Virus record (IMG/VR): IMGVR_UViG_2516653058_000003
Coordinates: 1-64,000 of that record
Length of the DNA stretch: 64,000 bases
From: a virus
Taxonomy: Duplodnaviria; Caudoviricetes
Direction: 5' to 3' (one strand)
Shown here: in pieces, positions 1 to 64,000 of the stretch
How positions within the stretch are numbered: the first letter of the stretch is position 1
How the letters are laid out: each line of letters opens with the position of its first letter
Made by a program: the position numbers and the translations under genes
Notes under the pieces: model-generated
Database searches by the model: none
What the model saw: the letters and a program-made list of their open reading frames with translations, nothing else
Told to the model about the DNA's origin: nothing

Positions 1-24
1 GCCTGAATCCTTGGTGGGGTGTGT

Positions 25-1605
25 TTAAGGTATGGGGTAGGCTCTCTCTTCGAACAGCCCCCATTGTATGCTTTCGGTGACGGATAAATACGTGACCTCC
101 TCCCCTGTAAACGACCCTGTGTTAGACCCTAATAACTGCCAAACCCTTGGGCCATTGTTGCCATTACCCGTTAAGTACAGATAATCAGGGGTGATGGCCG
201 TCCCTAGGTCTATTTGTACCCATCCTGCTGTATAGCTTGCCGTCCAATGTGTCGTCGTATCGGAGTCGAATGCGAACCATGCGGAGTGGCCAAGGTATAT
301 ATCACTAGCTGACGCCTCCAGAGGCGGCTGGCTATCACTGCTCATATCGCTAGGGTAGCGGGTTCCAGACTTAGCAACCCTAAACTGCGCCTCTACGACA
401 GACCCTGAGAAAGGTTCATTAATATTTAACCTAAAATATCTGGAACCGCCTGCTCCCGTAGTCAGGTCCCCTGTTACCGTAGAATCCCCTGATACATCAC
501 CGGCTAACCCAGCAGAGATAGACGCATTCCCTGTGATTATGGAGTCACCTGACACATCCCCTGCCATCCCTGCCCCGATAGACACGGTTCCGGTGATTAT
601 GGAATCCCCTGAAACAGCTCCAGAAAACCCGGCCTCGACGGTTATATCCCCGGTAACAGAACTATCCCCGTAAACAGATCCCGATATTCCGGCCAAATCT
701 AAGAGAGGGTTTTCAACCGTGGTGTTGTCAGACAAATCGAGGACTTCGAATATAGGGCGGTAACTGATGCGGGACACAAGGTGGTGTAGGGGGCTGCCTA
801 TCTCCAAATAATCAGAAAGATACGGACGGAGGCATTTGACTTGCAGGCCAAATTTGCTCCAATCGCTGGCTTTAAATTCCACGGATAGAGACGGCACAAT
901 GAAATTCTTCCAAAACAACCATGTCATCGGTTTCCCGATAGGGCGGTTCAGTTGTATTAACTGGACGGAATAATACTGTGGCCGGTAGATGGAAACCCCT
1001 ATTTCAACAGGCAAAGATTTAAACCATTTGACGGATGCTCCTGATGAAAACGCCAAAGTGTCTGTACCTGGCCCGACCAAAGGATACCTGTCATCCATAT
1101 CAACTACCGCATATTCCTCAGGGGATACCGGGGCGGTGAACGCATCGACAACACAGACACTTAGTTTTCCGGGGTCCGAAGGTTGGTATATGACCACAGT
1201 GTCCCCGGGCACCAATGTAAATCCGGTAGGCCCTGTCAAATGGAACCCTGTGTGTTTACCAATAGGCAAATCCGAAGATACATTGGCAATATCTCCGCCC
1301 ACCTCGGTGGACAGCGCGTCATAATTGGCGATGCGGTTAGACACTAAAAAGTTTAAGTTGCGGCGGCTAAATTCTTGAAGTGTTCCGGTGAATCCGGTGA
1401 CGGTGTTGGTGGTTGCAGAATCAAACAGCGAGAGAGGGTGGCCTGCACGTAAGTCGGCCATATTGGATTGGATGTCCAACTTCACATTGTCGATATACCC
1501 AACGGAGTGGTCTGCAGTCAGCAACCCGGCCTCGGTCAGTTCCCCAATACGAAGCTCACAGGTTCCGATAAATGCTTTCGCTGTTTTTGGTACTCCTATA
1601 CCCAT
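25..1605 (-). CDS. Tail-tube (major tail protein) paralog fused to four ~20-aa Gly/Ser repeats and a C-terminal F5/8 type C (discoidin)-like domain
   Basis: N-terminal ~290 aa align with the major tail protein at 13555-14442 (44/60 identical in the first 60 aa by eye). Repeats of type GxVSGDSxITG follow. The C-terminus has SAWFAFDSDTTTHW..GWVQIDLG..PRVWQLLGSN, typical of F5/8C domains. Confidence 0.8.
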   Translation of the reverse strand: MGIGVPKTAKAFIGTCELRIGELTEAGLLTADHSVGYIDNVKLDIQSNMADLRAGHPLSLFDSATTNTVTGFTGTLQEFSRRNLNFLVSNRIANYDALSTEVGGDIANVSSDLPIGKHTGFHLTGPTGFTLVPGDTVVIYQPSDPGKLSVCVVDAFTAPVSPEEYAVVDMDDRYPLVGPGTDTLAFSSGASVKWFKSLPVEIGVSIYRPQYYSVQLIQLNRPIGKPMTWLFWKNFIVPSLSVEFKASDWSKFGLQVKCLRPYLSDYLEIGSPLHHLVSRISYRPIFEVLDLSDNTTVENPLLDLAGISGSVYGDSSVTGDITVEAGFSGAVSGDSIITGTVSIGAGMAGDVSGDSIITGNASISAGLAGDVSGDSTVTGDLTTGAGGSRYFRLNINEPFSGSVVEAQFRVAKSGTRYPSDMSSDSQPPLEASASDIYLGHSAWFAFDSDTTTHWTASYTAGWVQIDLGTAITPDYLYLTGNGNNGPRVWQLLGSNTGSFTGEEVTYLSVTESIQWGLFEERAYPIP

Positions 1606-1620
1606 AATCCCCTCCTTGGG

Positions 1621-3909
1621 TTAACTCAACAGGTAATAAGTGAATGTATGCCGTTGCCAGCTGTCCTTGCCGCCCCTAGTCGCCCACAGCTCAACTGTGT
1701 TCGAGCTGCCCACGTAGTGGGAGATGTCCGTATCGGCGCTGGCGGCGACAGCGTCGGCAAAATCAGCCGCTGAATAAGTGTATGTGGCGGCAGTCAGACC
1801 TGTCTGGTTTACCAGGCTCCCTAACAAGGAGTTAACCACCGTCAGGTTATAAGTCACACTTGTTTCGGTTGTGATGGAACCTTCGGACTGCAACACAAGA
1901 TAGGCTGTTTGCTGTGTCCGGTTACGGTGTGCCCACGTAATCACAAGGTCAATAGCCAAGGACAACACAGGCGGATATTCGGAACCGTTCAGTCGAAACT
2001 TTCCAGGGGGGTAAGGCCTGTTAGGCCGACCAGCCAACGTTGAAGTCACCACCGTGGCATCCGATCTGGCCAATGTGCCTAGCGGAAATTGTGGCCGGAT
2101 ATAACTATAGACCGTCTCCCCATCCCCGTACTCCCAAGTGCTGACGGCTTTTAAGGAGCTGGTGACATAAAGGCGGCTGGCACTATGTGCCATAGGTGTG
2201 GTGTCCAATATGCCCCGATCCAATGTGATCGAGTGAGTGCTTGTATCAATGGCGGATATCAGAACAACTTCATCGTCGATATACCCAAAATCCCCGACAG
2301 CCACGATGGACATATCGGTGTCGTCGGAATAAGTGAAAGTGGACACCAGTTCTTGGATTAAGCTTGGGGTCACACAGGATGGGCAAAAATACCCGGTGAA
2401 TATGCCATCGAACGGGCCTGATGGACCCACTCCGCTGGATTCAAACTGGAAAGAAGCAGCCAAACTGCCTGGTTTGACCGCCACCCCGGTCAGGAACGCG
2501 GCGGTGTCCGATTGTGCCAAAGCGTTTGGGGTGCCTACCCGTTTCATCACATCCCAGAACGTTGCCTCAATCGTACGTTGATTCGTAGCAGGTATAGGGG
2601 ATGGCGTGCTGGTGGGGATGCTTGGTTGGACAGAAGAGAAATAGGAAACCGCAGGCAGGGCGAAAACGTCCTCCGCCGCTTCGATGGTGATTGTGCGGTT
2701 TGCCAACGTGCCGTACCGGATAGCCCCGATACGCACCACCATGGAGGATATGTCAAGTTTGGCCCATTTGAACACCACTACATCACCGACCTTTAAGTTC
2801 CAGGCGGTACGGTTAGCAGTGAACTTCACTTTGCTTAACGGGGCGGACAATATCTGCAGGTCACGCTGGGCGACCCTGGCGGCGAGATCCCCGTTAGTGA
2901 TACCGGGGTAATCGGATGCGGTATTGACCACGGATTGTTGTACCTGGATATTGGCGATGTCCTGTACCGTCACACCGTGGGTATTGCCGGTAAACCGGTC
3001 TGTGTACCGGACAGTCACTTCATTGACGGTTTCACTCCAGGACGCACGTTGGTAACTATCGACACTGATGATATTTGCTTCGTCGAATATTGGCAGATCC
3101 CCGACCGTGTAGTCCGCCCTTAATAATGTAAGCTCAAATTTTCCGGTAGTCCGTGAAACAACCAAGACCCCGTTGATATGGTTCAGGATTTTTTGGATAA
3201 ACTCCTCAATAGAAGATTGCCGGTCCCAAAGGAAGGATAACCCGAATCCTTCGTTGAACAGCGTGATTGCCGCATACTCGAAAGAAGTTGCGTCCACCTT
3301 GGTAGTGGAGTACCCCATGTTCTTGGAATCAGTTATCAGCCACCGCAATGTATGTGCAGGGTTTGCGTCTATGTGGTGGTCAGGAGCAACGATGGAAGCA
3401 TAATCTGGCATCCAGTCGCTTTGGGGGATACGGCGAACCAGGAATGCCCAATTCTTTAAATATGGGTTTACCCCAATATAAACCCGCTTGAGAATCAGGG
3501 ACACGACGCCACGGAATGCCGGGGTGAAATCCCCGAATTGGGTCTGCAGGTACGGGTCTTTGACTTGGGTGGCTTCCCCTAAGCGAAGGCCAACCGTGCC
3601 TCTAACCCCTCCTTCGCGCATGTCCCCGCCGAAAAGCTCCATCTTATCGACTTCAAAATCGACCGATGACTGTAATCCAACTGTGGTGAATCCGGCATAC
3701 CCAGAGGTTGGGGTTTCAGCGGCGAAAGAAGCCCCGAAGTTAACAGGCAACTGGTCCACCGGAACCCCTGTTGATGTGTTGTCCCAGCCGTACAAAATCC
3801 GGTCACCGACCGTGATGCCTAGTAGCGCGTCGATCTTTCGGGCAATAACCAGGTGCATACCTAAGTAGTACCTGTACCCGATAATATTACCCCCCGCTTT
3901 CGATGGCAT
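1621..3909 (-). CDS. Central tail/tail-tip protein (Phage-tail_3 / GTA-type host-specificity-like)
   Basis: 762 aa with GYRYYLGMHL start, PAFRGVVSLI and NPYLKNWAF motifs; last large gene of the tail-tip module. Confidence 0.8.
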   Translation of the reverse strand: MPSKAGGNIIGYRYYLGMHLVIARKIDALLGITVGDRILYGWDNTSTGVPVDQLPVNFGASFAAETPTSGYAGFTTVGLQSSVDFEVDKMELFGGDMREGGVRGTVGLRLGEATQVKDPYLQTQFGDFTPAFRGVVSLILKRVYIGVNPYLKNWAFLVRRIPQSDWMPDYASIVAPDHHIDANPAHTLRWLITDSKNMGYSTTKVDATSFEYAAITLFNEGFGLSFLWDRQSSIEEFIQKILNHINGVLVVSRTTGKFELTLLRADYTVGDLPIFDEANIISVDSYQRASWSETVNEVTVRYTDRFTGNTHGVTVQDIANIQVQQSVVNTASDYPGITNGDLAARVAQRDLQILSAPLSKVKFTANRTAWNLKVGDVVVFKWAKLDISSMVVRIGAIRYGTLANRTITIEAAEDVFALPAVSYFSSVQPSIPTSTPSPIPATNQRTIEATFWDVMKRVGTPNALAQSDTAAFLTGVAVKPGSLAASFQFESSGVGPSGPFDGIFTGYFCPSCVTPSLIQELVSTFTYSDDTDMSIVAVGDFGYIDDEVVLISAIDTSTHSITLDRGILDTTPMAHSASRLYVTSSLKAVSTWEYGDGETVYSYIRPQFPLGTLARSDATVVTSTLAGRPNRPYPPGKFRLNGSEYPPVLSLAIDLVITWAHRNRTQQTAYLVLQSEGSITTETSVTYNLTVVNSLLGSLVNQTGLTAATYTYSAADFADAVAASADTDISHYVGSSNTVELWATRGGKDSWQRHTFTYYLLS

Positions 3910-4093
3910 TCCGTTGCTCCGCTTGTTGTATCAACCTTTCGACCATGGCATCCTCGCCTCCGGCCCTTAATTCTTCATAAGTCAGCCCCTCCCGGAGCAG
4001 CTTATCCCACGACAACCCTTTCTTTTCGCAAAATTCCCTAGCCCCTCTGGAGCAGTAATTTAGTGCCCTTACATCTTGAATAGTTACGGTCAC
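3887..4093 (-). CDS. Small conserved tail assembly protein
   Basis: 68 aa, YCSRGAREF..GLSW motif seen in tail-tip modules of proteobacterial siphoviruses; overlaps its neighbours. Confidence 0.7.
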   Translation of the reverse strand: MTVTIQDVRALNYCSRGAREFCEKKGLSWDKLLREGLTYEELRAGGEDAMVERLIQQAEQRNAIESGG

Positions 4094-4434
4094 GACCCAC
4101 CTCCTGACGACCCTCCACCCGGTGCGGGAATCGGGTCCGTATACGGGTTGCCGTACCAGACGACGTTAGGCCCTTTGATACGGACAGTGCCGATCACCTC
4201 TGGGATAGCCCTGCCTTCCCCTGCGGTCGGCACTTGGAAATCGGAAAGGCTGGCAGCGGCAGGCGGTATGGGGCGGGGTCTGAATACTGTTGAGATGACC
4301 GTTGCCACGATCATCAATATTAAGGCGATGATCTCACTGATGCCGAAATCTGCGGCCAAGGTGGTGGTTGGGTGCCCTAAATAGACCCCGTACCAAAAAA
4401 CACAGCTAAAAACGAAATTAAGTAATATTTTCAT
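4090..4434 (-). CDS. Tail assembly protein with hydrophobic N-terminus
   Basis: LSDFQVPTAGEGRAIPEVIGTVRIKGPNVVWYG motif of tail-tip modules; start moved to ATG 4434, just after the upstream stop. Confidence 0.7.
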   Translation of the reverse strand: MKILLNFVFSCVFWYGVYLGHPTTTLAADFGISEIIALILMIVATVISTVFRPRPIPPAAASLSDFQVPTAGEGRAIPEVIGTVRIKGPNVVWYGNPYTDPIPAPGGGSSGGGS

Positions 4435-4435
4435 A

Positions 4436-5272
4436 TCAGTACAACGTCGCCCCATTGAATGGATTGTCTAACGGCATGAAGGGTTGCCCGCCGTAATTGT
4501 CCAAGTTATTGAATTTTTCAATGCAGTCGGTCAGCGTATGATTACAGCCGGGATAGAGATTAATTGAGGTGCCGACTTCCAAATCTCTTCCGTAAGTGTC
4601 TCCGGGCGGCATGAAAGGAAAATTAACCGAAAGGGTGGTGGCGTCGTTGGACGTGATGAACCGATACTGGAGGCCTATCGAGGATGTCCATGACATCATC
4701 CCGCCATTGAAGCTGTTGGCTGTCAACATGCCGGAGACCGCGATGACTAAACCACTGACGCTGGAGACGGTGGCTATGACCTTAAACGCTTCAGGGTCTA
4801 CAAGACACCCGCCTTCGTCCTGGCCGTAGAGGATGTGCGGGCATTGGCGCTGGAATATGCGGCGCAAGCCCAGCCGCCTCATGGACGTCGAAATGGGTTC
4901 GCACTGTATTTCCACATGCGCCCCCATATACTCGGTAGTCCGTACCCGTCCAATCCAGACAACCACAACTTCGCTGTCGCCGTGGTGGCATTCCCAGATT
5001 GTCAGGAGAACCACCCCTGTGGGCGGGTAAAACTGAAACATCTGGGCAATGTCATTGCTACGGGGTACAGTGACTTTTAACACCTGTTTATTCAGTTCCG
5101 TGGTGCCACCGATCTCGGTATGGGAAATTTGTTCGGGGACAAACACCTCGGAGAATTGGTTGACCAAATATTCAGAGCTTGTATACCGCCACGTCATAAA
5201 CCCGTTGCTGAACTCATATAAATGGTAAGGTTCGCTATCGTAACTGCTGACTTCTAACGCATTAAATGTCAT
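4436..5272 (-). CDS. Baseplate hub-like protein (DUF2163/BR0599 family)
   Basis: FQRQCPHILYG..GC and the C-terminal LYPGCNHTLTDCIEKFNNLDNYGGQPF signature of BR0599. Confidence 0.85.
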   Translation of the reverse strand: MTFNALEVSSYDSEPYHLYEFSNGFMTWRYTSSEYLVNQFSEVFVPEQISHTEIGGTTELNKQVLKVTVPRSNDIAQMFQFYPPTGVVLLTIWECHHGDSEVVVVWIGRVRTTEYMGAHVEIQCEPISTSMRRLGLRRIFQRQCPHILYGQDEGGCLVDPEAFKVIATVSSVSGLVIAVSGMLTANSFNGGMMSWTSSIGLQYRFITSNDATTLSVNFPFMPPGDTYGRDLEVGTSINLYPGCNHTLTDCIEKFNNLDNYGGQPFMPLDNPFNGATLY

Positions 5273-6455
5273 GGTTTAGTGTCCTTACAGGAGTAACGGC
5301 CTTAGCTAATGACGCGTGCATATATGCCACTTCAATTCGGTCGGCATCGAACCTGACTAACCACAGGAACGAAAAACCGGTAACTTCAGAAGCCGTTATT
5401 GGCAGCGATGTATCAAGTGTCAAAGTTTCCAGATCTCCACCACTTGCCGAACTTACGATTTTTCGATAATAAGTGCTGAACGCGGAGGTGATGCGGAGGT
5501 GTTGGCGATGGGGCTTATTAGGCACCAAACGGGCATACGCCGAATCCGTGATGACAATGGATGTGCCTGTTATCGACACTATTTCGGCGTCCCACGTCCC
5601 TGACGGCACCCAAAAAGGTTTTAACCTTCCGGCACAGAAGTGAGAGAAACGGAGAAAGTTGGTAATGGCGTCATGGCCATTCAGGAACCATTGCTTAGGT
5701 TGCGCTATACCGGGGCTGTAGCTTTCAATATCGACCCAGGGCGATCCGACCCCATTGTCCAATGTGTCCGTTTTGTAAACGTAGTCTAAGGTTGTGCTTT
5801 GGCCTTGCTCGAAGGGCTGCTCAAGCACATAGAACCCAGCGTAGACCGGATAAGGTGTGTCAGACGCGTCGAACGGGGATAGGGATGGCAGACAGTTGAA
5901 CGAGATAATAGGTTCGGCTAATAGGCCAGTTGTGTGCACAACTGCTTGCTCTTTGTTCAATAGGGCAGGGATAACTGGATGGACTAATGTGCCAGGAGGC
6001 CAATCAACTGCGCCGTCTAGTTGAACCCCTGCCCCGTCGATTGCAACGACCTTCCTTAATTCATAAAGGGTAGGGTCTATGAACCCAACTATATAACCAT
6101 CGGCAATAAAGCCAGTAGTGGAAATAGGCAGATAATAGGAGAGGTCTTGGGTTGTGGTAGGTTGGAGCATCTCACCCCAGTTCCAATCAGGAACTCCATA
6201 TAGTGTGGAGGCTCCAGCCTGAAGGAAGTGGTTTAGGGCGGCTTTGTCAGAGCCTTGGGCAAATACTTGGTATTCGAAGGAGCGGCGGGGATATTGGCGT
6301 ATGGCGGCACGCTGTTCATCACCATTGAATGAGGTAAGGACGGATGTTTTCCATTCCCATCGTTCGATGAAATCGCGCTTGTAGTTTGGCCAGAACGGGA
6401 AAACCTCGATGGTCTTTCCGTTTATTGTATATTCCGGCCCACTGCTTTTATACAT
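5262..6455 (-). CDS. Distal tail/minor tail protein
   Basis: 397 aa between tape measure and BR0599 gene; WEWKTSVLTSFNGDEQRAAIRQYPRRSFEY and GRLKPFWVPS motifs; RBS AAAGGA. Confidence 0.7.
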   Translation of the reverse strand: MYKSSGPEYTINGKTIEVFPFWPNYKRDFIERWEWKTSVLTSFNGDEQRAAIRQYPRRSFEYQVFAQGSDKAALNHFLQAGASTLYGVPDWNWGEMLQPTTTQDLSYYLPISTTGFIADGYIVGFIDPTLYELRKVVAIDGAGVQLDGAVDWPPGTLVHPVIPALLNKEQAVVHTTGLLAEPIISFNCLPSLSPFDASDTPYPVYAGFYVLEQPFEQGQSTTLDYVYKTDTLDNGVGSPWVDIESYSPGIAQPKQWFLNGHDAITNFLRFSHFCAGRLKPFWVPSGTWDAEIVSITGTSIVITDSAYARLVPNKPHRQHLRITSAFSTYYRKIVSSASGGDLETLTLDTSLPITASEVTGFSFLWLVRFDADRIEVAYMHASLAKAVTPVRTLNHDI

Positions 6456-6523
6456 GTAAAATCCTTTTTACTGACGACCCATCCTGGGTTTGGGTAGTTT
6501 ACCAAACTACCTGGATAAACACA

Positions 6524-9500
6524 CTAGCGTAATGTTTCCCTGATACTTGAAGAGTTGTTGTGGATGGTGTTAAGGATCACTTTCTCCCCTTGTGAGCTGG
6601 ACATATAGTCGTGGACAACTGACGGATCCACGGCATTAATGACCCGGACATTAACTTGTGGGGCTGCAGGTTCGGATCCGTTGTAATTATTGACGGAGTT
6701 ATTGTTTTGCACGGACATGCCGGACAAGCTTTGCTTTGTGCTGATGGGTGAGCTATTGACGAACTGGGCCGCCCCGGCTGTATTTTGAACCAATGAGCCG
6801 GCGGCCAGGATAGTGGCTGCTTGATCTAGGATGGGTTTATATTTGTCGGCGGACAAATACCCGGCCAAAGCCCCATACTTAGTATCGGTGCCGGATGGCG
6901 ACAACAGCGTGGGGTCGCTTGTCGGCAGCACCGGGGCGTCGTTGTTATGGGCTGTGGCTGCTTTCAGGACGGCGTCATAATTGTCTACGCTGTCAAAATA
7001 TGAAGACAGCGTGGTACCAATAGACAACAGGCTGGTGCCTATTGACAAAGCAGACCCTGCCATGGATGCTGCTGACTTCGTGAACCCCAGATAACCTAAA
7101 AAGCCGTCGGCGTTGCTGGAGGTGTTTGTTGATACCCCTCCTGTGACACCCCCCATACCTTGAGGGACGGAGACGGAGGTGCCGGAAGGGGTTGCCCGAC
7201 CTGAAAACCAGGAAGAAATGGCATTGCGTATCCCGCCGGTATCGGCTGACTGGGTACCGGAGGCGACGGCTGTAACAGATGGGAGGCCGTCGGCAATAGT
7301 GACCTTCAGGTTTCCGGCGATGTCGTATTGGTTTTTCTGTTCGCTGAATCCCAGGAGGTTCTTGATGCCCTGCCCCAAGAAATCCCGTACCAACGTGGAG
7401 ATGATACTTTTGGTAGAGTCGGAGAAAAACTTCGACAACTGCCCGCCGAGTGAATTCTCCCGTAAGACTTGAGCCTGCTGGGCTTTGGCAATGGCCACCT
7501 GTTGCGCGGCGGCAGCTTCCGCCGCTTTCTGTGCGGTGGTCGCTTGTTGGATAATCAATGTCTGGACGGCTTGGCTTTCTTTGGCAAAAGAAGGCGAGGC
7601 CTCAATTGGGTAGAGTAAATTAGCCCGGTTTGATACCGTTGACTGGTAATTGCCTTGGGCCTGGGCCACATTCTGCAGAGCGGATGACAAAGCTTGTAGG
7701 TCTTTTACGGCGGTGAAACCGTTGGCGATGAAATCCCCCACAACACTGGTGATCCCGTCTAACGTACCTGCCAAATGAGATTCCAGCTGTTGCCTAACTT
7801 CGGTGAAACCAGGGTTGAGTTTTTCAAACTCAGCAAGCACCCCAGAATCGCTGATTGCTCTAACCCCATCCATAAATGTGGCAGTCAACGTGGCGATACG
7901 GCCTTTATATTCCCCGATAGTCAGGTTAACTTGGTCTAATTGCTTGTGGGACTCTTCCAGGCGTTGAGTGAATAACGCCACCCCTTCTTCCGTAGTCGCC
8001 AAAGCCTTGGCCTCTTCCTGGGCTTTGATGACTTGTTCTATTGCTTGTTTGTGGGTTTCGGCGACGGATAACTGCCCTTGCGATTCAGCCAAGACTTGCC
8101 GGCTGGTCATATCCCTGCCGGTGGCTTGGCGGAAACCTTTTTGTTCATCAGTAAAAAGAGTGAACCGCTTACTGGACTGAAACTCCTTGTTTAGGTTATC
8201 CAGATATTTTGCTGAAGTGTCGGCCTGTTCTTTGTAGTGCTGGTTACGTATATTGCTGACACCATCATCCTTCCTAGCGGTTATGTCATCGGGCAGAGAC
8301 CTCTGGGCAATCATCGTAGCCAGCTCATTTTCGAGCCGTCTAAATGCCAACGCATCCCTATCCTTTTGTAAAGCTCCCAAACCTTTGAGGTTACCTGACG
8401 CAACAGCAAATTCGACGGCCTTATTGGCGGCCCTAAACTCTTTCCCTAAGGACGCTTTCTCCTTCTCAAGACGAAGCCGGTTAGCATCCTCCAGTAATAT
8501 TTTGCGTTCATCCTCCGCCGTTTTCCGCTTAGCGGCTAACTGGGCTTCTACGACTTTGGAATCCTCAAAGTGCAGTGATGCCAAGGCCCGGTCAACATTG
8601 ATAGATTCCAGTTTCAACCCGTACTGCTCATTAGCCAGCTGCACGGCTTGCTGGTCTAATGTATTTTCCAGTTTCGCCAATTGCACTTGGCGATTAACGT
8701 CATCCAGTTTGGCCTGAATAAGCGCCTGTTGTAGATTCAGGTCTTTTTCCTGTTGCTGCCGGTCAATACCAGCCAACGACGCGGAAGTGTCCCCAGGCAG
8801 GGTGATAGTTGAAGAGGTATATGCCTTAACCACATCAGCCAGTGCTGCCTTCAACTCTGCCGATGATATTGATACTTGGTTGTAAACCTGTTCCTTGGGG
8901 TCTGTGTACAGTTTTGCCCGTTCATCGACAGGCAGGTTCTTTAACCCGTCCAACTGGACAGCAGTTTGGCCGCTTTTATCAAAAAGCTCTTCAAAGTGCG
9001 CCACTTTTGTGGCCAAATCCCTCTCTGACTCCTGTTGCTTAATAGCCAGCAATTCCGCCTGTATGGCTTTTTCGCGGGCCAGGTTGCGGGTTTCCTTAGC
9101 CTTCTTTAGCTCCTCCTCCAGCATAGCTTCTTTGCTATTGTTAGCTAGGTCACCGATATACTGAGCCTGTCCCGCTTTGCTAGTGGCGGAGCTAAACTCG
9201 GACTCCCTCGCCATTTTTTCTTTGGCGAGTTTGTCAGCTATTTCTTTGTCCTTACGTTCCTTCTCTGTTTGAGTCTTTTTAGTTTCTAAATCAGTACGGG
9301 CTTCGTTGATCTGTTCGTCCAGAAATGTCAACAGCACATGGCGTTTTTCTTGTGCCGCTTTTTCTTCTTTGCTGACAGGGGTGACAAAGCCAGAGGAGTT
9401 GCTGGCAGGGCTGTGCGACATATCCCCTTCAAGCTTCCGTTTGGCGGCTTCCAAAGCAGAAATGTTGTTTTCAATAACTTGTTCGGTAGCCGTGGCGGCT

Positions 9501-12500
9501 GCAGCCGATGTGGCACGGATAGATAGTATTAGACGGTCAAACCCGGCGGAGTCCACACCTTCCAGGTTGGTCCAGGCAGCCGCCATCGCATCAACTTTGT
9601 TGTTTAGCATGTCCGCCATTTGATTGGGGGCATCTTCAAAAACCAGTTGGTAAGCTTTAGCTAAAGCACTGGATACCTTTTCAAAATTTTCAGGGGTTAC
9701 AGCTTTGGTGGTCGTGATTAGCTGTTTTTCTTCCTCAGACAATTTGTTATAGGTGGCTAATATGGATTTTTGGACAGCACTCGGATCAGCAGAATTAATA
9801 GCCTCATTAATCTCCCGTAATTGTTGCTCCGTCTTGCTGGCAATAATGGCCTGGCTGGCGGCCACACTTTGTCCGGCTTCCGAAAGGGATTTCACTTTCT
9901 CATCGGAAACGTCGATCAGCTTACGCAACCTCTCCAGGACTTCCTTCTGGGCAGGGGATCCAGACTCTACCCCTTCTGTACCCAGTTTGGTGACCTCTTT
10001 TATGATCTCGTCAGAAAGAGTAGCGACGCCCAATTGTTTTGCAATTTTCTCCTTTGCTTCAGTAAAATCTTTGCGAGCCTCATCAACAATGGCGGCCTGT
10101 CCATCCTTGGTAGAGGAAGAGAACGACGCATACGCTGTCGTATGCTCGTCAATCTGTTTTTGTTGGTCAGCCATTTGCTTAGTGGCTGCCTGAAGCCTGG
10201 CCTGTGGGTCTCCTTGGCCTTTGAATAACTGGTATGTGCCATAAAGCGTTGCGGCTGCGGCAGCAGCCACAGCTATTGCCCTGATTATCGGGATTTGCTT
10301 TAGAAACAATAAAGGGGCTTCGGCGAACAACTGAATACCTGCATAAAGGTCTCTCCAGACTACCACCCCTTTCTTGGCCACATCCCCTGTTTTCCCGGCC
10401 AAGGAAGATAAGGCAGCAGCATACAAGGCAGCCTCTCCGGCCATGGCCAAATTATCCCCGGTGTCACCTTGGGTGTGGGATAATGTATCCGCACCGGAAG
10501 CAGCAGACCCTACGCCTAACGCCGCCGCACCTCTTTTGATAAATCCACCGGAGGTTTTAGCATAAGCCAACCCCCCGGCCACAGCGCCGAATATTAATGA
10601 CCTCTGGGTAGACCCTGACGACTCGCCATTGGCTTGTATGACATTTTGCCGGGCAGCCTCCAGTAAAGACTTTAGCGTTTTAGTGATATCAACTATGGTA
10701 GGGAAAAAACCACTTATTAACTCGTGGTTAAGTGACACAGCGGAAGATTCAAGGCCGCTGAGGGCGTTACTGACCGCCTCCATGTTAGTGGCAGCCCCAC
10801 GGTCAATCGCGCCTGATTGGGAAATTTGGGCGATATTTTCGATGCGCTTGTCGAGTGAATCTAATAATGGCAGCAAGACGTTTTGTGCGCGTGTTTCAGT
10901 GACCCGGTTAAAGTCATTACGGGCCACCCCAGCAACACCAAGGCGTTTCAATTCCAGCAATACGGACTGGATAGGGTCATCGGATTTCGTAAAGCTTTGG
11001 TATTTTGCACGAATCTGGGCTTCCGATATAAGCCCTTCACCAATTTTGGCATACCGGTCTTTCAAGAAAGACATCAACTTGGCATCCGGGGAGAACAACT
11101 CGACCATCATCTCCCGTAAACCGGTGGCGATGGTGGAGTCCTTTACACCTCTATTAGACAGCACAGCCGCAGAAGCCAGCAATTGGGTATCGGATACCCC
11201 GGTCAGCTTGGCGGTAGACGCACTCAAAGAGATGATGGTGCGCAGCCCTTCCGTAGTCAGTTTGGACACGTTGACGGCTTGCGCCAGTCGATCCGCCAAG
11301 GCGGCCATTTGCATCGGTTCAGTTTTGTCAAACGCCTCGCTGAGGGATGTCAACACTTCCGAAGAGGTCTTAAGGTCTGCTGACGTGGTTGACGCCAATT
11401 TCGAGACCGTAGAAAGGATGCTGGGCAGGTTATTGATCTGAATACCCGCTTGTGCCAACACTTGTGCCGCCTGGGCAATCTCGGACGTAGAGAATTGGCT
11501 GGCCTCGGATACGCCTTTAATCGCCTCTTCGACTATAGCCATCTCGTTCTTGCTGGCTTGCGAGATGGCCTGGATGGCGTGCAGGGCTTTATCTAATCCG
11601 GTGGTGTCTGAAAACAAGGATCCAACGCCGGACAATAGTTTATATCCCGCCCCATAGAGGACAGCATAACGTAGGAATTGCTGTGTGGCGATGGCTGCCT
11701 GATGGGTGAACCCGGCAAGCCCACGCATCTCACTATTAACAAATTTCAAGCCTTGCTGAAGCTCTGGTAGCCTGCCGCCAAGTTTTTTGTATTCGTCATT
11801 GAGCAGCTTGAAATCAGCGGAGGCGGGGTTTTTGCCTGCCATCTCTTGCAGCAAATCCTTACGGGCTGCTTTAATATTCTTAATCTGTGCGGTCAGGCTA
11901 TCAGAAACAGCCGCTTGTTCATGTGGTTGCAGGGATAGTAGTTGGGAAGGTGAAAACCCACCTACCCGATGTACGGCTTGGTCGGATATACTACCTAAAA
12001 GGGCGGTTGCGGCCACCTCCCGCTGTTTCTGTTCATCCTTACGCTGTTCGGCGGCCATCCGCTTCCGGGCGGCATAGTTCAGCTGGCGAAGCCGGTCCGC
12101 TTCCTTTTCTGCAGCCGTCGATACTTTAGCCTCGTCGGCGGCCATCCGCTTCCGGGCGGCATAGTTCAGCTGGCGAAGCCGGTCCGCTTCTTTCTCGGAA
12201 TCAATAGCAGATTTTTGAGTGGATGCTTTCTCCCGCTTATCAATCTCAGATGGCTGCATGGCTTTAGTAGCTGCTGCCATTTGATTACTGAGTATTTGGG
12301 ATACGCTACCAAACCCCGGTAGGGATAGCTTTTCAGGTTTGATGATCTGAAAAGTCCCGCCAGCACCTGTGACGACTTTTACACCTTCCGAAGCCCTACG
12401 GTGTATATCTGAGATTTCTTTTTTATAATCATTGATATATTGAGTGTATGCCCTTAAGTTTTCCGCCCGCTTTGACCCATTGCGTTCTTTAAGGATTTTA

Positions 12501-12919
12501 TCTATTTCAAAAGGATCGGACAAAACCCTCTGCATATCCTGCTTGGTTTTTGGCGTAACTTTTATTGTCGGTATCTTCTCCAAGGCATCATTGAAATCTT
12601 CAAACAGAGACTTCACAGCGGCTTGCCGTTTACGTAACGATTTGCTGGTTTGGTCTGATTTGCCAATATTATCGGCAAGTTGTTCGTCGATTTTCGCAAT
12701 CTCAGACGTCAGCCGTTTCTTCAGTTTGTTGATGTCGGTCTTGTTGAGTTTTATATCCTTCAGTTCAACTGGCAAATCAAAGGCAGCGGTTGGCGCGTCC
12801 ATTTTGTGAATCAAGGCACTGATGACTTGGTTCATAGATTTATGGAAGTCGGCCTCATTTTCGACTTTGCCGGCCTTCAAGACATAATCGACAATTGTTT
12901 CTAGTTTGATGTCTGCCAC
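6524..12919 (-). CDS. Tape measure protein
   Basis: 2131-aa Ala/Gln/Lys-rich helical ORF downstream of the tail tube/chaperone, with a TP901-like core (LDKALHAIQAIS..SQFSTSEIAQAAQVLAQAG). Confidence 0.92.
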   Translation of the reverse strand: MADIKLETIVDYVLKAGKVENEADFHKSMNQVISALIHKMDAPTAAFDLPVELKDIKLNKTDINKLKKRLTSEIAKIDEQLADNIGKSDQTSKSLRKRQAAVKSLFEDFNDALEKIPTIKVTPKTKQDMQRVLSDPFEIDKILKERNGSKRAENLRAYTQYINDYKKEISDIHRRASEGVKVVTGAGGTFQIIKPEKLSLPGFGSVSQILSNQMAAATKAMQPSEIDKREKASTQKSAIDSEKEADRLRQLNYAARKRMAADEAKVSTAAEKEADRLRQLNYAARKRMAAEQRKDEQKQREVAATALLGSISDQAVHRVGGFSPSQLLSLQPHEQAAVSDSLTAQIKNIKAARKDLLQEMAGKNPASADFKLLNDEYKKLGGRLPELQQGLKFVNSEMRGLAGFTHQAAIATQQFLRYAVLYGAGYKLLSGVGSLFSDTTGLDKALHAIQAISQASKNEMAIVEEAIKGVSEASQFSTSEIAQAAQVLAQAGIQINNLPSILSTVSKLASTTSADLKTSSEVLTSLSEAFDKTEPMQMAALADRLAQAVNVSKLTTEGLRTIISLSASTAKLTGVSDTQLLASAAVLSNRGVKDSTIATGLREMMVELFSPDAKLMSFLKDRYAKIGEGLISEAQIRAKYQSFTKSDDPIQSVLLELKRLGVAGVARNDFNRVTETRAQNVLLPLLDSLDKRIENIAQISQSGAIDRGAATNMEAVSNALSGLESSAVSLNHELISGFFPTIVDITKTLKSLLEAARQNVIQANGESSGSTQRSLIFGAVAGGLAYAKTSGGFIKRGAAALGVGSAASGADTLSHTQGDTGDNLAMAGEAALYAAALSSLAGKTGDVAKKGVVVWRDLYAGIQLFAEAPLLFLKQIPIIRAIAVAAAAAATLYGTYQLFKGQGDPQARLQAATKQMADQQKQIDEHTTAYASFSSSTKDGQAAIVDEARKDFTEAKEKIAKQLGVATLSDEIIKEVTKLGTEGVESGSPAQKEVLERLRKLIDVSDEKVKSLSEAGQSVAASQAIIASKTEQQLREINEAINSADPSAVQKSILATYNKLSEEEKQLITTTKAVTPENFEKVSSALAKAYQLVFEDAPNQMADMLNNKVDAMAAAWTNLEGVDSAGFDRLILSIRATSAAAATATEQVIENNISALEAAKRKLEGDMSHSPASNSSGFVTPVSKEEKAAQEKRHVLLTFLDEQINEARTDLETKKTQTEKERKDKEIADKLAKEKMARESEFSSATSKAGQAQYIGDLANNSKEAMLEEELKKAKETRNLAREKAIQAELLAIKQQESERDLATKVAHFEELFDKSGQTAVQLDGLKNLPVDERAKLYTDPKEQVYNQVSISSAELKAALADVVKAYTSSTITLPGDTSASLAGIDRQQQEKDLNLQQALIQAKLDDVNRQVQLAKLENTLDQQAVQLANEQYGLKLESINVDRALASLHFEDSKVVEAQLAAKRKTAEDERKILLEDANRLRLEKEKASLGKEFRAANKAVEFAVASGNLKGLGALQKDRDALAFRRLENELATMIAQRSLPDDITARKDDGVSNIRNQHYKEQADTSAKYLDNLNKEFQSSKRFTLFTDEQKGFRQATGRDMTSRQVLAESQGQLSVAETHKQAIEQVIKAQEEAKALATTEEGVALFTQRLEESHKQLDQVNLTIGEYKGRIATLTATFMDGVRAISDSGVLAEFEKLNPGFTEVRQQLESHLAGTLDGITSVVGDFIANGFTAVKDLQALSSALQNVAQAQGNYQSTVSNRANLLYPIEASPSFAKESQAVQTLIIQQATTAQKAAEAAAAQQVAIAKAQQAQVLRENSLGGQLSKFFSDSTKSIISTLVRDFLGQGIKNLLGFSEQKNQYDIAGNLKVTIADGLPSVTAVASGTQSADTGGIRNAISSWFSGRATPSGTSVSVPQGMGGVTGGVSTNTSSNADGFLGYLGFTKSAASMAGSALSIGTSLLSIGTTLSSYFDSVDNYDAVLKAATAHNNDAPVLPTSDPTLLSPSGTDTKYGALAGYLSADKYKPILDQAATILAAGSLVQNTAGAAQFVNSSPISTKQSLSGMSVQNNNSVNNYNGSEPAAPQVNVRVINAVDPSVVHDYMSSSQGEKVILNTIHNNSSSIRETLR
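12048..12190. repeat. 56-bp exact direct repeat (87-bp period) in the tape measure N-terminal region
   Basis: TCGGCGGCCATCCGCTTCC...CCGGTCCGCTTC at 12048-12103 and 12135-12190; encodes EADRLRQLNYAARKRMAA twice. Confidence 0.95.
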
Positions 12920-12931
12920 GGTAAACTCCTT

Positions 12932-13462
12932 TTACCTAAATAACGCACTAATATCAGCCGCCGAGGCTCCGGTAAGGTCTAAATCTTCTGATCCGCCTTC
13001 ATCCCCGTCATATTTGCCTCCAAAACCATACAACACCGCTTCATACAGAAAAGTATTTGACTCTTGCTGTAGCGATAAATAATCTTCAATAACCTGCACC
13101 GCTATAGACGCATCGACAGTGGAATAAAGGTGGTCCGCTTTGGCTATATCCCACCCACATGCCATCACCAGCACCCGGTCGGCTGGAAGTTTAGAAAGGA
13201 ATTTGTTAAAGGAGGTACCTAACGACTTACCTTGGGGGTTTTTGTTGGTGGACTTTTCCTTGGGCTTATCCAACTCCTTAACCCGCTCCAAAAAGTAATC
13301 CATATCCTCTTCGGTCGGCGGTTTACGGTCGCAACAATGTATCAGCGTGGCAACGATGGCCTCAGGTAGGGGCACTGCTTTGCTTAAGGTTTCGAGGTGT
13401 TCTAGTGCCAATAAAGGCACCGGAAACCTATGGGTGAAGTGTATCTGGTGGAAAATAGACAT
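12932..13462 (-). CDS. Tail assembly chaperone (putative)
   Basis: Position between tail tube and tape measure; start moved to ATG 13462 behind an AGGA RBS. Confidence 0.6.
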   Translation of the reverse strand: MSIFHQIHFTHRFPVPLLALEHLETLSKAVPLPEAIVATLIHCCDRKPPTEEDMDYFLERVKELDKPKEKSTNKNPQGKSLGTSFNKFLSKLPADRVLVMACGWDIAKADHLYSTVDASIAVQVIEDYLSLQQESNTFLYEAVLYGFGGKYDGDEGGSEDLDLTGASAADISALFR

Positions 13463-13509
13463 GCCGTGTCCTAGTGAATATCCTTTGTGTAAGTATATCA
13501 CCAGACAAT

Positions 13510-13536
13510 AAAAAAGGCCTCCGAAGAGGCCTTTTC
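13510..13536 (-). terminator. Rho-independent terminator after major tail protein gene
   Basis: Minus strand AAAAGGCCTC-TTCG-GAGGCCTTTTTT: UUCG tetraloop plus U tract. Confidence 0.9.
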
Positions 13537-13554
13537 TTATGTGGGTGGGTGGGG

Positions 13555-14442
13555 TTATACGGATACGGCGTCAGGGATGTCCAACACTTCGAAGATTGGC
13601 CGCGAGGCGATACGGTCACGAACGTGATACAACGCGCTGGCTGCGTCAGTATAATCCAAATCATACGGACGCAAAGATTTAACCTGCATATCAAACTTGG
13701 ACCAGTCACTAGCGCCCAAAGTAAGTGACAGAGAAGGCACAATGAAGTTTTTCCAGAAATTGAACACCACTGGACGGCCTGTGGGGCGGTTAAGTTGGAT
13801 CAACTGCATGGAGTAGTAAGAGGGCACATAGACATCATGGCCGCCGGAAGTGACTTTCGCCTTGTACCATTTTACGGTGGAACCAGCCGCGAAGGCGACA
13901 CTGCCGCTGGCCGGGCCGACGAACGGGGTGTCTGCAGAGACATCAATCACAGCATACACAGCAGGTGACACCGGCGCGGTGAATGTGTCAACTGAGCAGA
14001 TACACATGCGGCTAGGGTCGTCCACTTGGTACATGACAATCATATCCCCGGCAGCCAAAGTGAAACCGGAAGGGCCGACGAGGTGGAGGCCTGTGTTATC
14101 CCCAATAGTTAGGGAAGTGTTGGCCACTGTGCCACCCACATCCGTGGATAGGGCGTCATAATCGGCGACGCCGTTTGACATCAATAAATTTAAGTTGCGG
14201 CGGCTGGACTCTTGAAGGGTCCCGGTAAAGCCGGTGACGGTGCTGGTTACGGCGGAGTCGAATAGGACAGGGGCGAAACCCGCCTTAAGGTCGGCAGTGT
14301 CTGATTGGATATCCAATTTGACGTTATCGACATAGCCGACTGAGTGGTCTGAAGTTAAGAGACCGGCCTGCGCCAAGGTACCAACCCTGACTTCACAAGT
14401 GCCGATGAACGCTTTCGCGGTTTTAGGTGAGCCTATGGCCAT
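13555..14442 (-). CDS. Major tail (tube) protein
   Basis: Beta-rich Thr/Ser/Val ORF after the tail-completion genes, followed by a terminator; GGAGG RBS before ATG 14442. Confidence 0.8.
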   Translation of the reverse strand: MAIGSPKTAKAFIGTCEVRVGTLAQAGLLTSDHSVGYVDNVKLDIQSDTADLKAGFAPVLFDSAVTSTVTGFTGTLQESSRRNLNLLMSNGVADYDALSTDVGGTVANTSLTIGDNTGLHLVGPSGFTLAAGDMIVMYQVDDPSRMCICSVDTFTAPVSPAVYAVIDVSADTPFVGPASGSVAFAAGSTVKWYKAKVTSGGHDVYVPSYYSMQLIQLNRPTGRPVVFNFWKNFIVPSLSLTLGASDWSKFDMQVKSLRPYDLDYTDAASALYHVRDRIASRPIFEVLDIPDAVSV

Positions 14443-14502
14443 ATTCCCCTCCATGGGTATTGGTTGTTAATAAATCCTTTTAACATTGATAGCTTAAGGC
14501 TA

Positions 14503-15336
14503 TTAGTCTAGCTTTTCAAGTGCTCTTTTAAATTGCCGACCCACTTCCACCGCATACGGGCGGACTAACGGGCGGAAATGTTCGGCGTAAACGATGCCAT
14601 TGGCGCCAGTGTTGTCCGGCCTTCCGTTTGGGAAGGTTGATGTACGCTTCAGACCATGTAAAAACGCCACCCGGATGAAGTCAAATTGCCCTAGTGACGG
14701 GTAGTTTATCGTAAAGGTGGTGACCAGGTCATACCCGTCATGTTTCCAGGTCATCTTGCCTTTTTGGTAGGATGCTGTGGACCTCAGACGGCGTTGCCAG
14801 GAAGCAGCCACGGAATTAAAGGCAAGACGGGCAGATTTGTTTTCGGTACGCTTTTTAAAAAATCTTGCTGACCTAGGTAACCTCATAAAATAACGCTTTG
14901 TCAGCTTTTTCCATGTCACCGGAAAACTAATCAATACGTTGCTGGAGCCTTTAGTCGATTTACTTAAAACGGATATCTTATGCACCACGGAAACTGAGAC
15001 TGTGCCCCTGTTATAAGCCCCCCGTGCTTGGACTTTATGTTTCCTGGCAAACGCCTTACGGCCAGGTACCAAAGGGGGTTCTTGGTATTGGGCTGGAACC
15101 GTACTGTTATTCACCAATTCCACTGCGCCATTGACAGCTGCCGAAAAGAAACCTATCGCCGTATTCACCACCTCGGTTCGCTTCTCTTTGGCTAGTTTAT
15201 CCAACCTAGATTCATCAATGCCATACGCTTTAATAGACTGCTTTACCTTTTGCGACAGGGATTGTTTAGCACTAGCAGATAGCAGGTTGTTCTGTTGGAA
15301 CTGGCGCCGGCCTTGTGTGAACGTGACCTTTGCCAT
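14503..15336 (-). CDS. Basic tail-completion/neck protein (putative)
   Basis: Lys/Arg-rich ORF in the head-tail joining block; GAGG RBS before ATG 15336. Confidence 0.5.
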   Translation of the reverse strand: MAKVTFTQGRRQFQQNNLLSASAKQSLSQKVKQSIKAYGIDESRLDKLAKEKRTEVVNTAIGFFSAAVNGAVELVNNSTVPAQYQEPPLVPGRKAFARKHKVQARGAYNRGTVSVSVVHKISVLSKSTKGSSNVLISFPVTWKKLTKRYFMRLPRSARFFKKRTENKSARLAFNSVAASWQRRLRSTASYQKGKMTWKHDGYDLVTTFTINYPSLGQFDFIRVAFLHGLKRTSTFPNGRPDNTGANGIVYAEHFRPLVRPYAVEVGRQFKRALEKLD

Positions 15337-15337
15337 A

Positions 15338-15787
15338 TCAGACAAACCTCTGGCACAAGGCCACCAGCTGATACATGTTGAGGCCAGATATTTGGTCAAA
15401 ACGGGACGGAGTGGGAATACGGGAAATTGGAATCAACTCCCCTAATTTTACATCCCCAGCCACGGCGCCGCTGTAATCATAAACGGGAATCCCTTTATGG
15501 ATGTCCAACACTTCTGAAATTGTGCCTAGAATAGTTTTAGCAATATACTGGGCAGGGTCATCGGACGTACGGGCACCCGCCTCAAACACCACAGCGTAAT
15601 AAGGATCCCGTGGGTTTGGGGTTATCCCTGGGAAACTGACCACAATGGCCGGGGCTTTGGATTCCCCAATATCGGGGGTCAGGTATGCCCCGTCGAGGTC
15701 AAAGAATATCCAACCGCTGGCCATTGCCAAATCTGATAGCACCTTGTCAATCGTCGATTTAACCGCGACATCGAATGTAGTTGTCAT
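15338..15787 (-). CDS. Tail terminator-like protein (putative)
   Basis: 149 aa; size and position in the head-tail joining block. Confidence 0.5.
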   Translation of the reverse strand: MTTTFDVAVKSTIDKVLSDLAMASGWIFFDLDGAYLTPDIGESKAPAIVVSFPGITPNPRDPYYAVVFEAGARTSDDPAQYIAKTILGTISEVLDIHKGIPVYDYSGAVAGDVKLGELIPISRIPTPSRFDQISGLNMYQLVALCQRFV

Positions 15788-16509
15788 AGTGGGTTTATCG
15801 CTGTCCGTCTACAAATACCCCGGCAATAGGTCATACCGAAATATTGCCAGACTTCTTGAATGTCATAAATCAAATCACTGGTGTTATCTTGGATATGCAA
15901 CTCATAGGATGTGTCGATAGACACGCCTTTGGGCATGATAATGATTTCATCTACGAACTCGGTAGCCGGGACTTCTCCTGAACTATCCACGGCGGCAGGC
16001 TCTTTATCACAATAGGTGGTGGCTTTCACTTCGCGGGTGGGGTTTATTTTCACCCCGGAAGCAGCGAACCCAAAAGACAAGCCAATAATGGAGCAAGTGA
16101 AGTATGCCCGGCGAACCAGTGTCGATATGCTGTAAGGATTTTCGGAGCGGTCTGTATTTGAAGATCCGACCAGATATATGTCATCATCGAATTTGATCAC
16201 AGATACGGAGTCAGGGATTGGTTTGGCTGGGTCAGTCAATAGTGTGCGTAATTTCCCAGACACATCGGAACCGGAGAGGGTGCGGTCATTGGCAAGCAGT
16301 GCACCTTTGGTTATTTCTACCCAGCTGGTGCCAGTTATTGAACTTTCCCCAGATACGTGTCCAAATAGATCACTGGAACTGGTGAGGTCACCTACAACGG
16401 TGCTGTCACCAAGCATATCTCCCGCCGTTAGGTTAGAAACAAGTAAGCTACTGGCCAATGCGTTGACTGGAGTCCTCAGGAAACGGTTGGCGGCGTGTTT
16501 GATACCCAT
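15784..16509 (-). CDS. Head-closure-like protein with two N-terminal Gly/Ser repeats
   Basis: Position after the adaptor; carries GDMLGDSTVVGDL and GHVSGESSITG, the repeat also found in 25-1605. Confidence 0.5.
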   Translation of the reverse strand: MGIKHAANRFLRTPVNALASSLLVSNLTAGDMLGDSTVVGDLTSSSDLFGHVSGESSITGTSWVEITKGALLANDRTLSGSDVSGKLRTLLTDPAKPIPDSVSVIKFDDDIYLVGSSNTDRSENPYSISTLVRRAYFTCSIIGLSFGFAASGVKINPTREVKATTYCDKEPAAVDSSGEVPATEFVDEIIIMPKGVSIDTSYELHIQDNTSDLIYDIQEVWQYFGMTYCRGICRRTAINPL

Positions 16510-16510
16510 A

Positions 16511-16972
16511 TTACCCGGTCACCGGGTCGTATGAAGGCGCAACAGCAGACAATACCGCCATCGGGGTGGGAGCCGATTCTGTATCCAAAGCCGTCAACAA
16601 CGCCTGCCGGTATACTCCGGCCTGTTTACGTGCGGCGTCCGCCAATTTCATCAGGTCCGTGGAGCTAAAACGCTCGAAAGCATTTTTACCGTCCGTCTCT
16701 CTGGATTTTACGATCAGGGCGGCATCCAGCACCCTAGCTGCCCCGTAATAACTACACCACAGCACCAAGCAATCAGAATTGTTACGAAGTTGGGCGGTTG
16801 TCGATTCTGTATCCTGCAGATAAATGTCTGCGTGGTTGGGTAACCATGTAAACAGTTCGACGGACAACACCCGGTTCAATTCAAGGTCGGCCAAGAAAGT
16901 ATCGGAGACGTCTTCCGATGACAGACCTGCCACCCCTAGAATACGGGCTGCTGTGGTGTAAATGATATCCAT
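16511..16972 (-). CDS. Head-tail adaptor (putative)
   Basis: 153-aa helical protein downstream of the capsid block. Confidence 0.55.
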   Translation of the reverse strand: MDIIYTTAARILGVAGLSSEDVSDTFLADLELNRVLSVELFTWLPNHADIYLQDTESTTAQLRNNSDCLVLWCSYYGAARVLDAALIVKSRETDGKNAFERFSSTDLMKLADAARKQAGVYRQALLTALDTESAPTPMAVLSAVAPSYDPVTG

Positions 16973-16973
16973 G

Positions 16974-17510
16974 TTATTGAAGATGCACTGTCAGGGCATT
17001 GATGGCAAACACAGGGGCGGAGTCCCCGGAGTTTATTGTCTTATTTGCCGTCAAGGCAGCAAAGGCAAGGACATTACCAGCACCTACCGTACATGAATCC
17101 AGAATGGCGAAGCTGGTGACTGTAGTGGGGCCGGAACTGGGGGCGGAGCCTATTGTAATGGCCACGTTGTTTTTCACGGTGCCTGTGGTTCCCGTACTTG
17201 CACCGGAGGTTTCACCACCAGTACCTGACCAGTTACTGGCTGACGGGTTTAGCTGCCCTCGTGCGTATCCGGTATAAGACGCTTCGGAAATGGTTGCCCC
17301 AGTGCTTGCGGCGGTTGGGGTGGATGTGGTGAGTGCCACACATGCGACCGTAGGGGCTGTGAAGGTCTGCCCTCGGTATACATAATCCAACACCTTATTG
17401 TTAAAGTAATTGGACAAGCCAGCTGCCGGCGAGCTAATGGGGATGACAGCACAGGCAAGTAAGGCAACCGAGAATAATACTCGGCAGATGAGTTTGATTT
17501 GAGTTTTCAT
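16974..17510 (-). CDS. Conserved small virion (fiber/whisker-like) protein with signal-peptide-like N-terminus
   Basis: LSNYFNNKVLDYVYRGQTFTAPT..VAL.T..P..EASYTGYAR motif of a widespread phage virion family; AAGGA RBS. Confidence 0.65.
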   Translation of the reverse strand: MKTQIKLICRVLFSVALLACAVIPISSPAAGLSNYFNNKVLDYVYRGQTFTAPTVACVALTTSTPTAASTGATISEASYTGYARGQLNPSASNWSGTGGETSGASTGTTGTVKNNVAITIGSAPSSGPTTVTSFAILDSCTVGAGNVLAFAALTANKTINSGDSAPVFAINALTVHLQ

Positions 17511-17523
17511 AACTATCCTTGTT

Positions 17524-17796
17524 TTAAGGTTCTAGGTGGGTTATCACACCTGCGTCGATATTGCATTGGATCCATTCAGTGATCTCCGACACTTCGGTGA
17601 TTTGGCCGGGGTTAAAGCGTTGCCCTGTACGTGGCTCAGACAGCGCATACGGGCCGTCCACACGGATGAATGTGGAACTCTTCAAGGCTTTTGGAGGTAA
17701 GTCAACCTGATCTTGGAGTGAGGGATCCAGGATATCTACAGATTGTTGTGTGTCTGTAGTGGGTGGCGCATCCGTATCTCTCTTCGCTAATGCCAT
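17524..17796 (-). CDS. Hypothetical head-associated protein
   Basis: 90 aa, GAGGA RBS, directly after the capsid gene. Confidence 0.6.
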   Translation of the reverse strand: MALAKRDTDAPPTTDTQQSVDILDPSLQDQVDLPPKALKSSTFIRVDGPYALSEPRTGQRFNPGQITEVSEITEWIQCNIDAGVITHLEP

Positions 17797-17813
17797 AATA
17801 ATGTCCTCAATCT

Positions 17814-17840
17814 AAAAAGAGGTGCCAATTAAGGCACCTT
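17814..17840 (-). terminator. Terminator after major capsid gene
   Basis: Minus strand AGGTGCC-TTAATT-GGCACCT followed by CTTTTT. Confidence 0.7.
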
Positions 17841-17867
17841 AAAGTGGATTCTTCCAGGAGATGGTTA

Positions 17868-19061
17868 CTAGGAAGTGGTTAAAGTCAGTTTTTTCCAGCC
17901 GTCGTCGTTTTGCATCAGGCGGGTGGACATTTCGGCAAAGTCGAAACGCATCGCCGTAGTACGGCGCATGACATATTGCTCGACCGCCGAATAGGCTCCA
18001 CCGACATAGATCATCTTGTGGATGGCCTTACGGCTGTCGATACCAATCAAGGTGTTGGCCCCGACCAACGCCGTGTCAACGATGAAGAAGTTGACGGCAT
18101 TAGGGATACCAGGGTTAGCAGCTGTTGGGATTGAGGTCAAACGGATGTCATTGCCTGCGTCGCCGACAATCACCGGACGGCCAGTGCGGTTTTCGATGGC
18201 CAGATAGGTATCAATGTCGCAAATGACCCAGTCAATGGTCAGTTTTGTCCAATCTTTACGGAGCCACTTGACCCAGGCTTTATTGGTCATAGTGCCTGCG
18301 GCAGCAATCGAGCTGTCATAAACAGTCACGGCCTCCCCAGTCAACGTGCCAATACCCATGTCGGTGTCGCCATTGATCATAGCGGACAGGTATTGGTTAA
18401 TCAGGCCTATACGTTGGCCAATGATTTGTTGTTGCAAAGTCATTCCCACCATATCAATGGTGGTGACTTTGGACGCTTCATCACTGATCTCGAAACCAAT
18501 AGATTTCGTAGGGATACGGTATGACTTGTCGGAGATGGAGATGGACACCATCGCCGTGGGTGGTGCACCTTGGGCAATAGGTTGTGCCAAGGAATCACGG
18601 GGCGCAGTCAAGTTGATGATCGGCTGATCTACACGCGGGCTGTCCGCAGATGAGGTCAATGCAACCATACGGTTGTAGACCCCTTCGTAGGTTGCCCAAT
18701 CTGACATCAGTTCGGACTCGATCCACTGCAGGATGACGGCAGGGAACAACAGGCGTCCTGCCACAGTCAGAGCCTGGCTGCCGTCAGGACGGACGATGCC
18801 CATCATAGGGGCGCCTTCCAATACATCCACCATACGTGAGGCAGGCAAACCACGGGCATCGTCACGGTGTAGTGCCAGGCCGGCAGAGGTCATGACTTGT
18901 TGGAAGGCTTGGCCGTATTTCTCGGCATCGGTGTCATATTGTTGGTTGATAAATTGCGGAAGGGTAAGGCCTTTATCAAAAGCTTCCTTGTACATTTCCA
19001 CACTCAGGGTGACGTCATGGGCTTGCCCGTTTCTGTCCCTAACAAATACTTTTTGTGTCAT
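17868..19061 (-). CDS. Major capsid protein
   Basis: 397 aa after protease-scaffold and decoration genes, followed by a terminator; composition and position fit an HK97-fold capsid protein. Confidence 0.85.
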   Translation of the reverse strand: MTQKVFVRDRNGQAHDVTLSVEMYKEAFDKGLTLPQFINQQYDTDAEKYGQAFQQVMTSAGLALHRDDARGLPASRMVDVLEGAPMMGIVRPDGSQALTVAGRLLFPAVILQWIESELMSDWATYEGVYNRMVALTSSADSPRVDQPIINLTAPRDSLAQPIAQGAPPTAMVSISISDKSYRIPTKSIGFEISDEASKVTTIDMVGMTLQQQIIGQRIGLINQYLSAMINGDTDMGIGTLTGEAVTVYDSSIAAAGTMTNKAWVKWLRKDWTKLTIDWVICDIDTYLAIENRTGRPVIVGDAGNDIRLTSIPTAANPGIPNAVNFFIVDTALVGANTLIGIDSRKAIHKMIYVGGAYSAVEQYVMRRTTAMRFDFAEMSTRLMQNDDGWKKLTLTTS

Positions 19062-19091
19062 GGTTCGATTTCCTTATCGAGAGTGTTTAAA

Positions 19092-19589
19092 TTAGTCGCG
19101 TTCCAAGATGACTAAACTGCCTGCGGCACCTGTGCCGCTAATGATGGCAATACACCGCCAAAACTTTTTGGCCGGGCTGCCAGTCTTCACCTGGGCATTT
19201 GGCCCGGTGGGGTTGGACGGGGCGGTTCCGGGAGGGCTTGCCCATTGCTGTGCGCTGCTGGCCGTGCCAAGCGCCAACTGGGTATCGGCGACGACATAAT
19301 CACCGACAGCCATAGCTGTGGCCCCTTGGTTGGCGCCGACAAGGGCCTCCACGCGGCCTTCCGTGAGGATTCCTCCAAAGGCGTAGCCATTGTTTACGGT
19401 GTATGGTTCAATTGAATTAACAAACCCGTCAATATCGGCACCGGCAGTCGCCAATACATGTGATGCGGCACCCAATTTCACGGCTTTGCCGACATCCTTC
19501 GCTGACAACCAAGTATCCGAACCGGAACCTAGTGCATCGGAGATAATGTTGGGATTGGGTACGGTGACCTTTCGTGTGAAAGCTGTCAT
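19092..19589 (-). CDS. Capsid decoration/cement protein
   Basis: 165-aa Gly/Ala-rich ORF (DVGKAVKL..LATAGADIDGFV) between scaffold and capsid. Confidence 0.7.
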   Translation of the reverse strand: MTAFTRKVTVPNPNIISDALGSGSDTWLSAKDVGKAVKLGAASHVLATAGADIDGFVNSIEPYTVNNGYAFGGILTEGRVEALVGANQGATAMAVGDYVVADTQLALGTASSAQQWASPPGTAPSNPTGPNAQVKTGSPAKKFWRCIAIISGTGAAGSLVILERD

Positions 19590-19621
19590 GTTAAGACCTC
19601 CATGTCTTATGTTGTTTGTGT

Positions 19622-21028
19622 TTAGTTACGTCGTTTATTGAAGCTGTTTTGTTGCAGACGGGCTTGGTCGAGAACTGGGGGGCCAGACGATTCGTCAGTT
19701 TCCTCGGACTCTACCGCCGCCACTCCGCCCACTTTGAATTTGCTCATAAAAGTGGTGGTAGTTTTAGCGTGTTGGGCTAACAGGGTTTCGGCGGGCAGTT
19801 CGGACATGTCGATAGGTGTGCCGCCCATTGCGACTTGCATTTTTTGTAAGCTGAGGTGGATTATGTCTTTCATCGGCTGGTGGGTCGCCTCAAATTTGGC
19901 GACGGCATTAGAGGCTTCAGCCAGCTGCGAAGTCAGTTCCAGAATCTTGCTGTCTTTAGCGGCCAATTCAGCTTTTAAGAAGGTGACGACCTCTGATTCC
20001 CCAATAGTGCCGACAACCAAGGCAGACTCCGTATTTTCTGTTTGGGAGTCTTCCAGAGAAGATTCGGCGGCGGTTTCGGCAGCCAATGCGGCTGCCGCTT
20101 CAGTGCCTAGGACAACAGCAGGGTCCGCCCCTGCCAAAAGGGCGGCTTGCTGTTGTTCCGTCATAGCGGGTCTGGGTATTTTGCTCATATATGTGGTTTC
20201 CTTACCATTTGATTTTTTGTCTAATTGTGATTGCAGCGTAGCGATCAACCCATCCAGGGTTGTCACGTCGTCCACCAACCCAGCGTCCTTAGCTTGTTGC
20301 CCTACCCACGTTTGCCCGTTAGCCCAATTTGTCCAGACAAAATCTGAAGATATACCGCGATACTGGGCAACCCGGTCTGAGAACACCCGGTGCAGCACAT
20401 CAGAGTGCTCTTGGATTTGCGCCTTGGCTTCGTCGCTAAGCTTCTCATAAGGGGTTCCTAGGGCTTTCTTATCCCCTGAACGGATAACCGTTGGTTTGAC
20501 GCCATTTTGGCGGAGGTTTTCCGAGTAGTCTTTGTGTATCGTAATGACGCCGATGCTTCCGACAGTGGCCACTTCCCCTGCATATAAGTTACGGCAGGAA
20601 GACATGGCCCAATAGCCTGCGGACGTGGCGTGGCCTCCGGTGTACCCATCAATAGGGAATCCCATTGAAGTCAGTTGCCGGATAAGGTTGCCAAGGTCGG
20701 AGAGGCCGTTAGGCGTGCCGCCTCCTGTGTCAAAGTTTATGACACAGGAGGCGGCATCAGTGTGGGCATACGCTTCGAAAAGTGCGCGGCGGATTTGATT
20801 ATACGACGTGTCGCCAAAATACCAAGTGCGCCAGGAGTCATCATTGGTCAATACACCAGTGACGTCGATGACGGCAACATTGCCGAACAAGGTGAAATAC
20901 TCAGGGGGGTCGGAGGAGAGGCTATCTGACGTGATGCTGCCTGACAATAAGGCGGCATTTAAGCCCTCTTGCCTGGCGACGTAGTCGTTGTACTGCTGTA
21001 GGCTTCCTAGCCAGTGCGTAGCTTCCAT
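19622..21028 (-). CDS. S49-family prohead protease fused to scaffold
   Basis: INFDTGGG, SAGYWAMS and GSIGVI motifs of S49/SppA peptidases, plus an acidic/coiled-coil C-terminal half. Confidence 0.9.
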   Translation of the reverse strand: MEATHWLGSLQQYNDYVARQEGLNAALLSGSITSDSLSSDPPEYFTLFGNVAVIDVTGVLTNDDSWRTWYFGDTSYNQIRRALFEAYAHTDAASCVINFDTGGGTPNGLSDLGNLIRQLTSMGFPIDGYTGGHATSAGYWAMSSCRNLYAGEVATVGSIGVITIHKDYSENLRQNGVKPTVIRSGDKKALGTPYEKLSDEAKAQIQEHSDVLHRVFSDRVAQYRGISSDFVWTNWANGQTWVGQQAKDAGLVDDVTTLDGLIATLQSQLDKKSNGKETTYMSKIPRPAMTEQQQAALLAGADPAVVLGTEAAAALAAETAAESSLEDSQTENTESALVVGTIGESEVVTFLKAELAAKDSKILELTSQLAEASNAVAKFEATHQPMKDIIHLSLQKMQVAMGGTPIDMSELPAETLLAQHAKTTTTFMSKFKVGGVAAVESEETDESSGPPVLDQARLQQNSFNKRRN

Positions 21029-21044
21029 GTTTTTCTCTTCGGCA

Positions 21045-21090
21045 TCCTGCCAATAAGGTTAATTAATTATAACCATCTGCGGTGACAATA
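21045..21090 (-). promoter_or_regulatory. Possible sigma70-type promoter for the head operon
   Basis: Minus strand TTGTAT-N16-TATAAT; the -10 lies inside the inverted repeat GGTTA..TAACC. Confidence 0.4.
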
Positions 21091-21094
21091 CAAA

Positions 21095-21364
21095 TTATTT
21101 TGGTAGTTTGTCTATCAGCAGGTTAAACAGGCCGTCTAACCTTTGTCCTACGTGGGAAAAGCCATTATCTATTTTTGTGTAGATTTCGGAGATGTCGCGG
21201 TTATGTTGTTCCTTATGTACCGTATCCCGCTCTAACACGGCAATACGGGTGTCATGGGATTCAAGCTTATTTAGTGCCATCTTAATTCCCGCCAGCACAA
21301 TAGTCCCCAGCACTACCAACACGGTTCCCGCCCACCCCCATAGCGTATCGTCGTCCAATGTCAT
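21095..21364 (-). CDS. Holin-like single-TM/coiled-coil protein
   Basis: N-terminal TM (WGWAGTVLVVLGTIVLAGI) plus coiled coil, directly after the endolysin; GGAGG RBS. Confidence 0.5.
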   Translation of the reverse strand: MTLDDDTLWGWAGTVLVVLGTIVLAGIKMALNKLESHDTRIAVLERDTVHKEQHNRDISEIYTKIDNGFSHVGQRLDGLFNLLIDKLPK

Positions 21365-21368
21365 AGGG

Positions 21369-21998
21369 TTACCTCCGTGAGTTTTCATAGTCCGCCGCGT
21401 ATTTTTTTACATTGGCAACATAGTGTTCGTTGGCGTCGGTAGGGGTGCCGGCATTGTAGGCAGATATAACCCCGTCAATGCCGTGCGAAGCAGAAAATTG
21501 CCTATGGAGGTTAACAAAATGCCTAACACCATAGATGATTCCAGGAACCCCACATAAATCTTGGAATTCTCCCCGAAAACCATATTCGCGGGCAACCGCT
21601 CCCATAACCTGCATAGGTCCCCAGGAAGTCTTCTGTCCTTCAAACTCCTCCGAATCTGTTGTAACTCCTGGAACTCCAGTAAAACCCCTCGGCAATTTAG
21701 CGGTTACAGGTTCCAGTGCCTCCTCAAACTCCGCAGAAGGTGGTATGTGTTCCAGGGGTTCGAAAGATTCTGCCATGGCAACTGCCGTGGTTTTCTTGGT
21801 TTTGGTTGGCTTAGGCTCGGCCTCTTTGAAAGGTTGGTTTTTAGCCACATCCCATAACCACTGGTAATCCTTTTCAAACCGGGTGGCATCCATTCTGCCT
21901 GAACTTTCCTGCATAGCGATGCCAACCAGGTACCTGGTCCTAAACCCGGCCAACCTGGCCTGGTTTATAATGGCCGTCTCAATATTTTTTGCGATCAT
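21369..21998 (-). CDS. SLT-family lytic transglycosylase (endolysin) with low-complexity insertion
   Basis: IAMQESSG (catalytic Glu), SWGPMQVMGAVAREYGF and ISAYNAG motifs. Confidence 0.88.
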   Translation of the reverse strand: MIAKNIETAIINQARLAGFRTRYLVGIAMQESSGRMDATRFEKDYQWLWDVAKNQPFKEAEPKPTKTKKTTAVAMAESFEPLEHIPPSAEFEEALEPVTAKLPRGFTGVPGVTTDSEEFEGQKTSWGPMQVMGAVAREYGFRGEFQDLCGVPGIIYGVRHFVNLHRQFSASHGIDGVISAYNAGTPTDANEHYVANVKKYAADYENSRR

Positions 21999-22024
21999 AA
22001 GTCACTCCATTGACTTGGTGGGTG

Positions 22025-23542
22025 TTATTGCGAAGCCCCGCCGGATTTTTGGGGGGCGTCTCCGGTTAGTGCGCGTCTGGTGGGGTCGCCGCCATTGGCG
22101 ACCGCTTTTGGATCCATAGCCTGTTTTCCCTTTTCATAGAACATGGTGCCAGACAAAGGCGGGGCACCAGGGGCACGAAGGCCTGTGTTTAGGTCTTGGG
22201 CCGCTTCCTGATCGGTCTTAAACCCTAACGACAACAGTTCAAGGATCCGTGCTTGTTTCATCTGTTTGAAAGCTTCCAGCTCATCCTCAGGACGTAGGTT
22301 GACCGGATCGTATTTCGCCTCTACATATCCTTCGAACCCATATAACCTCAAAGCCAGTGTCAATGCCCTAGCCCATACGGCCTCAACAGGTTTGCGTATC
22401 CCTTCCACATGTTTCAAGAACAGTAGCGACTCGGAACTGGAGATGCTTTGTGATCCGCCGGTAGTGCGCTTTCCTAGGATAGATAATGGGGTATGTAAGG
22501 CTGTGGAAGATTGGCCATCCACTATGTCCATCAAGGGGCCGTAATCTCCAGACGCACCTATCTGCGAATTTAGGTAGTCCACTTCTGCCGTGTCCCAGAG
22601 CACCAAACCAGATTCAGGGTTAAGCCCTGCTATCTGGGTTTCCAAGGCACTACGCACAGAGTCCATCCACTCCTTCTGCTTATTGAAATCCCCCCGCGCC
22701 TCCGTCGGCATGGCCTTCATCACCATTTCGGTGTTAAGGGTCACCACCAGGCGGCTATGCCCGGAGCGGCGCACCGCCCGGCGGATGTCCTCAAGCACTT
22801 CGGCGTTAAAAACTGCCGCATTCAGGGCGGATTCCAGTGGGGGTTTAGGATATGTGACCGTGACGTCGTGGTCAAGACGAGCAGAGAAGAATGTGGGGAT
22901 GTCCAGTATCACCGTGGCGCCTTGCAGTTGCTGCCACGGGATGATTTTGTGGTTGGTGCCGTTGCCGGTATCAACCGGGCTAATCCGCCAGCGCAATTTG
23001 GACGGGGACACAGGCTGCAGACGGAAAGGCAGCCGCACTTTATCCAATACCAATTCCATCGCACACGCCCCGGTCAGCAGGATCTCATTCAGCATGGTCT
23101 CAGAGACACTGGATAACGGCTGCCGGTCGTCATAGCCGTAGCTGTAGTCGTTTAGATGGGTAAGGTTGGTGAGGATGCTAAGCAGGAGTTTTGACCCGTC
23201 GTCCGAGAGCTGCTGCCCCATATCGAACACTTTGAACCGCAGTTCCGTATTGGCCAGCCGGACGTAGGACACGACAGCCATGGATACATCAGGGGAAATT
23301 TTGACCAGGGCGCGTATGGCCTCATACGCGTTGGCCGACGCACGGATGGATTGGATGCTGGTGTTGAAGTAGAACGGGGCGGCGTCCGGCAACGGGATAT
23401 CCACACCCCTGTTGGTGGACAAATCCACTGTCTGGATACCGGCAACCAACTTCCGGGGCAACACAAGCGGCGCCGTGGCTGGGGATGCCTGGGCAGACCC
23501 TTGGGGTTTAGTTTTGGGACTTCTCTTGTTGTTGGCAGCCAT
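22025..23542 (-). CDS. Portal protein
   Basis: 505 aa between terminase and protease; helical composition and RLQPVSP clip-like region. Confidence 0.85.
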   Translation of the reverse strand: MAANNKRSPKTKPQGSAQASPATAPLVLPRKLVAGIQTVDLSTNRGVDIPLPDAAPFYFNTSIQSIRASANAYEAIRALVKISPDVSMAVVSYVRLANTELRFKVFDMGQQLSDDGSKLLLSILTNLTHLNDYSYGYDDRQPLSSVSETMLNEILLTGACAMELVLDKVRLPFRLQPVSPSKLRWRISPVDTGNGTNHKIIPWQQLQGATVILDIPTFFSARLDHDVTVTYPKPPLESALNAAVFNAEVLEDIRRAVRRSGHSRLVVTLNTEMVMKAMPTEARGDFNKQKEWMDSVRSALETQIAGLNPESGLVLWDTAEVDYLNSQIGASGDYGPLMDIVDGQSSTALHTPLSILGKRTTGGSQSISSSESLLFLKHVEGIRKPVEAVWARALTLALRLYGFEGYVEAKYDPVNLRPEDELEAFKQMKQARILELLSLGFKTDQEAAQDLNTGLRAPGAPPLSGTMFYEKGKQAMDPKAVANGGDPTRRALTGDAPQKSGGASQ

Positions 23543-23569
23543 TTGACATCCGTGTCATAGGGTTTGGTG

Positions 23570-23603
23570 AGTTGATTATATCAACATTTTCCTGGCGTTA
23601 AAG
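23570..23603 (-). promoter_or_regulatory. Extended -10 promoter overlapped by a palindrome, upstream of portal
   Basis: Minus strand TGaTATAAT embedded in the inverted repeat GTTGAT-TAT-ATCAAC (23571-23585). Confidence 0.5.
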
Positions 23604-23605
23604 CC

Positions 23606-23818
23606 TTATATGTAACTCAAGGCCGACTTGCCCTTAACGATCACCTTCGCCGTCCGCTTGTCGCCGTGGGAAAGGTTCCATGATTCCAACTCCTCGACTG
23701 TGGCTTTCAACGTTTTCCGGTAGAGGTTCAGCATCGCCACAACCTCCTCAACCGCCATCGGCTCCCCGTTGTTCAGGATAACCGCCCCGTCCTCCATCAC
23801 CCCTTCTGTAAATTTCAT
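23606..23818 (-). CDS. Hypothetical protein
   Basis: 70-aa ORF in the terminase-portal gap, overlapping the upstream stop. Confidence 0.6.
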   Translation of the reverse strand: MKFTEGVMEDGAVILNNGEPMAVEEVVAMLNLYRKTLKATVEELESWNLSHGDKRTAKVIVKGKSALSYI

Positions 23819-24045
23819 AGCTTACCGGAAGTCTTTTCCGGCTCCCCGATTAAAACCTTGCCTCCAATTAGCACACTGGTGGTGATACCTGTCCCCGGTA
23901 TCTGGGACAAACCTAACATGACCAGAATCCAAACCAAAAGCGCGTTAGCCAACACATTGAACAAAGCAAGCACGGCACCCGCCAAAACCTTAAACACCTT
24001 GCCAGCCCCCACATATTCCACCACTGTTTCAGTTGTTGCCGGCAT
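23815..24045 (-). CDS. Small membrane protein
   Basis: 76 aa with long hydrophobic segment; GAGG RBS. Confidence 0.55.
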   Translation of the reverse strand: MPATTETVVEYVGAGKVFKVLAGAVLALFNVLANALLVWILVMLGLSQIPGTGITTSVLIGGKVLIGEPEKTSGKL

Positions 24046-24057
24046 TTTAATTGCCTC

Positions 24058-25803
24058 TTATTGAGAAACTGTGCCGACCCGTATCTGATGTATCGTCGGC
24101 ACCGGCACCCATCCGACATACTCCTCCCCTAAAATATCATCCGCCATCGACAGGTAATTACCTGCGTGGAAATAATGGTCTTCCCCTGATTTTACCCAAT
24201 TGGATTCTTCCTCTTTCTTACTACCCACTTCCAATAACCTATCAATCCGTTTCATCCCTTGGAAATGCTTCCTGACCGCCTCCATCTCGTCCATCGCCGG
24301 CCACTGTATGTCCCCATGGTTCACCTTTTTGGCAAACAGGTTAAGGGTTTTGGTGCGGTTCGATTTAACCACCCACTCCTTCTCGTCCACGATATAAAGA
24401 GGCAGCCTGTTATCGGTCAGCGTATAGAAATTGGGCAGCACCCAACCTTCCGGCCTGGCGCTTTGTATCGCCATGATGGAGGGGGTGTAAGGCATCCCGT
24501 CCGACACCAGCTTGATCACCCCATATTGGCGCAGGCGTAAAGTGACCTTCACTTTCAGGTCATCGTCCTCGTTCCCTTCCAACCGTATCTGTTCAGCCCA
24601 CAACACGTCCAGCTTACCGGTGCTGTAGTTCCGTTTGCCGATCAGCAGCCAGCTAACCTTGCCCACGTCCAACCCCGCCACGCAGCCGGTAATTCCTAAA
24701 GCCTGGGCCAAGTCCGGCGGCACCGGCCTTACCGAAATGTTTTCCTTAACTTTCTCGTCAAGGATGGAGTTAGACGAGTCGGAATGCGCCAGCCCCAGCA
24801 CAAAGTTTTTGAAGTGGTTAAGGTTGTTTTTGTAGGAGATCAGCTTATGGATGATACTCAGCGGCGTGTGGTACTCAGGGAAATCCAACGGGCTTAAGTG
24901 GAACCCTTCCTGCATGGTGACGGAAGGGAACTCCGCCACCCATTCCCGGTAGTCGGGGCCGAGGTTTTCTTTTGTGATCGGTTTGTAACAATATTCACAC
25001 AGCAACTGCGCCCCTGCCAAAAGCCCTTTTGACTCCAGCAACGTCGCATCCAGATATGACATCTCATCCATCGGCCTGTCCCATCCGGGCACGACAACGT
25101 GTTTGTAGAACTGCGGCCAAAAATGGGACGCGCAGTGTTTGCACTTCACCAGGCGCTTGAACTGGTTAGATTGGGAATACAGGTAATCTACCCCAATACC
25201 CACCGCCGTCGGCGTGCTCAGTTTCCGTTTGATCCCCCGTGTCCCGGTCTCTTCATCGACAAACCGGCTATGGGTCAGCCGCGACTCCGCCGTCGCCACG
25301 TTTTCGCTGTTACAAAAATCCAGTTCGTCTATGACCAGCAAGTCAGTCGGGACCGAGATGATAGCCCTGCCGTGCGTGCCTCCGGTGACCAGCTGGGAAC
25401 TGCCAATCTGCTTGAACGAAGACGAATCCGACCCCGCCACCAGAATGGATTTCAGGTAGGGGGACGTTCGGATGACCGGGTCAACACGGGATTTGGTGAA
25501 ACGTTGCGACTCCCCGACCGTAGGCAGAAGGTACATGGCCACCACGTCCTGCTCCACTGACAGAAACCCTAGCACCAGCCTCGCCGTCAGCTCGGTCAGG
25601 CCGATCTGTGACGGCTTGATCGTGACCGAATTGTTGTGCCTGCTGTCCAGGATGGCCCGGTGCGCCTCGTGGCCTTTAAGGGAGTATGGGCGGCCTGATA
25701 GCCTGGTGTTCTTCTCCAGCCAAAAAGACAAACGCCCAAGGGAAGACTGGCGGTCTAGCGCGTCCTCCACTTGGGCGATAAATTCCTCATATAACTGGTG
25801 CAT
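24058..25803 (-). CDS. terL: Terminase large subunit (lambda GpA-like)
   Basis: KPSQIGLTE Walker A variant, LLVIDELD Walker B, STPT motif, CxxC zinc motifs, AGLDVG nuclease motif and C-terminal DHYFHA. Confidence 0.92.
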   Translation of the reverse strand: MHQLYEEFIAQVEDALDRQSSLGRLSFWLEKNTRLSGRPYSLKGHEAHRAILDSRHNNSVTIKPSQIGLTELTARLVLGFLSVEQDVVAMYLLPTVGESQRFTKSRVDPVIRTSPYLKSILVAGSDSSSFKQIGSSQLVTGGTHGRAIISVPTDLLVIDELDFCNSENVATAESRLTHSRFVDEETGTRGIKRKLSTPTAVGIGVDYLYSQSNQFKRLVKCKHCASHFWPQFYKHVVVPGWDRPMDEMSYLDATLLESKGLLAGAQLLCEYCYKPITKENLGPDYREWVAEFPSVTMQEGFHLSPLDFPEYHTPLSIIHKLISYKNNLNHFKNFVLGLAHSDSSNSILDEKVKENISVRPVPPDLAQALGITGCVAGLDVGKVSWLLIGKRNYSTGKLDVLWAEQIRLEGNEDDDLKVKVTLRLRQYGVIKLVSDGMPYTPSIMAIQSARPEGWVLPNFYTLTDNRLPLYIVDEKEWVVKSNRTKTLNLFAKKVNHGDIQWPAMDEMEAVRKHFQGMKRIDRLLEVGSKKEEESNWVKSGEDHYFHAGNYLSMADDILGEEYVGWVPVPTIHQIRVGTVSQ

Positions 25804-26237
25804 TATTTGAACCGCTCCTTCAGGAGCGACAGAAACCGGGCTTGTATTGCCGGGTCAACCTCTTTGAGGGTCTCGACCAGGACTTGTTGGAGGGTTCTTA
25901 CCCTGTCCTGGTTGTAAATTTTCTCAAGGGTCGTCTGGAGGGTCTTGATCAGAGACGTAGAGGCCGTCAAGGCTTCTTTCGCCTCGCGGATGTCGGGTAT
26001 TTGGGCGCCGTTGTCAGGTATGGCCTGGCTTCTCAAAGCTTTGGCGGCCTTGATCTGGCTCATGATCTCCTCGTGGAGGTCAAAATCGGAGCCGTTGCCT
26101 ATTTGGCTGTCGCTTGGTGCTGAGAAATTGTCCTGCAGGTATTGCCTGACTTCTTTTGGCAGGTAAGAGCGGCGTTTTATCAGAAATTCCGCCAATTCCA
26201 TTGGCGGGACCCCTACCGCGGTGTCTTCGAAGGCCAT
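25803..26237 (-). CDS. Terminase small subunit (putative)
   Basis: 144-aa helical ORF coupled directly to terL. Confidence 0.55.
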   Translation of the reverse strand: MAFEDTAVGVPPMELAEFLIKRRSYLPKEVRQYLQDNFSAPSDSQIGNGSDFDLHEEIMSQIKAAKALRSQAIPDNGAQIPDIREAKEALTASTSLIKTLQTTLEKIYNQDRVRTLQQVLVETLKEVDPAIQARFLSLLKERFK

Positions 26238-26383
26238 ATCCGTGCCTATTGGGTGATTGTTACGTCCATGTGCCCCGCGATCCGTGCAGGTTGTTGGCCA
26301 TCTGGGCCGGTCCGTTAGCGGCTAATGTAGCGGGAGAAGGGGTGTGGGGATAGGTGTTAGGCGGGTAAACGACAAAATGTCAG

Positions 26384-27094
26384 TTATTTGCGGGAAATGG
26401 CTTGCCTGATGTCTTCCACGGCCTCGTTCATAATGTCCTGCATAAGGTATGTGTATCCACGGGCGTCATAACCGTCTTTGTAATAAAGTCCTTGCGTGAT
26501 GTCGGTGTCCTTTTTGTATTCCTTATGCCAGACAACGGCGTTAGTGTGCAGGTTTGTGAGTTTCAAACCAATATCCAATACGTTTTTCGACGTGCCTACT
26601 GGCAGCCCCACCAACCATAACAGCGGCCCTTGCACGGACAGTCCATAAGTCCATAGCTTTCCCTCGTAGTCGGTGGATAAAACCTCACCTTCCAGCAGAT
26701 AGTCCGCCTTGTCCTTATCGCCTCCGAACGTGAAGAACACATCCTGGAACACGCCGGCCTCTTTCAGGCTGTAAACGGAGGCCTTGGCGAGGTCTTCGCT
26801 GACATTGAACTCGAATTCGGAGATGGTGTTGAACATCCTGGCGGCCTCAGGGCGCTGGTATGTGCCATAGCCATAAGGCATCAACGGTATCAGATAAAGC
26901 CAATATGTGCCGGATTGGTTCTCATCCCCGCGTTTCTCTTTGAAGGGGGTCACCGCCACCTTGCTTTGCGGGAGGAACGTGTCGCCGATATGCCTTACGT
27001 CCTTAACGTCTGCGGGGTAGACAAATTTTGCCGTGGTTCCGCAGCCTTGTAGGGCAACCAGGAGGGTTATGGCAAGCAGTGGTTTTATTAGCAT
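26384..27094 (-). CDS. Lipoprotein (moron-like)
   Basis: Signal peptide with lipobox LQGC; 236 aa; GAGGA RBS. Confidence 0.8.
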   Translation of the reverse strand: MLIKPLLAITLLVALQGCGTTAKFVYPADVKDVRHIGDTFLPQSKVAVTPFKEKRGDENQSGTYWLYLIPLMPYGYGTYQRPEAARMFNTISEFEFNVSEDLAKASVYSLKEAGVFQDVFFTFGGDKDKADYLLEGEVLSTDYEGKLWTYGLSVQGPLLWLVGLPVGTSKNVLDIGLKLTNLHTNAVVWHKEYKKDTDITQGLYYKDGYDARGYTYLMQDIMNEAVEDIRQAISRK

Positions 27095-27119
27095 GTGGTG
27101 GTTCCTCTATGGTGTGTGT

Positions 27120-27404
27120 TTAATCATCCATGCGCCAGTCCGGCGTAGATATGTGATCTTCCCAATGTCCAGGCTCTAAATCGTCCCGCTCCCATTGGTA
27201 ATCCCGTCCCCTCTGGTAATACCCAACATTGGCGACATTCCGTCTAACGTCAAATTCTTCATCTTCCATCTGTAAACTTGCCATATGGCTTTTGGTTGGG
27301 TTTGCTTCTTCTTCAATCCGGGTGGTCAGATAATCCAAAACCTCAACTACGTGACCATCTGTAAATTTGGTATTTGGAGCCACTACAGCAAACCAAGAAT
27401 ACAC
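27120..27404 (-). CDS. Hypothetical acidic protein
   Basis: 94-aa ORF in the same orientation as its neighbours. Confidence 0.45.
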   Translation of the reverse strand: MYSWFAVVAPNTKFTDGHVVEVLDYLTTRIEEEANPTKSHMASLQMEDEEFDVRRNVANVGYYQRGRDYQWERDDLEPGHWEDHISTPDWRMDD

Positions 27405-27546
27405 AACTTCCTGTACACATGGGTGAGGTATGCCGTCAGCTGTTGTGAGTCCACGAAGATTGTTAGCCTTAACTACTTTGTATAGGGTCTATGCTAACGC
27501 TTTAAGCTCCTTGCGTATCTTACTGAAACTCATAGTAGCCTCTGGG

Positions 27547-27909
27547 TTATTTGGCTTTTACTTCAGAATAGCGAAGATGTTTAGGGTTGAGCAGATGAGA
27601 AGGGAACAGTTGTGGTTGTTCTTTGAACCGGCGTTGGAGTTCCTGGAGCGAGGTCAGGTTACGTTTACGGGCTGTTTTGTATATGGCTTGGTGTGATACA
27701 CCTAAATAATGGCACCACTCGTCCAAGGTAAGGTCAATGCCGTTTATTGGGAAGTTTAATGTCAATTTAGGGGAAAACGCCAATGCCGACTCCACCGACC
27801 CGGTGCGCTGCACTCTCGTCCTAAACGTGGATGGGTTAACCCCGGTGGCTATTGCCAAAGATTTTTGCGTTTCCATTTCGGTTCCGAACCAGTTATTGAA
27901 GTTTCTCAA
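27547..27909 (-). CDS. DNA-binding protein with two HTH-like repeats (HNH C-terminal type), no nuclease domain
   Basis: LAIATGVNPSTFRTRVQRTGSVESAL and INGIDLTLDEWCHYLGVSHQAIY resemble the NGxxxTLxEWaxxLG..TLRxR..S.EEAL repeats of phage HNH proteins. Confidence 0.6.
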   Translation of the reverse strand: MRNFNNWFGTEMETQKSLAIATGVNPSTFRTRVQRTGSVESALAFSPKLTLNFPINGIDLTLDEWCHYLGVSHQAIYKTARKRNLTSLQELQRRFKEQPQLFPSHLLNPKHLRYSEVKAK

Positions 27910-28052
27910 ATACTGTCAAAATTTGTCTCAGATGTCAACCCCTGGCTGGAAAATCGTAAAAAATTGTCCGAGGGACCTACTGCACCTCCCCAAACCCCCG
28001 GTGTAATCGGGATGGCCGGGGTTGGCGGCATGGCAACCCTCCTCACACCCCA

Positions 28053-28103
28053 TGTGACAATTTTTGTCACAATGTGACAATTTTGTATAACACTTTTGTC
28101 ACA
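28053..28103. promoter_or_regulatory. Cluster of four TGTGACAA/TTGTCACA half-sites
   Basis: TGTGACAA at 28053 and 28073; TTGTCACA at 28064 and 28096; in the divergent intergenic region. Confidence 0.7.
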
Positions 28104-28519
28104 TCAGGGTAAGCCGCTGAGGGTGGCGTTAGAGCTAAGTCATTGATTTATAAGGTAAATCACAATGTGGCACGGCATGTGCTTTATTATTTGCCGTAAG
28201 GGTTGCATGTTGCGACACATCGCCCTACCCGCTCTTATCAGATAGGCTTAGGCACTGTGACCTAAGCAGGTGATTGCCTCATTATAGTACCGCCATAAGT
28301 TACGGTTTAACCGTGCCTATGCCATGCCATAACGAAGTAAATCAGCTACACACTAGCAAAGTGTAGCCATACCAGCAATGTAGGACACTTGCCCATAGAG
28401 TCTTATAAACCGTTGCGTGATTATCTTACACAATAGGGTAATGACGCAACAGGTACAAAACCCAAAACAGGCAAATATTTGCCTTAACCATACCGCCCAC
28501 AATGGGCAAAGGTGCAACC

Positions 28520-29344
28520 ATGAAAACTACTGACATACAAAACACTGCTAAAGCCGTTGATACTAGAATCAAAGGATACCGTACCCAACTAGGTACAATC
28601 ACAAAAAAGAAAGCCGCTATTATTGCCGAAATGCCCGCATTGTTGGCCGACATTATTGCACTGGCAAACAGCAACGATGAAAAGTATCAAGGAAAATTTG
28701 ACCGTGCCGCTGCTATGGCCGACGCGTTAAAATCTGAAAAAGGCCTTTTAAAAGAATGGGTGTCTGTTTGTGAGGGTAGAATTCCCCATAAGTTTACATC
28801 AAATAAACTAGGACAGATTGTCCTAGGCAAGCGTGACGCGGCACTACTATTAACAGCTCAGGAACTTAAGGCGCGTGATAGCAAAAAAGAACAGGACAAG
28901 GCAAGCAATGCGGCTTCCAGCGAGAAAAAACGCGAAACCTTGCAAGATAAGGCAAACCAAGCCGACCAATACAAGGCACTGGCGGAAACAGAACGCCAAA
29001 ACAAAGAAAAGGCGTTAAAAGATAAACGCCTTGCTGAAAGCAAGCTTGCCAAAGCTGGTGACACCTTAGCCAAAGCTGAACAATTGGAAGCTGAATTGAA
29101 ACAGCTTGACACCTTGAAGGTGCAAGCCGATAAACAATCATTCAAGATTGAAGAGCAAGAAAAGGAGCTTGCACGCCTGCACGCTATGGAAGCTGAGTTT
29201 ATAGCCACCAAGCAAGAAAACGCCACACTGACCACTAAAAACCGTGAATTATTAGGTTTGGTAACAGAGCTGCAAAACGAGAATGCAGAACTAAAAACCT
29301 TGCTGGCATTAGAAAGCGACATAAAAAGAGCGGCAAACAGCTAA
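28520..29344 (+). CDS. Coiled-coil protein, first gene of the right arm
   Basis: Lys/Ala/Glu-rich heptads over the C-terminal two thirds; ATG 28520 behind AAAGG. Confidence 0.75.
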   Translation: MKTTDIQNTAKAVDTRIKGYRTQLGTITKKKAAIIAEMPALLADIIALANSNDEKYQGKFDRAAAMADALKSEKGLLKEWVSVCEGRIPHKFTSNKLGQIVLGKRDAALLLTAQELKARDSKKEQDKASNAASSEKKRETLQDKANQADQYKALAETERQNKEKALKDKRLAESKLAKAGDTLAKAEQLEAELKQLDTLKVQADKQSFKIEEQEKELARLHAMEAEFIATKQENATLTTKNRELLGLVTELQNENAELKTLLALESDIKRAANS

Positions 29345-29398
29345 ACCGCCACATAACATGCCGCGCCATTGGATATGGCGCGGGCAACCTCAGCCCAC

Positions 29399-29429
29399 CC
29401 CGTGCCATCTTCGGATAGCACGGGTTTTT
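29399..29429 (+). terminator. Terminator 1 after coiled-coil gene
   Basis: CCCGTGC-CATC-TTCG-GATA-GCACGGG followed by TTTTT. Confidence 0.8.
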
Positions 29430-29440
29430 GTGCTTCCCTA

Positions 29441-29479
29441 AAAGCCGCCGTGCGCACACCCTGCCTAGGCGGCTTTTTT
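29441..29479 (+). terminator. Terminator 2 (tandem)
   Basis: AAAGCCGCC...GGCGGCTTTTTT. Confidence 0.65.
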
Positions 29480-29608
29480 GTGCCCGCACATAACGCCAAC
29501 GCCAACGCCCTCCCGTGCTGCGGCTGGCGTTTGTATGGCCTGCCGCACAGACAAAACAGATCCCCTCACGTTAGCGCGTGAGGAAATTTTCCAACCAAGG
29601 AATTATTT

Positions 29609-29719
29609 ATGTCAGAAGCGATTATTGAATATCTGGAAACACTGGCCGATGAAATGCCTGACCCGGCCTTGTCCGACGTGCCCGCCATGCAGGATTTGCT
29701 GGAAGAGCTTTACGGTTAG
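29609..29719 (+). CDS. 36-aa acidic small protein (not in ORF track)
   Basis: AAGGA RBS; MSEAIIEYLETLADEMPDPALSDVPAMQDLLEELYG. Confidence 0.5.
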   Translation: MSEAIIEYLETLADEMPDPALSDVPAMQDLLEELYG

Positions 29720-29778
29720 GCGCGTGAAAGAATCTTCCAACCTGGCGTTTTTACGCCCGAAATTTAGCAGGTGATTTT

Positions 29779-29862
29779 ATGGAACTGTATGAAATTGTCC
29801 ACCTTGCGGTGGCGGTGCTGTTTTGGCTGGCGTTTTTGACGGTCAGGGGGTGGGGAAAATAA
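29779..29862 (+). CDS. 27-aa membrane peptide (not in ORF track)
   Basis: AGGTG RBS; MELYEIVHLAVAVLFWLAFLTVRGWGK. Confidence 0.4.
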   Translation: MELYEIVHLAVAVLFWLAFLTVRGWGK

Positions 29863-30219
29863 CTGGAAAGAACCCCGCCTTCCCTTACGTCATAGGTAGC
29901 AACATGTCCCAGCACGGGCAGAGGTCGCGTCCGTAAGGGCGGAGGCCCTGCACTTTCAACCGGAGACACCGATTTTTAGATGCGGGCAAATAGTAACGGA
30001 GGTTTTTATGTAAGTCAACAAAATGTTGTAAACGACCAAATGTAACATTCAAAAACCCCGCCATGTATGGCGGGGGCGCCGTGTCAATACCGCAAGGAAG
30101 GTGTTTCAAAAGCACCTGCCAGCACGCCGCCTGCCTCAGTGGGGGTTTGCGGGAATAGATTGGGGACGGCATACCCTGGGCGCACCTGCGCCCTTTTTTA
30201 TGAGACAAAGGAAAAAACT

Positions 30220-30804
30220 ATGTTAACTATCAGAAATGTAGGCATCACGGAGGCGGACGGCCTTTATTGCCTGAACGATTTGCACAAGGCCGGCGGGGGC
30301 GAGGAACGCCACAAACCTGCCAACTGGCTGCGCACCCAACAGGCCATCGAACTGGTGGCCGTTTTGGAGGCGGAGGCCGGAAACGCTAAGTCATTGATTT
30401 CAGCCGTTTCTCATATTCGAGCAACGGAACAAAATCAAATACTTACAGTTATTCAAGGTGGGGTCAGTTCCCAACAAGGCACCTTCGTCTGCAGGGAGCT
30501 GGTCTATGCTTACGCGACGTGGGTGTCGCCGGTGTTTTTCCTCCACGTATTAAGGGCTTACGACGCTTTGATACAGGCGGGGACGGTAGTCCCTGATGAA
30601 TGTGGCGATAACGTGGCCGCGCTGCAGCGGGCGCTGGTGTCAATGACGGAGCGGACCGACAGGCATGATATGGAATACCGGCGGATATTGGCGCTGTCAC
30701 AGGGAAATTATAACTTTGCCCACAGCAAACTCATTGTCGTCGAAGAATTACGCAAACAAATCAACCTGTTGCATGAAACCATACGGCAGATGGGCAGAAA
30801 GTAG
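30220..30804 (+). CDS. KilA-N domain protein
   Basis: YCLNDLHKAGGGEERHKPANWLR and GTFVCRELVYAYATWVSP KilA-N signatures; AAGGA RBS before ATG 30220. Confidence 0.88.
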   Translation: MLTIRNVGITEADGLYCLNDLHKAGGGEERHKPANWLRTQQAIELVAVLEAEAGNAKSLISAVSHIRATEQNQILTVIQGGVSSQQGTFVCRELVYAYATWVSPVFFLHVLRAYDALIQAGTVVPDECGDNVAALQRALVSMTERTDRHDMEYRRILALSQGNYNFAHSKLIVVEELRKQINLLHETIRQMGRK

Positions 30805-30820
30805 CCTGTCACTGTGCCTT

Positions 30821-30852
30821 AGCCCCGGCGCCAATAGGCCACGGGGCTTTTT
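30821..30852 (+). terminator. Terminator after KilA-N gene
   Basis: AGCCCCG...CGGGGCT followed by TTTT. Confidence 0.65.
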
Positions 30853-30887
30853 ATGCCTGCCATATAGGCAGTAGCGGAGGTAACCTT

Positions 30888-31019
30888 ATGAAAAGAATGG
30901 CGATCCCTAACGATGAGCTGAAAGTGCTGAGGGCTGAAAACCGCCTGAAGGCAGCCCTGTATTTCTTCAGCATCGTTTTCATCGCGTCGGTGATGGCGCT
31001 GGCGTTTGTCGGGGGCTGA
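30888..31019 (+). CDS. 43-aa membrane protein (not in ORF track)
   Basis: GGAGG RBS; C-terminal TM segment ALYFFSIVFIASVMALAFVGG. Confidence 0.6.
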   Translation: MKRMAIPNDELKVLRAENRLKAALYFFSIVFIASVMALAFVGG

Positions 31020-31020
31020 C

Positions 31021-31278
31021 ATGGGGGCTTATGAAGAGATAGAGGCGCTGGTGGAGGCGTGCGACGACGTGGCCGCAGGGCAGGCGGGGCCAAGGGCGCT
31101 GGGGTTCCAGTACGGGTGGCTTAGGGGTGAGTTCAAGCACGTCCTGCGTGACCTGGGGCTGACAGAAGGGCAAGTGGCTAAAGTGGCTGAAATGGCCGAA
31201 AAACGGCGTTTAAAGGCGGTTATGCTGGCGACTGGTGAGGAGCGGGCGTTCGGGTGGGACAACAGGGCCAAGCGGTAG
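31021..31278 (+). CDS. Hypothetical protein
   Basis: 85 aa, starts just after the upstream stop. Confidence 0.6.
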   Translation: MGAYEEIEALVEACDDVAAGQAGPRALGFQYGWLRGEFKHVLRDLGLTEGQVAKVAEMAEKRRLKAVMLATGEERAFGWDNRAKR

Positions 31279-31939
31279 TGTTTGTTTCCGCAGGTTGGTA
31301 GCAGCGTACACCCAGCACGGGTAGGGGCTGCCTCTGCGGAAACTCCCAGCTTTGCAGTGTTCGGGCACCAGAGACGGGACCCCGACACTGTTGTCAAGCA
31401 GTGAAAAGTATAAACTACTTTCTGTAGAAATCAACAAAATGTAACTTACAGAAGATAAAGATCAACTATAAATACTAATATAACTATTATTTAGTATATT
31501 TTTATTGTTTATTAGTGTTTTTTGTCATTTTGCTTTGTTAGTGGCCCTATGTATTTTTTTCATAGGGGTCGGGGTTGCGATTTTGTTGTTACCTCAACTA
31601 TATAACCCTCACCCTGAAAAACTGAGATATAGGGACTCTAACAAAGGAAATCGACAAAAACACTAATAATGCCAGCGGATTATCAACCGACAGCGCCATA
31701 AAAAACCAAAACCCACCCAAAACCCCACCTTTAACATTTATTGTAAACCAAACAAACAACAATAAATCTGCCAAAAACGCCCACGAAAACACCACCCGCA
31801 AGGCATAAAAAAGCCCCGTAAAGTACCCTTTCCGAGGCCAAATTCAGTAAACTGCATGCGCAGTTTACCAATTTTTGGGTATTATGTCAAGAAAAAGATG
31901 CAATTTTACACCTTGAAAAACACACTTTTTCTGCTTATT

Positions 31940-32167
31940 ATTAGTGTTAAAATAGTAAAACACTAATGAAAACCCCAAAAAACAGGTGTTTCATTAGTGC
32001 TAAAGTAGTAGTCACTATTATGAAAACCCCGGAAAGCGACATCTCTTCGTTTTATACACTTGCAAAACGCAAGCTACAAAATGTCAAAAACGAAGAGATG
32101 TAGCTTTCTGTATAGGTTTCTAGTAGTGACCACTATTTTAGCACTAATGACGGACATATTATTAGTG
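31940..32167. repeat. Nested long inverted repeats with CACTAAT boxes in an AT-rich region (origin-like)
   Basis: 31991-32020 and 32121-32150 are inverted at 27/30. An inner arm GAAAGCGACATCTCTTCGTTTT (from 32032) pairs with AAAACGAAGAGATGTAGCTTTC (to 32108), one mismatch. Confidence 0.9.
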
Positions 32168-32193
32168 CTATATTATTGTTCATTTATAAGTGT

Positions 32194-32223
32194 TTCACTG
32201 TTATAGCTCTAATAATGTATAAT
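32194..32223 (+). promoter_or_regulatory. Sigma70-type promoter for the 533-aa gene
   Basis: TTCACT-N18-TATAAT, 35 bp before the ATG at 32259. Confidence 0.5.
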
Positions 32224-32258
32224 CACAGTTTTATAGAGTCTTAAAAAGGTATTGAAAT

Positions 32259-33860
32259 ATGTCAAAAACTTTTAAAGGAAGAGCACCTTCCATCCTGCTG
32301 ACGGCAAACGGACATACCCGTAACATTATGGAGTGGGCCGCCATTGTCTCCCCGGAAGACCCCCAACGGGCTGAATTTGTGATCCGTGACCGGTACCAAA
32401 AAAGACGACGCCGGAACAGCCCGGTCACGGATGCCCAGGTCATTTATGGCCTGAGCTACCAAAGCACGGAAGAGATGCCGATGGAGATGGGTCTGCCGCG
32501 CTTGTGCAGGATGTGGGTGCTGGAGGCGATGGACTTGGTGATGCCGCAGGTCGAGGAACACCTGTCCATGCGGATGGCGGCATACCTGTCACAAAAGCAC
32601 GGGACCCCGCCGCCTGGGGAATTCATCACGACCGATAAGTCTCTGCCTGCCAAGCGCCCAAAACCCAAACTAAACCCAGTCCCAGGCGTAAACCCGTCCA
32701 CGCCCGCCCTGAAGGTTGTCATGGATTGGCTAAAGGCGAACAACCTCGACGACCCTTTAATCGGGGACAACTACCGGTCCGCCCAGCTGCTGATGATGTG
32801 CCAGGCCGACGAGCCGACGCCGGAGCTGTTGGCGTGGCATTTCGCCCTGCTGGATGAGACAGGCCTGTCCGCCCCCGTACCGGAAATCAAAAAGGAATTG
32901 CCTTACAAAACTGCAACCAAACACCAGGAGGAGTGGTGGGAACCTTACATCAAAACCCGCTACATCATTGACGCGTTCAAGGACGGCAGGGAGCCAGACC
33001 CGTTCACGCCAACGGACAACGCCGACACCCTCACCGAAGAGGAGGAAATGGAACTTGAAGCCCCTGCCTACACCCAAGAGTTCTGCCGGTCGTCGAAGGC
33101 ACATGTCAATGAGGTGGTAGACCGCCGCTTCCTGAAGTCCCAGAACGAATACCTGTGCCTGATGCATAACAAACAGGCCATAGACCGTCTTGACGGGCCG
33201 TCAGGCACCCAGGACGGGTTTGTCAAGTTCCTGAACTTTGCGTTTTTCGACATAGGGTTCCGGTGCGTGTTGCAGATCAGCGATTTCAGGACGTTGAACC
33301 GGGCGCAGCACGTCTATTTTCTGTCCGCCCTGTGCCGTAAGTTCAAGGCGTCGTTTGTGGGCAGGAACACCGACCTCTGCGACAGCCTGTTGGAAAAGCT
33401 GTCCGAGTGGGGGCTTAACCCCCTGCCGCTGTCGCAGCTGCATAGGCACCCGTTGCTGTGCCACTTGCATTCACGGGGCAACGAACAAGTGGCCGCTTCG
33501 CTTAAGCCATTGCTGGATTATGCGGACAGGCAGGGGCTGGATTACAACACCTACCAATATTGGGCGACTTTGGATCACTACGAACACGAAACCCTGATCG
33601 ACTTGGACCCTCTGTTCATCCCTGCAGAAATCAGGGAATCCGACAAGTACCAGGGGATATTGGACTCCTTGGTTGCCGCCACGAACTATGGCCGGAACAT
33701 GGCCATGTGGCCGGAAGGGGTGGTGGCACCGAGGCCGGACATGGTGCCGTGCGACCTGTACGACGACCCCATAAAAGGCTACGATTACACCGTTTTCGAC
33801 GGGGCGCCGTTGCTGGTTGACGGGTCCCATACGTTTGTTGTCTTGGAGGGGGTGGGGTGA
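32259..33860 (+). CDS. 533-aa hypothetical protein with N-terminal DNA-binding-like domain
   Basis: N-terminus LTANGHTRNIMEWA..IRDRYQK resembles the NGxxxTLxEW HTH repeat; the rest is unrecognised. Confidence 0.7.
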   Translation: MSKTFKGRAPSILLTANGHTRNIMEWAAIVSPEDPQRAEFVIRDRYQKRRRRNSPVTDAQVIYGLSYQSTEEMPMEMGLPRLCRMWVLEAMDLVMPQVEEHLSMRMAAYLSQKHGTPPPGEFITTDKSLPAKRPKPKLNPVPGVNPSTPALKVVMDWLKANNLDDPLIGDNYRSAQLLMMCQADEPTPELLAWHFALLDETGLSAPVPEIKKELPYKTATKHQEEWWEPYIKTRYIIDAFKDGREPDPFTPTDNADTLTEEEEMELEAPAYTQEFCRSSKAHVNEVVDRRFLKSQNEYLCLMHNKQAIDRLDGPSGTQDGFVKFLNFAFFDIGFRCVLQISDFRTLNRAQHVYFLSALCRKFKASFVGRNTDLCDSLLEKLSEWGLNPLPLSQLHRHPLLCHLHSRGNEQVAASLKPLLDYADRQGLDYNTYQYWATLDHYEHETLIDLDPLFIPAEIRESDKYQGILDSLVAATNYGRNMAMWPEGVVAPRPDMVPCDLYDDPIKGYDYTVFDGAPLLVDGSHTFVVLEGVG

Positions 33861-33865
33861 AGCGC

Positions 33866-34012
33866 TATATTTAGAAATGGCCGCGTCGTCTAGTGGTTAG
33901 GGCATGGGTACTTGGAAACGTCGGTTCGAATCCGACTTAATCGTCTAGCGGCCTAGGACACCAGACCGCCGAAACGCAGGTTCGAACCCTGTCGCGGCCA
34001 TTTTTAAATATA
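33866..34012 (+). ncRNA. tRNA-like RNA with two tandem D-arm/T-arm modules and no anticodon arm
   Basis: Acceptor-like stem GGCCGCG/CGCGGCC extended to 20 bp; two TTCGAA T-loops (33920-33936, 33976-33992) and two GTCTAG.GG..AGG.C D-arms. Confidence 0.8.
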
Positions 34013-34077
34013 ACCGGAGATGTAGGCCTGTTGCGGATGGATTCTGGGTGCATTCGATTTTTTACCAAGATCCAACC

Positions 34078-34269
34078 TCAATGCCTTTTAAGCAGGCCCT
34101 TGCCCCCCTCCAACACCACCAGCAAATTTCTCCTCCCTTCTGCAATTTCCGAGGATTTATCCAAATCCTCGAAATATTTTTTATCCCCGGACACCCACGC
34201 CTCCACCGCTTTCGCTAGCGCGGCCTCCACGTTAGTGGGCACAACAGTTGGTTTTTTGATGTGTACCAT
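34078..34269 (-). CDS. 63-aa hypothetical protein
   Basis: C-terminal part of the track's 274-aa ORF; ATG 34269 follows an AT-rich promoter-like gap. Confidence 0.45.
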   Translation of the reverse strand: MVHIKKPTVVPTNVEAALAKAVEAWVSGDKKYFEDLDKSSEIAEGRRNLLVVLEGGKGLLKRH

Positions 34270-34546
34270 AATAAATACTACATTTTGTAATAAATAACAA
34301 AAAGTATATAACGACGATGGTGTATTTTCAATATAAGTCAAATGGGTAATATTTACCCCGCCACGGTTTTCGTAGTTGTTGCGTGGTGGTTCACATATTT
34401 TGGTTTGGGCTTGTGGTTGTTGGGTTCCAATTGCCGCAGGCCCGAACAAACCCAGAACCTTCCCGTTGCGAGAGGTTTCTGGCTTTGTTCCCAGCAAAGC
34501 AGGCCAAGGCAGCACACTTGGAAATTTTAAAATAAGGATAGTGGCC

Positions 34547-34840
34547 ATGGATAGGATCAGTGCGGCGGCAGAATTGGTGCGTAAGATCACCGAAGCGCAG
34601 CAGGCGGAGAAACAGCTTGAGGACCCGAACATCTGGGCGGACCGGGCAAGCCTTACCTGTGCATTGGTGGTCATCCTCAACCTGTTCGTCCTGGCCGCCA
34701 AACTAATCTGCTCATGGTTCGATATCCAGCTGGACGTGCCGCCCGACTTGGTAAGCAACACCACCGAAATCGTCACCTTTTTCGGTGTCCTCGTCGGCAA
34801 CCGCATCCACATCGCTTCAAACAGGGACGCAGGCAAGTAG
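34547..34840 (+). CDS. Two-TM holin-like membrane protein
   Basis: AAGGA RBS; two hydrophobic segments and a charged C-terminal tail; preceded by a CAGCAC hairpin. Confidence 0.6.
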   Translation: MDRISAAAELVRKITEAQQAEKQLEDPNIWADRASLTCALVVILNLFVLAAKLICSWFDIQLDVPPDLVSNTTEIVTFFGVLVGNRIHIASNRDAGK

Positions 34841-34893
34841 TCCCTTATTCCCCGCCACGGATGGCTCCCTTTGTTTAAAGACCGGAGACACCC

Positions 34894-35553
34894 ATGCGAC
34901 AAATCCCCATCAACGAGGGAAACCTCGTCAAGACAATCATCTGCGCTTGCGTACAGATGTTGGACTTTGGCCCGATAACGACAGACCGTAAAGACCTTGA
35001 AGCGGCCTTATATTCCTGCGAGGAACTGAAGGCGTTCACGGAACCGTTTATCCGAAAAAACCTGGACCAGGCTATTGGGATCAATCGCCAGCAACCTTCC
35101 GCACTTATAAACCGCTCCCTGCTGTTGGCCGCCACGGTCTCAAGGTCCCTTTATGCCGAAGTCGCATATAAGGTCCTGGTCGGCATATTGGCCAAGTTGG
35201 GGGTGGATTTTGACAAGCATGGCAGTTTTATCCGGGAAGTGGGAAAGGCGTTGGGCGGGTGGGATTCGGCGGTGGCGGCGATTATCGCAATAGCCGTCTT
35301 AGATGTTGCTGTAACAAAGGACTGGGACCGGCGGAAAGTCAAGGTGCTAACTGAAGAAGCAGAAACCCAATATCTGAAATTCAATAAAAACGGACGCGGA
35401 TGCAGCTGCCACTTGAACCCACCCTGTTCGTCCTGCACCCATGTAGGTAATCCCACCAATCTCTTAGAAACCGAAAAAGATTGGGAGCTAGTGACGGTTG
35501 ACGAAGCGGATGGCCGCACGACTTACGCCGAGTTGGAGGCAGCCGCCAGCTAA
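34894..35553 (+). CDS. Hypothetical protein with C-terminal Cys/His cluster
   Basis: ACCGGAGAC RBS; GCSCHLNPPCSSCTH possible metal-binding motif. Confidence 0.75.
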   Translation: MRQIPINEGNLVKTIICACVQMLDFGPITTDRKDLEAALYSCEELKAFTEPFIRKNLDQAIGINRQQPSALINRSLLLAATVSRSLYAEVAYKVLVGILAKLGVDFDKHGSFIREVGKALGGWDSAVAAIIAIAVLDVAVTKDWDRRKVKVLTEEAETQYLKFNKNGRGCSCHLNPPCSSCTHVGNPTNLLETEKDWELVTVDEADGRTTYAELEAAAS

Positions 35554-35560
35554 TCAGCCT

Positions 35561-35629
35561 ACAAACCCTTCCGGCACGAGGGGTTTGTGGGGTGGATTAG
35601 CCACCATTTCAATTTAACAAACCGGAGAC
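35561..35629 (+). promoter_or_regulatory. C(A/G)GCAC-loop hairpin plus ACCGGAGAC RBS
   Basis: 11-bp stem with one G-U, loop CGGCAC 35572-35577; motif at 35621. Confidence 0.8.
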
Positions 35630-35635
35630 AAACTT

Positions 35636-36064
35636 ATGAAACGAACCCACAACATCCTCTGTATTTTAATCACCGCCGTAACCCTGTTTCTCGCGGCCTG
35701 CGGCAACCCCAGCCCCAGCGTCGATTTCGCCACGCTTGAGTCCGCCCGTATGCAGGCCAACGACAACTCCACCTACAATGCCGCCTCTTTCCGCGCCACG
35801 CATCCCGAATACGCCGAATACTCGGTTTCCGCCCGTGGTGATTCCGCGCAGAAAGACAACTGCCCGCAAGGTGACGGCTGGGCCAGTATTGACCTGACAT
35901 TGGTTGCAGGGAATACAAAATCGGTGACAGCCTTGAAATGCTCCACTGTTTCGGAAGCCATCGGTTGCATGGCGGACGTGGACTTCAAGCAGCGAAGCTA
36001 TGCGTCCCAGGATGGGAAGTGCGACACATCACTGCCGTTCCCGTTGCCAAAAATCAAAAAGTAA
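35636..36064 (+). CDS. Lipoprotein with six Cys beyond the lipobox
   Basis: Signal peptide ending LAAC; 142 aa. Confidence 0.8.
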   Translation: MKRTHNILCILITAVTLFLAACGNPSPSVDFATLESARMQANDNSTYNAASFRATHPEYAEYSVSARGDSAQKDNCPQGDGWASIDLTLVAGNTKSVTALKCSTVSEAIGCMADVDFKQRSYASQDGKCDTSLPFPLPKIKK

Positions 36065-36159
36065 GGCCTTGCCGGTCTCCTGACCAGCCTATAACCCATT
36101 CATTTGTTCGAGTGGGTTATGGGGTGGGAAACACCGATAACTTAACATAGGAGATATTT

Positions 36160-36300
36160 ATGTAATTAACCGAATCAGAACAACAAGCCATCAACTCTTT
36201 TCTAGGGGGAAACTGGGCAGATTTTAAAAGATGTGCTGCCGCGTTCCTAGACGAGGACGAGATTGAAGAACTGGGACAAAAACTGGCTGATGGCCTGTAG
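36160..36300 (+). pseudogene. Small acidic gene with TAA at codon 2
   Basis: AGGAG RBS, then ATG TAA followed by an open 44-codon frame LTESEQQAINSFLGENW...GL. Confidence 0.65.
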
Positions 36301-36336
36301 CGTTACTTTTAATCGCTAACCGGAGACAGAAAACTA

Positions 36337-36753
36337 ATGTTCAAAAACTTACTCAAAAATGGCAAGAAATTACAAAACCGACAGCTCTTTGAGGCCGTCG
36401 TTGCAGGGGTGTTGCTGGTTGCCGCCGCAGGCGGTGACATCGGCAAGGCCGAGCGCGAAAAGATCGGCAAATTGTTGAAAAACAACCCGTCCCTCGACGT
36501 GTTCAAAAGCGAAATCACATCGGTGCAGACTGCTTATGAAAAGCAGTTGGATGCAGACTTTGACTTAGGTAAGTCCCGTTTGGTCAAAGAAATCCGCCAG
36601 GTTTCCGATACTCCAGACCACTGCACTGAAGTGTTCCTGAATGTGTTGTCCGTAGCAAAGGCCGATGGCGAGGTTGATGCCAAAGAGCTGGCCGTGATCA
36701 AAGAACTGGCCGACATCCTTGGCCAATCCTTAGAAGAATACGGTTTGGCCTGA
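36337..36753 (+). CDS. terB: TerB-family protein
   Basis: LVAAAGGDIGKAEREKI and LSVAKADGEVDAKELAVIKELADILG TerB signatures. Confidence 0.85.
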   Translation: MFKNLLKNGKKLQNRQLFEAVVAGVLLVAAAGGDIGKAEREKIGKLLKNNPSLDVFKSEITSVQTAYEKQLDADFDLGKSRLVKEIRQVSDTPDHCTEVFLNVLSVAKADGEVDAKELAVIKELADILGQSLEEYGLA

Positions 36754-36754
36754 T

Positions 36755-36862
36755 ATGTGGGTCATTGCATCGGCTGAGTTCCTGCTGGCGTGTGTAGGGA
36801 TTTATTTCATCGCGACACGCCTTAACCGGATACGGGACTTTATTGCCTTGAAATTCAAATGA
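36755..36862 (+). CDS. 35-aa membrane peptide (not in ORF track)
   Basis: Starts 2 nt after the terB stop; single TM with a basic tail. Confidence 0.45.
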   Translation: MWVIASAEFLLACVGIYFIATRLNRIRDFIALKFK

Positions 36863-36901
36863 CTTTAACGTCCAGGGATGGACACAACCTAGGGGATAAG
36901 T

Positions 36902-37099
36902 ATGACCATCGTTAAAATCGCCTTACTGGCTGTGGCCGTCTATGTGACATGGCTAGCAGCCACGCACGGCTACCCAGCTTCTGGGAATATCAAAACCACC
37001 CAAGAGACTTGCCAAGGGGGTGTCACCTATTTGGAAACACGACGGGGCGGCATCACTGCCGCCTATAACACAGACGGCAGCATAAGAACCTGCCAATAA
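36902..37099 (+). CDS. Small secreted/membrane-anchored protein
   Basis: N-terminal TM; CQGGVTYL..AYNTDGSIRTC motif seen in proteobacterial phages. Confidence 0.7.
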   Translation: MTIVKIALLAVAVYVTWLAATHGYPASGNIKTTQETCQGGVTYLETRRGGITAAYNTDGSIRTCQ

Positions 37100-37112
37100 C
37101 CAGACAGCCATC

Positions 37113-37147
37113 GCAGCAGCACCTGCTTTGGACTGTTAACCGGAGAC
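37113..37147 (+). promoter_or_regulatory. CAGCAC hairpin plus ACCGGAGAC RBS
   Basis: GCAG-CAGCAC-CTGC inside a longer imperfect stem; motif at 37139. Confidence 0.7.
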
Positions 37148-37151
37148 AGTT

Positions 37152-37472
37152 ATGGGGAAATTATCGGAACTCGTAAAGCTGTACAGTTCTTGGAAGGCCA
37201 CCGGCTCTACCGATTCCAAGAAGCAAATAATAGAGCTGTTGCTCCCAGCGACGACAGGCACGGATTTAAAAAATATCCGCCTTCTGTCTGCCAACCAGCT
37301 GCATGTGGTGTTGTCAGTCCAGTACCACAACCGTAACTGGCCAGTTAAACTCCGCGCCACGTTTCACGGCGTGGAAGTTTTGGTGGCCGGTCAAGACCAC
37401 AAAGGGGCGAAGAAGTACATCGCCGAAACATTCGCACGACAGTATATTGGTGGTAGCCATGCAGGAATTTGA
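37152..37472 (+). CDS. Hypothetical protein
   Basis: ACCGGAGAC RBS; 106 aa. Confidence 0.75.
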   Translation: MGKLSELVKLYSSWKATGSTDSKKQIIELLLPATTGTDLKNIRLLSANQLHVVLSVQYHNRNWPVKLRATFHGVEVLVAGQDHKGAKKYIAETFARQYIGGSHAGI

Positions 37473-37815
37473 TGAAGATAGACGGGCACCTAATCCAACT
37501 TTTGGTATGAGCGGAGTGGTGGAACAGGATTATAAGAACCCTATGCAGATTCGTCTGTCTTTAAAAGACCTGGCAGAGATAAGTGTAATTAACGCAGAGA
37601 TGTTGCAACTGCGACGGTGCTTGGAAGAAGTTTCAAGTCCTGGTGTTAAAAAGGCCACCATATCATTAATTGTTTACTACGAAAACTCACCATCCAGTAA
37701 AGCGTTAGGGGTCCCTGTTTCTGGACACAACATTGTTGCGCTCTTGCACCAACAAATTAACATCCGCAAAGCTGCGCTGGCCAAGTACGGTATAGATGTG
37801 GGAGACCTAACATGA
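37459..37815 (+). CDS. Hypothetical protein
   Basis: Start moved to ATG 37459, overlapping the upstream gene. Confidence 0.65.
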   Translation: MQEFDEDRRAPNPTFGMSGVVEQDYKNPMQIRLSLKDLAEISVINAEMLQLRRCLEEVSSPGVKKATISLIVYYENSPSSKALGVPVSGHNIVALLHQQINIRKAALAKYGIDVGDLT

Positions 37816-38043
37816 CAAAAATTGTAGTAGTTGTGGAAGGGGGTGTAGTCCAGGGGGGTGTTGTCAGATAGCGACAACGTCACCGTATTTGTACAGGACT
37901 ATGACACCGAAGATTGTAATGACAGGGATGGGTTTCTTATAGACCACCCTGGCGGCAGTTTCATATTCGGAACTCGAAAAGTAGAGGTAAACCCTGACCG
38001 AGTGAATTATCTTCACCACGCTTTATTAAGCGAATTAATGTAA
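37812..38043 (+). pseudogene. Small gene frameshifted in a G6 run
   Basis: MTKIVVVVEGGVVQG continues as VLSDSDN only if one G is removed from the run at 37853-37858. Confidence 0.7.
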
Positions 38044-38048
38044 TCAAA

Positions 38049-38089
38049 ACCCCTCAGCACAGGGGTAGCACACAACCAAAACCGGAGAC
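38049..38089 (+). promoter_or_regulatory. CAGCAC hairpin plus ACCGGAGAC RBS
   Basis: ACCCCT-CAGCAC-AGGGGT; motif at 38081. Confidence 0.85.
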
Positions 38090-38095
38090 AAAACC

Positions 38096-38935
38096 ATGAA
38101 AAGATACGCACGCTCAATGAAGGTGACCAGCTCACTCCAATCAATACACCCCATCACCGACGACCCGATCATGAAATACGCCCCCAGTATCTTGGCGGCT
38201 GATAAGCATGAGTCCCGTTCTAAGGGGTACACCTATGTGCCTACCATCCAGGTCATAGACAGGTTACGTAAAGAAGGCTTCCAGCCGTTCTATGTGGCGC
38301 AGTCCGGGACACGGGATGAAACCCGTACCGATTTTACCCGCCACATCGTCCGCTTACGCCATGCCGACCATATCGGCAAGACAGACGTCAATGAGGTTGT
38401 CCTCTTAAACTCCCATGACGGTACAAGCTCCTACCAAATGATGGCCGGCGTCCTGAATTTCGTCTGCGCCAACGGCCTGTTTATCGGGGATCTTGTGTCC
38501 AATATCCGGGTGCCACACCGTGGCAATATTGTGGAAGGCGTCATTGAAGGTTCCTACACCATTTTGCAGGAGTTCGAGAAGGTTGACCAAAGCAAGGATG
38601 AGATGAAGTCAATAACCTTGTCGGATTACGAGCGCCGGGCATTTGCCAACAGCGCCATGGCCCTCCGCTATGACCAAGGGGACGAACCGTTCGAACCCAG
38701 TCTCCTGCTATCAACCCGCCGGATGGCGCAACGCGAACCATCCCTGTGGAACACCTTTAACGTGGTGCAGGAAAGCCTGATCCGTGGCGGGGTGCCAGCC
38801 AAAACCAAGGCCGGTAAGCGCACGACCACCCGTGCCATGAACAACATCCCGGAAGCCACAAAGCTGAACCAGGCCTTGTGGATGTTGGCGGAAAGCATGA
38901 CTGGCCTGAAACACAAGCAACTGGAGGCGGCATGA
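38096..38935 (+). CDS. DUF932 family protein
   Basis: HESRSKGYTYVPTIQVIDRLRKEGF, LLNSHDGTSSYQMMAG..FVCANGL and SLWNTFNVVQE signatures. Confidence 0.9.
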   Translation: MKRYARSMKVTSSLQSIHPITDDPIMKYAPSILAADKHESRSKGYTYVPTIQVIDRLRKEGFQPFYVAQSGTRDETRTDFTRHIVRLRHADHIGKTDVNEVVLLNSHDGTSSYQMMAGVLNFVCANGLFIGDLVSNIRVPHRGNIVEGVIEGSYTILQEFEKVDQSKDEMKSITLSDYERRAFANSAMALRYDQGDEPFEPSLLLSTRRMAQREPSLWNTFNVVQESLIRGGVPAKTKAGKRTTTRAMNNIPEATKLNQALWMLAESMTGLKHKQLEAA

Positions 38936-39126
38936 CCGTGGAAGTCCTCTACTACCCTTGCATAGAAGATAGGGTAACAGGCAGGATCATCAAGAAAGTT
39001 TCCAGTCGTCCTATGACAAAGGACGAGGCCGAAAACATCTTGAAGACCCAACATTGGGACAAGTGGGTGCGGTGTGAGGCCATACCGCAGCCGGTGACTA
39101 TGATCGACAAGATTAGGAGCATGTGA
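38932..39126 (+). CDS. Hypothetical protein
   Basis: GGAGG RBS; ATGA overlap with the upstream stop. Confidence 0.65.
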   Translation: MTVEVLYYPCIEDRVTGRIIKKVSSRPMTKDEAENILKTQHWDKWVRCEAIPQPVTMIDKIRSM

Positions 39127-39242
39127 TGGATATTTTACTGTTTTTGATGGGCGTGACCGCCACCGTGTTTACCGCCGCCAAAGTGGGTTTCATTGGCTGG
39201 GCTTGTTACAAATTTTTTACTAAAGGGGGCAGCAATGGCTGA
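39126..39242 (+). CDS. 38-aa membrane peptide
   Basis: AGGAG RBS; single TM segment. Confidence 0.5.
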   Translation: MDILLFLMGVTATVFTAAKVGFIGWACYKFFTKGGSNG

Positions 39243-39574
39243 TGAGATCCATGCATTAAAAGAATTATTAGGAGACATACATCCCGGAGAGTGGGAAGTT
39301 CGATCAGGCCGCCAAAGTGGGGAGCCGATAATCTGCGTTGTTTCGTCAGGGGTTGTAGTAGTGCCATCTACTGTTGCAAGAAAATTACGATGACGAATAC
39401 ATAGCCGAAGCCCAGGGCATCATCAACAAGCTACGGGATGTGGAATCGCAATTTGAATTCACGGTGACGATTTCAGGTACCGGTACCACACCTGAGGAAG
39501 CGTATTTGGCGGCTGTGGAGGCATTATCGGAAGACCCCGGAGAGCCGCAACTGGCTGTGGCCATCTGGGATTAA
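39235..39574 (+). pseudogene. Ead/Ea22-like gene, apparently split by a frameshift near 39370
   Basis: LKELL..HPGEWEV in one frame and DDEYIAEA in the next together match the TPGPW...DAEFIAAA pattern. Confidence 0.5.
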
Positions 39575-39632
39575 TAAACAGCAGAACGACTTTTACATGT
39601 TGTTCACACATATATATAAGGTGGAGGTAAAA

Positions 39633-40614
39633 ATGCCAAAAATTGAAAAGCTAACCCCCAGAACAAATGGAGGCCATGCCTAAATGGGCTGACAAATGGG
39701 TACAAATCGGACTTTCAACAGAAAAATCAGACCTAGACGAAGCTATTTTATACGCCCATAAGGCATATGAGTTGGCAGGGCAACCAAAACCAAAATTATC
39801 AATAAAAGTCGATAGCCCTTTGGCTGCACACTACGCGGGGGTTATTGGATATTTAATTATAAGTAACTTCCCTGACTCTGTCCAGGACTCTGTCCTGGAC
39901 TCTGTCCGGGCCTCTGTCCGGGCCTCTGTCCTGGACTCTGTCCCGGCCTCTGTCGGGAGTGATAGCTTACAAAAGTTATTACAGGACAGTTTTAATAATT
40001 ACTACCTGTCTAATATCTATTCAGGATTTCCGGCGTTTGCAACGTTTTTCAGGGATATTTGCGGGATTGAGATAGACAGATTGGATATCCTGGAAAAACT
40101 TAGCACTATTCCAGGGTGGACATGGTGGCATTCGGATGTATTCGTTGTGTCACAAAAACCATGCTTATTAAAACTTGATAATGAAGGAAGATTGCACTCA
40201 GAAAACACTCCAGCGATACAATACCGTGACGGATGGTCATTGTATTATTGGCATGGAGTGACCGTTCCTGAAAATTGGATTATGGACAAAGGGAGTATTG
40301 ATCCAGTGACTGCCTTGACATGGGAGAATGTGGAACAACGCCGGTGCGCCGCTGAAATAATAGGTTGGGATAAAGTGTTATCACAATTGAACCCAACAGT
40401 TATTGATACGGATAGTGATCCCATGATTGGGCAATTGTTGGAGGTGGATTTGCCTGACTCAGGGGCCGAAAAATTCTTGAAGGTGCTTTGCGGCACAGGG
40501 AGACATTTTTGTTTACCTGTTCCGCCAGAGATGAAAACCGCCATGCAAGCGTCCGCCTGGACATACGGTCTGGATGACCAAATCAACAACTATATAGTAG
40601 AGGTTAGAACATGA
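39633..40614 (+). pseudogene. DUF6745-like protein with frameshift at codon 9
   Basis: GGAGG RBS; MPKIEKLTP joins EQMEAMPKWADKW only if one C is removed from 39655-39659; GRLHSENTPAIQYRDGWSLYYWHGV signature. Confidence 0.75.
39874..39957 (+). repeat. Seven tandem 12-bp repeats encoding SVxx tetrapeptides
   Basis: Units of (GA/GC)CTCTGTCCnG; protein DSVQDSVLDSVRASVRASVLDSVPASVG. Confidence 0.9.
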
Positions 40615-40942
40615 AAACATTTACACAAATGGCAGCCCAAGGCGATTTATTAATTCGTCGAATTTAAAAATTACCGGAAGGTTTAACGAAAATTGAACCA
40701 AAAGATGGGAAACTGGCCACAATCATGTTATTGCAGATAATCCAAACGTCACCTTATTCACCACAGGCGACCTAATGATTAGTTACTTAAAAGTGGTTGA
40801 ATCGTGCGATTAAGTTGAAACCATACTCGAACACCTACGGACATTTGACACCCACGAAGCCATCCAGATCCCTGCTGGAGTCTACGAGATCCGCCGCCAA
40901 CGCGAATACACGCCACAAGGTTGGCGGCGCGTCGAAGATTAA
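40611..40942 (+). pseudogene. Conserved DUF6745 partner gene with two TAA stops and a frameshifting deletion
   Basis: QGDLLI..*..GHNH..*..HEAIQIPAGVYEIRRQREY; stops at 40665 and 40811; frame change near 40712. Confidence 0.8.
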
Positions 40943-40955
40943 TACCTCTTAACAA

Positions 40956-40999
40956 CCCCAACTTCAACAGCACTTGAGGTTGGGGCACTCACCGGAGAC
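40956..40999 (+). promoter_or_regulatory. CAGCAC hairpin plus ACCGGAGAC RBS
   Basis: 12-bp stem with one G-U; motif at 40991. Confidence 0.88.
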
Positions 41000-41004
41000 C
41001 TACA

Positions 41005-41295
41005 ATGATTACCATAGATGAAACCTGTGCACGCCGCCGGGCGTGGCACGCCGCCGCTAGTATCCCTGTCATTGATATGAGTCCACTACACTCGGAAGAG
41101 CTGAAGGACTGTTTCATTAACGACATCTGCAACTGTGTCGAAACCGACACCTTTTTTTCCGATTGGTTAGAAGAGAACTACCCGGACATCGAGTCATTTA
41201 ACGGTTTCGATGACCTGACAGTTTTACAGGTGTCTGAACTGGTTAGAAGTTCAGCGGAAGAAATCATAACCACAGTGTTGGAGCTTCCATTATGA
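41005..41295 (+). CDS. Hypothetical acidic protein
   Basis: ACCGGAGAC RBS; 96 aa. Confidence 0.7.
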   Translation: MITIDETCARRRAWHAAASIPVIDMSPLHSEELKDCFINDICNCVETDTFFSDWLEENYPDIESFNGFDDLTVLQVSELVRSSAEEIITTVLELPL

Positions 41296-41380
41296 GCACT
41301 CCAACCCCTGCCCAAGCTATCCAAATAGCCAAAACCCGCCGGACGTGTACACCACAGACCCAACTGACATTCAAGAATAA

Positions 41381-43474
<2,094 letters not shown>

Positions 43475-43496
43475 TATAGAAATAATTTAACCAACA

Positions 43497-43542
43497 GCAA
43501 CCACCTTTCAGCACAAAAGGTGGTTGCCAACATACCGGAGAC
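43497..43542 (+). promoter_or_regulatory. CAGCAC hairpin plus ACCGGAGAC RBS
   Basis: GCAACCACCTTT-CAGCACA-AAAGGTGGTTGC. Confidence 0.88.
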
Positions 43543-43547
43543 AACCA

Positions 43548-44216
43548 ATGACCGACGTACAAAGAAACAGCTATGGAAGTATTCTTAACCCCCCTCAATT
43601 TGTCCAGACTTTGTTAATGGACGCTGAGAGAAAGGGCTGCTGGGAGACAGGTATAGCAGCAGACAAAAAGAATCGCGGATCCTCTATTAACATAGCAGTG
43701 TATGGGTTCAACGAACTTGAACAACTAGCTGTTGTACAGGTCCGAGAATGTCAGTTCCACCCTCGGCGGTTTAATAGAGTACGGAAAGATTATTACCTTT
43801 TGGGTAGGATAGAAAGTGGGGAGGTGTTTGCACACGCTGTAGATAGCCCATGCCGTTCAAAATTAGCTATGTCCAACCCACAATACTGTGTCGATTATGT
43901 ACTATCAAAAATATGGCAGTGTCATATCGACGACATCAAAGACATTATCCGACAAGGAGATGTTGCACTAATCCCTATCATCAGCATACCCGCCACGGCA
44001 ACACCTGTAGAAGATGCAGTGGTGATACGAGAAACGCACAAAGTTACAGGGGATGTTTTTAAAGACACTTCTGGTGTGTTGTATTGTAGACGCGGAGCTA
44101 AGATAACACATACCAAAGGAGAACATGCTACGATAAAGGCACGGTCTGGATTTTATCGCATACAACCAGGATACCGAGCTAGTGTTTGGGGTTTCTCTAC
44201 ACCTACCCCAGATTGA
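43548..44216 (+). CDS. Hypothetical protein; C-terminal domain related to the 40611 pseudogene
   Basis: Start moved to ATG 43548 by RBS; RQGDVALIP..HTKGEHATI..GFYRI. Confidence 0.75.
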   Translation: MTDVQRNSYGSILNPPQFVQTLLMDAERKGCWETGIAADKKNRGSSINIAVYGFNELEQLAVVQVRECQFHPRRFNRVRKDYYLLGRIESGEVFAHAVDSPCRSKLAMSNPQYCVDYVLSKIWQCHIDDIKDIIRQGDVALIPIISIPATATPVEDAVVIRETHKVTGDVFKDTSGVLYCRRGAKITHTKGEHATIKARSGFYRIQPGYRASVWGFSTPTPD

Positions 44217-44229
44217 TAGAGGTATGGCC

Positions 44230-44604
44230 ATGTTTACCACATTAACCACAAACAAAGTGTTTGTGTATTGGAACTTACACAAACAGCTCTGGTCCGTCCG
44301 TGACCAGACTACCCGCAAAGTCACCGCCCACTTGACCTTTTTCTGTTTAGCCAACTGCCAGTTCGTCGTCAACGAAAAAGGCCGCCAGCGCGTCATACGT
44401 ACCGGACATAAGAATGTCCATGCCGGTGTTACTGGGTATTTTGTAGACTGCACCCCTGTAACAAACCGCCCCTGGGGGTGTGACCGTGTCACTTACAACC
44501 CACAAACCCACACTTCCTTTAAACGAGGAGGGGTGCCAATCCAAGAATCCAACTACACCCTATTCCTGCCTAACAAGCAGGTATTGGCTGTTGACTGCCT
44601 TTAG
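44230..44604 (+). CDS. Conserved phage protein
   Basis: KVFVYWNLHKQLWSVR..GRQRVIRTGHKNVHAGV motif of a widespread phage family. Confidence 0.75.
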   Translation: MFTTLTTNKVFVYWNLHKQLWSVRDQTTRKVTAHLTFFCLANCQFVVNEKGRQRVIRTGHKNVHAGVTGYFVDCTPVTNRPWGCDRVTYNPQTHTSFKRGGVPIQESNYTLFLPNKQVLAVDCL

Positions 44605-44748
44605 AAGGAGATTTTATGGGCGCACCACACCCTCAATGCCTTTGACGTGTACCCAAACCTGAACCATCCCAATCGGCACAAGTATGCGCAAGAACCTGTC
44701 ACTTTACCGTCTAAGTCCGAAGTTTTAATCGAAGAACAGTAACCCCAT

Positions 44749-44795
44749 GGTCACCATTTTTCAGCACAAAAATGGTGGCCAATCTAACCGGAGAC
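44749..44795 (+). promoter_or_regulatory. CAGCAC hairpin plus ACCGGAGAC RBS
   Basis: 13-bp stem with one G-U; motif at 44787. Confidence 0.88.
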
Positions 44796-44801
44796 ATACC
44801 T

Positions 44802-46430
44802 ATGACAATATCCCAACTGATTACCGACGAAGTCGAGCAATTTTTCGCCCCTGTATCAACTGACGCAATCAATGCGCTAATTAGCAAGTACCAACGAGAC
44901 CGAGTTCAACTTGAATCGGTTTCTAATATAGTTCTGGATGGTCTCAGCTCAGTATTCCACTACTTCACGAGTGGCAACCTCAAAGGAGAACGATATATCA
45001 GCGTAGCTCCATCCACATTGTTTAATCCTGTTGGCGCAGTGGCATCCCTTAATTCGGCTTATTGGTCACAAGCATTAGCTTTGACTGATGTGTTGGATTT
45101 CATGCCACAAAAACGTAGGGAGGAGTGGAATACACAAATCCACGAAATGACCACGCCGGATTTTGTTGAAGATACGGTGCGTGCCACCCTCATGGATTTA
45201 ATTTTAATGCGGTCCCAGTTCTTTTCCGAGCGGGTTGACGGGGTGTTCCGGGCATTGTCGAAAAGTCACGTAACCAACACCCCGGAAGGGTTCAACAAAC
45301 GGATGATTATTGAAAACGTCATCAGCTCTTACGGCACGGTCGAGTATAACAAAGCCGGATACATTCACGATCTCCGTTGTATTGTGGCGAAGTTTATGGG
45401 TCTGGAAGACCCGTCCGGCCATATCACCGGTAGGCTGATTGACCGGATAAAGAACACCCCTGGCGAATGGGTAGAGCTTGATGGAGGTGCTTTGAGAATC
45501 AAAGTATTCAAGAAAGGCACAGCACATTTGGAAGTCCACCCTGACATGGCGTGGCGATTGAATGCGGTTCTGGCCAGCCTCTACCCCGCTGCTATCCCAT
45601 CTAAATTCCGCACCAAGCCGGAATCCAGACCTAAAGAGTATCGCCTTATCCAGCAGCCAATATCGACTGACGTACGGGAGATGTTATATGAAGGGACTTA
45701 TTTCGATGAATCCAACTACCAACGTGTCGGCTCGGATCATCAGAAATACCTTAAAAGAATTCACTCATTTTGTTTTAAATACACATCCAAAGAACACCCA
45801 ACCACACTGTCTGCAGCAAAAGCTGCTTTAGAAGCTATTGGTGGTGTTGTGCAAAGCAACGGCGAAATTTGGTTCGACTACAACGCCAGAGACATTATCC
45901 AAGAAATTATCATCCGTGGTTGTTTACCGGACGACAAGTCACATCAATTCTACCCTACCCCTAAGTGGTTGGCAGAACGTTTGGTGGATATGGCGGAGCT
46001 GGAACCGGATATGAAGTGTCTGGAGCCTGAAGCTGGCCTGGGGGCGATTGCTGACGTGATCGCCGAGCGTATCCCCAACGACAAAGTAGACTGTGTGGAA
46101 ATATCGGAGCTGCGTTGCGAAGTGCTGAAGGCCAAAGGGTATATGACGTTGTGCAAAGACTTTTTGACCATGAAATATGACCATAGATTGTTTAAACCTT
46201 GGCCGCGAATCATCATGAACCCTCCGTTCAGTGAAGGACGTGCTTTAGCACATGTTAAGCACGCCTCGACTTGGCTGACTGAGGATGGCATCCTGGTTGC
46301 CATTATGCCTGCAAGTTACATTGGCAAAGATATTCTGCCGGGATTCCATATCACATGGTCTGAACGCATCGACAACGCCTTTGACGGAGCTGGCGTGTCA
46401 GTAGCCTTAATGAAAGCAGTAAAGAAGTAA
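44802..46430 (+). CDS. DUF4942-domain class I SAM DNA methyltransferase
   Basis: QFYPTP, LEPEAGLG SAM-binding motif and MNPPF catalytic motif; N-terminal DUF4942-type region. Confidence 0.85.
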   Translation: MTISQLITDEVEQFFAPVSTDAINALISKYQRDRVQLESVSNIVLDGLSSVFHYFTSGNLKGERYISVAPSTLFNPVGAVASLNSAYWSQALALTDVLDFMPQKRREEWNTQIHEMTTPDFVEDTVRATLMDLILMRSQFFSERVDGVFRALSKSHVTNTPEGFNKRMIIENVISSYGTVEYNKAGYIHDLRCIVAKFMGLEDPSGHITGRLIDRIKNTPGEWVELDGGALRIKVFKKGTAHLEVHPDMAWRLNAVLASLYPAAIPSKFRTKPESRPKEYRLIQQPISTDVREMLYEGTYFDESNYQRVGSDHQKYLKRIHSFCFKYTSKEHPTTLSAAKAALEAIGGVVQSNGEIWFDYNARDIIQEIIIRGCLPDDKSHQFYPTPKWLAERLVDMAELEPDMKCLEPEAGLGAIADVIAERIPNDKVDCVEISELRCEVLKAKGYMTLCKDFLTMKYDHRLFKPWPRIIMNPPFSEGRALAHVKHASTWLTEDGILVAIMPASYIGKDILPGFHITWSERIDNAFDGAGVSVALMKAVKK

Positions 46431-46436
46431 ACCCAC

Positions 46437-46478
46437 ACCAACCCTCAGCACAGGGTTGGTAACCACCCCACCGGAGAC
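46437..46478 (+). promoter_or_regulatory. CAGCAC hairpin plus ACCGGAGAC RBS
   Basis: ACCAACCCT-CAGCAC-AGGGTTGGT. Confidence 0.88.
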
Positions 46479-46486
46479 CCACAACA

Positions 46487-47182
46487 ATGTCGTATCTATT
46501 GTACGAAGGCCCATCCATGCTTGATGGAAAGCCCATCTTCATGGTTCTCACCGGGACGGAGCAACCGTCCCGCAACTCCAAAACTGGCCCCATGTTACAG
46601 ACGTGGATATTGAGGTCAGATGTTAACCCTTTAGATGCAATGCGCTTCAACGAAGACGTTTCTATCTGTGGCAATTGCCCGTTACGAGGGAGTGAAGGCA
46701 AAGGGCGGTCATGTTACGTCACCGTCGCCCGCGCACCGTATCAAATATACAAATCCAAACCCAACCTGAAGAAAATCAAAAAGCACATATTCAAAAACCG
46801 GGCGGTTCGCCTTGGAGCGTATGGTGACCCGGCGGCGATTCCTACTGAGGTGATTGCCGATATTCGCAAACGCGCCATCATGACCACTGGCTACACTCAC
46901 CAGTGGCGGACTTGTGACCAAGACCTTAAGCAGTTTATGATGGCCTCCTGTGACAGTGAGCAGGATCGGGAAGAAGCTAAGGCTTTAGGGTGGGCGACTT
47001 TACGTGTTAAAAAAGCTGACGACTCAAAACTGCCCGGAGAAGTTACCTGCCCGGCTTCTGAGGAAGCCGGTAAGAAAATGACCTGCTATAACTGTGGCCT
47101 GTGCCGTGGCGGCGATACTTCGGATGTCGTTATCAATGTGCATGGGGTGGGATTTAGAAATTTCGGGAGGGTGTATGGGTGA
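46487..47182 (+). CDS. Cys-rich conserved phage protein (possible Fe-S enzyme)
   Basis: ICGNCPL..CYV, RLGAYGDP, GYTHQW and C-terminal CPA..CYNCGLC. Confidence 0.7.
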   Translation: MSYLLYEGPSMLDGKPIFMVLTGTEQPSRNSKTGPMLQTWILRSDVNPLDAMRFNEDVSICGNCPLRGSEGKGRSCYVTVARAPYQIYKSKPNLKKIKKHIFKNRAVRLGAYGDPAAIPTEVIADIRKRAIMTTGYTHQWRTCDQDLKQFMMASCDSEQDREEAKALGWATLRVKKADDSKLPGEVTCPASEEAGKKMTCYNCGLCRGGDTSDVVINVHGVGFRNFGRVYG

Positions 47183-47582
47183 AGATTCTGGAGAACAAGA
47201 TGTGTTACTTTTGTTAACACAAACGTATGACCAAGAACGTATACGTGACTTGAACATATTGCCTAAACTTATGCCGGGCTTGGTGAGAGCTTCGGCAATT
47301 ATAGGGGAACTACCGATAGGGTACATCCGCCGATACTTGAAGCTAATCGATGCACCTGTCGGTAACAAAAAAGTGATTATGGTAGAAGCCTGGGGCTGGT
47401 TATACAACAACCAGCACGAGTTGCCTTATACGGTGGCTCCAGTGGATATGGGTTTGGTTGCGGAATGGTTTCCACAAACGTCCTTTGCAACGTGTAATGA
47501 ATTATCTAAACTTGATGTGTCACAAGTGTTATTAAAACCTAGACCCACCAAACCTTGGTGGCGTAGAAACCAAAGGTGGTAA
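47175..47582 (+). CDS. Hypothetical protein
   Basis: GGAGG RBS before ATG 47175. Confidence 0.6.
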   Translation: MGEDSGEQDVLLLLTQTYDQERIRDLNILPKLMPGLVRASAIIGELPIGYIRRYLKLIDAPVGNKKVIMVEAWGWLYNNQHELPYTVAPVDMGLVAEWFPQTSFATCNELSKLDVSQVLLKPRPTKPWWRRNQRW

Positions 47583-47586
47583 ATAT

Positions 47587-47892
47587 ATGAAAGCAACCTT
47601 AACCGTCATCACAACAACAATGATAGAAGTAACCGTTGACGACAACATCTTTACTCCGGCAGAGTTGAATGAGTTTGAGCAGAATATGTTTGCCTTAGAT
47701 TCCCACGCCACCCGCGAACATAGCCTACTGTCTTACATAGGAATTCAAATAGCTATTTCTGAAGGTACTATAGAAGATATTGAATGTGTGGGAAAAGCTA
47801 CCCGTAAAGCTTTGGTGCGGGAATTTAACCCGGTAGTCCGTTTTGACATAATAGACACCGATCATGAAGTTGAAATTAGCGAGGAGACTTGA
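47587..47892 (+). CDS. Hypothetical acidic protein
   Basis: 101 aa, tightly packed between neighbours. Confidence 0.65.
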   Translation: MKATLTVITTTMIEVTVDDNIFTPAELNEFEQNMFALDSHATREHSLLSYIGIQIAISEGTIEDIECVGKATRKALVREFNPVVRFDIIDTDHEVEISEET

Positions 47893-48203
47893 TGGCCAAA
47901 ATCATACCCCTTTTTCCAAACCGACCGCCTGACGATAAAACCCAGCCGTCAGGGAATCCCAGAACCTACACCCTGGAGCAACTTTCAAAAGGCATCGGCA
48001 TCGCGCTCCTGGTCACCAAAGACACCCTGGCCGCCCGGTTTTTGTTGGGTAAATTCAACCATGCTGTAAACTCCAGCCATTATGACATTGAGTTTACATA
48101 TCAGGAGGTTATACAGTACGCGGATTATCTGGACCCGGACAAGTCTCGACGGTACAACGAGTTGGCCATACAATTACTTCATGCGTACTATTCCACTCCC
48201 TGA
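47889..48203 (+). CDS. Hypothetical protein
   Basis: 104 aa, GAGGAG RBS. Confidence 0.6.
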   Translation: MMAKIIPLFPNRPPDDKTQPSGNPRTYTLEQLSKGIGIALLVTKDTLAARFLLGKFNHAVNSSHYDIEFTYQEVIQYADYLDPDKSRRYNELAIQLLHAYYSTP

Positions 48204-48221
48204 GTTTTTAAAGTAATCTAT

Positions 48222-48264
48222 TGATCCCCGGTGCAGCACACACTGGGGATCACATACCGGAGAC
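48222..48264 (+). promoter_or_regulatory. CAGCAC hairpin plus ACCGGAGAC RBS
   Basis: 12-bp stem with one G-U; motif at 48256. Confidence 0.88.
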
Positions 48265-48268
48265 GAAC

Positions 48269-48358
48269 ATGACACACCCATCAGCCCAGCTATGGGCAAT
48301 AAGTCCTTATTGCCTTTCAAATCTCCAAACATGGACACCTAGAATTTTTAAGGGGTAG
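48269..48358 (+). CDS. 29-aa leader ORF before the primase
   Basis: ATG at proper spacing from ACCGGAGAC; TAG ends 3 nt before the primase GTG, same frame. Confidence 0.45.
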   Translation: MTHPSAQLWAISPYCLSNLQTWTPRIFKG

Positions 48359-48361
48359 GCT

Positions 48362-51223
48362 GTGGCTGCCTACCGATATTATCGAACCGTCGCCGAAGGG
48401 CCGGCGAAATGGCACGTTTGCCTGGAATCCGAAGCAGAAGAAATCGCCAGGACATCCGCCATGCACATGGTGCCGTGGTGTGTGGACTCCCCCATTGAAG
48501 ATGGTGTCACCGAAATCTCCAAGCTCCGCTACTTCGGGGATCTGGTCATTGATATTGACCATGGAAAATCGTCAGACACGGAAGCAGAATTGGTGCCGGC
48601 CATTGAAGCCTCCATAAAATCAGCTAATCAAATTATCGAGTGGTTTGCCGAACGCTGTGATCCGGCCCAGTTGACTATCTGGGCATCAGGGAAAAAAGGA
48701 TTCCATATCGTCATCCCGGCCAAGCTAATCCACTCCGGCAAGGCTATGATCCGTGGCCTGCCTTTAATTTATAAGGAAATGGTCAACCGGATCGAGATCG
48801 ACACCGGGGCGACCGGCATAGACAAAAGCCTTTATGCCCAAGGCCGTGGACACACGGTCAGGATTCCCAATAAGAGGCGTCCTGAGGGCACCTACAAAGT
48901 CGAGGTGTCAGTCAGGGACATGGCATTGATGACCTATGACAGATACCAGCAGCTTGTTGCTGCCCCTCGACCTCTGCTGAAACACCCTGCCCTGGCAACT
49001 TCCATACCTTTGATGTCGATGTTCAACTTGGCAAAAGCCCAGGTTGAAAACTATAAAGAAGACACGACCGTCACCGGATTAGCGGATGAAGACCTTGCTG
49101 AGTTCGGTACCGACCAACACCCTGAATGTATATCCCGCCTTGTCAACTGGGAAAAGGTCAATCCAGAGGTTAACTACAACCGACTGGCCATGCAACTGGC
49201 CATCTATCTACGGGCTGCTTCCGTACCTGCGGATACACAGGGCCTAATGGTGAAAGACTTTGCCAGAAACGGGCATTCTTCCTCTTATGACACCCCGGAA
49301 AAGAGGGAGCGTCACTTAACGATCCAAGTAGCCCCATCGACAAAGAACACGCCGTTTTCTTGCGGCGCCATGCGCTCCTCCGTGGATATGAAGGGTGCTT
49401 GCGGATCCTGCCCTATTTATCAGAAACGAGAAGCCGACTCGGCGACCTTGTCCAGGGTATTGGCTACGGATGCTGGCTACAGCATCACAAACCGGGACGG
49501 GGAACCCCGAAAACTGACCAACTTCATTCTGGATATCCAAAACTTCAATGTCCCGAAAGGGTTGCGGGGGCGTAGTTCAGAAGCTTGGACAAGTGGCGTC
49601 GCCTCCATCCACATGAACGGCAGGTGGAGCCAGGACGTGGAGTTTAGGCGTGACGCTTTCGAGAGCGCGAAGGAGTTTAAGTCCACATTCGGGGTTTTAA
49701 AACCGATGTGGATGGTGGTTAACGACAACGATGTGATGCAGATAAAAACTTACATCTGCAACTTGACTGAAGGTATGAACGGTATGAAACCAACAAATTC
49801 GGTCGGCTTGCGCCGACATTCTTTTATCCCTGATGGTTCGGACACCCCTGAAACAGAGACAGTCTGGGTAGAGCCGGGCTGGTCAATATCTTCCTCAGGG
49901 CTTACTAGCACTCTCCGCCTAATCGGGGATGTGGAATGGATGGCAAAACATGAGCACCGGCAAAGCCCTCGCCGGTTCACCCCTGAGTATAATAAAACCA
50001 TGCTGCACTTGTTAGGGTGCTCCGAACCGAAAGTAGTGGGGATGTTGTTGGGGTGGGTCATAGCCGCCCAAGTGCGTGAGTATATTTTTCAGAATGTAAA
50101 AGAGTTCCCGCTCCTCAACGTAGAAGGGGTGTCAGGGGCTGGTAAGACCAAAACCGTAGCATTGTTTGCTGCCCTCAGTTCAGCGGATTACCTCACCAAC
50201 ACCCCTCCGGTAGTTTCAGGGATGACGCCTGTACCAATGCGGATGGCAGGGACCAGTTCGACATCCGTAGTTAGGGTGTTAGATGAATGCACTAAACCTA
50301 AGTTACCTTTCCAGAAATGGATAGCAATCCGGGAGATCCTCAAAGCCAGCTCCCAACAGTCCACTGTCCAGACTGGTACGATCAAAGGTAAAACAGTGGC
50401 CGGGGAACATGGCGCCGGCATAATTCACGAAAAGGTCACGTCGCCAATGGCGTTCTTGTCCACTTGTGAAGTGGACGAGCCGGAAATTTGGAACCGGTCA
50501 ATCATCGTCAAACTGAACAAGAATCTACACCGCGTACGCGAATATGGCCGTAATTTCACCGCGTTGAACAACAACCCCAACGAATGGCAAAACTTGTTTG
50601 CCATCGCCCGCATCATTATGCTGGATGCCCTCTATCTGGCTGAAGAACCCGTGATGGGGATGTTCACTGATGTACATGAAAAAATGTCGGACATGCTTGA
50701 TAGCCGTATCCGCAATATGTATACCTGGGTTTTTACAGGCTTGACGTATATGTCCGAGGTGGTGGACAGGTGTGGCGGCTCAGAAGAAGTGGCTAAGAAA
50801 CTTGACTCAATCCATACGGAGACATGGGGTTGGTTCACCTCCAATATGGAAGGTATCCATACCCAGAAGAACCGCAATGAAATCGACATATTTTTCGAAC
50901 GCCTGGGCCAGGCGGCGGCGAAATTGGATAGCCAAGATAGGCCATGCCTACGTAAAGGTCTCCACTATATACGCGACCAGGACGTTTTATACCTACAGAT
51001 GGGCGCGTGTTTCACGGTGTATTTAGTCACATGCCGATGGCTTGGCCAGAACCCTGAATTCAACTCCGCTGAGGCGTTGGAGCAAGCCATGCAGCACGAG
51101 GAATATTTCCTTGGGAAGGAGCGGCGCGGGTCAGTGATGGGAGGACCTGTGCTGTCGTGGGTGAAGGTCAATGTGCCGAAGCTGGAAGGCCGGGACCATG
51201 ATTGTGGGAGGTTTGAGGAATGA
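48362..51223 (+). CDS. Primase-helicase (AEP primase plus C-terminal NTPase)
   Basis: VIDID and SGKKGFH AEP motifs, Cys cluster FSCGAM..CGSC, Walker A GVSGAGKT and VLDE Walker B. Confidence 0.85.
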   Translation: MAAYRYYRTVAEGPAKWHVCLESEAEEIARTSAMHMVPWCVDSPIEDGVTEISKLRYFGDLVIDIDHGKSSDTEAELVPAIEASIKSANQIIEWFAERCDPAQLTIWASGKKGFHIVIPAKLIHSGKAMIRGLPLIYKEMVNRIEIDTGATGIDKSLYAQGRGHTVRIPNKRRPEGTYKVEVSVRDMALMTYDRYQQLVAAPRPLLKHPALATSIPLMSMFNLAKAQVENYKEDTTVTGLADEDLAEFGTDQHPECISRLVNWEKVNPEVNYNRLAMQLAIYLRAASVPADTQGLMVKDFARNGHSSSYDTPEKRERHLTIQVAPSTKNTPFSCGAMRSSVDMKGACGSCPIYQKREADSATLSRVLATDAGYSITNRDGEPRKLTNFILDIQNFNVPKGLRGRSSEAWTSGVASIHMNGRWSQDVEFRRDAFESAKEFKSTFGVLKPMWMVVNDNDVMQIKTYICNLTEGMNGMKPTNSVGLRRHSFIPDGSDTPETETVWVEPGWSISSSGLTSTLRLIGDVEWMAKHEHRQSPRRFTPEYNKTMLHLLGCSEPKVVGMLLGWVIAAQVREYIFQNVKEFPLLNVEGVSGAGKTKTVALFAALSSADYLTNTPPVVSGMTPVPMRMAGTSSTSVVRVLDECTKPKLPFQKWIAIREILKASSQQSTVQTGTIKGKTVAGEHGAGIIHEKVTSPMAFLSTCEVDEPEIWNRSIIVKLNKNLHRVREYGRNFTALNNNPNEWQNLFAIARIIMLDALYLAEEPVMGMFTDVHEKMSDMLDSRIRNMYTWVFTGLTYMSEVVDRCGGSEEVAKKLDSIHTETWGWFTSNMEGIHTQKNRNEIDIFFERLGQAAAKLDSQDRPCLRKGLHYIRDQDVLYLQMGACFTVYLVTCRWLGQNPEFNSAEALEQAMQHEEYFLGKERRGSVMGGPVLSWVKVNVPKLEGRDHDCGRFEE

Positions 51224-52902
51224 TCCAACACTCCTTGGCCGCTTTCTTCGAAGCCGCTTTGATCACGGACTACCCTGACTGGGCACACGCAGTTGCGGTG
51301 GCACCGTCCGGCAACCCCAACTACGCCCCACGCCGATACCAAGTCACAGGCTTAAACCACCTGGCCACCAATCTGCCAAGGGCGGCGAACTATGACGACT
51401 GCGGGACCGGTAAGACCTTACAGCTGCAGGCGTATATGCTGTGGCTGGTGGGTGCCGGTAACAAAGGCGTTGCCATTATGCCACCTGCTTTGGTCGTGCA
51501 GTTTTTTAACTCGTTTGCCAGGGATTTTCCAGGGGTGCAGGACTTCGTCCGTTTCGGGATGGTAAATGGGGAGCGGCATACACGCCAGAAACAGATCTCT
51601 GCGTTCAACGCCGCAGGTTGGCCGGACGTTGTGGTCATGTCGTACGAGACCTTCTTAGGAAACGAATATGACCGGCAGGATGTGAGCCGCTTTAAAAAAG
51701 CGTACAAAGATGCGGGTTTGAAAATAAAACCTTCGGACTGGCGGCGATTCCAACAAGACCAAGCCGTAGCGGGAAACCCTTACCAATATTTTCAAGGGGG
51801 GGAAGTCACCGCGCTCAATTTAAAAGGCGCCGCACTAAAAGGCTTAGGCTATAGCTTCCTAGTATGTGATGAGGCTCATAAACTCAAGAACCCTGCTTCT
51901 AAGATCCACCAAGCGGTGTGTGACTATGTCCAACCGGACCTGGGGGACGGCAGTAACGGCCTTACCTTAGCCACTGGCAGCCCCATCGAAACCAACGTCG
52001 AGGACGCATACGGGCTGATTAAGCTGATAGACCCTACCCGGTACGGCAGTGTCAGGGCATTTGAGTCTATGCACTGCGTGTTGCTGCCAAACACCCAGTT
52101 TAGAAAAGTTATCGGATACCAAAACCTGGATCACTTATACCGGGTACTGTATTCGAAAGGACGGCGTGTCACTAAGCAGCAAGCGTTCCCCGATATGCCG
52201 ACGCGGCTGGTAACCGAGGTGGCGGTGACATTAAGCCCACCCCACCGTGCCTTGTACAAGAAATTGGTAAGCGAAAGGGTGTTGGAGTTAGGGGACGGCT
52301 TGATAGACGCCACTCAACAACAAAGCCTATATAACTTTTCTCAGCGTATCTTGATCTGCCCAAACCAATTTACAGATAAACCAATCAAAGACAACACCAT
52401 GTTGACAGCCATCGACGACTTATTAGATTCAATAGGGGAGCAGAAAATCATCGTGTTCGCCTGGTATCAGGAGTCCGTGGCGGCAATAGCCGGACACCTC
52501 AAACACCGTAACCCCGTCATTATCAACGGCACAGTGACCAACAACCAACGGGAGGCGGCCAAAATTGCGTTCATTAAGGATCCAAAATGTAAGGCGCTAG
52601 TCGCCAACCCCAAAAGTGGAGGTGTTGGGTTGGACGGGTTCCAGCACGTCTGTTCCTACGCAATTTTTGCCGATATATGTCCGCATCCAGGGGCTTTTGA
52701 CCAAGCAGTCTCCCGTCTCGACCGATCTGGGCAAACCGAAACCACTAACATTTATTTGCTAGTTCCGACAGGCACAGTGGCAGTTAAGCTGCGCAATGAT
52801 TTATGCCGTAAAGAAAGCAATGCCAACGAAGTTGTGCAAGACAAAAAAGCCTTGATCTCCGAGCTGTTGGGGGAACAAGGGCTACAGGGTTCACTAGCGT
52901 AG
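51220..52902 (+). CDS. SNF2-family helicase
   Basis: DDCGTGKT, DEAH, TGSP and helicase-C motifs (GGVGL, QAVSRLDRSGQ). Confidence 0.92.
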   Translation: MIQHSLAAFFEAALITDYPDWAHAVAVAPSGNPNYAPRRYQVTGLNHLATNLPRAANYDDCGTGKTLQLQAYMLWLVGAGNKGVAIMPPALVVQFFNSFARDFPGVQDFVRFGMVNGERHTRQKQISAFNAAGWPDVVVMSYETFLGNEYDRQDVSRFKKAYKDAGLKIKPSDWRRFQQDQAVAGNPYQYFQGGEVTALNLKGAALKGLGYSFLVCDEAHKLKNPASKIHQAVCDYVQPDLGDGSNGLTLATGSPIETNVEDAYGLIKLIDPTRYGSVRAFESMHCVLLPNTQFRKVIGYQNLDHLYRVLYSKGRRVTKQQAFPDMPTRLVTEVAVTLSPPHRALYKKLVSERVLELGDGLIDATQQQSLYNFSQRILICPNQFTDKPIKDNTMLTAIDDLLDSIGEQKIIVFAWYQESVAAIAGHLKHRNPVIINGTVTNNQREAAKIAFIKDPKCKALVANPKSGGVGLDGFQHVCSYAIFADICPHPGAFDQAVSRLDRSGQTETTNIYLLVPTGTVAVKLRNDLCRKESNANEVVQDKKALISELLGEQGLQGSLA

Positions 52903-52910
52903 GAGTTAAT

Positions 52911-53060
52911 ATGGGGATCATAACAGTTGCGAGAGTCAGAGGGGTTGTCCGTCAAACACTACCTGACGGCACAACGTGCGAAATTGAAGACAAAACCGAT
53001 TGGGCTAGGTTAGAAGCCATGACCGATGAAGAAATTGAAGCTGTAGTTTTTGATGAATAA
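52911..53060 (+). CDS. 49-aa protein ending in a BrnA-antitoxin-like N-terminal motif
   Basis: AGGAG RBS; TDWARLEAMTDEEIEA; not in ORF track. Confidence 0.55.
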   Translation: MGIITVARVRGVVRQTLPDGTTCEIEDKTDWARLEAMTDEEIEAVVFDE

Positions 53061-53409
53061 CATTTCTGAAAAAGACAACCCTCTAGGTATTGAAGTTGGA
53101 GATATTGTTAAGTGCTTTGAGCATTTAAAAACAGGTGTTCGGTATTCAGATGGGGTATGTAAAGCAGCCACTGCCCGATTGACAATTGGCAGAGTGGAGA
53201 AAGGCAGAGTTTACTGTGTAGATCATGTCAACGGCCCAACGTTGGTGATCTATGTGAGTATCTTGTCCGGGTATTTATTCGAACACCCTTACTACCTTAC
53301 ATATAAACATTTCTGGCACATAGTGTCTCTGCGTGACCAATACACCACGGAGATATTTTATAAGCACAACGATCCACTGATAAAGGAGTTATATGGAACA
53401 GATAGGTAA
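53053..53409 (+). CDS. Hypothetical protein
   Basis: 118 aa, overlapping its neighbours. Confidence 0.6.
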   Translation: MNNISEKDNPLGIEVGDIVKCFEHLKTGVRYSDGVCKAATARLTIGRVEKGRVYCVDHVNGPTLVIYVSILSGYLFEHPYYLTYKHFWHIVSLRDQYTTEIFYKHNDPLIKELYGTDR

Positions 53410-54016
53410 AAAGATTACCGGCTACCAAGTAAAAACCACAGCAGCTGAACCTCTGCCAACTGTGCAGCAGATGCACGAGGATCTGAAACGGCCTGATGTG
53501 TTGCTGGGCAGCACCTACAAAGTGAAAACGCCGCAATCGGATCATGCGTTGTACATCACCATCAACGACATGGTTTTGAACCAAGGCACCGCCCAAGAGG
53601 AGCTCCACCCTTACGAGATATTCCTGAACTCTAAGAATATGGAAAATTTTCAATGGGTTTTGGCCTTGACGCGGGGTATTTCGGCGGTGTTTCGTAAAGG
53701 AGGTGATGTGTGCTTCCTTGTGGAGGAGTTGCGTGCCATCTTTGACCCAAAAGGAGGGTACTTTAAAAAAGGCGGGGTATTTATGCCGTCACTGGTGGCG
53801 GAGATTGGGTTAGTGATTGAAACCCACTTAAAGTCTATTGGCAGACTTAAGCCGGAGCCAATGGATACGGCACGGATGCAGTTTATTGGGACGAAATTAA
53901 ATCAAACTGGGTTTCTACCGGCGGCGATACTGTGTAACAAATGTATGGCGAAAGCTGTAACAGTCATGGACGGGTGCCAAACCTGCTTAAATTGCGGGGA
54001 TAGCAAGTGTGGGTAG
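53393..54016 (+). CDS. Stand-alone NrdJb-like (class II RNR C-terminal, TSCPD-type) protein
   Basis: RPDVLLGSTYKVKTPQSDHALYITIND, PYEIFLNSKN, MPSLVAEIG and terminal CxxC..GCQTCLNCGDSKCG. Confidence 0.8.
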   Translation: MEQIGKKITGYQVKTTAAEPLPTVQQMHEDLKRPDVLLGSTYKVKTPQSDHALYITINDMVLNQGTAQEELHPYEIFLNSKNMENFQWVLALTRGISAVFRKGGDVCFLVEELRAIFDPKGGYFKKGGVFMPSLVAEIGLVIETHLKSIGRLKPEPMDTARMQFIGTKLNQTGFLPAAILCNKCMAKAVTVMDGCQTCLNCGDSKCG

Positions 54017-54141
54017 ATTCCCAAAACAATAACCGGAGACAACAAATCCAGGCTAGTAACAATTGAACCCAGCACACCACACCCGCAAAGGACGGGTTAT
54101 TTAATCCTTTACCGTAATTTTTTAACAACTGGAGACACAAA

Positions 54142-54966
54142 ATGGCTTTATTAAAACCTGTAGTACCTGTTACAACCTTACCTGAAACTGAAACCGTGCC
54201 TGTCGCATCAGTTCAGGAAACTACAACACACACCCCTACCGTGGACCCTGTGGTGCTCGAAACATTTGCGCCGTTGGAATCATCAGCCCCAGCCCAACAG
54301 TTGGCCGAAGTCCCTGCAACTAACACAGCCGTGGCCACAACTTCCCCACCGGCAGAACCTGTGTCGGGAGGGCATCTTACGATGAGGGATTTCTCTGAGG
54401 CCGGTTTCAACGGCCTTATCGTTGACTCCCGTACATTTCCGATCATCAACCTGAAGAATGACGGCCACTTCAAGGACATGGATGATTTTGATTATGGTAC
54501 GGAAATGCGCGGGCGGCTTCTCTCCTCCGCAGAGAAGATCGTGATGACTGCGAAATACCCAGACCCGTATAAACCAGGAACAAACCTGGAAGACGTGGTG
54601 TTTTGCATTGACGAAACTCGCCTTGCGTCTGGCCGGCTGGTTTCCGATTGGAAAGAAGAAATGGTTAAACGCGGTGGTTCTTCCCAATTTGGAACAACGT
54701 TCGAAGAGCGCCGTTACACAGACGTGTTAGTGGTGGTTGACCAGCCGGGAGTCGAGTACGACGGTGAAATGCGTATCTGGTCTATTGCGCCGACATCCCG
54801 TGGCCGCCTGACAGGGGTTCTAAACATCATGGCAGCAAAAGCCGGATGGAAAACAGCCCAGGAACTGAAGGAACATATGTCGGAAAAAGTGGTGGTGGCA
54901 AGCGTTGGGGCAGCGGTGCCACATGATAAAGGGTCGTTCTATCCTTGGAACTTCAAGGCGCTATAA
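54142..54966 (+). CDS. Putative ssDNA-binding/replication accessory protein
   Basis: Pro/Thr/Glu-rich N-terminal tail and beta-rich core ending FYPWNFK; directly upstream of the polymerase. Confidence 0.5.
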   Translation: MALLKPVVPVTTLPETETVPVASVQETTTHTPTVDPVVLETFAPLESSAPAQQLAEVPATNTAVATTSPPAEPVSGGHLTMRDFSEAGFNGLIVDSRTFPIINLKNDGHFKDMDDFDYGTEMRGRLLSSAEKIVMTAKYPDPYKPGTNLEDVVFCIDETRLASGRLVSDWKEEMVKRGGSSQFGTTFEERRYTDVLVVVDQPGVEYDGEMRIWSIAPTSRGRLTGVLNIMAAKAGWKTAQELKEHMSEKVVVASVGAAVPHDKGSFYPWNFKAL

Positions 54967-54983
54967 CCCACTGATACCCCTAC

Positions 54984-55030
54984 CCCCTACACCCAGCACG
55001 GTGTAGGGGAGTTTTACATTAACCGGAGAT
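54984..55030 (+). promoter_or_regulatory. CAGCAC hairpin plus ACCGGAGAT RBS
   Basis: CCCCTACACC-CAGCAC-GGTGTAGGGG. Confidence 0.88.
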
Positions 55031-55035
55031 AATTA

Positions 55036-58000
55036 ATGAACATCAAGACCCTGTTCGATTTACGGGGTATGGTTATCCATGCCTTAAATGCCAGCACCGA
55101 CCGTGAACCCATCACACTCCCCAGCGGTGAAAAGGCCAACAGCGTTGGCCACTGCCTCAATAATTTTATTGAGATGTACCTGCTGCCAACCATACAAGAA
55201 ACCCGCCTGAACGATATTATTGCTGTCAGAGACGGCGGCAATGAATACCGTAAAGCACTGTATCCTGAATACAAAGCCAACCGGGCAGGTAAAGACCCGG
55301 AGCTGTCAATCCACCATAGCAATTGCGTCAATGCCGTTATTGACCTTTTAAAAGGCCTGGGCATACCGGTTGCCGAAATCCCTGGAGTTGAGGCGGATGA
55401 CATCCTGGCCTATCTGGTAGAGAAATTACCAGGTCCTAAGATGATTTACACAGTAGACCAGGACCTACTGCAACTGTCCTCCCCCGACTGCCTGGTTTTT
55501 TTGAAAACCCAAATCAACACCGACGGGTACGCCCTTTATAACTGCAGCGGATCCAGCAAGCAACTGTTGATGACGGTTCATCCACGGCATGTGGCCTTGC
55601 TGAAATCCATTGTTGGGGATTCGTCGGATAATTATGGCGGCGTAAAAGGCGTGGGGCCTGTGGCCTTTGCCAAACTAGCAGAAGTCTACGGATTGGATGG
55701 GTTAGATGAATTGTGTTCAATTATTAGTAAGGATGGTTATGCCACCTTACAAGAAGTCATCAACCAAACAGGGGACAAAACCTTGGTGGCCTTGTTTGAG
55801 CGCCGTGACGAGTGGAAACTAGGCTGGAATCTGGCCAACCTGGCCCCGCAGCTGGTCGGCGAGCGTAAAACCACCAAGTTCAATAACATCATTTGGACGA
55901 AGCGCCTGCCCAGTCCAGAGCGTGTCAACCGCATCTTGGCTGAACATGGTTGCGGGTATCTCTACCCAAAACTAAAACCGGTACTCCCAACGAAAACACT
56001 GATTACAGCGGACAACATGCCGCCATTGTCTCGTTTTGAAAGTGCGTTCAAACAATCCGAAGTCATCGCCGTTGACTGGGAGACCACGGATTACCTACAG
56101 CACCAACCTTTTCGTGATGCAACCAAAGGCCGTGAATTTGTTGACATGCTATCTGCCAAATTGACAGGGTCGGGTTTTACCTTCGGGCGAAATTACGAAC
56201 ACACAATATATGTGTCGTATGACCATGCAGACACTAATAATTTGCCACGGGAAACGCTGCTGGATTTACTGGGGGTGATACCGGACGAATCAGTTATAGC
56301 TATTCAAAACTGCCTACCTGGGGATGTGGAGGTTCTAACTAGAGATGGTTGGGCGTGTATAAAGGACACGAATTGCAGCCAAGAAATTATGCAATGGGAT
56401 AGTACAACAGGAGAGTTGTCTTTTGCCCATCCGACACAGAAAGTAGAGGCGGACGCTGACACTCTTTTGAAGTGGGACACGTTGTACCACTCTTGTACCT
56501 ACACACCAGAGCATCGAATGTACTTCCAATCAAATCACTGCTTCCCTAAGTGGAAGGCGGAACCTTGTAAGCAAGTATCTGAGTATCATCCGAATACTGT
56601 ATACATCCCTCTAGCAGGCATATACAACCACCCTTCTGTTCAATTGACGGAGGCCGAGGCTCGGCTATTGGAAGCGATACGGGCCGATGGGCATTTCCCT
56701 GTGAACAGATCTAAGCAGATTAAGTTTCACTTCATAAAACAACGAAAGATAGACCGGCTCCTAGAATTGTGTAGGGAGGCAGGGATCGAGACTGTTGTAG
56801 TTAAAGAAACAGATGGGTCGGTGCGTGTAACACTACAATCAAGCTCTTTGGTAGGTAAGTTTAGAAGCTTACTGGGGGTAGAACGACGTTACACAAAAAC
56901 TCTGGTACTGTCTTTGGATATAAAGGCCAGAGAATATATCCTTGATGAGGTTAAGTTTTGGGACGGAGGCTCTGTATATAAGAAAGGTGCTCACTTTTAT
57001 TCAATAGATGTGGAGACTGTGGACGCGATCCAATTAATGGCTCATATATCTGGGTGGCGGTGTTCTGGTTCATGGGGGGGGAATAAAAAGGGGTATGGGC
57101 TACTAAACGGTAAAAACATCTTTAGAGGGACACTGTACCCAAGATCACGAGCCAAATTAATGCAGACCCCTGTTGAGGTGCCACATAACGGAAAAGTATT
57201 TTGTTTTTCTGTACCTTCTGGGGCGTTTATGGTGCGTTCGAAAGGCAAGATACATATTACCGGAAACTGTATGTTCGAAAATACAGTGCTCCGCTGCAAT
57301 TTTAATGGTGCCTTTCTGACGAATTGCCACGACACCAAGGTGATGGCTAGCTACGTCGATGAAAACCAACCGGCAGGCTTAAAAGACCGGGCATTACTAC
57401 ACCTCAACTACAGACAAACCCATTACGGTGATGTGATCGCCAAAGGCAAAACGATGTCCGACTACTCCGCCGAGCATGTGTTCCAATACGGCGCAGACGA
57501 CCCGCTAGTCACTGCCCACTTATATGATTTCTACAAAATGATCATGCAGATCGAAGGCACGTTTGACTTCTGTGTGGCCAATGAAATGGAACCTATTGAG
57601 ATGATCTCGGAAGGGTTCATCGCCGGGGTGTCGGTGGATTGGGATGAATTGGAACGGCAAGGCATTGAAGACCGCAAAACTTTGGATGAGTCCATCGTTA
57701 AGATCAGGGAGCTGATCGTAGCAAACCAAACTGAAGAGACCATCGAATCCGGTGTTGACCGTATCTACTCGGAAGATGTTGAAGAAGTGGTGGCGCGGGT
57801 CAATACCGACTTCAAGGCGGGCAAATTTAACGGCCTGGCCGACCCGGCAGAGCTGGTTCGTGACCGTGAGATTTCCGCCAAATCTATTGCCCTGCGGAAG
57901 AAGTTGGAAGGGTTGGTAACCTATCAGCCGTATGTCGAAACGTCCGTTGATGCCGCCATTGATATGACCCCGTCCGACATCAACCCCCTGCTGGAAGGTC

Positions 58001-59766
58001 TGGGAATACCAAAACTGGAAGCTGGGACCGACGCGTTGCAAGGTTATAAGCTAGCCGATTTTTTGAAAAAACAGCAACTGGTTTCTGACTGGGCAAAGCC
58101 TTACATGTCCAACTCTCCCGAAGCGGCCACATTCTTACGGTTGTTGGTGCCTGCTGTAGCTTACAACGACACCGCCAAAACCAAACTCGCTAAAGGTGAA
58201 GGGCGTGCCCACCAGGTCTATAAAGAATGGCAGGAATATGCAAAAACCTTGAGGGGAGAGAAGGTGAAAGTGTCCTCAACCGGGTTCGAAATGAACCTTA
58301 ACTCCCCCCTGCAAATGAAAGCGCTGCTGTACGGCATGTTTGACTTGCCTGCCCGTTTACGTGGTTTCGAAATCAGCGACACCCGCAAGGCGTTGGGTCT
58401 GGTAACCCCCACCATCCAAGCCAATGAAGATGCCATAGTCACGGCATTGGCGGAAGACTGTGCAGACCATTCCTGGAAAAAAGAAGCCTTGGAAGCGTTA
58501 ATGGCGGCGAAAAAATGCCAAACCCGTATCAGCATGTTTTACGACGTTTATCCAAAATGGCAACATCCCGTTGACGGGCTAATCCACCCTCAGGTTAACA
58601 GTTGTGGGACAGAAACCAGACGCCCTACGGGTTCGTCCCCCAACCCACTACAATGGCCTAAGCGAGGGGACGGGGTTAAGTTTCGTAACTGCATCCTACC
58701 TAACGAAAAGTTGGGTCACGACCTGATTGTGTCAATAGACTGGAGCCAGCAGGAGCTTCGTATTGCGGCGGCCTTGTCGATGGATGAAGCCATGCTGGAT
58801 TGTTATATTGGGAAGGATGTCGAACATGTAATATCTGGCGACGTGGAGGCGTTGCTGGGCGAAGCCCTATTGTCTAGGTTCCTTAAAACAAGCACGAAAG
58901 ACATCCACACCCAAACCGCATCAGGTCTGTTGAAGTGGGCATACGATGATGTGGTGGCCGCGTTATCTGGAGATGATAAAACCCTAGCTAAGACTGCTAA
59001 GGATGCGCGTGTTACGTCGAAACCCATCAATTTCGGGGGCACCTATGGTATTGGTAGCGGCAAGCTTGCCAGGCAGTTAATTTGCCCTATCACAGAGGCC
59101 AAACAATATTTGGCAGATAAAAAAGCGCTGTATCATGGGTTTGAGCGTTGGCGTGAAAACGTCATCAACCTCGTCTGCCAGCAAGGGTTTGTCACCACTG
59201 CCTTCGGCAACCGCCGCCATGTGTTCGACCAGATTACCACCCAAGACGAAGGGCTATGGGCATCTGTCTGCCGCCAAGTGGTGAACTACCTTATCCAAGG
59301 AGTTTGTGCCGATAACTTGAAGCGCACGATGACCGCTATCCGGCAGCAAGGCATAACACAACGCACTGGTGCGGTGCTTATAGCTCCGATCTACGATGAG
59401 TTGGTGTTCTCAGTACACAGCAGCAATGCGGTTGACTTAATCATGAATGTCCACAGCATCATGACCAGGGATATACCAGGAATGGCGGTGCCGATGTTGG
59501 CTGAGCCTTCCTTGGGGATCAACTTTGGGGTGCAGGTAGAAATCGGGGCGTTCCCGACACCTGAAAAAATCGAATCGGCAATGTCTAAGGCTTTTGCTGT
59601 GCCACGGCAGTTGTGGGTTCATTATGGGTCGGATTCCTATATCGAAACCCATGACTTACGGGATCTCAAACACTTAGCGGAAGTGCCTGAAGACTTGTAT
59701 GACGTGACGGATATACCGGAGCATGAAGAACGGTTTAAACAGCAAATATTACAAGTAGCCGCTTAA
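55036..59766 (+). CDS. polA: Family A DNA polymerase (5'-3' exonuclease, 3'-5' exonuclease, polymerase) containing an intein
   Basis: EADDILA, DQDLLQL and GDSSDNYGGVKGVG (5' nuclease); DWETT ExoI; DWSQQELR motif A; KPINFGGTYG motif B; YDEL motif C. Confidence 0.95.
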   Translation: MNIKTLFDLRGMVIHALNASTDREPITLPSGEKANSVGHCLNNFIEMYLLPTIQETRLNDIIAVRDGGNEYRKALYPEYKANRAGKDPELSIHHSNCVNAVIDLLKGLGIPVAEIPGVEADDILAYLVEKLPGPKMIYTVDQDLLQLSSPDCLVFLKTQINTDGYALYNCSGSSKQLLMTVHPRHVALLKSIVGDSSDNYGGVKGVGPVAFAKLAEVYGLDGLDELCSIISKDGYATLQEVINQTGDKTLVALFERRDEWKLGWNLANLAPQLVGERKTTKFNNIIWTKRLPSPERVNRILAEHGCGYLYPKLKPVLPTKTLITADNMPPLSRFESAFKQSEVIAVDWETTDYLQHQPFRDATKGREFVDMLSAKLTGSGFTFGRNYEHTIYVSYDHADTNNLPRETLLDLLGVIPDESVIAIQNCLPGDVEVLTRDGWACIKDTNCSQEIMQWDSTTGELSFAHPTQKVEADADTLLKWDTLYHSCTYTPEHRMYFQSNHCFPKWKAEPCKQVSEYHPNTVYIPLAGIYNHPSVQLTEAEARLLEAIRADGHFPVNRSKQIKFHFIKQRKIDRLLELCREAGIETVVVKETDGSVRVTLQSSSLVGKFRSLLGVERRYTKTLVLSLDIKAREYILDEVKFWDGGSVYKKGAHFYSIDVETVDAIQLMAHISGWRCSGSWGGNKKGYGLLNGKNIFRGTLYPRSRAKLMQTPVEVPHNGKVFCFSVPSGAFMVRSKGKIHITGNCMFENTVLRCNFNGAFLTNCHDTKVMASYVDENQPAGLKDRALLHLNYRQTHYGDVIAKGKTMSDYSAEHVFQYGADDPLVTAHLYDFYKMIMQIEGTFDFCVANEMEPIEMISEGFIAGVSVDWDELERQGIEDRKTLDESIVKIRELIVANQTEETIESGVDRIYSEDVEEVVARVNTDFKAGKFNGLADPAELVRDREISAKSIALRKKLEGLVTYQPYVETSVDAAIDMTPSDINPLLEGLGIPKLEAGTDALQGYKLADFLKKQQLVSDWAKPYMSNSPEAATFLRLLVPAVAYNDTAKTKLAKGEGRAHQVYKEWQEYAKTLRGEKVKVSSTGFEMNLNSPLQMKALLYGMFDLPARLRGFEISDTRKALGLVTPTIQANEDAIVTALAEDCADHSWKKEALEALMAAKKCQTRISMFYDVYPKWQHPVDGLIHPQVNSCGTETRRPTGSSPNPLQWPKRGDGVKFRNCILPNEKLGHDLIVSIDWSQQELRIAAALSMDEAMLDCYIGKDVEHVISGDVEALLGEALLSRFLKTSTKDIHTQTASGLLKWAYDDVVAALSGDDKTLAKTAKDARVTSKPINFGGTYGIGSGKLARQLICPITEAKQYLADKKALYHGFERWRENVINLVCQQGFVTTAFGNRRHVFDQITTQDEGLWASVCRQVVNYLIQGVCADNLKRTMTAIRQQGITQRTGAVLIAPIYDELVFSVHSSNAVDLIMNVHSIMTRDIPGMAVPMLAEPSLGINFGVQVEIGAFPTPEKIESAMSKAFAVPRQLWVHYGSDSYIETHDLRDLKHLAEVPEDLYDVTDIPEHEERFKQQILQVAA
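56311..57267 (+). mobile_element. Intein (319 aa) with LAGLIDADG-type endonuclease
   Basis: Starts CLPGDVEVLTRDGW, ends KVFCFSVPSGAFMVR..IHITGN before Cys; internal LLEAIRADG and VKFWDGG blocks. Confidence 0.92.
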
Positions 59767-59797
59767 GGGGGTATTTATATCAGCACAACGTAAACCA

Positions 59798-60022
59798 TTG
59801 GACACATCCAAAAAGGACCGGCGTACCGAAGCAAAAGCCCTTAACACCCAAATCCTGGTGTCGCGGGGCGTTACGTTCGAATCCCTTAAAGACGGGTATC
59901 ATTTAATTATCCGTATGGGCAGTAGGCGCATCCATTACTGGCCGTCAACCGATAAATGGATGGAAAACCGCAAGCCCGTGAGGTATGGGATAAAATCGTT
60001 GTTGTCGTGCCTAAACGCATAA
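59798..60022 (+). CDS. Hypothetical basic protein
   Basis: TTG start; IHYWPSTDKW motif. Confidence 0.55.
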   Translation: MDTSKKDRRTEAKALNTQILVSRGVTFESLKDGYHLIIRMGSRRIHYWPSTDKWMENRKPVRYGIKSLLSCLNA

Positions 60023-60081
60023 ATGACATAAATTCCTTATCGACAATCCGCGCAACTTACCTTATATTGTAGCCTCACTTA

Positions 60082-60129
60082 TCCGGCATGGTTGACAGCA
60101 CCTTCCATGCCGGACACCAAACCGGAGAC
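60082..60129 (+). promoter_or_regulatory. CAGCAC hairpin plus ACCGGAGAC RBS
   Basis: TCCGGCATGG/CCATGCCGGA outer stem, loop CAGCAC 60096-60101; motif at 60121. Confidence 0.8.
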
Positions 60130-60132
60130 ATT

Positions 60133-60897
60133 ATGGATACCTCGATCCCCTACACTCTAGTAGTGTTTGATACGGAGACGACTGGCGTTGACCCAACGGT
60201 TGACGAAGTTTGCCAGTTCGCCTGTATCGCCATCAAAAGCACCCACCCCGAAAATATCGTCGAATTTGAAAGCCTTTGCGACCCTGGCCGGCACATCCCT
60301 GAGGAGGCCATAGCGAAGCATGGCATACCTAACGAAGCCGTAGTTGGAAAGCCTAAAACCCGAAATCTATTAAATGAAGTTATGGCGGAACTTTTCGAGT
60401 TTGCTGCCGGAACCCAGCTGATCCTTGGCGGCCATAATACAAAATTCGACTGGAATTTCTTGCAGAAGCATGTGTTCATCCCTGATGACACGCTATCTCT
60501 TTGCACACTCCGTATGGCTAGGGTGTTGGCACCTAATTCCGATAACCACCAACTCGAACACCTCTACAGAAACCACTACTCCCTGCAATCCCCACGAACA
60601 AAAACCGCGCACGATGCGCTATGTGACGTGTGGATGAGTTATGAGCTGCTGAATCACTGGCTGTCCCAGCGCCCTGACCTGTCAATACTTGAAATCGCTG
60701 ACGAACTCAAGCTCCCTATGAAGCTTGAGACGATGCCGTTCGGCAAAAATAAAGGCCGCCCGTTCTCTGAGATCCCGTATAAAGCCCTGCGTTGGTATGT
60801 GGATCAAGGCAGTGCTATGGATCAGGATGTTAGATTTACGGCAGGAGTTTGGTGTAAGCTATGGGAAACCCCAGCAGAAATGATGGCAAGAGGTTAG
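60133..60897 (+). CDS. DEDDh 3'-5' exonuclease (DnaQ/ExoX-like)
   Basis: FDTETTG, HNTKFD and AHDALCD motifs; C-terminal MPFGKNKG as in ExoX; start moved to 60133. Confidence 0.9.
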   Translation: MDTSIPYTLVVFDTETTGVDPTVDEVCQFACIAIKSTHPENIVEFESLCDPGRHIPEEAIAKHGIPNEAVVGKPKTRNLLNEVMAELFEFAAGTQLILGGHNTKFDWNFLQKHVFIPDDTLSLCTLRMARVLAPNSDNHQLEHLYRNHYSLQSPRTKTAHDALCDVWMSYELLNHWLSQRPDLSILEIADELKLPMKLETMPFGKNKGRPFSEIPYKALRWYVDQGSAMDQDVRFTAGVWCKLWETPAEMMARG

Positions 60898-61334
60898 AGC
60901 AAACCATACAGGCAGCCCTACAGCAACACCACCTGCATAATAGGTCTAATTTCGTCCGCCTATATGACCAGACATCGACAGGAGGTAGAGGGTTCGCGTT
61001 GCCTGGGGACTTCTATTGGTTTGTGCCTGGTAATGCAATTTTGATTGAATGCAAATCAACTGCAATCTGTAAGCCGCTACTATCGCTGGTACGGTCGTCT
61101 AAACACAGTAAAGACCAGATACCACGGCACAGATTGCACCATTTGTCAGGACATCCCAGCGTCTATCTTTATGGGGACTTACTAAACGATGAAATAACCG
61201 CATACGACGGGGAGTCCGTGGTGGCTGCGGTTAATGAAAAGAAAAAGGACTTGGTAATAATTTCAAAAGCAGATATGTCGTCTACAGGTGGGCTGTTAGA
61301 CAACATTATCCAACATATCAGGAGCTGTAAATGA
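60861..61334 (+). CDS. RecU-like PD-(D/E)xK Holliday junction resolvase
   Basis: GKRLE..PGDF..LIECKS motif order. Confidence 0.7.
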   Translation: MGNPSRNDGKRLEQTIQAALQQHHLHNRSNFVRLYDQTSTGGRGFALPGDFYWFVPGNAILIECKSTAICKPLLSLVRSSKHSKDQIPRHRLHHLSGHPSVYLYGDLLNDEITAYDGESVVAAVNEKKKDLVIISKADMSSTGGLLDNIIQHIRSCK

Positions 61335-61978
61335 GTGATTTAACTAAGAAGCTTAGCCAATACATGAAACCGGGGACTTACAAAAAAGGGGAAAACATAA
61401 CCATAAACCTGGCCCAATTCGACGGGCTAATTATTGTCGATAAAGGCATCTGCCTTGTGGAGACTAGCCGGGAATCTGCAAAGGCACGCGGCAAATATGA
61501 CGTGTCCGTAGGGGTGTTGAAACCAGAAGGGTCGATGATCGGACTGGAATTCTTCTTTGTTCCGCAGACCCTAAGATATCCCGCCTCAGTGAGGTCTGTC
61601 ACCGATTCCGACGTACGGACAATGACCAGGAAAAAATTCGCCAGCCTGCTGGATACAGAACTTGCAAGTATCAAGACTTTCATCTTCGAGGAGATTGCCA
61701 GGCAACTGGCGGATTATTTTAACTCCCTGCAATTGCAGTTGGAGCGGCAGGCCAAGGCGGCGCCAGAGGATAGGGTATTGGATGTGTTTGAGCACGTCAG
61801 GCCTATCGTAGGAACCCCCCACCCAGCAGGTACCGAAATAAAGATACCAACGTATGTCCTGCAGCGGCTGGCGGGGGATTCCCCCCGGTCGTTTCAGGAA
61901 GGGGCCAAACGCCTCATGCAGGAAGGGAAGTTGTTAAAGTCAGGGAGGGCTTCATGGGTGTTACCAACCCATAACTAA
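61331..61978 (+). CDS. Hypothetical protein
   Basis: 215 aa, AGGAG RBS. Confidence 0.7.
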   Translation: MSDLTKKLSQYMKPGTYKKGENITINLAQFDGLIIVDKGICLVETSRESAKARGKYDVSVGVLKPEGSMIGLEFFFVPQTLRYPASVRSVTDSDVRTMTRKKFASLLDTELASIKTFIFEEIARQLADYFNSLQLQLERQAKAAPEDRVLDVFEHVRPIVGTPHPAGTEIKIPTYVLQRLAGDSPRSFQEGAKRLMQEGKLLKSGRASWVLPTHN

Positions 61979-61982
61979 CCAC

Positions 61983-62025
61983 AGGCTGCCGCAGCACCGG
62001 CAGCCTTTTAACAAAAACCGGAGAC
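61983..62025 (+). promoter_or_regulatory. CAGCAC hairpin plus ACCGGAGAC RBS
   Basis: AGGCTGCCG-CAGCAC-CGGCAGCCT. Confidence 0.88.
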
Positions 62026-62029
62026 AACC

Positions 62030-63121
62030 ATGTCCTTATTATTTTGGACAGACCCGCACTTGGGTCTGAACCGCACTTCCCACACCACCCCTGTCTCCCG
62101 TGTAAAATTACGGGACGCTTTATATACCCAAGCAAATAATATCCTGAACCGATCCCATATAGAGGGCCACTCGGCTATCTGCTTGGGAGACCTGTTTGAC
62201 ACCACCGACAATGAAGAAGCCGTCATCGCCCAAGGGGCTTCGATAGCTGGCCGCTGTGCTTTGGTTTTATCAGGCAATCATGATCTCGCTAACCGCGACG
62301 GCAAAATGTCCTCGCTGGAATTGATAGGGCATTTGTCGCCGGATAGCTCGGTTGCATTGGCGGACAGCACATCTGACTATTTTGTTGTTGAATTTCCTGA
62401 GGCGAATGTCATTGTCGTGCCACATAAACGCACCCAAACCTTGTTTGACTTGACTTTGCAAGAAATAGGCCTGCACGTACGCCGGATACCAACTAAGGTT
62501 AACATTCTAGTGTTGCACTGCAACTACGAATCCCCTTTCGCCACTGACGACTCATCTCTGAATTTGACGCGGGATATAGCAGGGCTGTTGCTAGGGGATG
62601 ACCATGACACCAAACAAACCGTAGATTACATCTTGATTGGCCATGAACACATCCCTAGGGCTGATTTCGGCGGCAAGTTGCAGATTCTAGGAAATACCCA
62701 TCCGACATCCTTTTCGGATATTTCCGATAAATTTATATGGGAATTCGATGGCACAAAGCTATCACCTGTAAAGATTTGGAGCAAAGACTCTCACTTGGTT
62801 AAAGATTGGGAATGGTTGTTAAACGAAACTTCAACCGCCCCTACTACCCTAGACATGGAGTTGGTTTTTGCAGGTATGCAATTCATCGAGATCAACGGCA
62901 CCGCCCCCGCCCGCAAACTGCCAGAGATAGCCAAAGCCGTGCAGAAATTGTGGAGCCAAGCTCCTGATGCCTTGATGATCCGCAACAACGTCAAGTCCGA
63001 AGCCGTGCAAGTCGAAGCCAAAGAAATGAACCGGGCATTGGATATCCCCTCCCGTATTACTGAGGAATTACAAGGATCTCCTTTCGCCAACACCTGGGCC
63101 AACTACCTAAGCCGTATTTAA
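62030..63121 (+). CDS. sbcD: SbcD/Mre11-like metallophosphoesterase nuclease
   Basis: TDPHLG, GDLFD, GNHD and GHEH motifs. Confidence 0.92.
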   Translation: MSLLFWTDPHLGLNRTSHTTPVSRVKLRDALYTQANNILNRSHIEGHSAICLGDLFDTTDNEEAVIAQGASIAGRCALVLSGNHDLANRDGKMSSLELIGHLSPDSSVALADSTSDYFVVEFPEANVIVVPHKRTQTLFDLTLQEIGLHVRRIPTKVNILVLHCNYESPFATDDSSLNLTRDIAGLLLGDDHDTKQTVDYILIGHEHIPRADFGGKLQILGNTHPTSFSDISDKFIWEFDGTKLSPVKIWSKDSHLVKDWEWLLNETSTAPTTLDMELVFAGMQFIEINGTAPARKLPEIAKAVQKLWSQAPDALMIRNNVKSEAVQVEAKEMNRALDIPSRITEELQGSPFANTWANYLSRI

Positions 63122-63134
63122 GGACACTACCATT

Positions 63135-64000
63135 ATGTTAAAACAACTCACATTAAACAACTTCAAAAAACATAAAGCACTGGCCTTATCGTTCCCCGGT
63201 GGTCTAACCTCTATCACTGGCAACAATGCGGCAGGCAAGTCCACAGTTTTAAAAGGCATTTTATTCGCCTTATTCGGATCTGCTGCCATCGGGGCAAAGG
63301 ATCACATTTGGTCTTGGGGTTCCAAGGACAAGCGCAGCGTAGCGCTTCAAATGACCCTGCCTGTTTACGGCGACGTGATTATCAGCCGCACCCCTTCAGG
63401 GGCCACTGTCACTGCCGTTGACGATGGCCGTAACCTGGCCAGCGGCAACGCTGCCGGAACCCAGTTTATTGAGGCGTCTTTGGGGATGTTGGCGAAAGAT
63501 TTGAAAACTATTACATATTCTCCCCAAGGAGAAACACAAAATATCCTGACGATGGGGCCAACAGCATTACAGCAGAAAGTGGAAGGTTTGAGCCGTGTCG
63601 ATATATTGGACAGGGTGTTAAGCCACCTCAGTACGGATCTGACGAAAATTGAAGGCCGGTTGGAAGGTATTCCAGCTGATTTTGACATTACCGGGTTGGA
63701 GACGCGACTCCAGATATTGTCTGATAAAAAAAGAAAAACTGAACAGGACATCGCGGTTTCTGTAGGCATTAAAGACAACCTTACCGACCAGCGAACCCTT
63801 GTCGAGAGAGATACTAAAACCTTACAAGAGCACCAGCACCAGCACCAGCTGCTAAGCGCCGAACTTTTTCGTGAAGAACAAAACGTGGCTAATCTATGGC
63901 AACAGGTGACCGTAGCTATGGGTAACCTTAACTCACTCGAAGGTGCAGGCAACCCGGTGGATATCGAAGAGCTGAAGTTTGAATATTCAGCCAGTAAAGC
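63135..64000 (+). CDS. sbcC: SbcC/Rad50-like ATPase (runs off the window end; not in ORF track)
   Basis: MLKQLTLNNFKKH..GNNAAGKSTVLKGILFALFG Walker A, followed by coiled coil. Confidence 0.92.
   Translation, partial: MLKQLTLNNFKKHKALALSFPGGLTSITGNNAAGKSTVLKGILFALFGSAAIGAKDHIWSWGSKDKRSVALQMTLPVYGDVIISRTPSGATVTAVDDGRNLASGNAAGTQFIEASLGMLAKDLKTITYSPQGETQNILTMGPTALQQKVEGLSRVDILDRVLSHLSTDLTKIEGRLEGIPADFDITGLETRLQILSDKKRKTEQDIAVSVGIKDNLTDQRTLVERDTKTLQEHQHQHQLLSAELFREEQNVANLWQQVTVAMGNLNSLEGAGNPVDIEELKFEYSASK

Follow-up and report, generated by a model that had tools for sequence, protein, structure and literature searches.

A conserved leader word associated with CAGCAC-loop hairpins precedes block-leading genes in the early arm of a siphovirus-like prophage

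The stretch of DNA analysed here (the window, 64,000 nucleotides) belongs to an integrated, siphovirus-like prophage of 76 kb, which is flanked by 18-bp direct repeats and encodes an integrase. The right arm, an early/replication arm of about 40 kb, is organised in gene blocks, within which cistrons overlap or abut and have assorted Shine-Dalgarno (SD) sites. Between the blocks lie compact cassettes, often of 50-56 nt between stop codon and ATG, which are arranged in the order stop codon, 2-12 nt, hairpin with a CAGCAC loop, 4-15 nt, a short conserved word, 3-9 nt and ATG. The copies of the word and the associated features are listed in Table 1.

Table 1. Copies of the leader word and associated RNA features in the right arm within the window
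Feature	Position	Strand	Details
Weak CAGCAC hairpin near orphan copy 29959	29905-29920	+	4-5 bp
Orphan copy ACCGGAGAC	29959..29967	+	no ORF of at least 30 aa starting 3-9 nt downstream; 21-aa ORF at +12 only
tRNA-like RNA	33879..34000	+	Rfam tRNA model 36.5 bits; 122 nt
Copy ACCGGAGAT	34013..34021	+	TTG 9 nt on; putative 88-aa ORF 34031-34297
Copy	34881..34889	+	ATG 34894 (219 aa); spacer 4 nt
Copy	35621..35629	+	ATG 35636 (142 aa); spacer 6 nt; upstream hairpin loops differ
Copy	36319..36327	+	ATG 36337 (138 aa, TerB-like, phrog_632); spacer 9 nt
Imperfect CAGCAC hairpin	37108..37131	+	9-position stem, 2 mismatches
Copy	37139..37147	+	ATG 37152 (106 aa); spacer 4 nt; intergenic 52 nt
CAGCAC-loop hairpin	38049..38066	+	6-bp stem
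Copy	38081..38089	+	ATG 38096 (279 aa, DUF932); spacer 6 nt; intergenic 52 nt
CAGCAC-loop hairpin	40956..40985	+	12-bp stem
Copy	40991..40999	+	ATG 41005 (96 aa); spacer 5 nt; intergenic 52 nt
CAGCAC-loop hairpin	41382..41403	+	8-bp stem, T-run; one of 2 passing terminator scan
Copy ACCGGAGAA	41413..41421	+	ATG 41426 (NAD-dependent DNA ligase)
Hairpin, loop CAGCACA	43497..43527	+	12-bp stem
Copy	43534..43542	+	ATG 43548 (222 aa); spacer 5 nt
CAGCAC-loop hairpin	44748..44781	+	14-bp stem
Copy	44787..44795	+	ATG 44802 (542 aa, DUF4942 + methyltransferase)
CAGCAC-loop hairpin	46437..46460	+	9-bp stem
Copy	46470..46478	+	ATG 46487 (231 aa, phrog_2554); spacer 8 nt; intergenic 56 nt
Hairpin, loop CAGCACA	48222..48252	+	12-bp stem
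Copy	48256..48264	+	ATG 48269; only a 29-aa ORF (48269-48358)
Orphan copy	54032..54040	+	no start codon after
Variant ACTGGAGAC	54128..54136	+	ATG 54142 (274 aa)
CAGCAC-loop hairpin	54984..55009	+	10-bp stem, T-run
Copy ACCGGAGAT	55022..55030	+	ATG 55036 (family A DNA polymerase, 1576 aa)
Imperfect CAGCAC hairpin	60083..60113	+	9-bp stem, enlarged loop
Copy	60121..60129	+	ATG 60133 (254 aa, RNase_T-family exonuclease)
CAGCAC-loop hairpin	61983..62006	+	9-bp stem
Copy	62017..62025	+	ATG 62030 (SbcD-like phosphoesterase); spacer 4 nt; intergenic 51 nt

An earlier note on this DNA had listed 17 copies of ACCGGAGA(C) and one of ACTGGAGAC at 54128, all of which were verified on the + strand. The full word is ACCGGAGAC(A), 10 nt long with eight invariant positions. 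The sole departure in positions 1-8 is one C-to-T change at position 3, while positions 9 and 10 are C and A, respectively, each in 16 of 19 copies. The edges are sharp, with information at about zero (background) at positions -1 and +11. A shuffle comparison showed the 8-mer ACCGGAGA to be enriched, with 19 copies in the window against 1.35 ± 1.18 expected from dinucleotide-preserving shuffles (maximum 5). Seventeen of the 19 are right-arm copies on the + strand. The other two, at 16270 (+) and 22059 (-), had not been listed before; they are in the left arm, are followed by no start codon and fit chance expectation. Four more copies are present in the same prophage past the window end (window-equivalent positions 66098, 67311, 70197 and 72661). 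Across the 4.69-Mb genome, ACCGGAGAC occurs 25 times on the forward and 7 times on the reverse strand, and 18 of the 25 forward copies fall inside the 55 kb containing the right arm. The composite pattern was found 15 times forward and 0 times reverse in this genome, compared with 0-4 occurrences on each strand in a set of 400 further genomes from the order to which it belongs.

The word had been described as usually lying 4-9 nt before an ATG; the measured spacer between word and start codon is 3-9 nt. This fixed offset, and the fact that the interval contains no other SD, link the word to translation. It stands ahead of the start codon in 19 of 28 right-arm cistrons preceded by a gap (intergenic distance of at least 25 nt) versus 1 of 23 coupled cistrons (Fisher test, p = 2.3e-6), which agrees with the proposal that it marks one class of genes, namely the right-arm cistrons that lead blocks. 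The nine gap-preceded cistrons from which it is missing are all small or decayed. Left-arm genes have assorted ordinary SD sites, as had been stated for the structural genes. Three copies had been thought to lack a properly spaced gene; those at 29959 and 54032 are indeed orphans, whereas the copy at 34013 precedes a putative ORF that starts with TTG.

The host anti-SD is canonical (16S tail ...GGAUCACCUCCUUA), and GGAG is the only part of the word able to pair with it; none of the six flanking bases pairs. The resulting duplex has 4 bp and a uniform energy of -6.6 kcal/mol across all sites (sd 0.06), while the values for other prophage genes range from -0.4 to -15 kcal/mol. These results sustain the claim that the flanks hold information beyond SD pairing. 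The note had named a host anti-SD or host leaders sharing the consensus as evidence against its view, and neither was found: ACC..AC flanks are present in 1 of 498 GGAG-led host starts. Host copies of the 9-mer occur at or below chance frequency, 2 of 12 sitting before a start codon.

The suspected association with a CAGCAC hairpin was also confirmed. At least 14 copies of the word are preceded by a hairpin whose loop is invariably CAGCAC and whose stem has 6-14 bp, and all clean CAGCAC hairpins of the arm have the word 4-15 nt downstream. In the stems, 94 of 96 positions are paired, compared with 44 ± 6.6 after shuffling of partners. The stems covary fully, with four or five pair types at each position and arms about 30% identical. 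Departures are G-T wobbles only and never A-C, which fits a function on the sense strand. RNAfold recovered the hairpins and left the word mostly unpaired. Only two CAGCAC hairpins resembled intrinsic terminators in a terminator scan. Sigma-70-like sites are not enriched in the right arm, and intergenic regions of 50-56 nt leave no space for a promoter. Intercistronic stabiliser or processing hairpins such as REP elements and T7 RNase III sites set RNA 3' ends and uncouple adjacent cistrons. They lie between cistrons of long transcripts, as is proposed for the prophage hairpins, but are not known to pair variable stems with a constant hexaloop, and the prophage stems fall short of the length of classical RNase III sites.

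In the first cassette, the tRNA-like RNA sits where the hairpin would be and ends 12 nt upstream of the word at 34013; ARAGORN predicted no tRNA at 33879..34000. This replacement of the hairpin suggests a function in the processing of RNA or in forming 3' ends. No CAGCAC hairpin lies upstream of the copy at 34881. The 29-aa ORF behind the copy at 48256 stops 3 nt upstream of the GTG (48362) of a 953-aa AEP-type primase. Downstream of the orphan copy at 54032, a CAGCAC without a stem (54066-54078) is followed by a terminator-like hairpin (54081-54097), as if a cassette had been lost and left a scar. The 274-aa gene at 54142 has an orthologue kept in distant relatives.

We favour the reading that the word is the common ribosome-binding site of the block-leading right-arm cistrons and is read by a trans-acting factor as well, to which we give about an even chance (roughly 0.5). 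The word probably has this second role as the target of such a factor besides being an SD site. The cassettes would be punctuation within long polycistronic early transcripts produced by host RNA polymerase. The hairpin would be an RNA structure recognised via its loop, and may insulate adjacent cistrons and stabilise the RNA upstream. The word flanks would form the recognition site of the factor, most likely a phage-encoded protein or RNA. No recognisable RNA-binding or endoribonuclease domain was found among the approximately 45 prophage ORFs scanned, PDB and Atlas look-ups of four unassigned prophage ORFs gave no match, and homologues of RegB (PF10715) and RegA (PF01818) are absent from the genome. 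GGAG is present in 190 copies inside right-arm genes and is not avoided there. In some distant relatives, different leader words or palindromes of their own are restricted to the equivalent arm; Pseudomonas phage Lana has no such leader word or palindrome. This leader turnover is the outcome expected from co-evolution with a phage-specific reader.

A rather unlikely alternative dispenses with a dedicated reader. The word would be the phage's standard ribosome-binding part, a short SD with an A-rich spacer, preceded by a stabilising hairpin and an AU-rich lead-in, and would have been passed between cassettes through duplication or recombination. In evolution it would chiefly provide microhomology for the gain, loss and shuffling of gene blocks, comparable to the PeSLs of T4-like phages, for which shuffling is documented (PMC2839356, PMC4122927). 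The word is indeed found only where coding constraint is absent, after gaps. However, the sequence neighbouring the word is unrelated between copies, which together with the stem identity of about 30% indicates that the copies are not recent duplicates, and eight invariant positions in about 20 old copies need site-by-site selection. An equal 4-bp SD is possible with many sequences, and host and left-arm genes show such diversity. PeSLs resemble the cassettes as repeated composite motifs that contain a stem-loop, flank small gene blocks in early plastic regions and have been proposed as boundaries of modular exchange (PMC2839356, PMC4122927). They are conserved over 40-50 nt including a sigma-70 early promoter, whereas the prophage cassette conserves 6 + 10 nt only, with variable stems, no promoter and a ribosome-binding site as its conserved word. 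The note's suggestion of cassette shuffling has circumstantial support in the orphan at 54032 with its stemless CAGCAC, which resembles a deletion scar extending to 54097, and in the primase-SNF2-PolA synteny, which is kept in distant relatives while the small genes between the core genes vary; but a common stretch of only 9-10 nt is little for homologous exchange and far below the length conserved in PeSLs.

It is unlikely that the word is read in double-stranded DNA, as a dispersed asymmetric operator at which a phage DNA-binding protein, the prophage repressor or another, would block early-arm transcription in the lysogen, the GGAG core doubling as SD. Models for such an operator are the 13-bp stoperators of mycobacteriophage L5 and P1's dispersed C1 operators. 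The element is integrated, with direct repeats at its flanks and an integrase gene of its own, and its approximately 22 asymmetric intergenic sites, all along the direction of transcription, are stoperator-like; stoperators are 20-30 short, asymmetric, intergenic sites of temperate phages with the same orientation. Moreover, two relatives (G460 with 13 copies and G461 with 18) carry a sequence-conserved palindrome resembling a protein-binding DNA site. However, Cluster A stoperators (L5 gp71 sites) act as DNA, are present in both arms and keep no fixed distance from start codons, whereas the left arm lacks the word apart from the two chance copies, and its fixed offset from the start codon, with no other SD there, points to translation. 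The hairpin partner is selected as a single strand (covarying stems, asymmetric loop, G-T without A-C), which points to RNA. No repressor of matching specificity was found, the 120-aa candidate at 27547-27909 being only a weak Xre-like match.

We consider it very unlikely that the hairpin acts in single-stranded DNA, for example in loading or priming by the AEP-type primase on the lagging-strand template, with the adjacent word being just the ribosome-binding site, placed there because intergenic room is scarce. The primase is phage-encoded, inter-hairpin spacing is 0.4-6.8 kb (mostly 1-3 kb), and every hairpin is on the + strand, which is the lagging-strand template if the fork leaves the AT-rich region at 31.4-32.2 kb; but this origin position is a guess, the invariant word flanks are left unexplained, and the clean hairpins always have the word close by. 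T7-type promoters have a conserved +1 GGGAGA, and the GGAGAC of the word resembles their initially transcribed sequence. That each cassette is a promoter or start site for phage-directed transcription is nonetheless hardly credible, even though the order of hairpin and conserved word is reminiscent of N4 early promoters, because the hairpin-to-word distance is inconstant (4 to 15 nt), the cassettes have no conserved sequence upstream, none of the large ORFs was recognised as a phage RNA polymerase, and the word lies at SD distance from ATG.

Judged by anatomy, the nearest known analogue of the prophage word is SAS/ESAS, the "start-associated sequences" of Cluster K mycobacteriophages (PMC3203893). 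Both words are short and asymmetric, occur in 11-19 copies in one orientation, are limited to the non-structural right arm of a temperate siphovirus, and lie 3-9 bp from a start codon, mostly ATG. Both combine an SD core with conserved bases unable to pair with 16S rRNA, are essentially absent from the host genome, and have a second, inverted-repeat element upstream of about half or more of the copies; SAS had no assigned role as late as 2024-2025. They differ in that the sequences are unrelated, the prophage word being shorter (ACCGGAGAC(A) versus GGGATAGGAGCCC), and the lineages are unrelated, with a Gram-negative host and an AEP primase/PolA module in the phage here. ESAS arms are sequence-conserved, their pairing in RNA is unsupported, and they are now interpreted as SigA-like promoters with operator repeats; in contrast, the prophage element forms a true hairpin, whose stems vary and covary while its loop stays invariant, in a cassette without promoter space.

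The T4 RegB/S1 system is similar in having early-gene GGAG SD sites with extra conserved context, in the importance of surrounding RNA structure (PMC3014915), and in using a single factor for a whole class of early messages, as proposed here. The strong RegB site is the 11-nt GGAGRAYARAA (PMC3014915). The prophage context flanks GGAG on both sides and mismatches this site on the 3' side, T4 sites are not invariant words, and the prophage-bearing genome lacks a RegB homologue. With a trans-acting factor that binds or cleaves the ribosome-binding site, the translation of about 20 cistrons would be raised, lowered or timed jointly. The overall logic would be that of a post-transcriptional regulon, resembling RegB/RegA in principle and SAS in anatomy.

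The window lies within an integrated phage, in a host genome that consists of a single contig of 4.69 Mb with 50.6% G+C. An 18-bp direct repeat, GTCAGTCCAATCCAGCAT, encloses approximately 76.4 kb, and one of its copies falls in the 5' part of the host dus gene, which is adjoined by a tyrosine integrase gene at the left end of the prophage (Table). The left arm is carried on the minus strand and contains large ORFs, including one of 2131 aa whose size suggests a tape measure. Pfam and PHROG scans identify the plus-strand right arm as a replication and nucleotide-metabolism module, with genes for DUF932, an NAD-dependent ligase, a DUF4942/methyltransferase, an AEP-type primase, an SNF2 helicase, a family A polymerase, an RNase_T-type exonuclease, an SbcCD-like pair, a DnaJ-domain protein, a MazG-like protein, a PF18909 diphosphohydrolase domain, a dCTP-deaminase-like protein, thymidylate synthase and DHFR. 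The last five are found in one nucleotide block, where the PF18909 (dATP/dGTP diphosphohydrolase) domain belongs to a 435-aa protein, and this gene combination raises the possibility of modified DNA bases. The family A polymerase has 1576 aa, compared with approximately 1200 aa for its orthologues in distant relatives (L269 and L274). The SbcD/SbcC-like pair is a hairpin-cleaving nuclease, in a phage bearing at least 15 hairpin-forming intergenic repeats.

Genes of the right arm are recurrently preceded by the ribosome-binding sequence ACCGGAGAC(A), hereafter the word, in which a GGAG core is flanked by ACC and ACA. The earlier note had located an extended GGAG leader motif here, and all of the coordinates it listed are correct. 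The 8-nt form, ACCGGAGA, occurs 19 times in the window, compared with 1.35 ± 1.18 copies expected from shuffles. Seventeen of these copies are on the plus strand between 29959 and 62025; the remaining two, at 16270 (+) and 22059 (-), lie in the left arm with no start codon after them and are at chance level. Genome-wide, the 9-mer is found 25 times in forward and 7 times in reverse orientation, with 18 of the 25 forward copies in the right arm. Four more 9-mer copies lie just past the window end, still within the prophage. Outside the prophage, both strands of 4.6 Mb contain 12 copies, no more than chance predicts, and a start codon follows just two of them. When the copies are aligned, positions 1 to 8 are invariant save for one C-to-T change, C at position 9 and A at position 10 are each found in 16 of 19 copies, and the information content drops to background at once on either side. 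Twenty of 22 word copies, all on the plus strand, are located 3-9 nt before a start codon (19 ATG, 1 TTG). The distribution of the word is a real and highly non-random feature.

Right-arm cistrons were sorted by the gap to the preceding cistron. Of the 28 cistrons preceded by a gap of at least 25 nt, 19 have the word, whereas only 1 of the 23 overlapping or abutting cistrons does (Fisher p = 2.3e-6). This makes the word the Shine-Dalgarno site of independently initiated cistrons, which lead blocks of overlapping or abutting ones. Nine cistrons come after such a gap but lack the word; they are small or doubtful ORFs, most of them at 36-41 kb. Cistrons inside blocks have varied Shine-Dalgarno sites that lie within the gene before them. 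The sites of left-arm genes are likewise varied, in agreement with the earlier description of ordinary sites in structural genes. One of the 19 ATG starts, that of the copy at 48256, opens only a 29-aa ORF ahead of the primase gene. The primase start has its own AAGGGG site inside the end of this ORF, and its N-terminus is fixed by homologues; the primase looks translationally coupled to this ORF as a leader peptide. Between two further genes, an orphan word is accompanied by a CAGCAC without a stem and by a terminator-like hairpin, an arrangement that looks like the remains of a lost small gene or of a lost cassette, the intergenic unit of stop codon, CAGCAC-loop hairpin, word and ATG. Relatives have a small ORF at the matching position.

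The 16S tail of all three host genes is ...CACCUCCUUA / ...GGAUCACCUCCUUA. Extended pairing of the word with 16S rRNA was rejected: GGAG is the only part of the word that pairs with this tail, all six flanking bases are non-complementary to it, and the duplex is confined to GGAG. The predicted duplex is -6.6 kcal/mol (sd 0.06) at every word-led gene, compared with -8.2 ± 3.3 kcal/mol for coupled right-arm genes and -6.4 ± 3.4 kcal/mol for left-arm genes. Among 498 host starts led by GGAG, ACC is found upstream in 15, AC downstream in 29, and both flanks in 1. The same consensus in the host anti-Shine-Dalgarno sequence or leaders would have counted against the earlier proposal that the flanks hold added information, and the host does not show it. 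The proposal was borne out, and rRNA pairing does not account for the selection that acts site by site on the flanks of the word.

Upstream of 14-17 of the 22 word copies, at a distance of 4-15 nt, lies a hairpin with the loop CAGCAC (twice CAGCACA and once CAGCAT). In the stems of 12 clean hairpins, 94 of 96 positions are paired, compared with 44 ± 6.6 after the partners of left and right arms are shuffled. A script counted the covariation on arms anchored at the loop; a MAFFT alignment of the cassettes misplaced the 3' arms. Four or five pair types occur at every stem position, and the arms are approximately 30% identical to one another. Departures from pairing are G-T wobbles, never A-C, which fits selection of the hairpin as a single strand on the sense strand. 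In this partner of the word, selection has acted on a single-stranded structure, and the loop is sequence-specific.

No clean CAGCAC hairpin without the word was found in the right arm. The composite pattern of hairpin and word occurs 15 times forward and never in reverse in this genome, compared with 0-4 times per strand in 400 other genomes of the same order, a sample that includes one genome (G478) with one chance match, on which nothing in this comparison hinges. In the viral and genome contig collections, the matches listed include only single chance matches, and none of those listed combines a stem around CAGCAC with a start codon after the word. An Rfam search of 27000-64000 at E ≤ 1 returned only a tRNA-like element and two chance-level matches, and no cassette family.

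Seven intergenic regions measure 50-56 nt and consist of the stop codon, 2-12 nt, the hairpin, 4-15 nt, the word, 3-9 nt and the ATG; therefore, they leave no space for a promoter. Sigma-70-like sites show no enrichment in the right arm and none recurs in the cassettes, and the best promoter-like sites are in an AT-rich region at 31.9-32.2 kb. The cassette stop codon is mostly TAA, and the cassettes are strand-asymmetric: C/A-rich and G-poor from the stop through the 5' hairpin arm, and G-rich in the 3' arm. Intrinsic termination by a GC-rich hairpin and U-tract was rejected for the hairpins except those at 41382-41403 and 54984-55009, the only two of nine clean CAGCAC hairpins in the scanned window to pass a terminator scan; about six have partial T-runs and the remainder none. 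The word is mostly unpaired in RNAfold predictions. The tRNA-like RNA, for which ARAGORN made no call, folds with one acceptor stem around two D/T-arm-like units. It sits between a 533-aa orphan ORF and the word copy at 34013, ends 12 nt before that word, and occupies the position of the hairpin at the head of the array. We infer that the early transcripts are long, polycistronic and punctuated by cassettes.

Positions of prophage features (window coordinates unless prefixed; L009, L010 and L280 are stretches of the same genome)
Feature	Position	Strand	Remarks
Window in host genome	G000:C1:922810-986809
18-bp direct repeat	window-equivalent -3150 and +73222 (L280:10222)
Left-end stretch with one repeat copy and the integrase gene	L009:16850-18042
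Tyrosine integrase gene	L009:17026-18042
Left arm	25 to ~27400	-
tRNA-like RNA	33879-34000	+	122 nt; Rfam tRNA model, 36.5 bits
Strand-asymmetric cassette	40952-40985
Strand-asymmetric cassette	46430-46460
29-aa ORF	48269-48358	+	word-led; stop 3 nt before GTG of 953-aa primase
Orphan word, CAGCAC and terminator-like hairpin	54016-54142
Strand-asymmetric cassette	54966-55009
Family A polymerase	55036-59766
SbcD/SbcC-like pair	62030-63121; L280:135-2297
Nucleotide block	L010:2112-8623 (window-equivalent 66112-72623)

Among described systems, the SAS/ESAS of Cluster K mycobacteriophages comes closest. Its SAS, a 13-bp word with AGGAG, is present in 11-19 copies, in the right arm only, 3-9 bp (also given as 3-7 bp) upstream of starts that are mostly ATG; its flanks are conserved yet do not pair, and the host nearly lacks it. 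It has been known in this one cluster since 2011, and publications of 2024-2025 still described its role as unknown (PMC3203893, PMC11373665, PMC12699233). The prophage word likewise lies 3-9 nt before starts, mostly ATG, in a single orientation, is confined to the non-structural arm, is essentially absent from the host genome, and has conserved positions unable to pair with the 16S 3' end. However, ACCGGAGAC(A) does not match the 13-bp consensus GGGATAGGAGCCC within two deviations, and the GGAG core alone is in common. The ESAS is an upstream pair of sequence-conserved 17-bp imperfect inverted repeats, currently interpreted as SigA-like promoters, whereas the upstream element of the prophage has a conserved loop, variable but covarying arms (~30% identity) and no fitting promoter. 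The prophage word thus agrees with the SAS in every positional respect and is SAS-like in working, outside the SAS family; it is an independent case of the SAS kind, with an RNA hairpin partner that lacks an Rfam family. T4 RegB/S1 sites, where RegB cuts GGAG between G and A in the course of infection, belong to early-gene Shine-Dalgarno sequences and also have an extended GGAG context, but the GGAGACA of the prophage has C where GGAGRAYARAA has A, and the 5' ACC is additionally conserved (PMC3014915). Moreover, RegB (PF10715) is absent from this genome, a six-frame search of which gave no match at E ≤ 1. The PeSL shares the cassette idea; it joins an early sigma-70 promoter to a stem-loop terminator, whereas the prophage cassettes are without promoter (PMC2839356, PMC4122927).

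Megablast with a 15-kb stretch of the right arm had no match in the phage collection, and a primase search had none in viral contigs, 60 related host genomes or 400 genomes of the class. Six proteins (P0002-P0007) are 37-58% identical to the primase. Profile scans of metagenome and viral contigs returned only relatives at ≤30% identity, and the distant relatives are viral contigs of ~75 kb with primases 25-30% identical. The nearest cultured phages, Pseudomonas phage Lana and some Vibrio phages, are very distant (primase ~24% identical), and Lana has heterogeneous ribosome-binding sites with no common word. One group of distant relatives has another leader, ACCAAAAGACC-(N2-9)-AGGA-(N)-GACCA-ATG; in the 75-kb record G459 (L269), 9 copies are on one strand within 33 kb (29.9-62.7 kb) and 1 on the other, and the polymerase is among the genes it leads. 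In two other records, the palindrome TTCGGAC-WW-GTCCGAA is present in 13 copies (G460, L274; 48-75 kb) and 18 copies (G461, L264; 3.9-30 kb and 70-75 kb), and several copies in the loci read precede tattt-AGGAGAATTT-ATG. Arm-specific leader codes thus recur in this broad group while the code turns over.

In our preferred reading, about as likely as not, binding or cleavage at the word by a trans-acting reader would co-ordinate ~20 cistrons, and the hairpin may insulate neighbouring cistrons, protect upstream RNA, or recruit the same or a second factor. The reader would be phage-encoded, since the code is foreign to the host. The most far-reaching reading (probability about 0.35) is that the hairpin and the 10-nt word form the cis-code of an undescribed phage post-transcriptional regulon. 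A phage-encoded factor that binds or cleaves RNA would recognise the CAGCAC loop and/or ACC-GGAG-ACA and would cut or mask a 40-kb early polycistron at ~20 points, so that the replication genes are expressed at set times and in set proportions. In ~45 prophage ORFs scanned against Pfam and PHROG, no RNA-binding or endoribonuclease domain was detected, no homologue of the RegA family was found, and neither a PDB sequence search with four unknown ORFs nor Atlas look-ups for two yielded a usable lead. GGAG avoidance, the signature of a GGAG nuclease, was not seen in right-arm coding sequence; GGAG is frequent inside these genes (190 copies), and therefore any nuclease would need to read the flanks. 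An antisense partner was rejected: nothing complementary to the word or loop was found in non-coding prophage sequence, and the sole plus-strand complement, at 22058-22066, is inside a late gene. The earlier interpretation, timed mRNA cleavage or control or else cassette shuffling, is supported in part, by flanks that go beyond Shine-Dalgarno pairing and are not those of the host; the mechanism itself is one that we infer.

The word could also be a standard part that acts only in cis and was spread by recombination, its main effect being modular shuffling. This is unlikely, even given a scar-like orphan at 54032-54097 and the variable small genes found in distant relatives between the conserved primase, SNF2, 274-aa, PolA and exonuclease genes: the copies are not recent duplicates, because nothing is common to them outside word and loop, and 9-10 nt is short for exchange. 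Somewhat less likely again is a stoperator-type DNA operator. It would be plausible for a temperate phage, but the distribution, checked against such operators, is limited to the right arm and locked to start codons, and the fixed offset to the ATG, the one-arm restriction and the RNA-type partner all argue against it. Action of the hairpin in single-stranded DNA, in priming, is very improbable, as it leaves the word unexplained. Least probable of all are cassettes acting as promoters, given the variable hairpin-to-word spacing, the Shine-Dalgarno distance from word to ATG, and the failure to find a phage polymerase.

The SAS anatomy has arisen independently in an unrelated phage of a Gram-negative host. 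Its signal is unusually clean, combining invariant flanks beyond rRNA pairing with covarying stems and a fixed loop that point to recognition in RNA. As a natural part, the 50-nt cassette unites insulator and RBS in compact form, and with the word as a guide gene starts in this phage group can be called precisely. It appears to be a general strategy of phages to mark out one class of messages, and not something peculiar to a single cluster. If the regulon reading is true, Cluster K would use another code on the same principle, and its SAS would thereby be explained.

Follow-up and report, generated by a model that had tools for sequence, protein, structure and literature searches.

Temporal classes of phage genes are usually explained by promoters and terminators, and post-transcriptional control of an entire class is, to our knowledge, known in detail mainly from T4. 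A comparable element, alike in form only, is the iron-responsive element, in which a CAGUGN hexaloop with a C1-G5 pair, and with a bulged C five pairs below, is bound by IRP1/aconitase; it likewise combines a six-base loop beginning with CAG, free stem sequence, occurrence in several mRNAs of a regulon, and translation control from the 5'-UTR. The lambda-type nut site contains boxB, a short RNA hairpin of the early transcript whose loop is recognized by the N protein; it has a GNRA-like pentaloop and a boxA partner, and is found twice per genome after promoters. The T4 gp43 hairpin operator, the RegA sites, and the MS2/PP7 coat-protein operators are RNA elements at or just upstream of the Shine-Dalgarno (SD) sequence that are read by a phage protein for translation control, those of gp43 and the coat proteins being hairpins with loop-specific recognition. 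The hairpin promoters of the N4 virion RNA polymerase, which precede phage early genes, combine variable stems with a specific loop. In T4, a temporal gene class is marked by its own SD context: RegB/S1 targets the GGAG SD of early genes, where GGAG is followed by a 7-nt A-rich tract from which C is excluded, and this permits selective inactivation of early mRNAs (PMC1702504). The intercistronic regions of T4 also contain many hairpins with a common UUCG loop and variable stems (PMC1702504), and T4-type phages carry PeSLs, composite promoter/stem-loop cassettes repeated before early genes and sometimes bracketing inserted genes (PMC2839356, PMC4122927).

The hairpin family described here has some features in common with each of these systems. 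The window (the whole stretch of DNA analysed, 64,000 nt) is part of a temperate siphovirus-like prophage of ~80 kb, carried on the 4.69 Mb chromosome of a host with a pmoA/amoA gene. The replication arm lies on the plus strand, its products including an archaeo-eukaryotic-type primase-helicase, SNF2, SbcCD, and ligase, and a 2131-aa ORF represents a tape-measure-type tail protein. Canonical terminators of the same phage are situated upstream of this arm (29.35-30.85 kb), and an AT-rich region (31.4-32.2 kb) is a candidate origin. The hairpins fold in the sense strand, covary, are conserved within a clade, are anchored to the downstream ribosome-binding site (RBS), and are accompanied by unusually open RBSs. 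The family looks like an apparently undescribed control signal shared by the replication-gene class.

Hairpins with a common loop in the replication arm

The plus-strand replication arm contains 12 hairpins with a CAGCAC-type loop in the window and three added copies just beyond its end (L002 3288, 6166, and 8642). All twelve loop positions that a previous sequence-only reading had called clear are present as it described them, and it had correctly named the ligase, the methyltransferase, the 29-aa leader before the primase-helicase, Pol A, the RNase T-type exonuclease, and SbcD as genes that follow. Each module comprises a hairpin, a ACCGGAGAC box, and an ATG, all on the plus strand. Module 1 (35554-35638) combines a hairpin at 35554-35595 (14 perfect bp, or 18 bp allowing one G·G mismatch), bearing a CGGCAC loop at 35572-35577, with a box at 35621-35629 and the ATG of a 142-aa ORF at 35636, and scores 27.5 bits with the covariance model R1. 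Module 2 (37113-37154; 23 bits with R1) is weak, its hairpin at 37113-37126 having only a 4-bp stem around the loop at 37117-37122, ahead of a box at 37139-37147 and an ATG at 37152. The ATG of a DUF932 protein at 38096 is preceded by module 3 (38049-38098; 6-bp hairpin 38049-38066, loop 38055-38060, box 38081-38089), and that of a 96-aa ORF at 41005 by module 4 (40956-41007; 12-bp hairpin 40956-40985, loop 40968-40973, box 40991-40999). In module 5 (41382-41428), before the NAD-dependent DNA ligase (ATG 41426), an 8-bp hairpin at 41382-41403 (loop 41390-41395) with a U-rich tail is followed by the box at 41413-41421. Module 6 (43497-43550), which is matched by R1 though it lies outside the seed alignment, has a 12-bp hairpin at 43497-43527 with a 7-nt loop at 43509-43515 and a box at 43534-43542, ahead of a 222-aa ORF (ATG 43548). 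The DUF4942/methyltransferase gene (ATG 44802) lies behind module 7 (44748-44804; 14-bp hairpin 44748-44781, loop 44762-44767, box 44787-44795), and the gene for a GP88/DUF7227-like protein (ATG 46487) behind module 8 (46437-46489; 9-bp hairpin 46437-46460, loop 46446-46451, box 46470-46478). Module 9 (48222-48271), with a 12-bp hairpin at 48222-48252, a 7-nt loop at 48234-48240, and a box at 48256-48264, precedes the 29-aa leader ORF (ATG 48269), which stops 3 nt ahead of the 953-aa primase-helicase ORF. DNA polymerase A (1576 aa, ATG 55036) follows module 10 (54984-55038; 10-bp hairpin 54984-55009, loop 54994-54999), whose box at 55022-55030 has T as its final letter. Module 11 (60040-60135) begins with a promoter-like TCGACA-17 nt-TATATT at 60040-60068 and continues with a hairpin at 60083-60113, in which a 9-bp stem carries a 13-nt loop containing CAGCAC at 60096-60101, a box at 60121-60129, and the ATG of the RNase T-type exonuclease at 60133; module 12 (61983-62032; 9-bp hairpin 61983-62006, loop 61992-61997, box 62017-62025) stands before an SbcD-like phosphoesterase (ATG 62030).

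The copies that the sequence-only reading had listed as weak fared less well: those at 54070 and 59781 do not lie in hairpin loops, and those at 31313 and 34510 have stems of 4-5 bp and lack a ACCGGAGAC box. The first belongs to a variant site (54070-54144, plus strand), in which a single-stranded CAGCAC at 54070-54075 is followed by a different hairpin with a T-rich tail at 54081-54097, a CTGGAGAC box, and an ATG at 54142. A degenerate module (29905-29967, plus strand) has a 5-bp hairpin with a CAGCAC loop at 29905-29920 and ACCGGAGAC at 29959-29967, with the start codon absent at the usual distance.

Counting stems of at least 6 bp, the arm contains nine plus-strand hairpins and not one in the opposite orientation, against a chance expectation of 0.047 (mean; maximum 2) in first-order Markov simulations. 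The minus-strand structural arm has no copies. In the whole genome, 12 of the 34 hairpins found by the same criterion are located in this 35 kb stretch, and all matches of R1 to the 4.69 Mb genome at E<=1 lie within the prophage, on the plus strand. The G·U pairs noticed earlier in four stems (35561, 40956, 44749, and 48222) are real, and the sense strand shows 20 G·U and no A·C pairs in all; as each G·U would leave an A·C mismatch in the template strand, folding takes place in the sense strand, in line with the earlier proposal.

The stems were further assessed in a structure alignment of 24 sequences and ten pairs, which was compared with shuffles and with the pairing partner slid. Pairing occupies 89.6% of the cells, versus 43% in shuffles and 32-46% with the partner slid, and all ten pairs covary with changes on both sides (covariation score 1.14 versus 0.22). 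The compensatory change expected of a structured cis-regulatory RNA is therefore present across homologous and paralogous copies.

For a fork moving rightward from the AT-rich 31.4-32.2 kb region, the lagging-strand template is the plus strand, which is also the sense strand, and the hairpins might accordingly form in single-stranded DNA and be read by the primase-helicase or another replication or recombination protein. Every copy lies to the right of the candidate origin, with an average spacing of ~2.6 kb, and the arm encodes the primase-helicase, SNF2, SbcCD, and ligase. We regard this as very improbable, given that G·T pairs are poor in DNA, that the leftward fork would need minus-strand copies in the structural arm, where there are none, and that neither the link to the downstream RBS nor the co-occurrence of ACCGGAGAC has a replication rationale.

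Relatives and wider distribution

The same module is found in five metagenomic relatives (L081, L083/L217, L084/L085, L086, and L087) that are 37-58% identical in the neighbouring primase-helicase, where it occupies the same gene junctions with unrelated stems. L083 and L084 repeat the layout of the variant site at 54070 at their orthologous junctions. In the farther relatives L088 and L089 (~26% identical) and L090 (32%, a partial match) the module is absent and ordinary hairpins are present. The ORF that follows module 9 has 29 aa in the window, and in the relatives a 146-aa gene takes its place behind this module. Two modules of L086 exactly bracket a gene on the minus strand, which begins right after the box of the first. 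These observations, and the precedent of PeSLs as composite stem-loop and expression signals upstream of early genes (PMC4122927), could be taken to mean that the module is mainly a recombination site bounding mobile regulatory cassettes for gene shuffling, which would be compatible with an expression role. Such a primary function is very improbable, as the shared sequence of 6+9 nt is too short for homologous recombination and the modules are positioned at conserved junctions of core replication genes despite deep divergence. The L086 module at 2489, whose next gene is on the minus strand, has no plus-strand start; modules can thus be retained where there is no cistron for them to control, which counts against a role in translation initiation.

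Beyond this clade, pattern scans returned 77 single matches in IMG/VR, none with the hairpin, and at least 120 in JGI metagenomes, with no hairpin among the matches listed. No relative was found by blastn against phage GenBank entries; a protein search with the primase-helicase in 61 related genomes, G000 included, recovered only G000 itself; and a scan of 151 genomes (G000 and 150 relatives) with R1 gave one chance match outside G000. A genome contig scan recovered only relatives devoid of the motif, 28-32% identical, in a Methylotenera MAG and Bordetella tumbae. No described family matches the motif in Rfam 15, where a search with the complete window at E<=1 returned a tRNA-like match and two chance matches and nothing else; permissive scans of two hairpins in 40930-41430 and a third in 44720-44810 yielded no more than sub-threshold miRNA/sRNA noise of 10-16 bits. 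A targeted full-text literature search found the motif nowhere described.

Position relative to ribosome-binding sites, stop codons, and promoters

The hairpin lies 0-25 nt upstream of the ACCGGAGAC box and start codon; the sequence-only reading was right to place all twelve clear copies ahead of an RBS box, but the gap in the window is 3-25 nt rather than 5-35 nt. The stem-to-box spacer measures 0-15 nt, with a single case of 25 nt, and the previous ORF ends 0-341 nt away, so the position of the hairpin follows the downstream ribosome site rather than the upstream stop codon. This anchoring, maintained where the upstream gene ends 50-340 nt away, together with three promoter-proximal copies, would speak for a function in the 5'-UTR or in translation initiation rather than in antitermination or the formation of 3' ends. 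The distance from the loop end to GGAG is not fixed (9-46 nt, standard deviation 4.9), and there is no trade-off between stem and spacer length (rho 0.06-0.14).

Only 5 of 34 hairpins have five or more T among the 8 nt that follow the stem, in agreement with the earlier remark that most lack a U tract and are not ordinary terminators, and a terminator scan of 27-47 kb flagged, among the hairpins, only that at 41390. As a family they thus show neither the U tract nor the tie to an upstream gene end that define intrinsic terminators. Other transcription signals, be they factor-dependent terminators, nut-like sites with boxB analogues, N4-type hairpin promoters, or two-part promoters with the loop as upstream element, would accord with the conserved loop on a short, boxB-like stem, with the few U-rich tails, and with the terminators upstream of the arm, which make some antitermination plausible. 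We nonetheless think them quite improbable. Position counts in the 5' flanks show nothing conserved beyond stop codons and A/C richness, with neither a boxA-like sequence shortly ahead of the hairpin nor a cleavage motif, and the ~15 RBS-tied hexaloop copies per genome far exceed the need of processive antitermination. U tracts are missing from most copies, and position tracks the downstream gene. The N4 hairpins form in the template DNA strand, with 3-nt loops, and are read by a giant virion polymerase, whereas here the G·U pairs, mismatches on that strand, place the fold on the non-template strand. No T7/N4-type RNA polymerase was detected, although the PF00940 search is weak evidence, having no match in any control genome either. 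The suggestion of hairpin-type promoters is accordingly disfavoured, the loop-to-box spacing also being too loose. A two-part promoter with CAGCAC and ACCGGAGAC as its boxes was rejected for its broad spacing, uncompensated by stem length, and a sigma-54 promoter (GGCAC) because the majority loop has AG where, from knowledge of the consensus, an invariant GG is needed.

A sigma-70-like promoter is found upstream of the module at the Pol A-exonuclease junction in the window and in L084, and a weaker one in L083; a module so placed would form the 5' end of the primary transcript. Promoter-like scores of at least 9/12 upstream of the hairpin occur in 2 of 35 modules, versus 1.5% of random positions. 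Unlike PeSLs, which conserve a sigma-70 early promoter and part of the stem, this element conserves the loop and an SD-like box, with a promoter-like site in only 2-3 of 35 modules. In the promoter-proximal copies the hairpin lies ~7-13 nt from the predicted transcript start. This proximity, the association of the hairpin with the downstream cistron, its single-stranded, G-poor flanks, and the need for internal cuts in long operons with few promoter-like sites are consistent with a processing or stabilising signal, in which a host or phage endoribonuclease reads the loop and cuts the polycistronic RNA beside it, leaving each cistron a protective 5'-terminal hairpin (compare ompA-type 5' stabilisers and T7 RNase III sites). 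This is unlikely, if not negligibly so, on account of the 5' flank lacking a conserved cleavage motif, of stems (4-18 bp) too short for RNase III, and of the absence of a RegB homologue (PF10715) from the genome and of any other RNase domain among the ORFs scanned.

The ACCGGAGAC box consists of a GGAG SD core and conserved flanks that cannot pair with the anti-SD; with a canonical 16S tail, pairing is limited to GGAG. Structural-arm and host genes have ordinary SD sequences. In 28 of 34 modules C directly follows GGAGA, and the unpaired flanks contain only 6% G. The nearly invariant C at the sixth position, the conserved ACC 5' flanks, the upstream hairpin, and the lack of RegB set these sites apart from RegB/S1 targets. 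The predicted unpaired probability from -16 to +6 is 0.635 in module genes versus 0.469 in structural-arm genes (p=2.5e-6).

The loop and its candidate reader

The loop consensus is C-R-G-C-A-Y, on continuous stems with no conserved bulge, and the closing pair varies (CG 12, GC 7, UA 7, AU 6, UG 2). With CA instead of UG at loop positions 4-5 there is no C1-G5 cross-loop pair, and no bulged C, which separates the element from the iron-responsive element. The 150 nt to the left and to the right contain no complement of the loop that could serve as a local pseudoknot or kissing partner. One GTGCTG, at 29515, is situated inside a non-coding hairpin, one copy being the number expected by chance. 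Pairing of the loop with rRNA was rejected: GUGCUG occurs once in the host 16S, in helix 34, which we take to be paired from the general structure of 16S, and there is none downstream of 16S (spacer and presumed 23S). The flanks of ACCGGAGAC likewise have no rRNA complement.

The hairpin might be sufficient in itself, insulating an open ribosome site or blocking exonucleases, with the loop kept for good folding as in the T4 hairpins (PMC1702504), and the markedly more open ribosome sites of module genes would fit this idea. However, UUCG closed by C-G is stable in itself and is also used by the host of T4, whereas here the closing pair, on which unusually stable loops depend, is variable, the loop is not in use in the host genome, and the hexamer is conserved even where single-stranded outside a loop, as at the 54070-type site. 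We therefore consider a structure devoid of a specific reader improbable.

From the selection on the sense strand, the covarying stems with a fixed loop, the confinement to one arm, and the rarity of terminator features, we infer as the best candidate a loop-specific, trans-acting reader at the RNA level. To that extent the sequence partly backs the proposal that a loop-specific protein coordinates the replication genes, with translation initiation favoured in place of antitermination. Our preferred explanation, tentative but with a substantial chance of being right, is that the hairpins are RNA operators or enhancers within a class-specific translation-initiation cassette, the loop being read by a putative factor. 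The cassette would run from a hairpin folding in sense-strand RNA through a 0-25 nt G-poor, unstructured spacer to ACCGGAGAC, then 3-8 nt and the start codon, and would serve nearly all independently initiated cistrons of the replication arm in one clade of temperate siphovirus-like phages. Pairing alone would be required of the stem, the exposed C-R-G-C-A-Y loop being the recognized part. The likeliest reader would be a trans-acting factor, either an RNA-binding protein of the phage or part of the ribosome platform, which might dock at the 5' edge of the RBS and set translation, and thereby mRNA stability, for the whole class together. Such a factor would presumably bind the loop, and could activate or repress.

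A more specific version, possible but on present evidence less probable, is that the CAGCAC hairpin and ACCGGAGAC make up the cis-acting part of a new post-transcriptional phage regulon. A factor devoted to this task, whether a phage protein or a contact on the ribosome platform, would read the loop at ~15 initiation sites per genome and switch the replication class on or off as a unit. The gp43 and MS2 operators are single sites and those of RegA are unstructured, whereas here a single type of hairpin stands before an entire class of genes; the regulon, if real, would correspond to RegA/RegB control in T4, but with hairpin operators, and would belong to a clade of uncultured temperate phages that includes one prophage. 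An entire replication module would then be served by an initiation cassette built on a structured, loop-specific element that is kept over deep divergence and shows unusually clean covariation. The hairpin readily suggests itself as a new RNA family, might lead to an RNA-binding regulator or a signal for ribosome recruitment not known before, and offers a compact expression cassette that insulates against context. With a complete host genome that carries the element as a prophage, it lends itself to direct tests.

Against the preferred explanation stands the precedent of the T4 UUCG hairpins, by analogy with which a conserved loop does not strictly imply a protein. The variable closing pair and loop-SD distance mean that a joint contact with the ribosome would need flexibility. 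Pfam and PHROGs revealed no RNA-binding domain, and hence no loop-binding factor, in the ORFs of the arm, and with a protein atlas they returned nothing RNA-related for its unknown ORFs. A 104-aa ORF (47889-48203), which gave no informative match, is the sole unknown protein that is common to all five motif-bearing loci yet undetected by BLAST in L088 and L089.

Genomic setting of the modules

The window corresponds to G000:C1:922810-986809 of a complete 4.69 Mb host chromosome (50.7% G+C) and covers the greater part of a temperate, siphovirus-like prophage. A pmoA/amoA-family gene (G000:C1:888248-888961, 433 bits) located some 35 kb upstream of that prophage makes the host a probable methane or ammonia oxidiser. 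The minus-strand structural arm (~1 to 27.1 kb) carries the genes for terminase gpA, an S49 protease, the capsid, the tape measure and tail proteins. Beyond it come a regulatory region (27.4-31.3 kb), where operator-like repeats accompany canonical terminators with U tracts, an AT-rich stretch (31.4-32.2 kb), and a plus-strand replication/nucleotide-metabolism arm that extends about 9 kb beyond the window end. Within the regulatory region, repeated operator-like palindromes of the form TGTGACA...TGTCACA (28053-28110) lie beside an HTH gene on the minus strand (27547-27909). Rightward transcription meets four canonical U-tract terminators (29345-30850) in its first 3 kb, implying some read-through control ahead of the replication arm.

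The plus-strand arm encodes NAD-ligase, a methyltransferase, a primase-helicase, SNF2, Pol A, an RNase T-type exonuclease and SbcCD. In the sequence continuing past the window (L002), a nucleotide-metabolism cluster at 2112-8623 (window end +2.1 to +8.6 kb) comprises a MazG-like protein, a 435-aa protein with PF18909 (the dATP/dGTP diphosphohydrolase N-terminal domain), a dCTP-deaminase-like protein, thymidylate synthase (ThyA) and DHFR, a gene content suggestive of altered dNTP pools or of modified DNA; host genes restart at about 9.9 kb of L002. The window copy of Pol A (55036-59766, 1576 aa) has approximately 830 unassigned residues between its 5'-3' exonuclease and polymerase domains, and its counterparts in relatives are either fused 1214-aa proteins or split 445+762-aa proteins, suggesting an insertion, possibly an intein, in the window copy.

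Extent and structure of the hairpin family

The module considered here consists of a hairpin with a CAGCAC-type loop, a short spacer, a box with a GGAG core and a start codon. A sequence-only reading had listed twelve clear loop positions in the arm; all of these are present, and three further copies lie beyond the window (L002 3288, 6166 and 8642). With stems of at least 6 bp, the arm contains nine plus-strand and no minus-strand hairpins, against an expectation of 0.047 from first-order Markov simulations. Within the arm, 26 plus-strand and 5 minus-strand occurrences of the bare hexamer were counted, versus 8.3 expected, the plus-strand excess being accounted for by the hairpin copies and a few weak or non-loop copies. 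When the whole genome was scanned with R1, a covariance model made from 24 copies, matches at E<=1 (rough values, given a shortened calibration) were confined to the prophage and all lay on the plus strand; apart from these, the window gave one weak match only, at 9320 (E 0.44), running antisense to the tape-measure gene.

In the 24-sequence alignment, 89.6% of cells hold standard pairs, versus 43% in shuffled controls and 32-46% when the partner was slid by 1-3 columns, and both-side changes are seen at all ten pairs. Across the stems of 34 copies, 318 pairs are Watson-Crick and 20 are G·U; two positions hold other mismatches, and A·C never occurs. It follows that selection works on the sense strand, as RNA or plus-strand single-stranded DNA, which bears out the plus-strand folding earlier proposed from G·U pairs. 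The single-stranded DNA version, namely a role on the lagging-strand template, agrees with the coincidence of strand and direction, but it leaves unexplained both the link to a ribosome site and the absence from the other arm, and appears very improbable.

The loop is CAGCAC in 22 copies, CAGCACA in seven, CAGCAT(A) in four and CGGCAC in one, while its closing pair is unconstrained. The 5' stem arm is rich in C and A and the 3' one in G and U, with G constituting only 6% of the unpaired flanks. At the junction upstream of a 274-aa gene, in the window and in two relatives (L083 and L084), the hexamer is conserved in single-stranded form just 5' of a different hairpin. Its conservation there, outside a loop, suggests that the exposed hexamer is what matters. 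Exposed and unvarying, the hairpin loop bears the hallmark of a site recognised by a trans-acting factor, its putative reader.

Position and the initiation region

Hairpins lie 0-15 nt from the downstream box, with a single case at 25 nt, and the previous ORF ends 0 to 341 nt upstream of them. The distance from loop to GGAG spreads over 9-46 nt, and spacer length is uncorrelated with stem length (rho 0.06-0.14); the lack of a fixed loop-box geometry rules out a two-part promoter. More generally, promoter readings, including the hairpin-type promoter that the sequence-only reading had offered as an option, are disfavoured along with terminator and nut-like readings, this group having failed several defining tests. 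A U-rich tail is found in only 5 of the 34 hairpins, in keeping with the earlier remark that most lack a U tract.

At the Pol A-exonuclease junction a sigma-70-like promoter immediately precedes the module, both in the window (TCGACA-17 nt-TATATT, 60040-60068) and in L084 (TTGACA-17 nt-TAAACT, itself after a strong terminator); L083 shows a weaker example. Promoter-like sites are absent from most other modules. The existence of both promoter-proximal and promoterless copies indicates that the module works inside polycistronic RNA as well as near a primary 5' end, and that it belongs to the downstream cistron. In the ~320-nt gap after Pol A (59767-60040), a T-loop-like stretch, GTTCGAATCC, near 59875-59895 is possibly another tRNA-like fragment. 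The first such element (33879-34000, 122 nt) scores 36.5 bits in Rfam, above the gathering score, although ARAGORN calls no tRNA; it lies directly 3' of a 533-aa orphan ORF, and a ACCGGAGA box comes after it, lacking a start codon at the usual spacing.

Against an expectation of 1.35, the window contains 19 copies of the box ACCGGAGAC; 18 are plus-strand copies and 17 fall in the plus-strand arm. Start codons follow its GGAG by 5-10 nt, which fits a Shine-Dalgarno element. The host 16S tail is canonical and only the GGAG can pair with it; hence, the conserved ACC and AC flanks have some other reason. Structural-arm and host genes have ordinary AGGA/GGAG-type sites in A/T-rich contexts, and the initiation regions of module genes are predicted to be more accessible than those of structural genes (0.635 versus 0.469; p=2.5e-6). 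The box is not unique to this clade, as an unrelated viral contig (L074, IMGVR_UViG_3300027861_000114) places a (C)ACCGGAGA box of the CCGGAGA type 6-8 nt ahead of five or more start codons, with no accompanying hairpin.

The hairpin is best read as a sense-strand RNA element, forming one unit with the class-specific initiation region. Among mechanisms we tentatively prefer translational control, the hairpin being an operator or enhancer located at the 5' edge of the ribosome-binding site and bound through its loop by the putative reader. Loop-guided processing with a 5'-stabiliser role ranks second and is unlikely; a reader-free structural role, ranked third, is more doubtful still.

Conservation and precedents

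The primase-helicase beside the hairpins (953 aa, with DxD and GKKGFH motifs and a P-loop) has homologues with 37-58% identity on metagenomic contigs, and DNA from five relatives was examined: L081, L083 (extended by L217), L084/L085, L086 and L087. All five loci are syntenic with the window and carry the same module, comprising a CAGCAC, CAGCACA or CAGCAT loop hairpin, a short spacer, (A/T)CCGGAGA(C/T) and a start codon, often at the same gene junctions and with stems lacking common sequence. The clade sample amounts to six genomes, the majority of loci being partial. Hairpins and box are both absent from the more distant L088 and L089 (~26% identical) and L090 (32%, partial match). In L217 the arm stops at an integrase and then meets a minus-strand tail arm without matches. 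The module before the window primase-helicase drives a 29-aa ORF (48269-48358) that stops 3 nt short of the GTG opening the 953-aa ORF; in relatives this position holds a conserved ~146-aa gene that the window lacks.

No Rfam family matches the hairpin, and targeted full-text searching of the literature found no description of the motif. The nearest functional precedents are T4 translational operators and the T4 RegB/S1 system, where GGAG plus an A-rich tail marks the early genes (PMC1702504); the consensus of the module box differs from the RegB/S1 target consensus, and the genome lacks a RegB homologue. BoxB, coat-protein operators and the iron-responsive element with its CAGUGN loop are alike in form only, the hairpin matching none of them in its defining features.

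L084 has a second repeated element (2344, 4484, 7047, 7661 and 17542), a ~23-bp near-perfect palindrome, conserved in sequence and with TTTAA after it, which lies a few nucleotides upstream of several CAGCAC hairpins and looks like an operator or terminator. Alongside any other reading, the modules may have a PeSL-like role in gene shuffling, as suggested by a 169-aa minus-strand gene in L086 placed exactly between two complete modules (2475-3086). This gene has a signal-peptide-like N-terminus; its stop codon and the ACCGGAGAT box of the first module overlap.

What the first reader, a model, noticed from the sequence alone, without database searches (positions are those of the whole stretch)
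33866..34012. Double-elbow tRNA mimic: two D-arm/T-arm modules, no anticodon, one 20-bp closing stem
Seen in sequence: TATATTTAGAAATGGCCGCG (33866-33885) pairs with CGCGGCCATTTTTAAATATA (33993-34012), with one G-U. Inside are module 1 (TCGTCTAGTGGTTAGGGCA, 15 nt, GTCGG-TTCGAAT-CCGAC) and module 2 (TCGTCTAGCGGCCTAGGACA, 15 nt, GCAGG-TTCGAAC-CCTGT). Each D arm resembles tRNA-Glu/Asp. Both linkers are 15 nt ending GAAAC, too short for an anticodon arm plus variable loop (about 22 nt). The same truncation in two diverged modules with intact T-stem pairing argues for selection rather than decay. Established: Y RNAs and tmRNA use D/T elbows without decoding. Inference: a decoy or scaffold for elbow-binding proteins (tRNA-targeting defence nucleases, RNase P, modification enzymes, ribosome).
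Basis: partly seen in the sequence, partly recalled or inferred. Interest (0 to 1): 0.85.

Follow-up and report, generated by a model that had tools for sequence, protein, structure and literature searches.

The report
Nested double tRNA-Glu mimic RNA
A prophage carries a 147-base RNA gene that folds as one anticodon-less tRNA-Glu look-alike nested inside another.

Summary
Window 33866-34012 holds a 20-bp closing stem, two tRNA-Glu-type D arms, two T arms and no anticodon arm.

The two 15-nt linkers pair with each other, so the RNA is an outer cloverleaf (closing stem, D1, a short anticodon-like stem, AAAC, T2). That stem runs into an inner core with no acceptor stem (AAAC, T1, UUAA, D2).

Pattern scans found about 13 relatives in viral and metagenome contigs. 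They include a Mu-like phage, a 353-kb phage genome, a 170-kb viral contig and two circularly permuted versions. Evidence for the fold:
- Compensatory changes occur in every helix.
- A19/U56 tertiary covariation links D2 to T1.
- Across helix positions there are 41 G.U pairs and no A.C pair, so the + strand RNA is under selection.

It is not a decoding tRNA, it does not score as YrlA, and no Ro60 gene was found. The upstream 533-aa gene does not travel with it.

Function is inferred only: a non-decoding mimic of the tRNA-Glu body, possibly a counter-defence decoy.

Notes from this scan report other anticodon-less phage tRNA mimics on other DNA, including one "double-elbow" of tRNA-Leu type. 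I did not test those.

The parts
33866..33878 (+). 5' strand of the AU-rich extension of the closing stem (UAUAUUUAGAAAU)
   Evidence: Pairs with 34000-34012. The extension is kept by compensatory changes in L078, L079, L082 and L088: 11 of 21 closing-stem pairs change on both sides.
33879..33885 (+). Acceptor-like 5' strand (GGCCGCG), positions 1-7 of the outer cloverleaf
   Evidence: Rfam tRNA alignment, model positions 1-7. The inner 8 bp of the closing stem are 97% paired in 9 members against 51% in shuffles.
33886..33904 (+). U8 C9, D1 arm (GUC UAGUGGUUAG GGC) and A26 of the outer core
   Evidence: Seen in the sequence. Invariant or near-invariant columns in A1-A3. RNAalifold predicts the D stem including U13.G22.
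33905..33907 (+). H_out 5' strand (UGG): top of the anticodon-like stem of the outer core
   Evidence: Pairs with 33969-33971 (CCG). Rfam aligns these as tRNA pairs 27-29/41-43. The helix covaries: UGAU:AUCA, CAAC:GUUG, UUGC:GCAA.
33908..33911 (+). Internal-loop strand (GUAC) between H_out and H_in
   Evidence: Unpaired in my model and in RNAalifold. ACU is invariant in the five short-spacer members.
33912..33915 (+). H_in 5' strand (UUGG): stem that carries the inner core
   Evidence: Pairs with 33961-33964 (CCAG). The helix covaries: UGGG:CCCG, GUGG:CCAC, GUUG:CAGC.
33916..33936 (+). AAAC (variable-loop equivalent) plus T1 arm (GUCGG UUCGAAU CCGAC) of the inner core
   Evidence: The T1 stem is 100% paired with three pair types at two positions. 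AAAC is invariant in 17 of 18 modules.
33937..33940 (+). UUAA spacer where the inner core's acceptor stem would be
   Evidence: Replaced by a capped hairpin of 4-7 bp in L076, L080, L086, L090 and L106.
33941..33960 (+). U8 C9, D2 arm (GUC UAGCGGCCUAG GAC) and A26 of the inner core
   Evidence: 100% identical over 22-23 nt to host tRNA-Glu(UUC). D2 A19 covaries with T1 U56 in L079, L082 and L088.
33961..33971 (+). H_in 3' strand (CCAG), internal loop (ACCG), H_out 3' strand (CCG)
33972..33992 (+). AAAC plus T2 arm (GCAGG UUCGAAC CCUGU) of the outer core
   Evidence: Rfam tRNA alignment. The T2 stem is 100% paired with compensatory changes.
33993..34012 (+). Acceptor-like 3' strand (CGCGGCC) and 3' strand of the AU-rich extension, with no unpaired discriminator or CCA
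32259..33860 (+). Context only: upstream 533-aa orphan gene, ending 5 nt before the element. Not a conserved partner.
   Evidence: No Pfam or PHROG family. It has 11 distant homologs, and the three homologs whose contigs were fetched (L112-L115) carry no hit to the RNA model. No RNA homolog has this protein beside it.
34150..34171 (+). Context only: terminator-like hairpin plus U run, 138 nt downstream on the same strand
   Evidence: Consensus scan. Function not shown.

Best explanation
The stretch encodes a structured non-coding RNA carried by a prophage. Shown by comparison: it folds as two tRNA-Glu-type cores joined through their anticodon-stem positions. The outer core has the usual strand order: closing/acceptor stem, D1 arm, a 3-bp anticodon-like stem, AAAC, T2 arm. 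That short stem continues through a 4x4 internal loop into a 4-bp stem carrying a second, circularly permuted core (AAAC, T1 arm, UUAA in place of an acceptor stem, D2 arm). D1 forms an elbow with T2, and D2 with T1. There is no anticodon loop, no unpaired discriminator and no CCA, so it cannot decode and is unlikely to be charged. Inferred: it acts by mimicry of the tRNA body. It presents two tRNA-Glu-like bodies at a fixed spacing to a host or phage factor that docks on the tRNA core or elbow, and either titrates or recruits it. It moves as a stand-alone cassette among unrelated phages and sometimes sits in accessory or counter-defence gene neighbourhoods. The most likely use is therefore as an uncleavable decoy for a tRNA-directed host defence. 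The target is unknown.
For: Fold: my nested structure on the MAFFT alignment A3 gives 96.8% of cells paired, 17 pairs changed on both sides, 0 of 500 shuffles as good, and 39-46% for slid controls. RNAalifold predicts the same fold independently. In nine members H_out is 83% paired and H_in 89%, with 0 of 1000 shuffles reaching either, and self-hairpin alternatives fail. Tertiary support: A19(D2)-U56(T1) in L079, L082 and L088. In L109 the D2 loop and T1 loop are both degenerate while D1 and T2 stay canonical. Two circularly permuted members (L107, L111) keep H_out (CCGC:GCGG, CCUU:AAGG) and H_in (CCGG:CCGG, GGGG:CCCC) with the acceptor position capped by a hairpin, so a free acceptor end is dispensable. 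RNA and strand: 41 G.U against 0 A.C in 378 helix cells, and the model scores 159.8 bits on + against 21.6 on -. tRNA-Glu character: 3-bp D stem, U13.G22, 4-nt AAAC with no position 47, G15/C48. This compares with host tRNA-Glu and with the E. coli tRNA-Glu 'augmented D helix', which I cite from my own knowledge. Mobility: the closest homolog sits between baseplate genes of a Mu-like phage. Others lie in a 353-kb phage genome and in 170-kb and 64-kb viral contigs. No neighbouring protein is shared and no tRNA genes are nearby. Context leads: L107 lies before PTH2 and NAMPT/PRPP-synthetase-like genes. The window has KilA-N, TerB and DUF932 nearby.
Against: No expression data: no RNA run was listed, so the ends and abundance are unknown. 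No binding partner is identified and none is encoded consistently next to the RNA. Only about 13 members were found, several of them closely related (L079, L082, L088), so some covariation counts reflect few events. The decoy idea rests on analogy. A tRNA-Glu-directed defence in this host is not shown; the host's AAA_13 protein is only a candidate of unknown activity. The 20-bp closing duplex could equally serve RNA processing.
Confidence: 0.55

Rival explanations
1. It is an mRNA 3'-end element: a very stable structure, with a long duplex for RNase III or an RNase P/Z-like cut. It would punctuate or stabilise the transcript of the upstream gene, and the tRNA shape would serve only as a processing signal.
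For: It starts 5 nt after the stop of the 533-aa gene and lies 138 nt before a terminator-like hairpin. In L078 it sits between two genes of one operon. The closing stems are 19-34 bp in seven members. U runs follow the permuted forms.
Against: A plain hairpin would do the job. Here two complete sets of tRNA-Glu tertiary nucleotides are invariant, and the 19-56 pair covaries. The two members with only 8-bp closing stems (L086, and L090 from a 353-kb phage genome) and the two permuted members have no long duplex.
Confidence: 0.15
2. It is a Y RNA of the YrlA type: the tRNA-like effector module of a Ro60/Rsr-like ribonucleoprotein whose protein partner has diverged beyond recognition.
For: YrlA has the same strand order as the inner core: variable region, T arm, acceptor-like stem-loop and D arm on a stem made by the RNA ends (PMC4201824). 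A chain of such units in L062 gives a weak YrlA hit of 25 bits. Notes from this scan report phage mimics travelling with Ro60-like genes (untested).
Against: No YrlA match at E<=10 on the element or in the genome above 33 bits, and those genome hits are tandem tRNAs. No TROVE domain in the host genome or in five phage records, three of them complete. The adjacent 533-aa protein is not conserved with the RNA, and its models are too poor to compare.
Confidence: 0.1
3. It is a precursor that is cut and rejoined to give one or two separate small RNAs, as with permuted or split tRNA genes, rather than working as the intact double fold.
For: Circularly permuted members exist. Permuted tRNA genes are known in a red alga (own knowledge).
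Against: No anticodon can be assembled from the linkers: closing the outer unit gives a 3-bp stem with an 8-nt loop GUACACCG (sequence). No RNA ligase or splicing endonuclease was seen among the window's genes that were scanned.
Confidence: 0.05
4. It is a decayed pair of tandem tRNA-Glu genes or a recombination scar, with no function.
For: The D arm of module 2 is identical to host tRNA-Glu, and the host carries tandem tRNA-Glu genes. A few truncated tRNA-Glu pseudogenes turned up in MAGs (L073, L074, L075).
Against: The same architecture recurs in about 13 phage or metagenome contigs with compensatory changes in every helix and 0 A.C mismatches. Linker lengths are held at 15-17 nt. It is a single copy inside a prophage.
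Confidence: 0.03
5. It is a DNA-level palindrome (cruciform, origin or recombination site), and the tRNA likeness is incidental.
For: A 20-bp inverted repeat. An AT-rich candidate origin lies 1.7 kb upstream according to other first-stage notes (untested).
Against: G.U pairs are tolerated 41 times and A.C never. That asymmetry is meaningless for double-stranded DNA and marks an RNA of the + strand. The internal helices and the tertiary pair also covary.
Confidence: 0.02

Closest known systems
YrlA (Y RNA-like A, Rfam RF02553; Chen et al. 2014, PMC4201824)
   Same: A non-decoding tRNA mimic of bacteria and phages. Its tRNA-like domain is circularly permuted (variable region, T arm, acceptor-like stem-loop, D arm) and sits on a stem formed by distal strands. 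That is exactly the order of the inner core here and of the units in L062, L107 and L111. The tRNA tertiary nucleotides are conserved.
   Different: No match to the YrlA model. No Ro60/TROVE gene in the host or in five phage records. Here the permuted core is nested inside a second, normally ordered core. The body is specifically tRNA-Glu-like. In this window the inner acceptor stem-loop is reduced to UUAA.
Bacterial tRNA-Glu(UUC) (Rfam RF00005)
   Same: D arm, U8/C9, A26, a 4-nt variable loop lacking position 47, and a T arm. The D arm of module 2 and the T2 loop are identical to the host's tRNA-Glu. The element scores above the Rfam tRNA gathering threshold.
   Different: No anticodon arm, and ARAGORN finds nothing. 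The acceptor stems differ freely between members (GGCCGCG, GGCUGUG, CAUUGCA, AAACCAU). There is no unpaired discriminator or CCA. There are two cores in one molecule.
Single-core anticodon-less tRNA-Glu-like genes in phage tRNA arrays (found here: L059, L060, L061, L083, L085, L087, L110)
   Same: The same D arm, AAAC and T arm, with linkers of 15-17 nt.
   Different: Each has its own 7-8-bp acceptor stem. Its linker folds on itself as a 3-5-bp mini-hairpin with a loop of about 5 nt. Four of them (L059, L060, L061, L108) lie among ordinary tRNA genes; the others were not scanned for tRNAs. The double elements swap the two linker halves between modules and have no tRNA genes nearby.
tmRNA tRNA-like domain
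   Same: A tRNA-derived acceptor/T-arm module without an anticodon, working outside normal decoding (own knowledge; discussed in PMC4201824).
   Different: tmRNA is charged and has a tag reading frame and pseudoknots. Here there is no chargeable end and no frame, and ARAGORN finds no tmRNA. The host has its own tmRNA elsewhere.

Membership tests
Canonical tRNA (RF00005) | Score above the Rfam gathering threshold with a full-length model match | tested here: met
   36.5 bits against 29, model positions 1-71, but only by skipping 61 nt in place of 11 model positions.
Canonical tRNA (RF00005) | Anticodon arm: 5-bp stem, 7-nt loop with U33 and an anticodon | tested here: not met
   ARAGORN reports 0 genes. 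The 11-nt linkers hold no such hairpin, and they pair with each other instead.
Canonical tRNA (RF00005) | Free acceptor end (unpaired discriminator, CCA encoded or added) | tested here: not met
   The acceptor stem continues without a break into 13 more base pairs. Permuted members cap this position with a hairpin. CCA addition in vivo is not testable here.
YrlA / bacterial Y RNA (RF02553) | Match to the YrlA covariance model (gathering 69 bits) | tested here: not met
   No match at E<=10 in 33600-34300. The best genome hits, at 33 bits or less, are tandem tRNA genes.
YrlA / bacterial Y RNA (RF02553) | Encoded near, and bound by, a Ro60/Rsr (TROVE) protein | tested here: not met
   No TROVE match above cut-off in the host genome or in five phage records that carry related RNAs. 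Binding is not testable here. A Ro60-like fold beyond the reach of Pfam is not excluded.
YrlA / bacterial Y RNA (RF02553) | Permuted tRNA-like domain (V, T arm, acceptor-like stem-loop, D arm) on a stem | tested here: met
   The inner core has the order AAAC-T1-spacer-D2 on H_in. The stem-loop is present in L076, L080, L086, L090 and L106 and is reduced to UUAA in the window. The YrlA layout is taken from PMC4201824.
tmRNA | tRNA-Ala-like end plus a tag peptide frame | tested here: not met
   ARAGORN finds no tmRNA in the window. The Rfam search left out one lower-scoring overlapping match of the tRNA clan.
Nested double tRNA-Glu-like RNA (family proposed here) | Two D arms and two T arms, linkers pairing crosswise (H_out, H_in), one closing helix or a capped equivalent | tested here: met
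   The window scores 159.8 bits on model R1 (it is a training member). Independent members score 58-90 bits: L076, L080, L086, L090, L106, L109, L111.

The most novel reading that the evidence does not exclude
Phages build RNAs from tRNA-Glu bodies fused anticodon stem to anticodon stem, in normal, permuted or chained order. These bivalent, uncleavable decoys would hold two tRNA elbows at a set distance and so trap or cross-link a multimeric tRNA-directed immune nuclease, for example one of the PrrC/RloC ATPase family. That would be an RNA-only class of anti-defence element independent of Ro60.
Probability: 0.2. Interest if true: 0.85.

Novelty: new variant of a known kind. Interest (0 to 1): 0.68.

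Why it matters
tRNA-shaped RNAs that do not decode are known (tmRNA, YrlA), but a molecule built of two complete tRNA cores nested through their anticodon stems is in no Rfam family I could match and in no paper my searches found. The fold survives circular permutation and transfer between unrelated phages, which indicates that the paired cores themselves are the working part. If the target is a tRNA-directed defence or a tRNA-Glu-specific enzyme, this would add an RNA-decoy mechanism to phage-host conflict. It would also give structural biologists a compact natural scaffold with two elbows.

Tried and rejected
- **Phage and plasmid records:** BLAST of the element against phage and plasmid records gave no match.
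- **Relatives of the host:** the only matches were the 22-23 nt shared with their tRNA-Glu genes. Model R1 over 150 genomes of the host's family found only tandem tRNA-Glu genes besides the element itself.
- **Related prophages:** none in 400 genomes of the order using the terminase. The terminase is at most 31% identical to known phages. The 533-aa protein found no relative in IMG/VR.
- **First junction pattern:** only unrelated hits.
- **533-aa protein as partner:** rejected. Its homologs' contigs lack the RNA, and the loci that hold the RNA lack the protein. Its predicted structures were too poor to search (ESM Atlas pLDDT 0.37; AlphaFold pLDDT 47), so no fold search was run.
- **Expression:** no RNA holder was listed for 33500-34400.
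- **Alignments:** the CM alignment of long-spacer members misplaced the spacer inside D2. Pair counts for all nine members were therefore made on my own segment alignment.
- **Single-sequence fold:** the MFE fold pairs T1 with T2 through the GGUUCGAACC palindrome. I reject this because comparison supports separate T arms.
- **Promoter:** a sigma-70-like promoter read by eye (TTGGAG-17-TATATT) was not listed by the consensus scan, and I do not claim it.
- **Literature:** three searches found no description of this architecture.

Full report
**Setting.** The window is part of a 4.69-Mb bacterial chromosome with 50.6% GC, 46 matches to the Rfam tRNA model (45 of them elsewhere in the genome) and its own tmRNA. 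It is almost entirely a large, novel prophage.
- Structural genes run on the minus strand up to about 27 kb.
- An early and replication arm runs on the plus strand, with KilA-N, TerB, DUF932, NAD-dependent ligase, methyltransferase, primase, helicase and a family A polymerase.
- The terminase is at most 31% identical to any deposited phage. No related prophage was found in 400 genomes of the host's order.
- The element lies in the early arm. It starts 5 nt after the stop of an orphan 533-aa gene and ends 138 nt before a terminator-like hairpin.

**Observation.**
- The closing stem is 20 bp with one G.U.
- There are two D arms of tRNA-Glu type, two T arms, and two 15-nt linkers ending GAAAC.
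- ARAGORN calls nothing.
- Rfam's tRNA model scores 36.5 bits over 33879-34000 by treating 61 nt as an insertion where the anticodon loop should be. No other family matches at E<=10.
- The 22-23 nt around the second D arm are identical to the host's two tandem tRNA-Glu(UUC) genes, and the T2 loop UUCGAAC matches them too.

**Relatives.** BLAST found nothing, so I scanned the public collections with degenerate patterns for a tRNA-Glu D arm followed too closely by a T arm.
- *Single-core RNAs.* These have their own acceptor stem, and the linker folds into a 3-5-bp mini-hairpin. Examples are L059, L060, L061, L083, L085, L087 and L110, and several lie inside phage tRNA arrays.
- *Double elements like the window's.* These are L078 (identical to L089), L079, L082, L088, L076 (a Methylococcaceae MAG), L080, L086, L090 (a 353-kb phage genome), L106 and L109.
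- *Model scores.* A covariance model built from five of them scores the nine then known at 64-178 bits. It scores L106, L109 and L111 at 58-66 bits, against 43 bits or less for single-core RNAs and real tRNAs.

**Fold.** In the double elements the linkers do not fold on themselves. The first 3-4 nt of linker 1 pair with the last 3-4 nt of linker 2 (helix H_out). The last 3-4 nt of linker 1 pair with the first 3-4 nt of linker 2 (helix H_in).

| Helix | Window | Other members |
|---|---|---|
| H_out | UGG:CCG | UGAU:AUCA, CAAC:GUUG, UUGC:GCAA |
| H_in | UUGG:CCAG | UGGG:CCCG, GUGG:CCAC, GUUG:CAGC |

- Across nine members H_out is 83% paired and H_in 89%. No shuffle out of 1000 reaches either value. 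The self-hairpin alternatives score 67% and 39%, no better than shuffles.
- On the MAFFT alignment of the five short-spacer members, the full nested structure has 96.8% of cells paired and 17 pairs with changes on both sides. Slid controls give 39-46%.
- RNAalifold predicts the same structure without my input.

The molecule is therefore an outer cloverleaf (closing stem, D1, H_out, AAAC, T2). Its anticodon stem runs through an internal loop into H_in. H_in carries an inner core with the strand order AAAC, T1, spacer, D2.

**Three further observations fix this topology.**
1. In L079, L082 and L088 the D2 loop has A19 and the T1 loop has U56, while D1 keeps G19 and T2 keeps C56. The elbow pair 19-56 is therefore Watson-Crick only if D2 partners T1 and D1 partners T2.
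2. In L109 the D2 loop and the T1 loop have both lost their canonical sequence, while D1 and T2 are intact.
3. L107 and L111 are circular permutations. The RNA begins in linker 1, the acceptor position is closed by a hairpin, and a U run follows the H_out strand. Both H_out and H_in are still perfect 4-bp helices with new sequences.

L062 extends the principle to a chain of at least three permuted cores. In L076, L080, L086, L090 and L106 the 4-nt UUAA spacer of the window is replaced by a capped acceptor-like hairpin.

**RNA, not DNA.** Over 378 helix cells there are 331 Watson-Crick pairs, 41 G.U pairs and no A.C pair. The model scores 159.8 bits on the plus strand against 21.6 on the minus strand. 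The selected object is an RNA read from the plus strand.

**What it is not.**
- *Not a decoding tRNA.* It has no anticodon arm and no free acceptor end. The acceptor sequence is unconstrained between members.
- *Not a YrlA by the tests available.* There is no model match. There is no TROVE gene in the host or in five related phage records, three of them complete genomes. YrlA is nevertheless the closest known design. Chen et al. describe its tRNA-like domain as T arm, acceptor-like stem-loop and D arm on a stem, with a variable-region equivalent (PMC4201824). That is the order of the inner core here.
- *Not tied to the 533-aa gene.* The three homologs of that gene whose contigs were fetched have no such RNA beside them. 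The RNA's relatives have quite different neighbours: Mu-like baseplate genes in L078, PTH2 and NAD-salvage genes in L107, and a weak DUF932 in L111.
- *Not part of a tRNA array.* None of the twelve double loci has a tRNA gene nearby.

**Function (inference).** The invariant nucleotides are those that build the tRNA-Glu core: the 3-bp D stem, U13.G22, G15/C48, the 4-nt AAAC lacking position 47, G18 G19 and the T loop. The acceptor end and the position of the RNA termini are free to vary. This argues that the two cores or elbows are what is recognised.

I therefore favour a non-decoding mimic of the tRNA-Glu body that titrates or recruits a tRNA-binding factor. Its cassette-like spread among phages and its accessory-gene neighbourhoods fit a counter-defence decoy.

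As leads only:
- RloC, an anticodon nuclease whose damage phage repair enzymes cannot undo, favoured tRNA-Glu when overexpressed in E. coli (PMC2610378).
- The host encodes a 785-aa protein of the same AAA_13 ATPase family, which matches the PADLOC candidate PDC-S06. Its activity is unknown.

Rival readings are ranked in the Rival explanations section: an mRNA processing or stability element, a Y RNA with an unrecognised partner, a processed precursor, a pseudogene, and a DNA palindrome.

**Earlier notes of this scan.** Many anticodon-less phage tRNA mimics have been noted on other DNA. They include YrlA-like permuted forms said to travel with Ro60-like genes and one "double-elbow" of tRNA-Leu type. 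I did not test those. They prompted the extra look at the 533-aa protein's structure, which was uninformative.

**Verdict.** This is a real, selected, structured phage RNA with a nested double tRNA-Glu-like fold and about 13 relatives.

Noticed in passing
L062:2380-2900 (minus strand), 210-kb IMG/VR phage genome: A chain of at least three circularly permuted, anticodon-less tRNA-Glu-like cores follows a tRNA-Thr gene. Each is T arm, capped acceptor hairpin, D arm. The strand before each AAAC/T arm pairs with the strand after the next D arm. It gives a weak YrlA hit of 25 bits.
   Followed up: partly
L059 (=L081, L084):973-1064; L060:789-874; L061:1314-1374; L083:831-901; L085:272-336; L087:253-331; L110:5251-5340: Single-core tRNA-Glu-like genes with their own acceptor stem and a mini anticodon hairpin (3-5 bp, loop of about 5 nt). 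Several lie inside phage tRNA arrays that show no ordinary tRNA-Glu in the stretch fetched.
   Followed up: partly
L077:100-187; L075:5530-5626; L073:5825-5870 and L074:5300-5343: Odd tRNA-Glu genes. L077 reads as tRNA-Glu(UUC) with a 4-bp anticodon stem. L075 (Bdellovibrionales MAG) has a 3-nt anticodon loop and an encoded CCA. The two Chloroflexia MAGs carry a tRNA-Glu with the variable loop and half the T stem deleted.
   Followed up: no
L116:1468-3825 (= G000:C1:2055999-2058356): The host encodes a 785-aa AAA_13 (PrrC/RloC-type ATPase family) protein. It matches the PADLOC candidate defence model PDC-S06 over its full length (974 bits) and lies beside a DUF2130 gene and an IS200-like transposase. 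Its activity is unknown.
   Followed up: partly
window 32259-33860: An orphan 533-aa early protein with no Pfam or PHROG family and only 11 distant homologs among 1.8 billion representatives. AlphaFold is confident only for residues 11-60, a small N-terminal beta-beta-helix unit. It is not linked to the RNA in other contigs.
   Followed up: partly
L107:8939-11795: In a 170-kb viral contig the permuted double element sits directly upstream of a PTH2 peptidyl-tRNA hydrolase, a phosphoribosyltransferase/PRPP-synthetase-like gene and a NAMPT-family gene. This looks like a translation-rescue and NAD-salvage accessory cluster.
   Followed up: no
window 33866-33878 and 34000-34012; L078, L079, L082, L088 flanks: The AU-rich outer part of the closing stem keeps a similar sequence (UAUAUUUAAA / UUUAAAUAUA) across five members from different gene contexts, yet also shows compensatory changes. 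I could not tell whether this reflects common descent, an RNase III site or an insertion preference.
   Followed up: partly
window 36337-36753 and 38096-38935: TerB-domain and DUF932 genes lie 2-5 kb downstream of the element in the early arm. A weak DUF932 match also sits next to the permuted element in L111.
   Followed up: no
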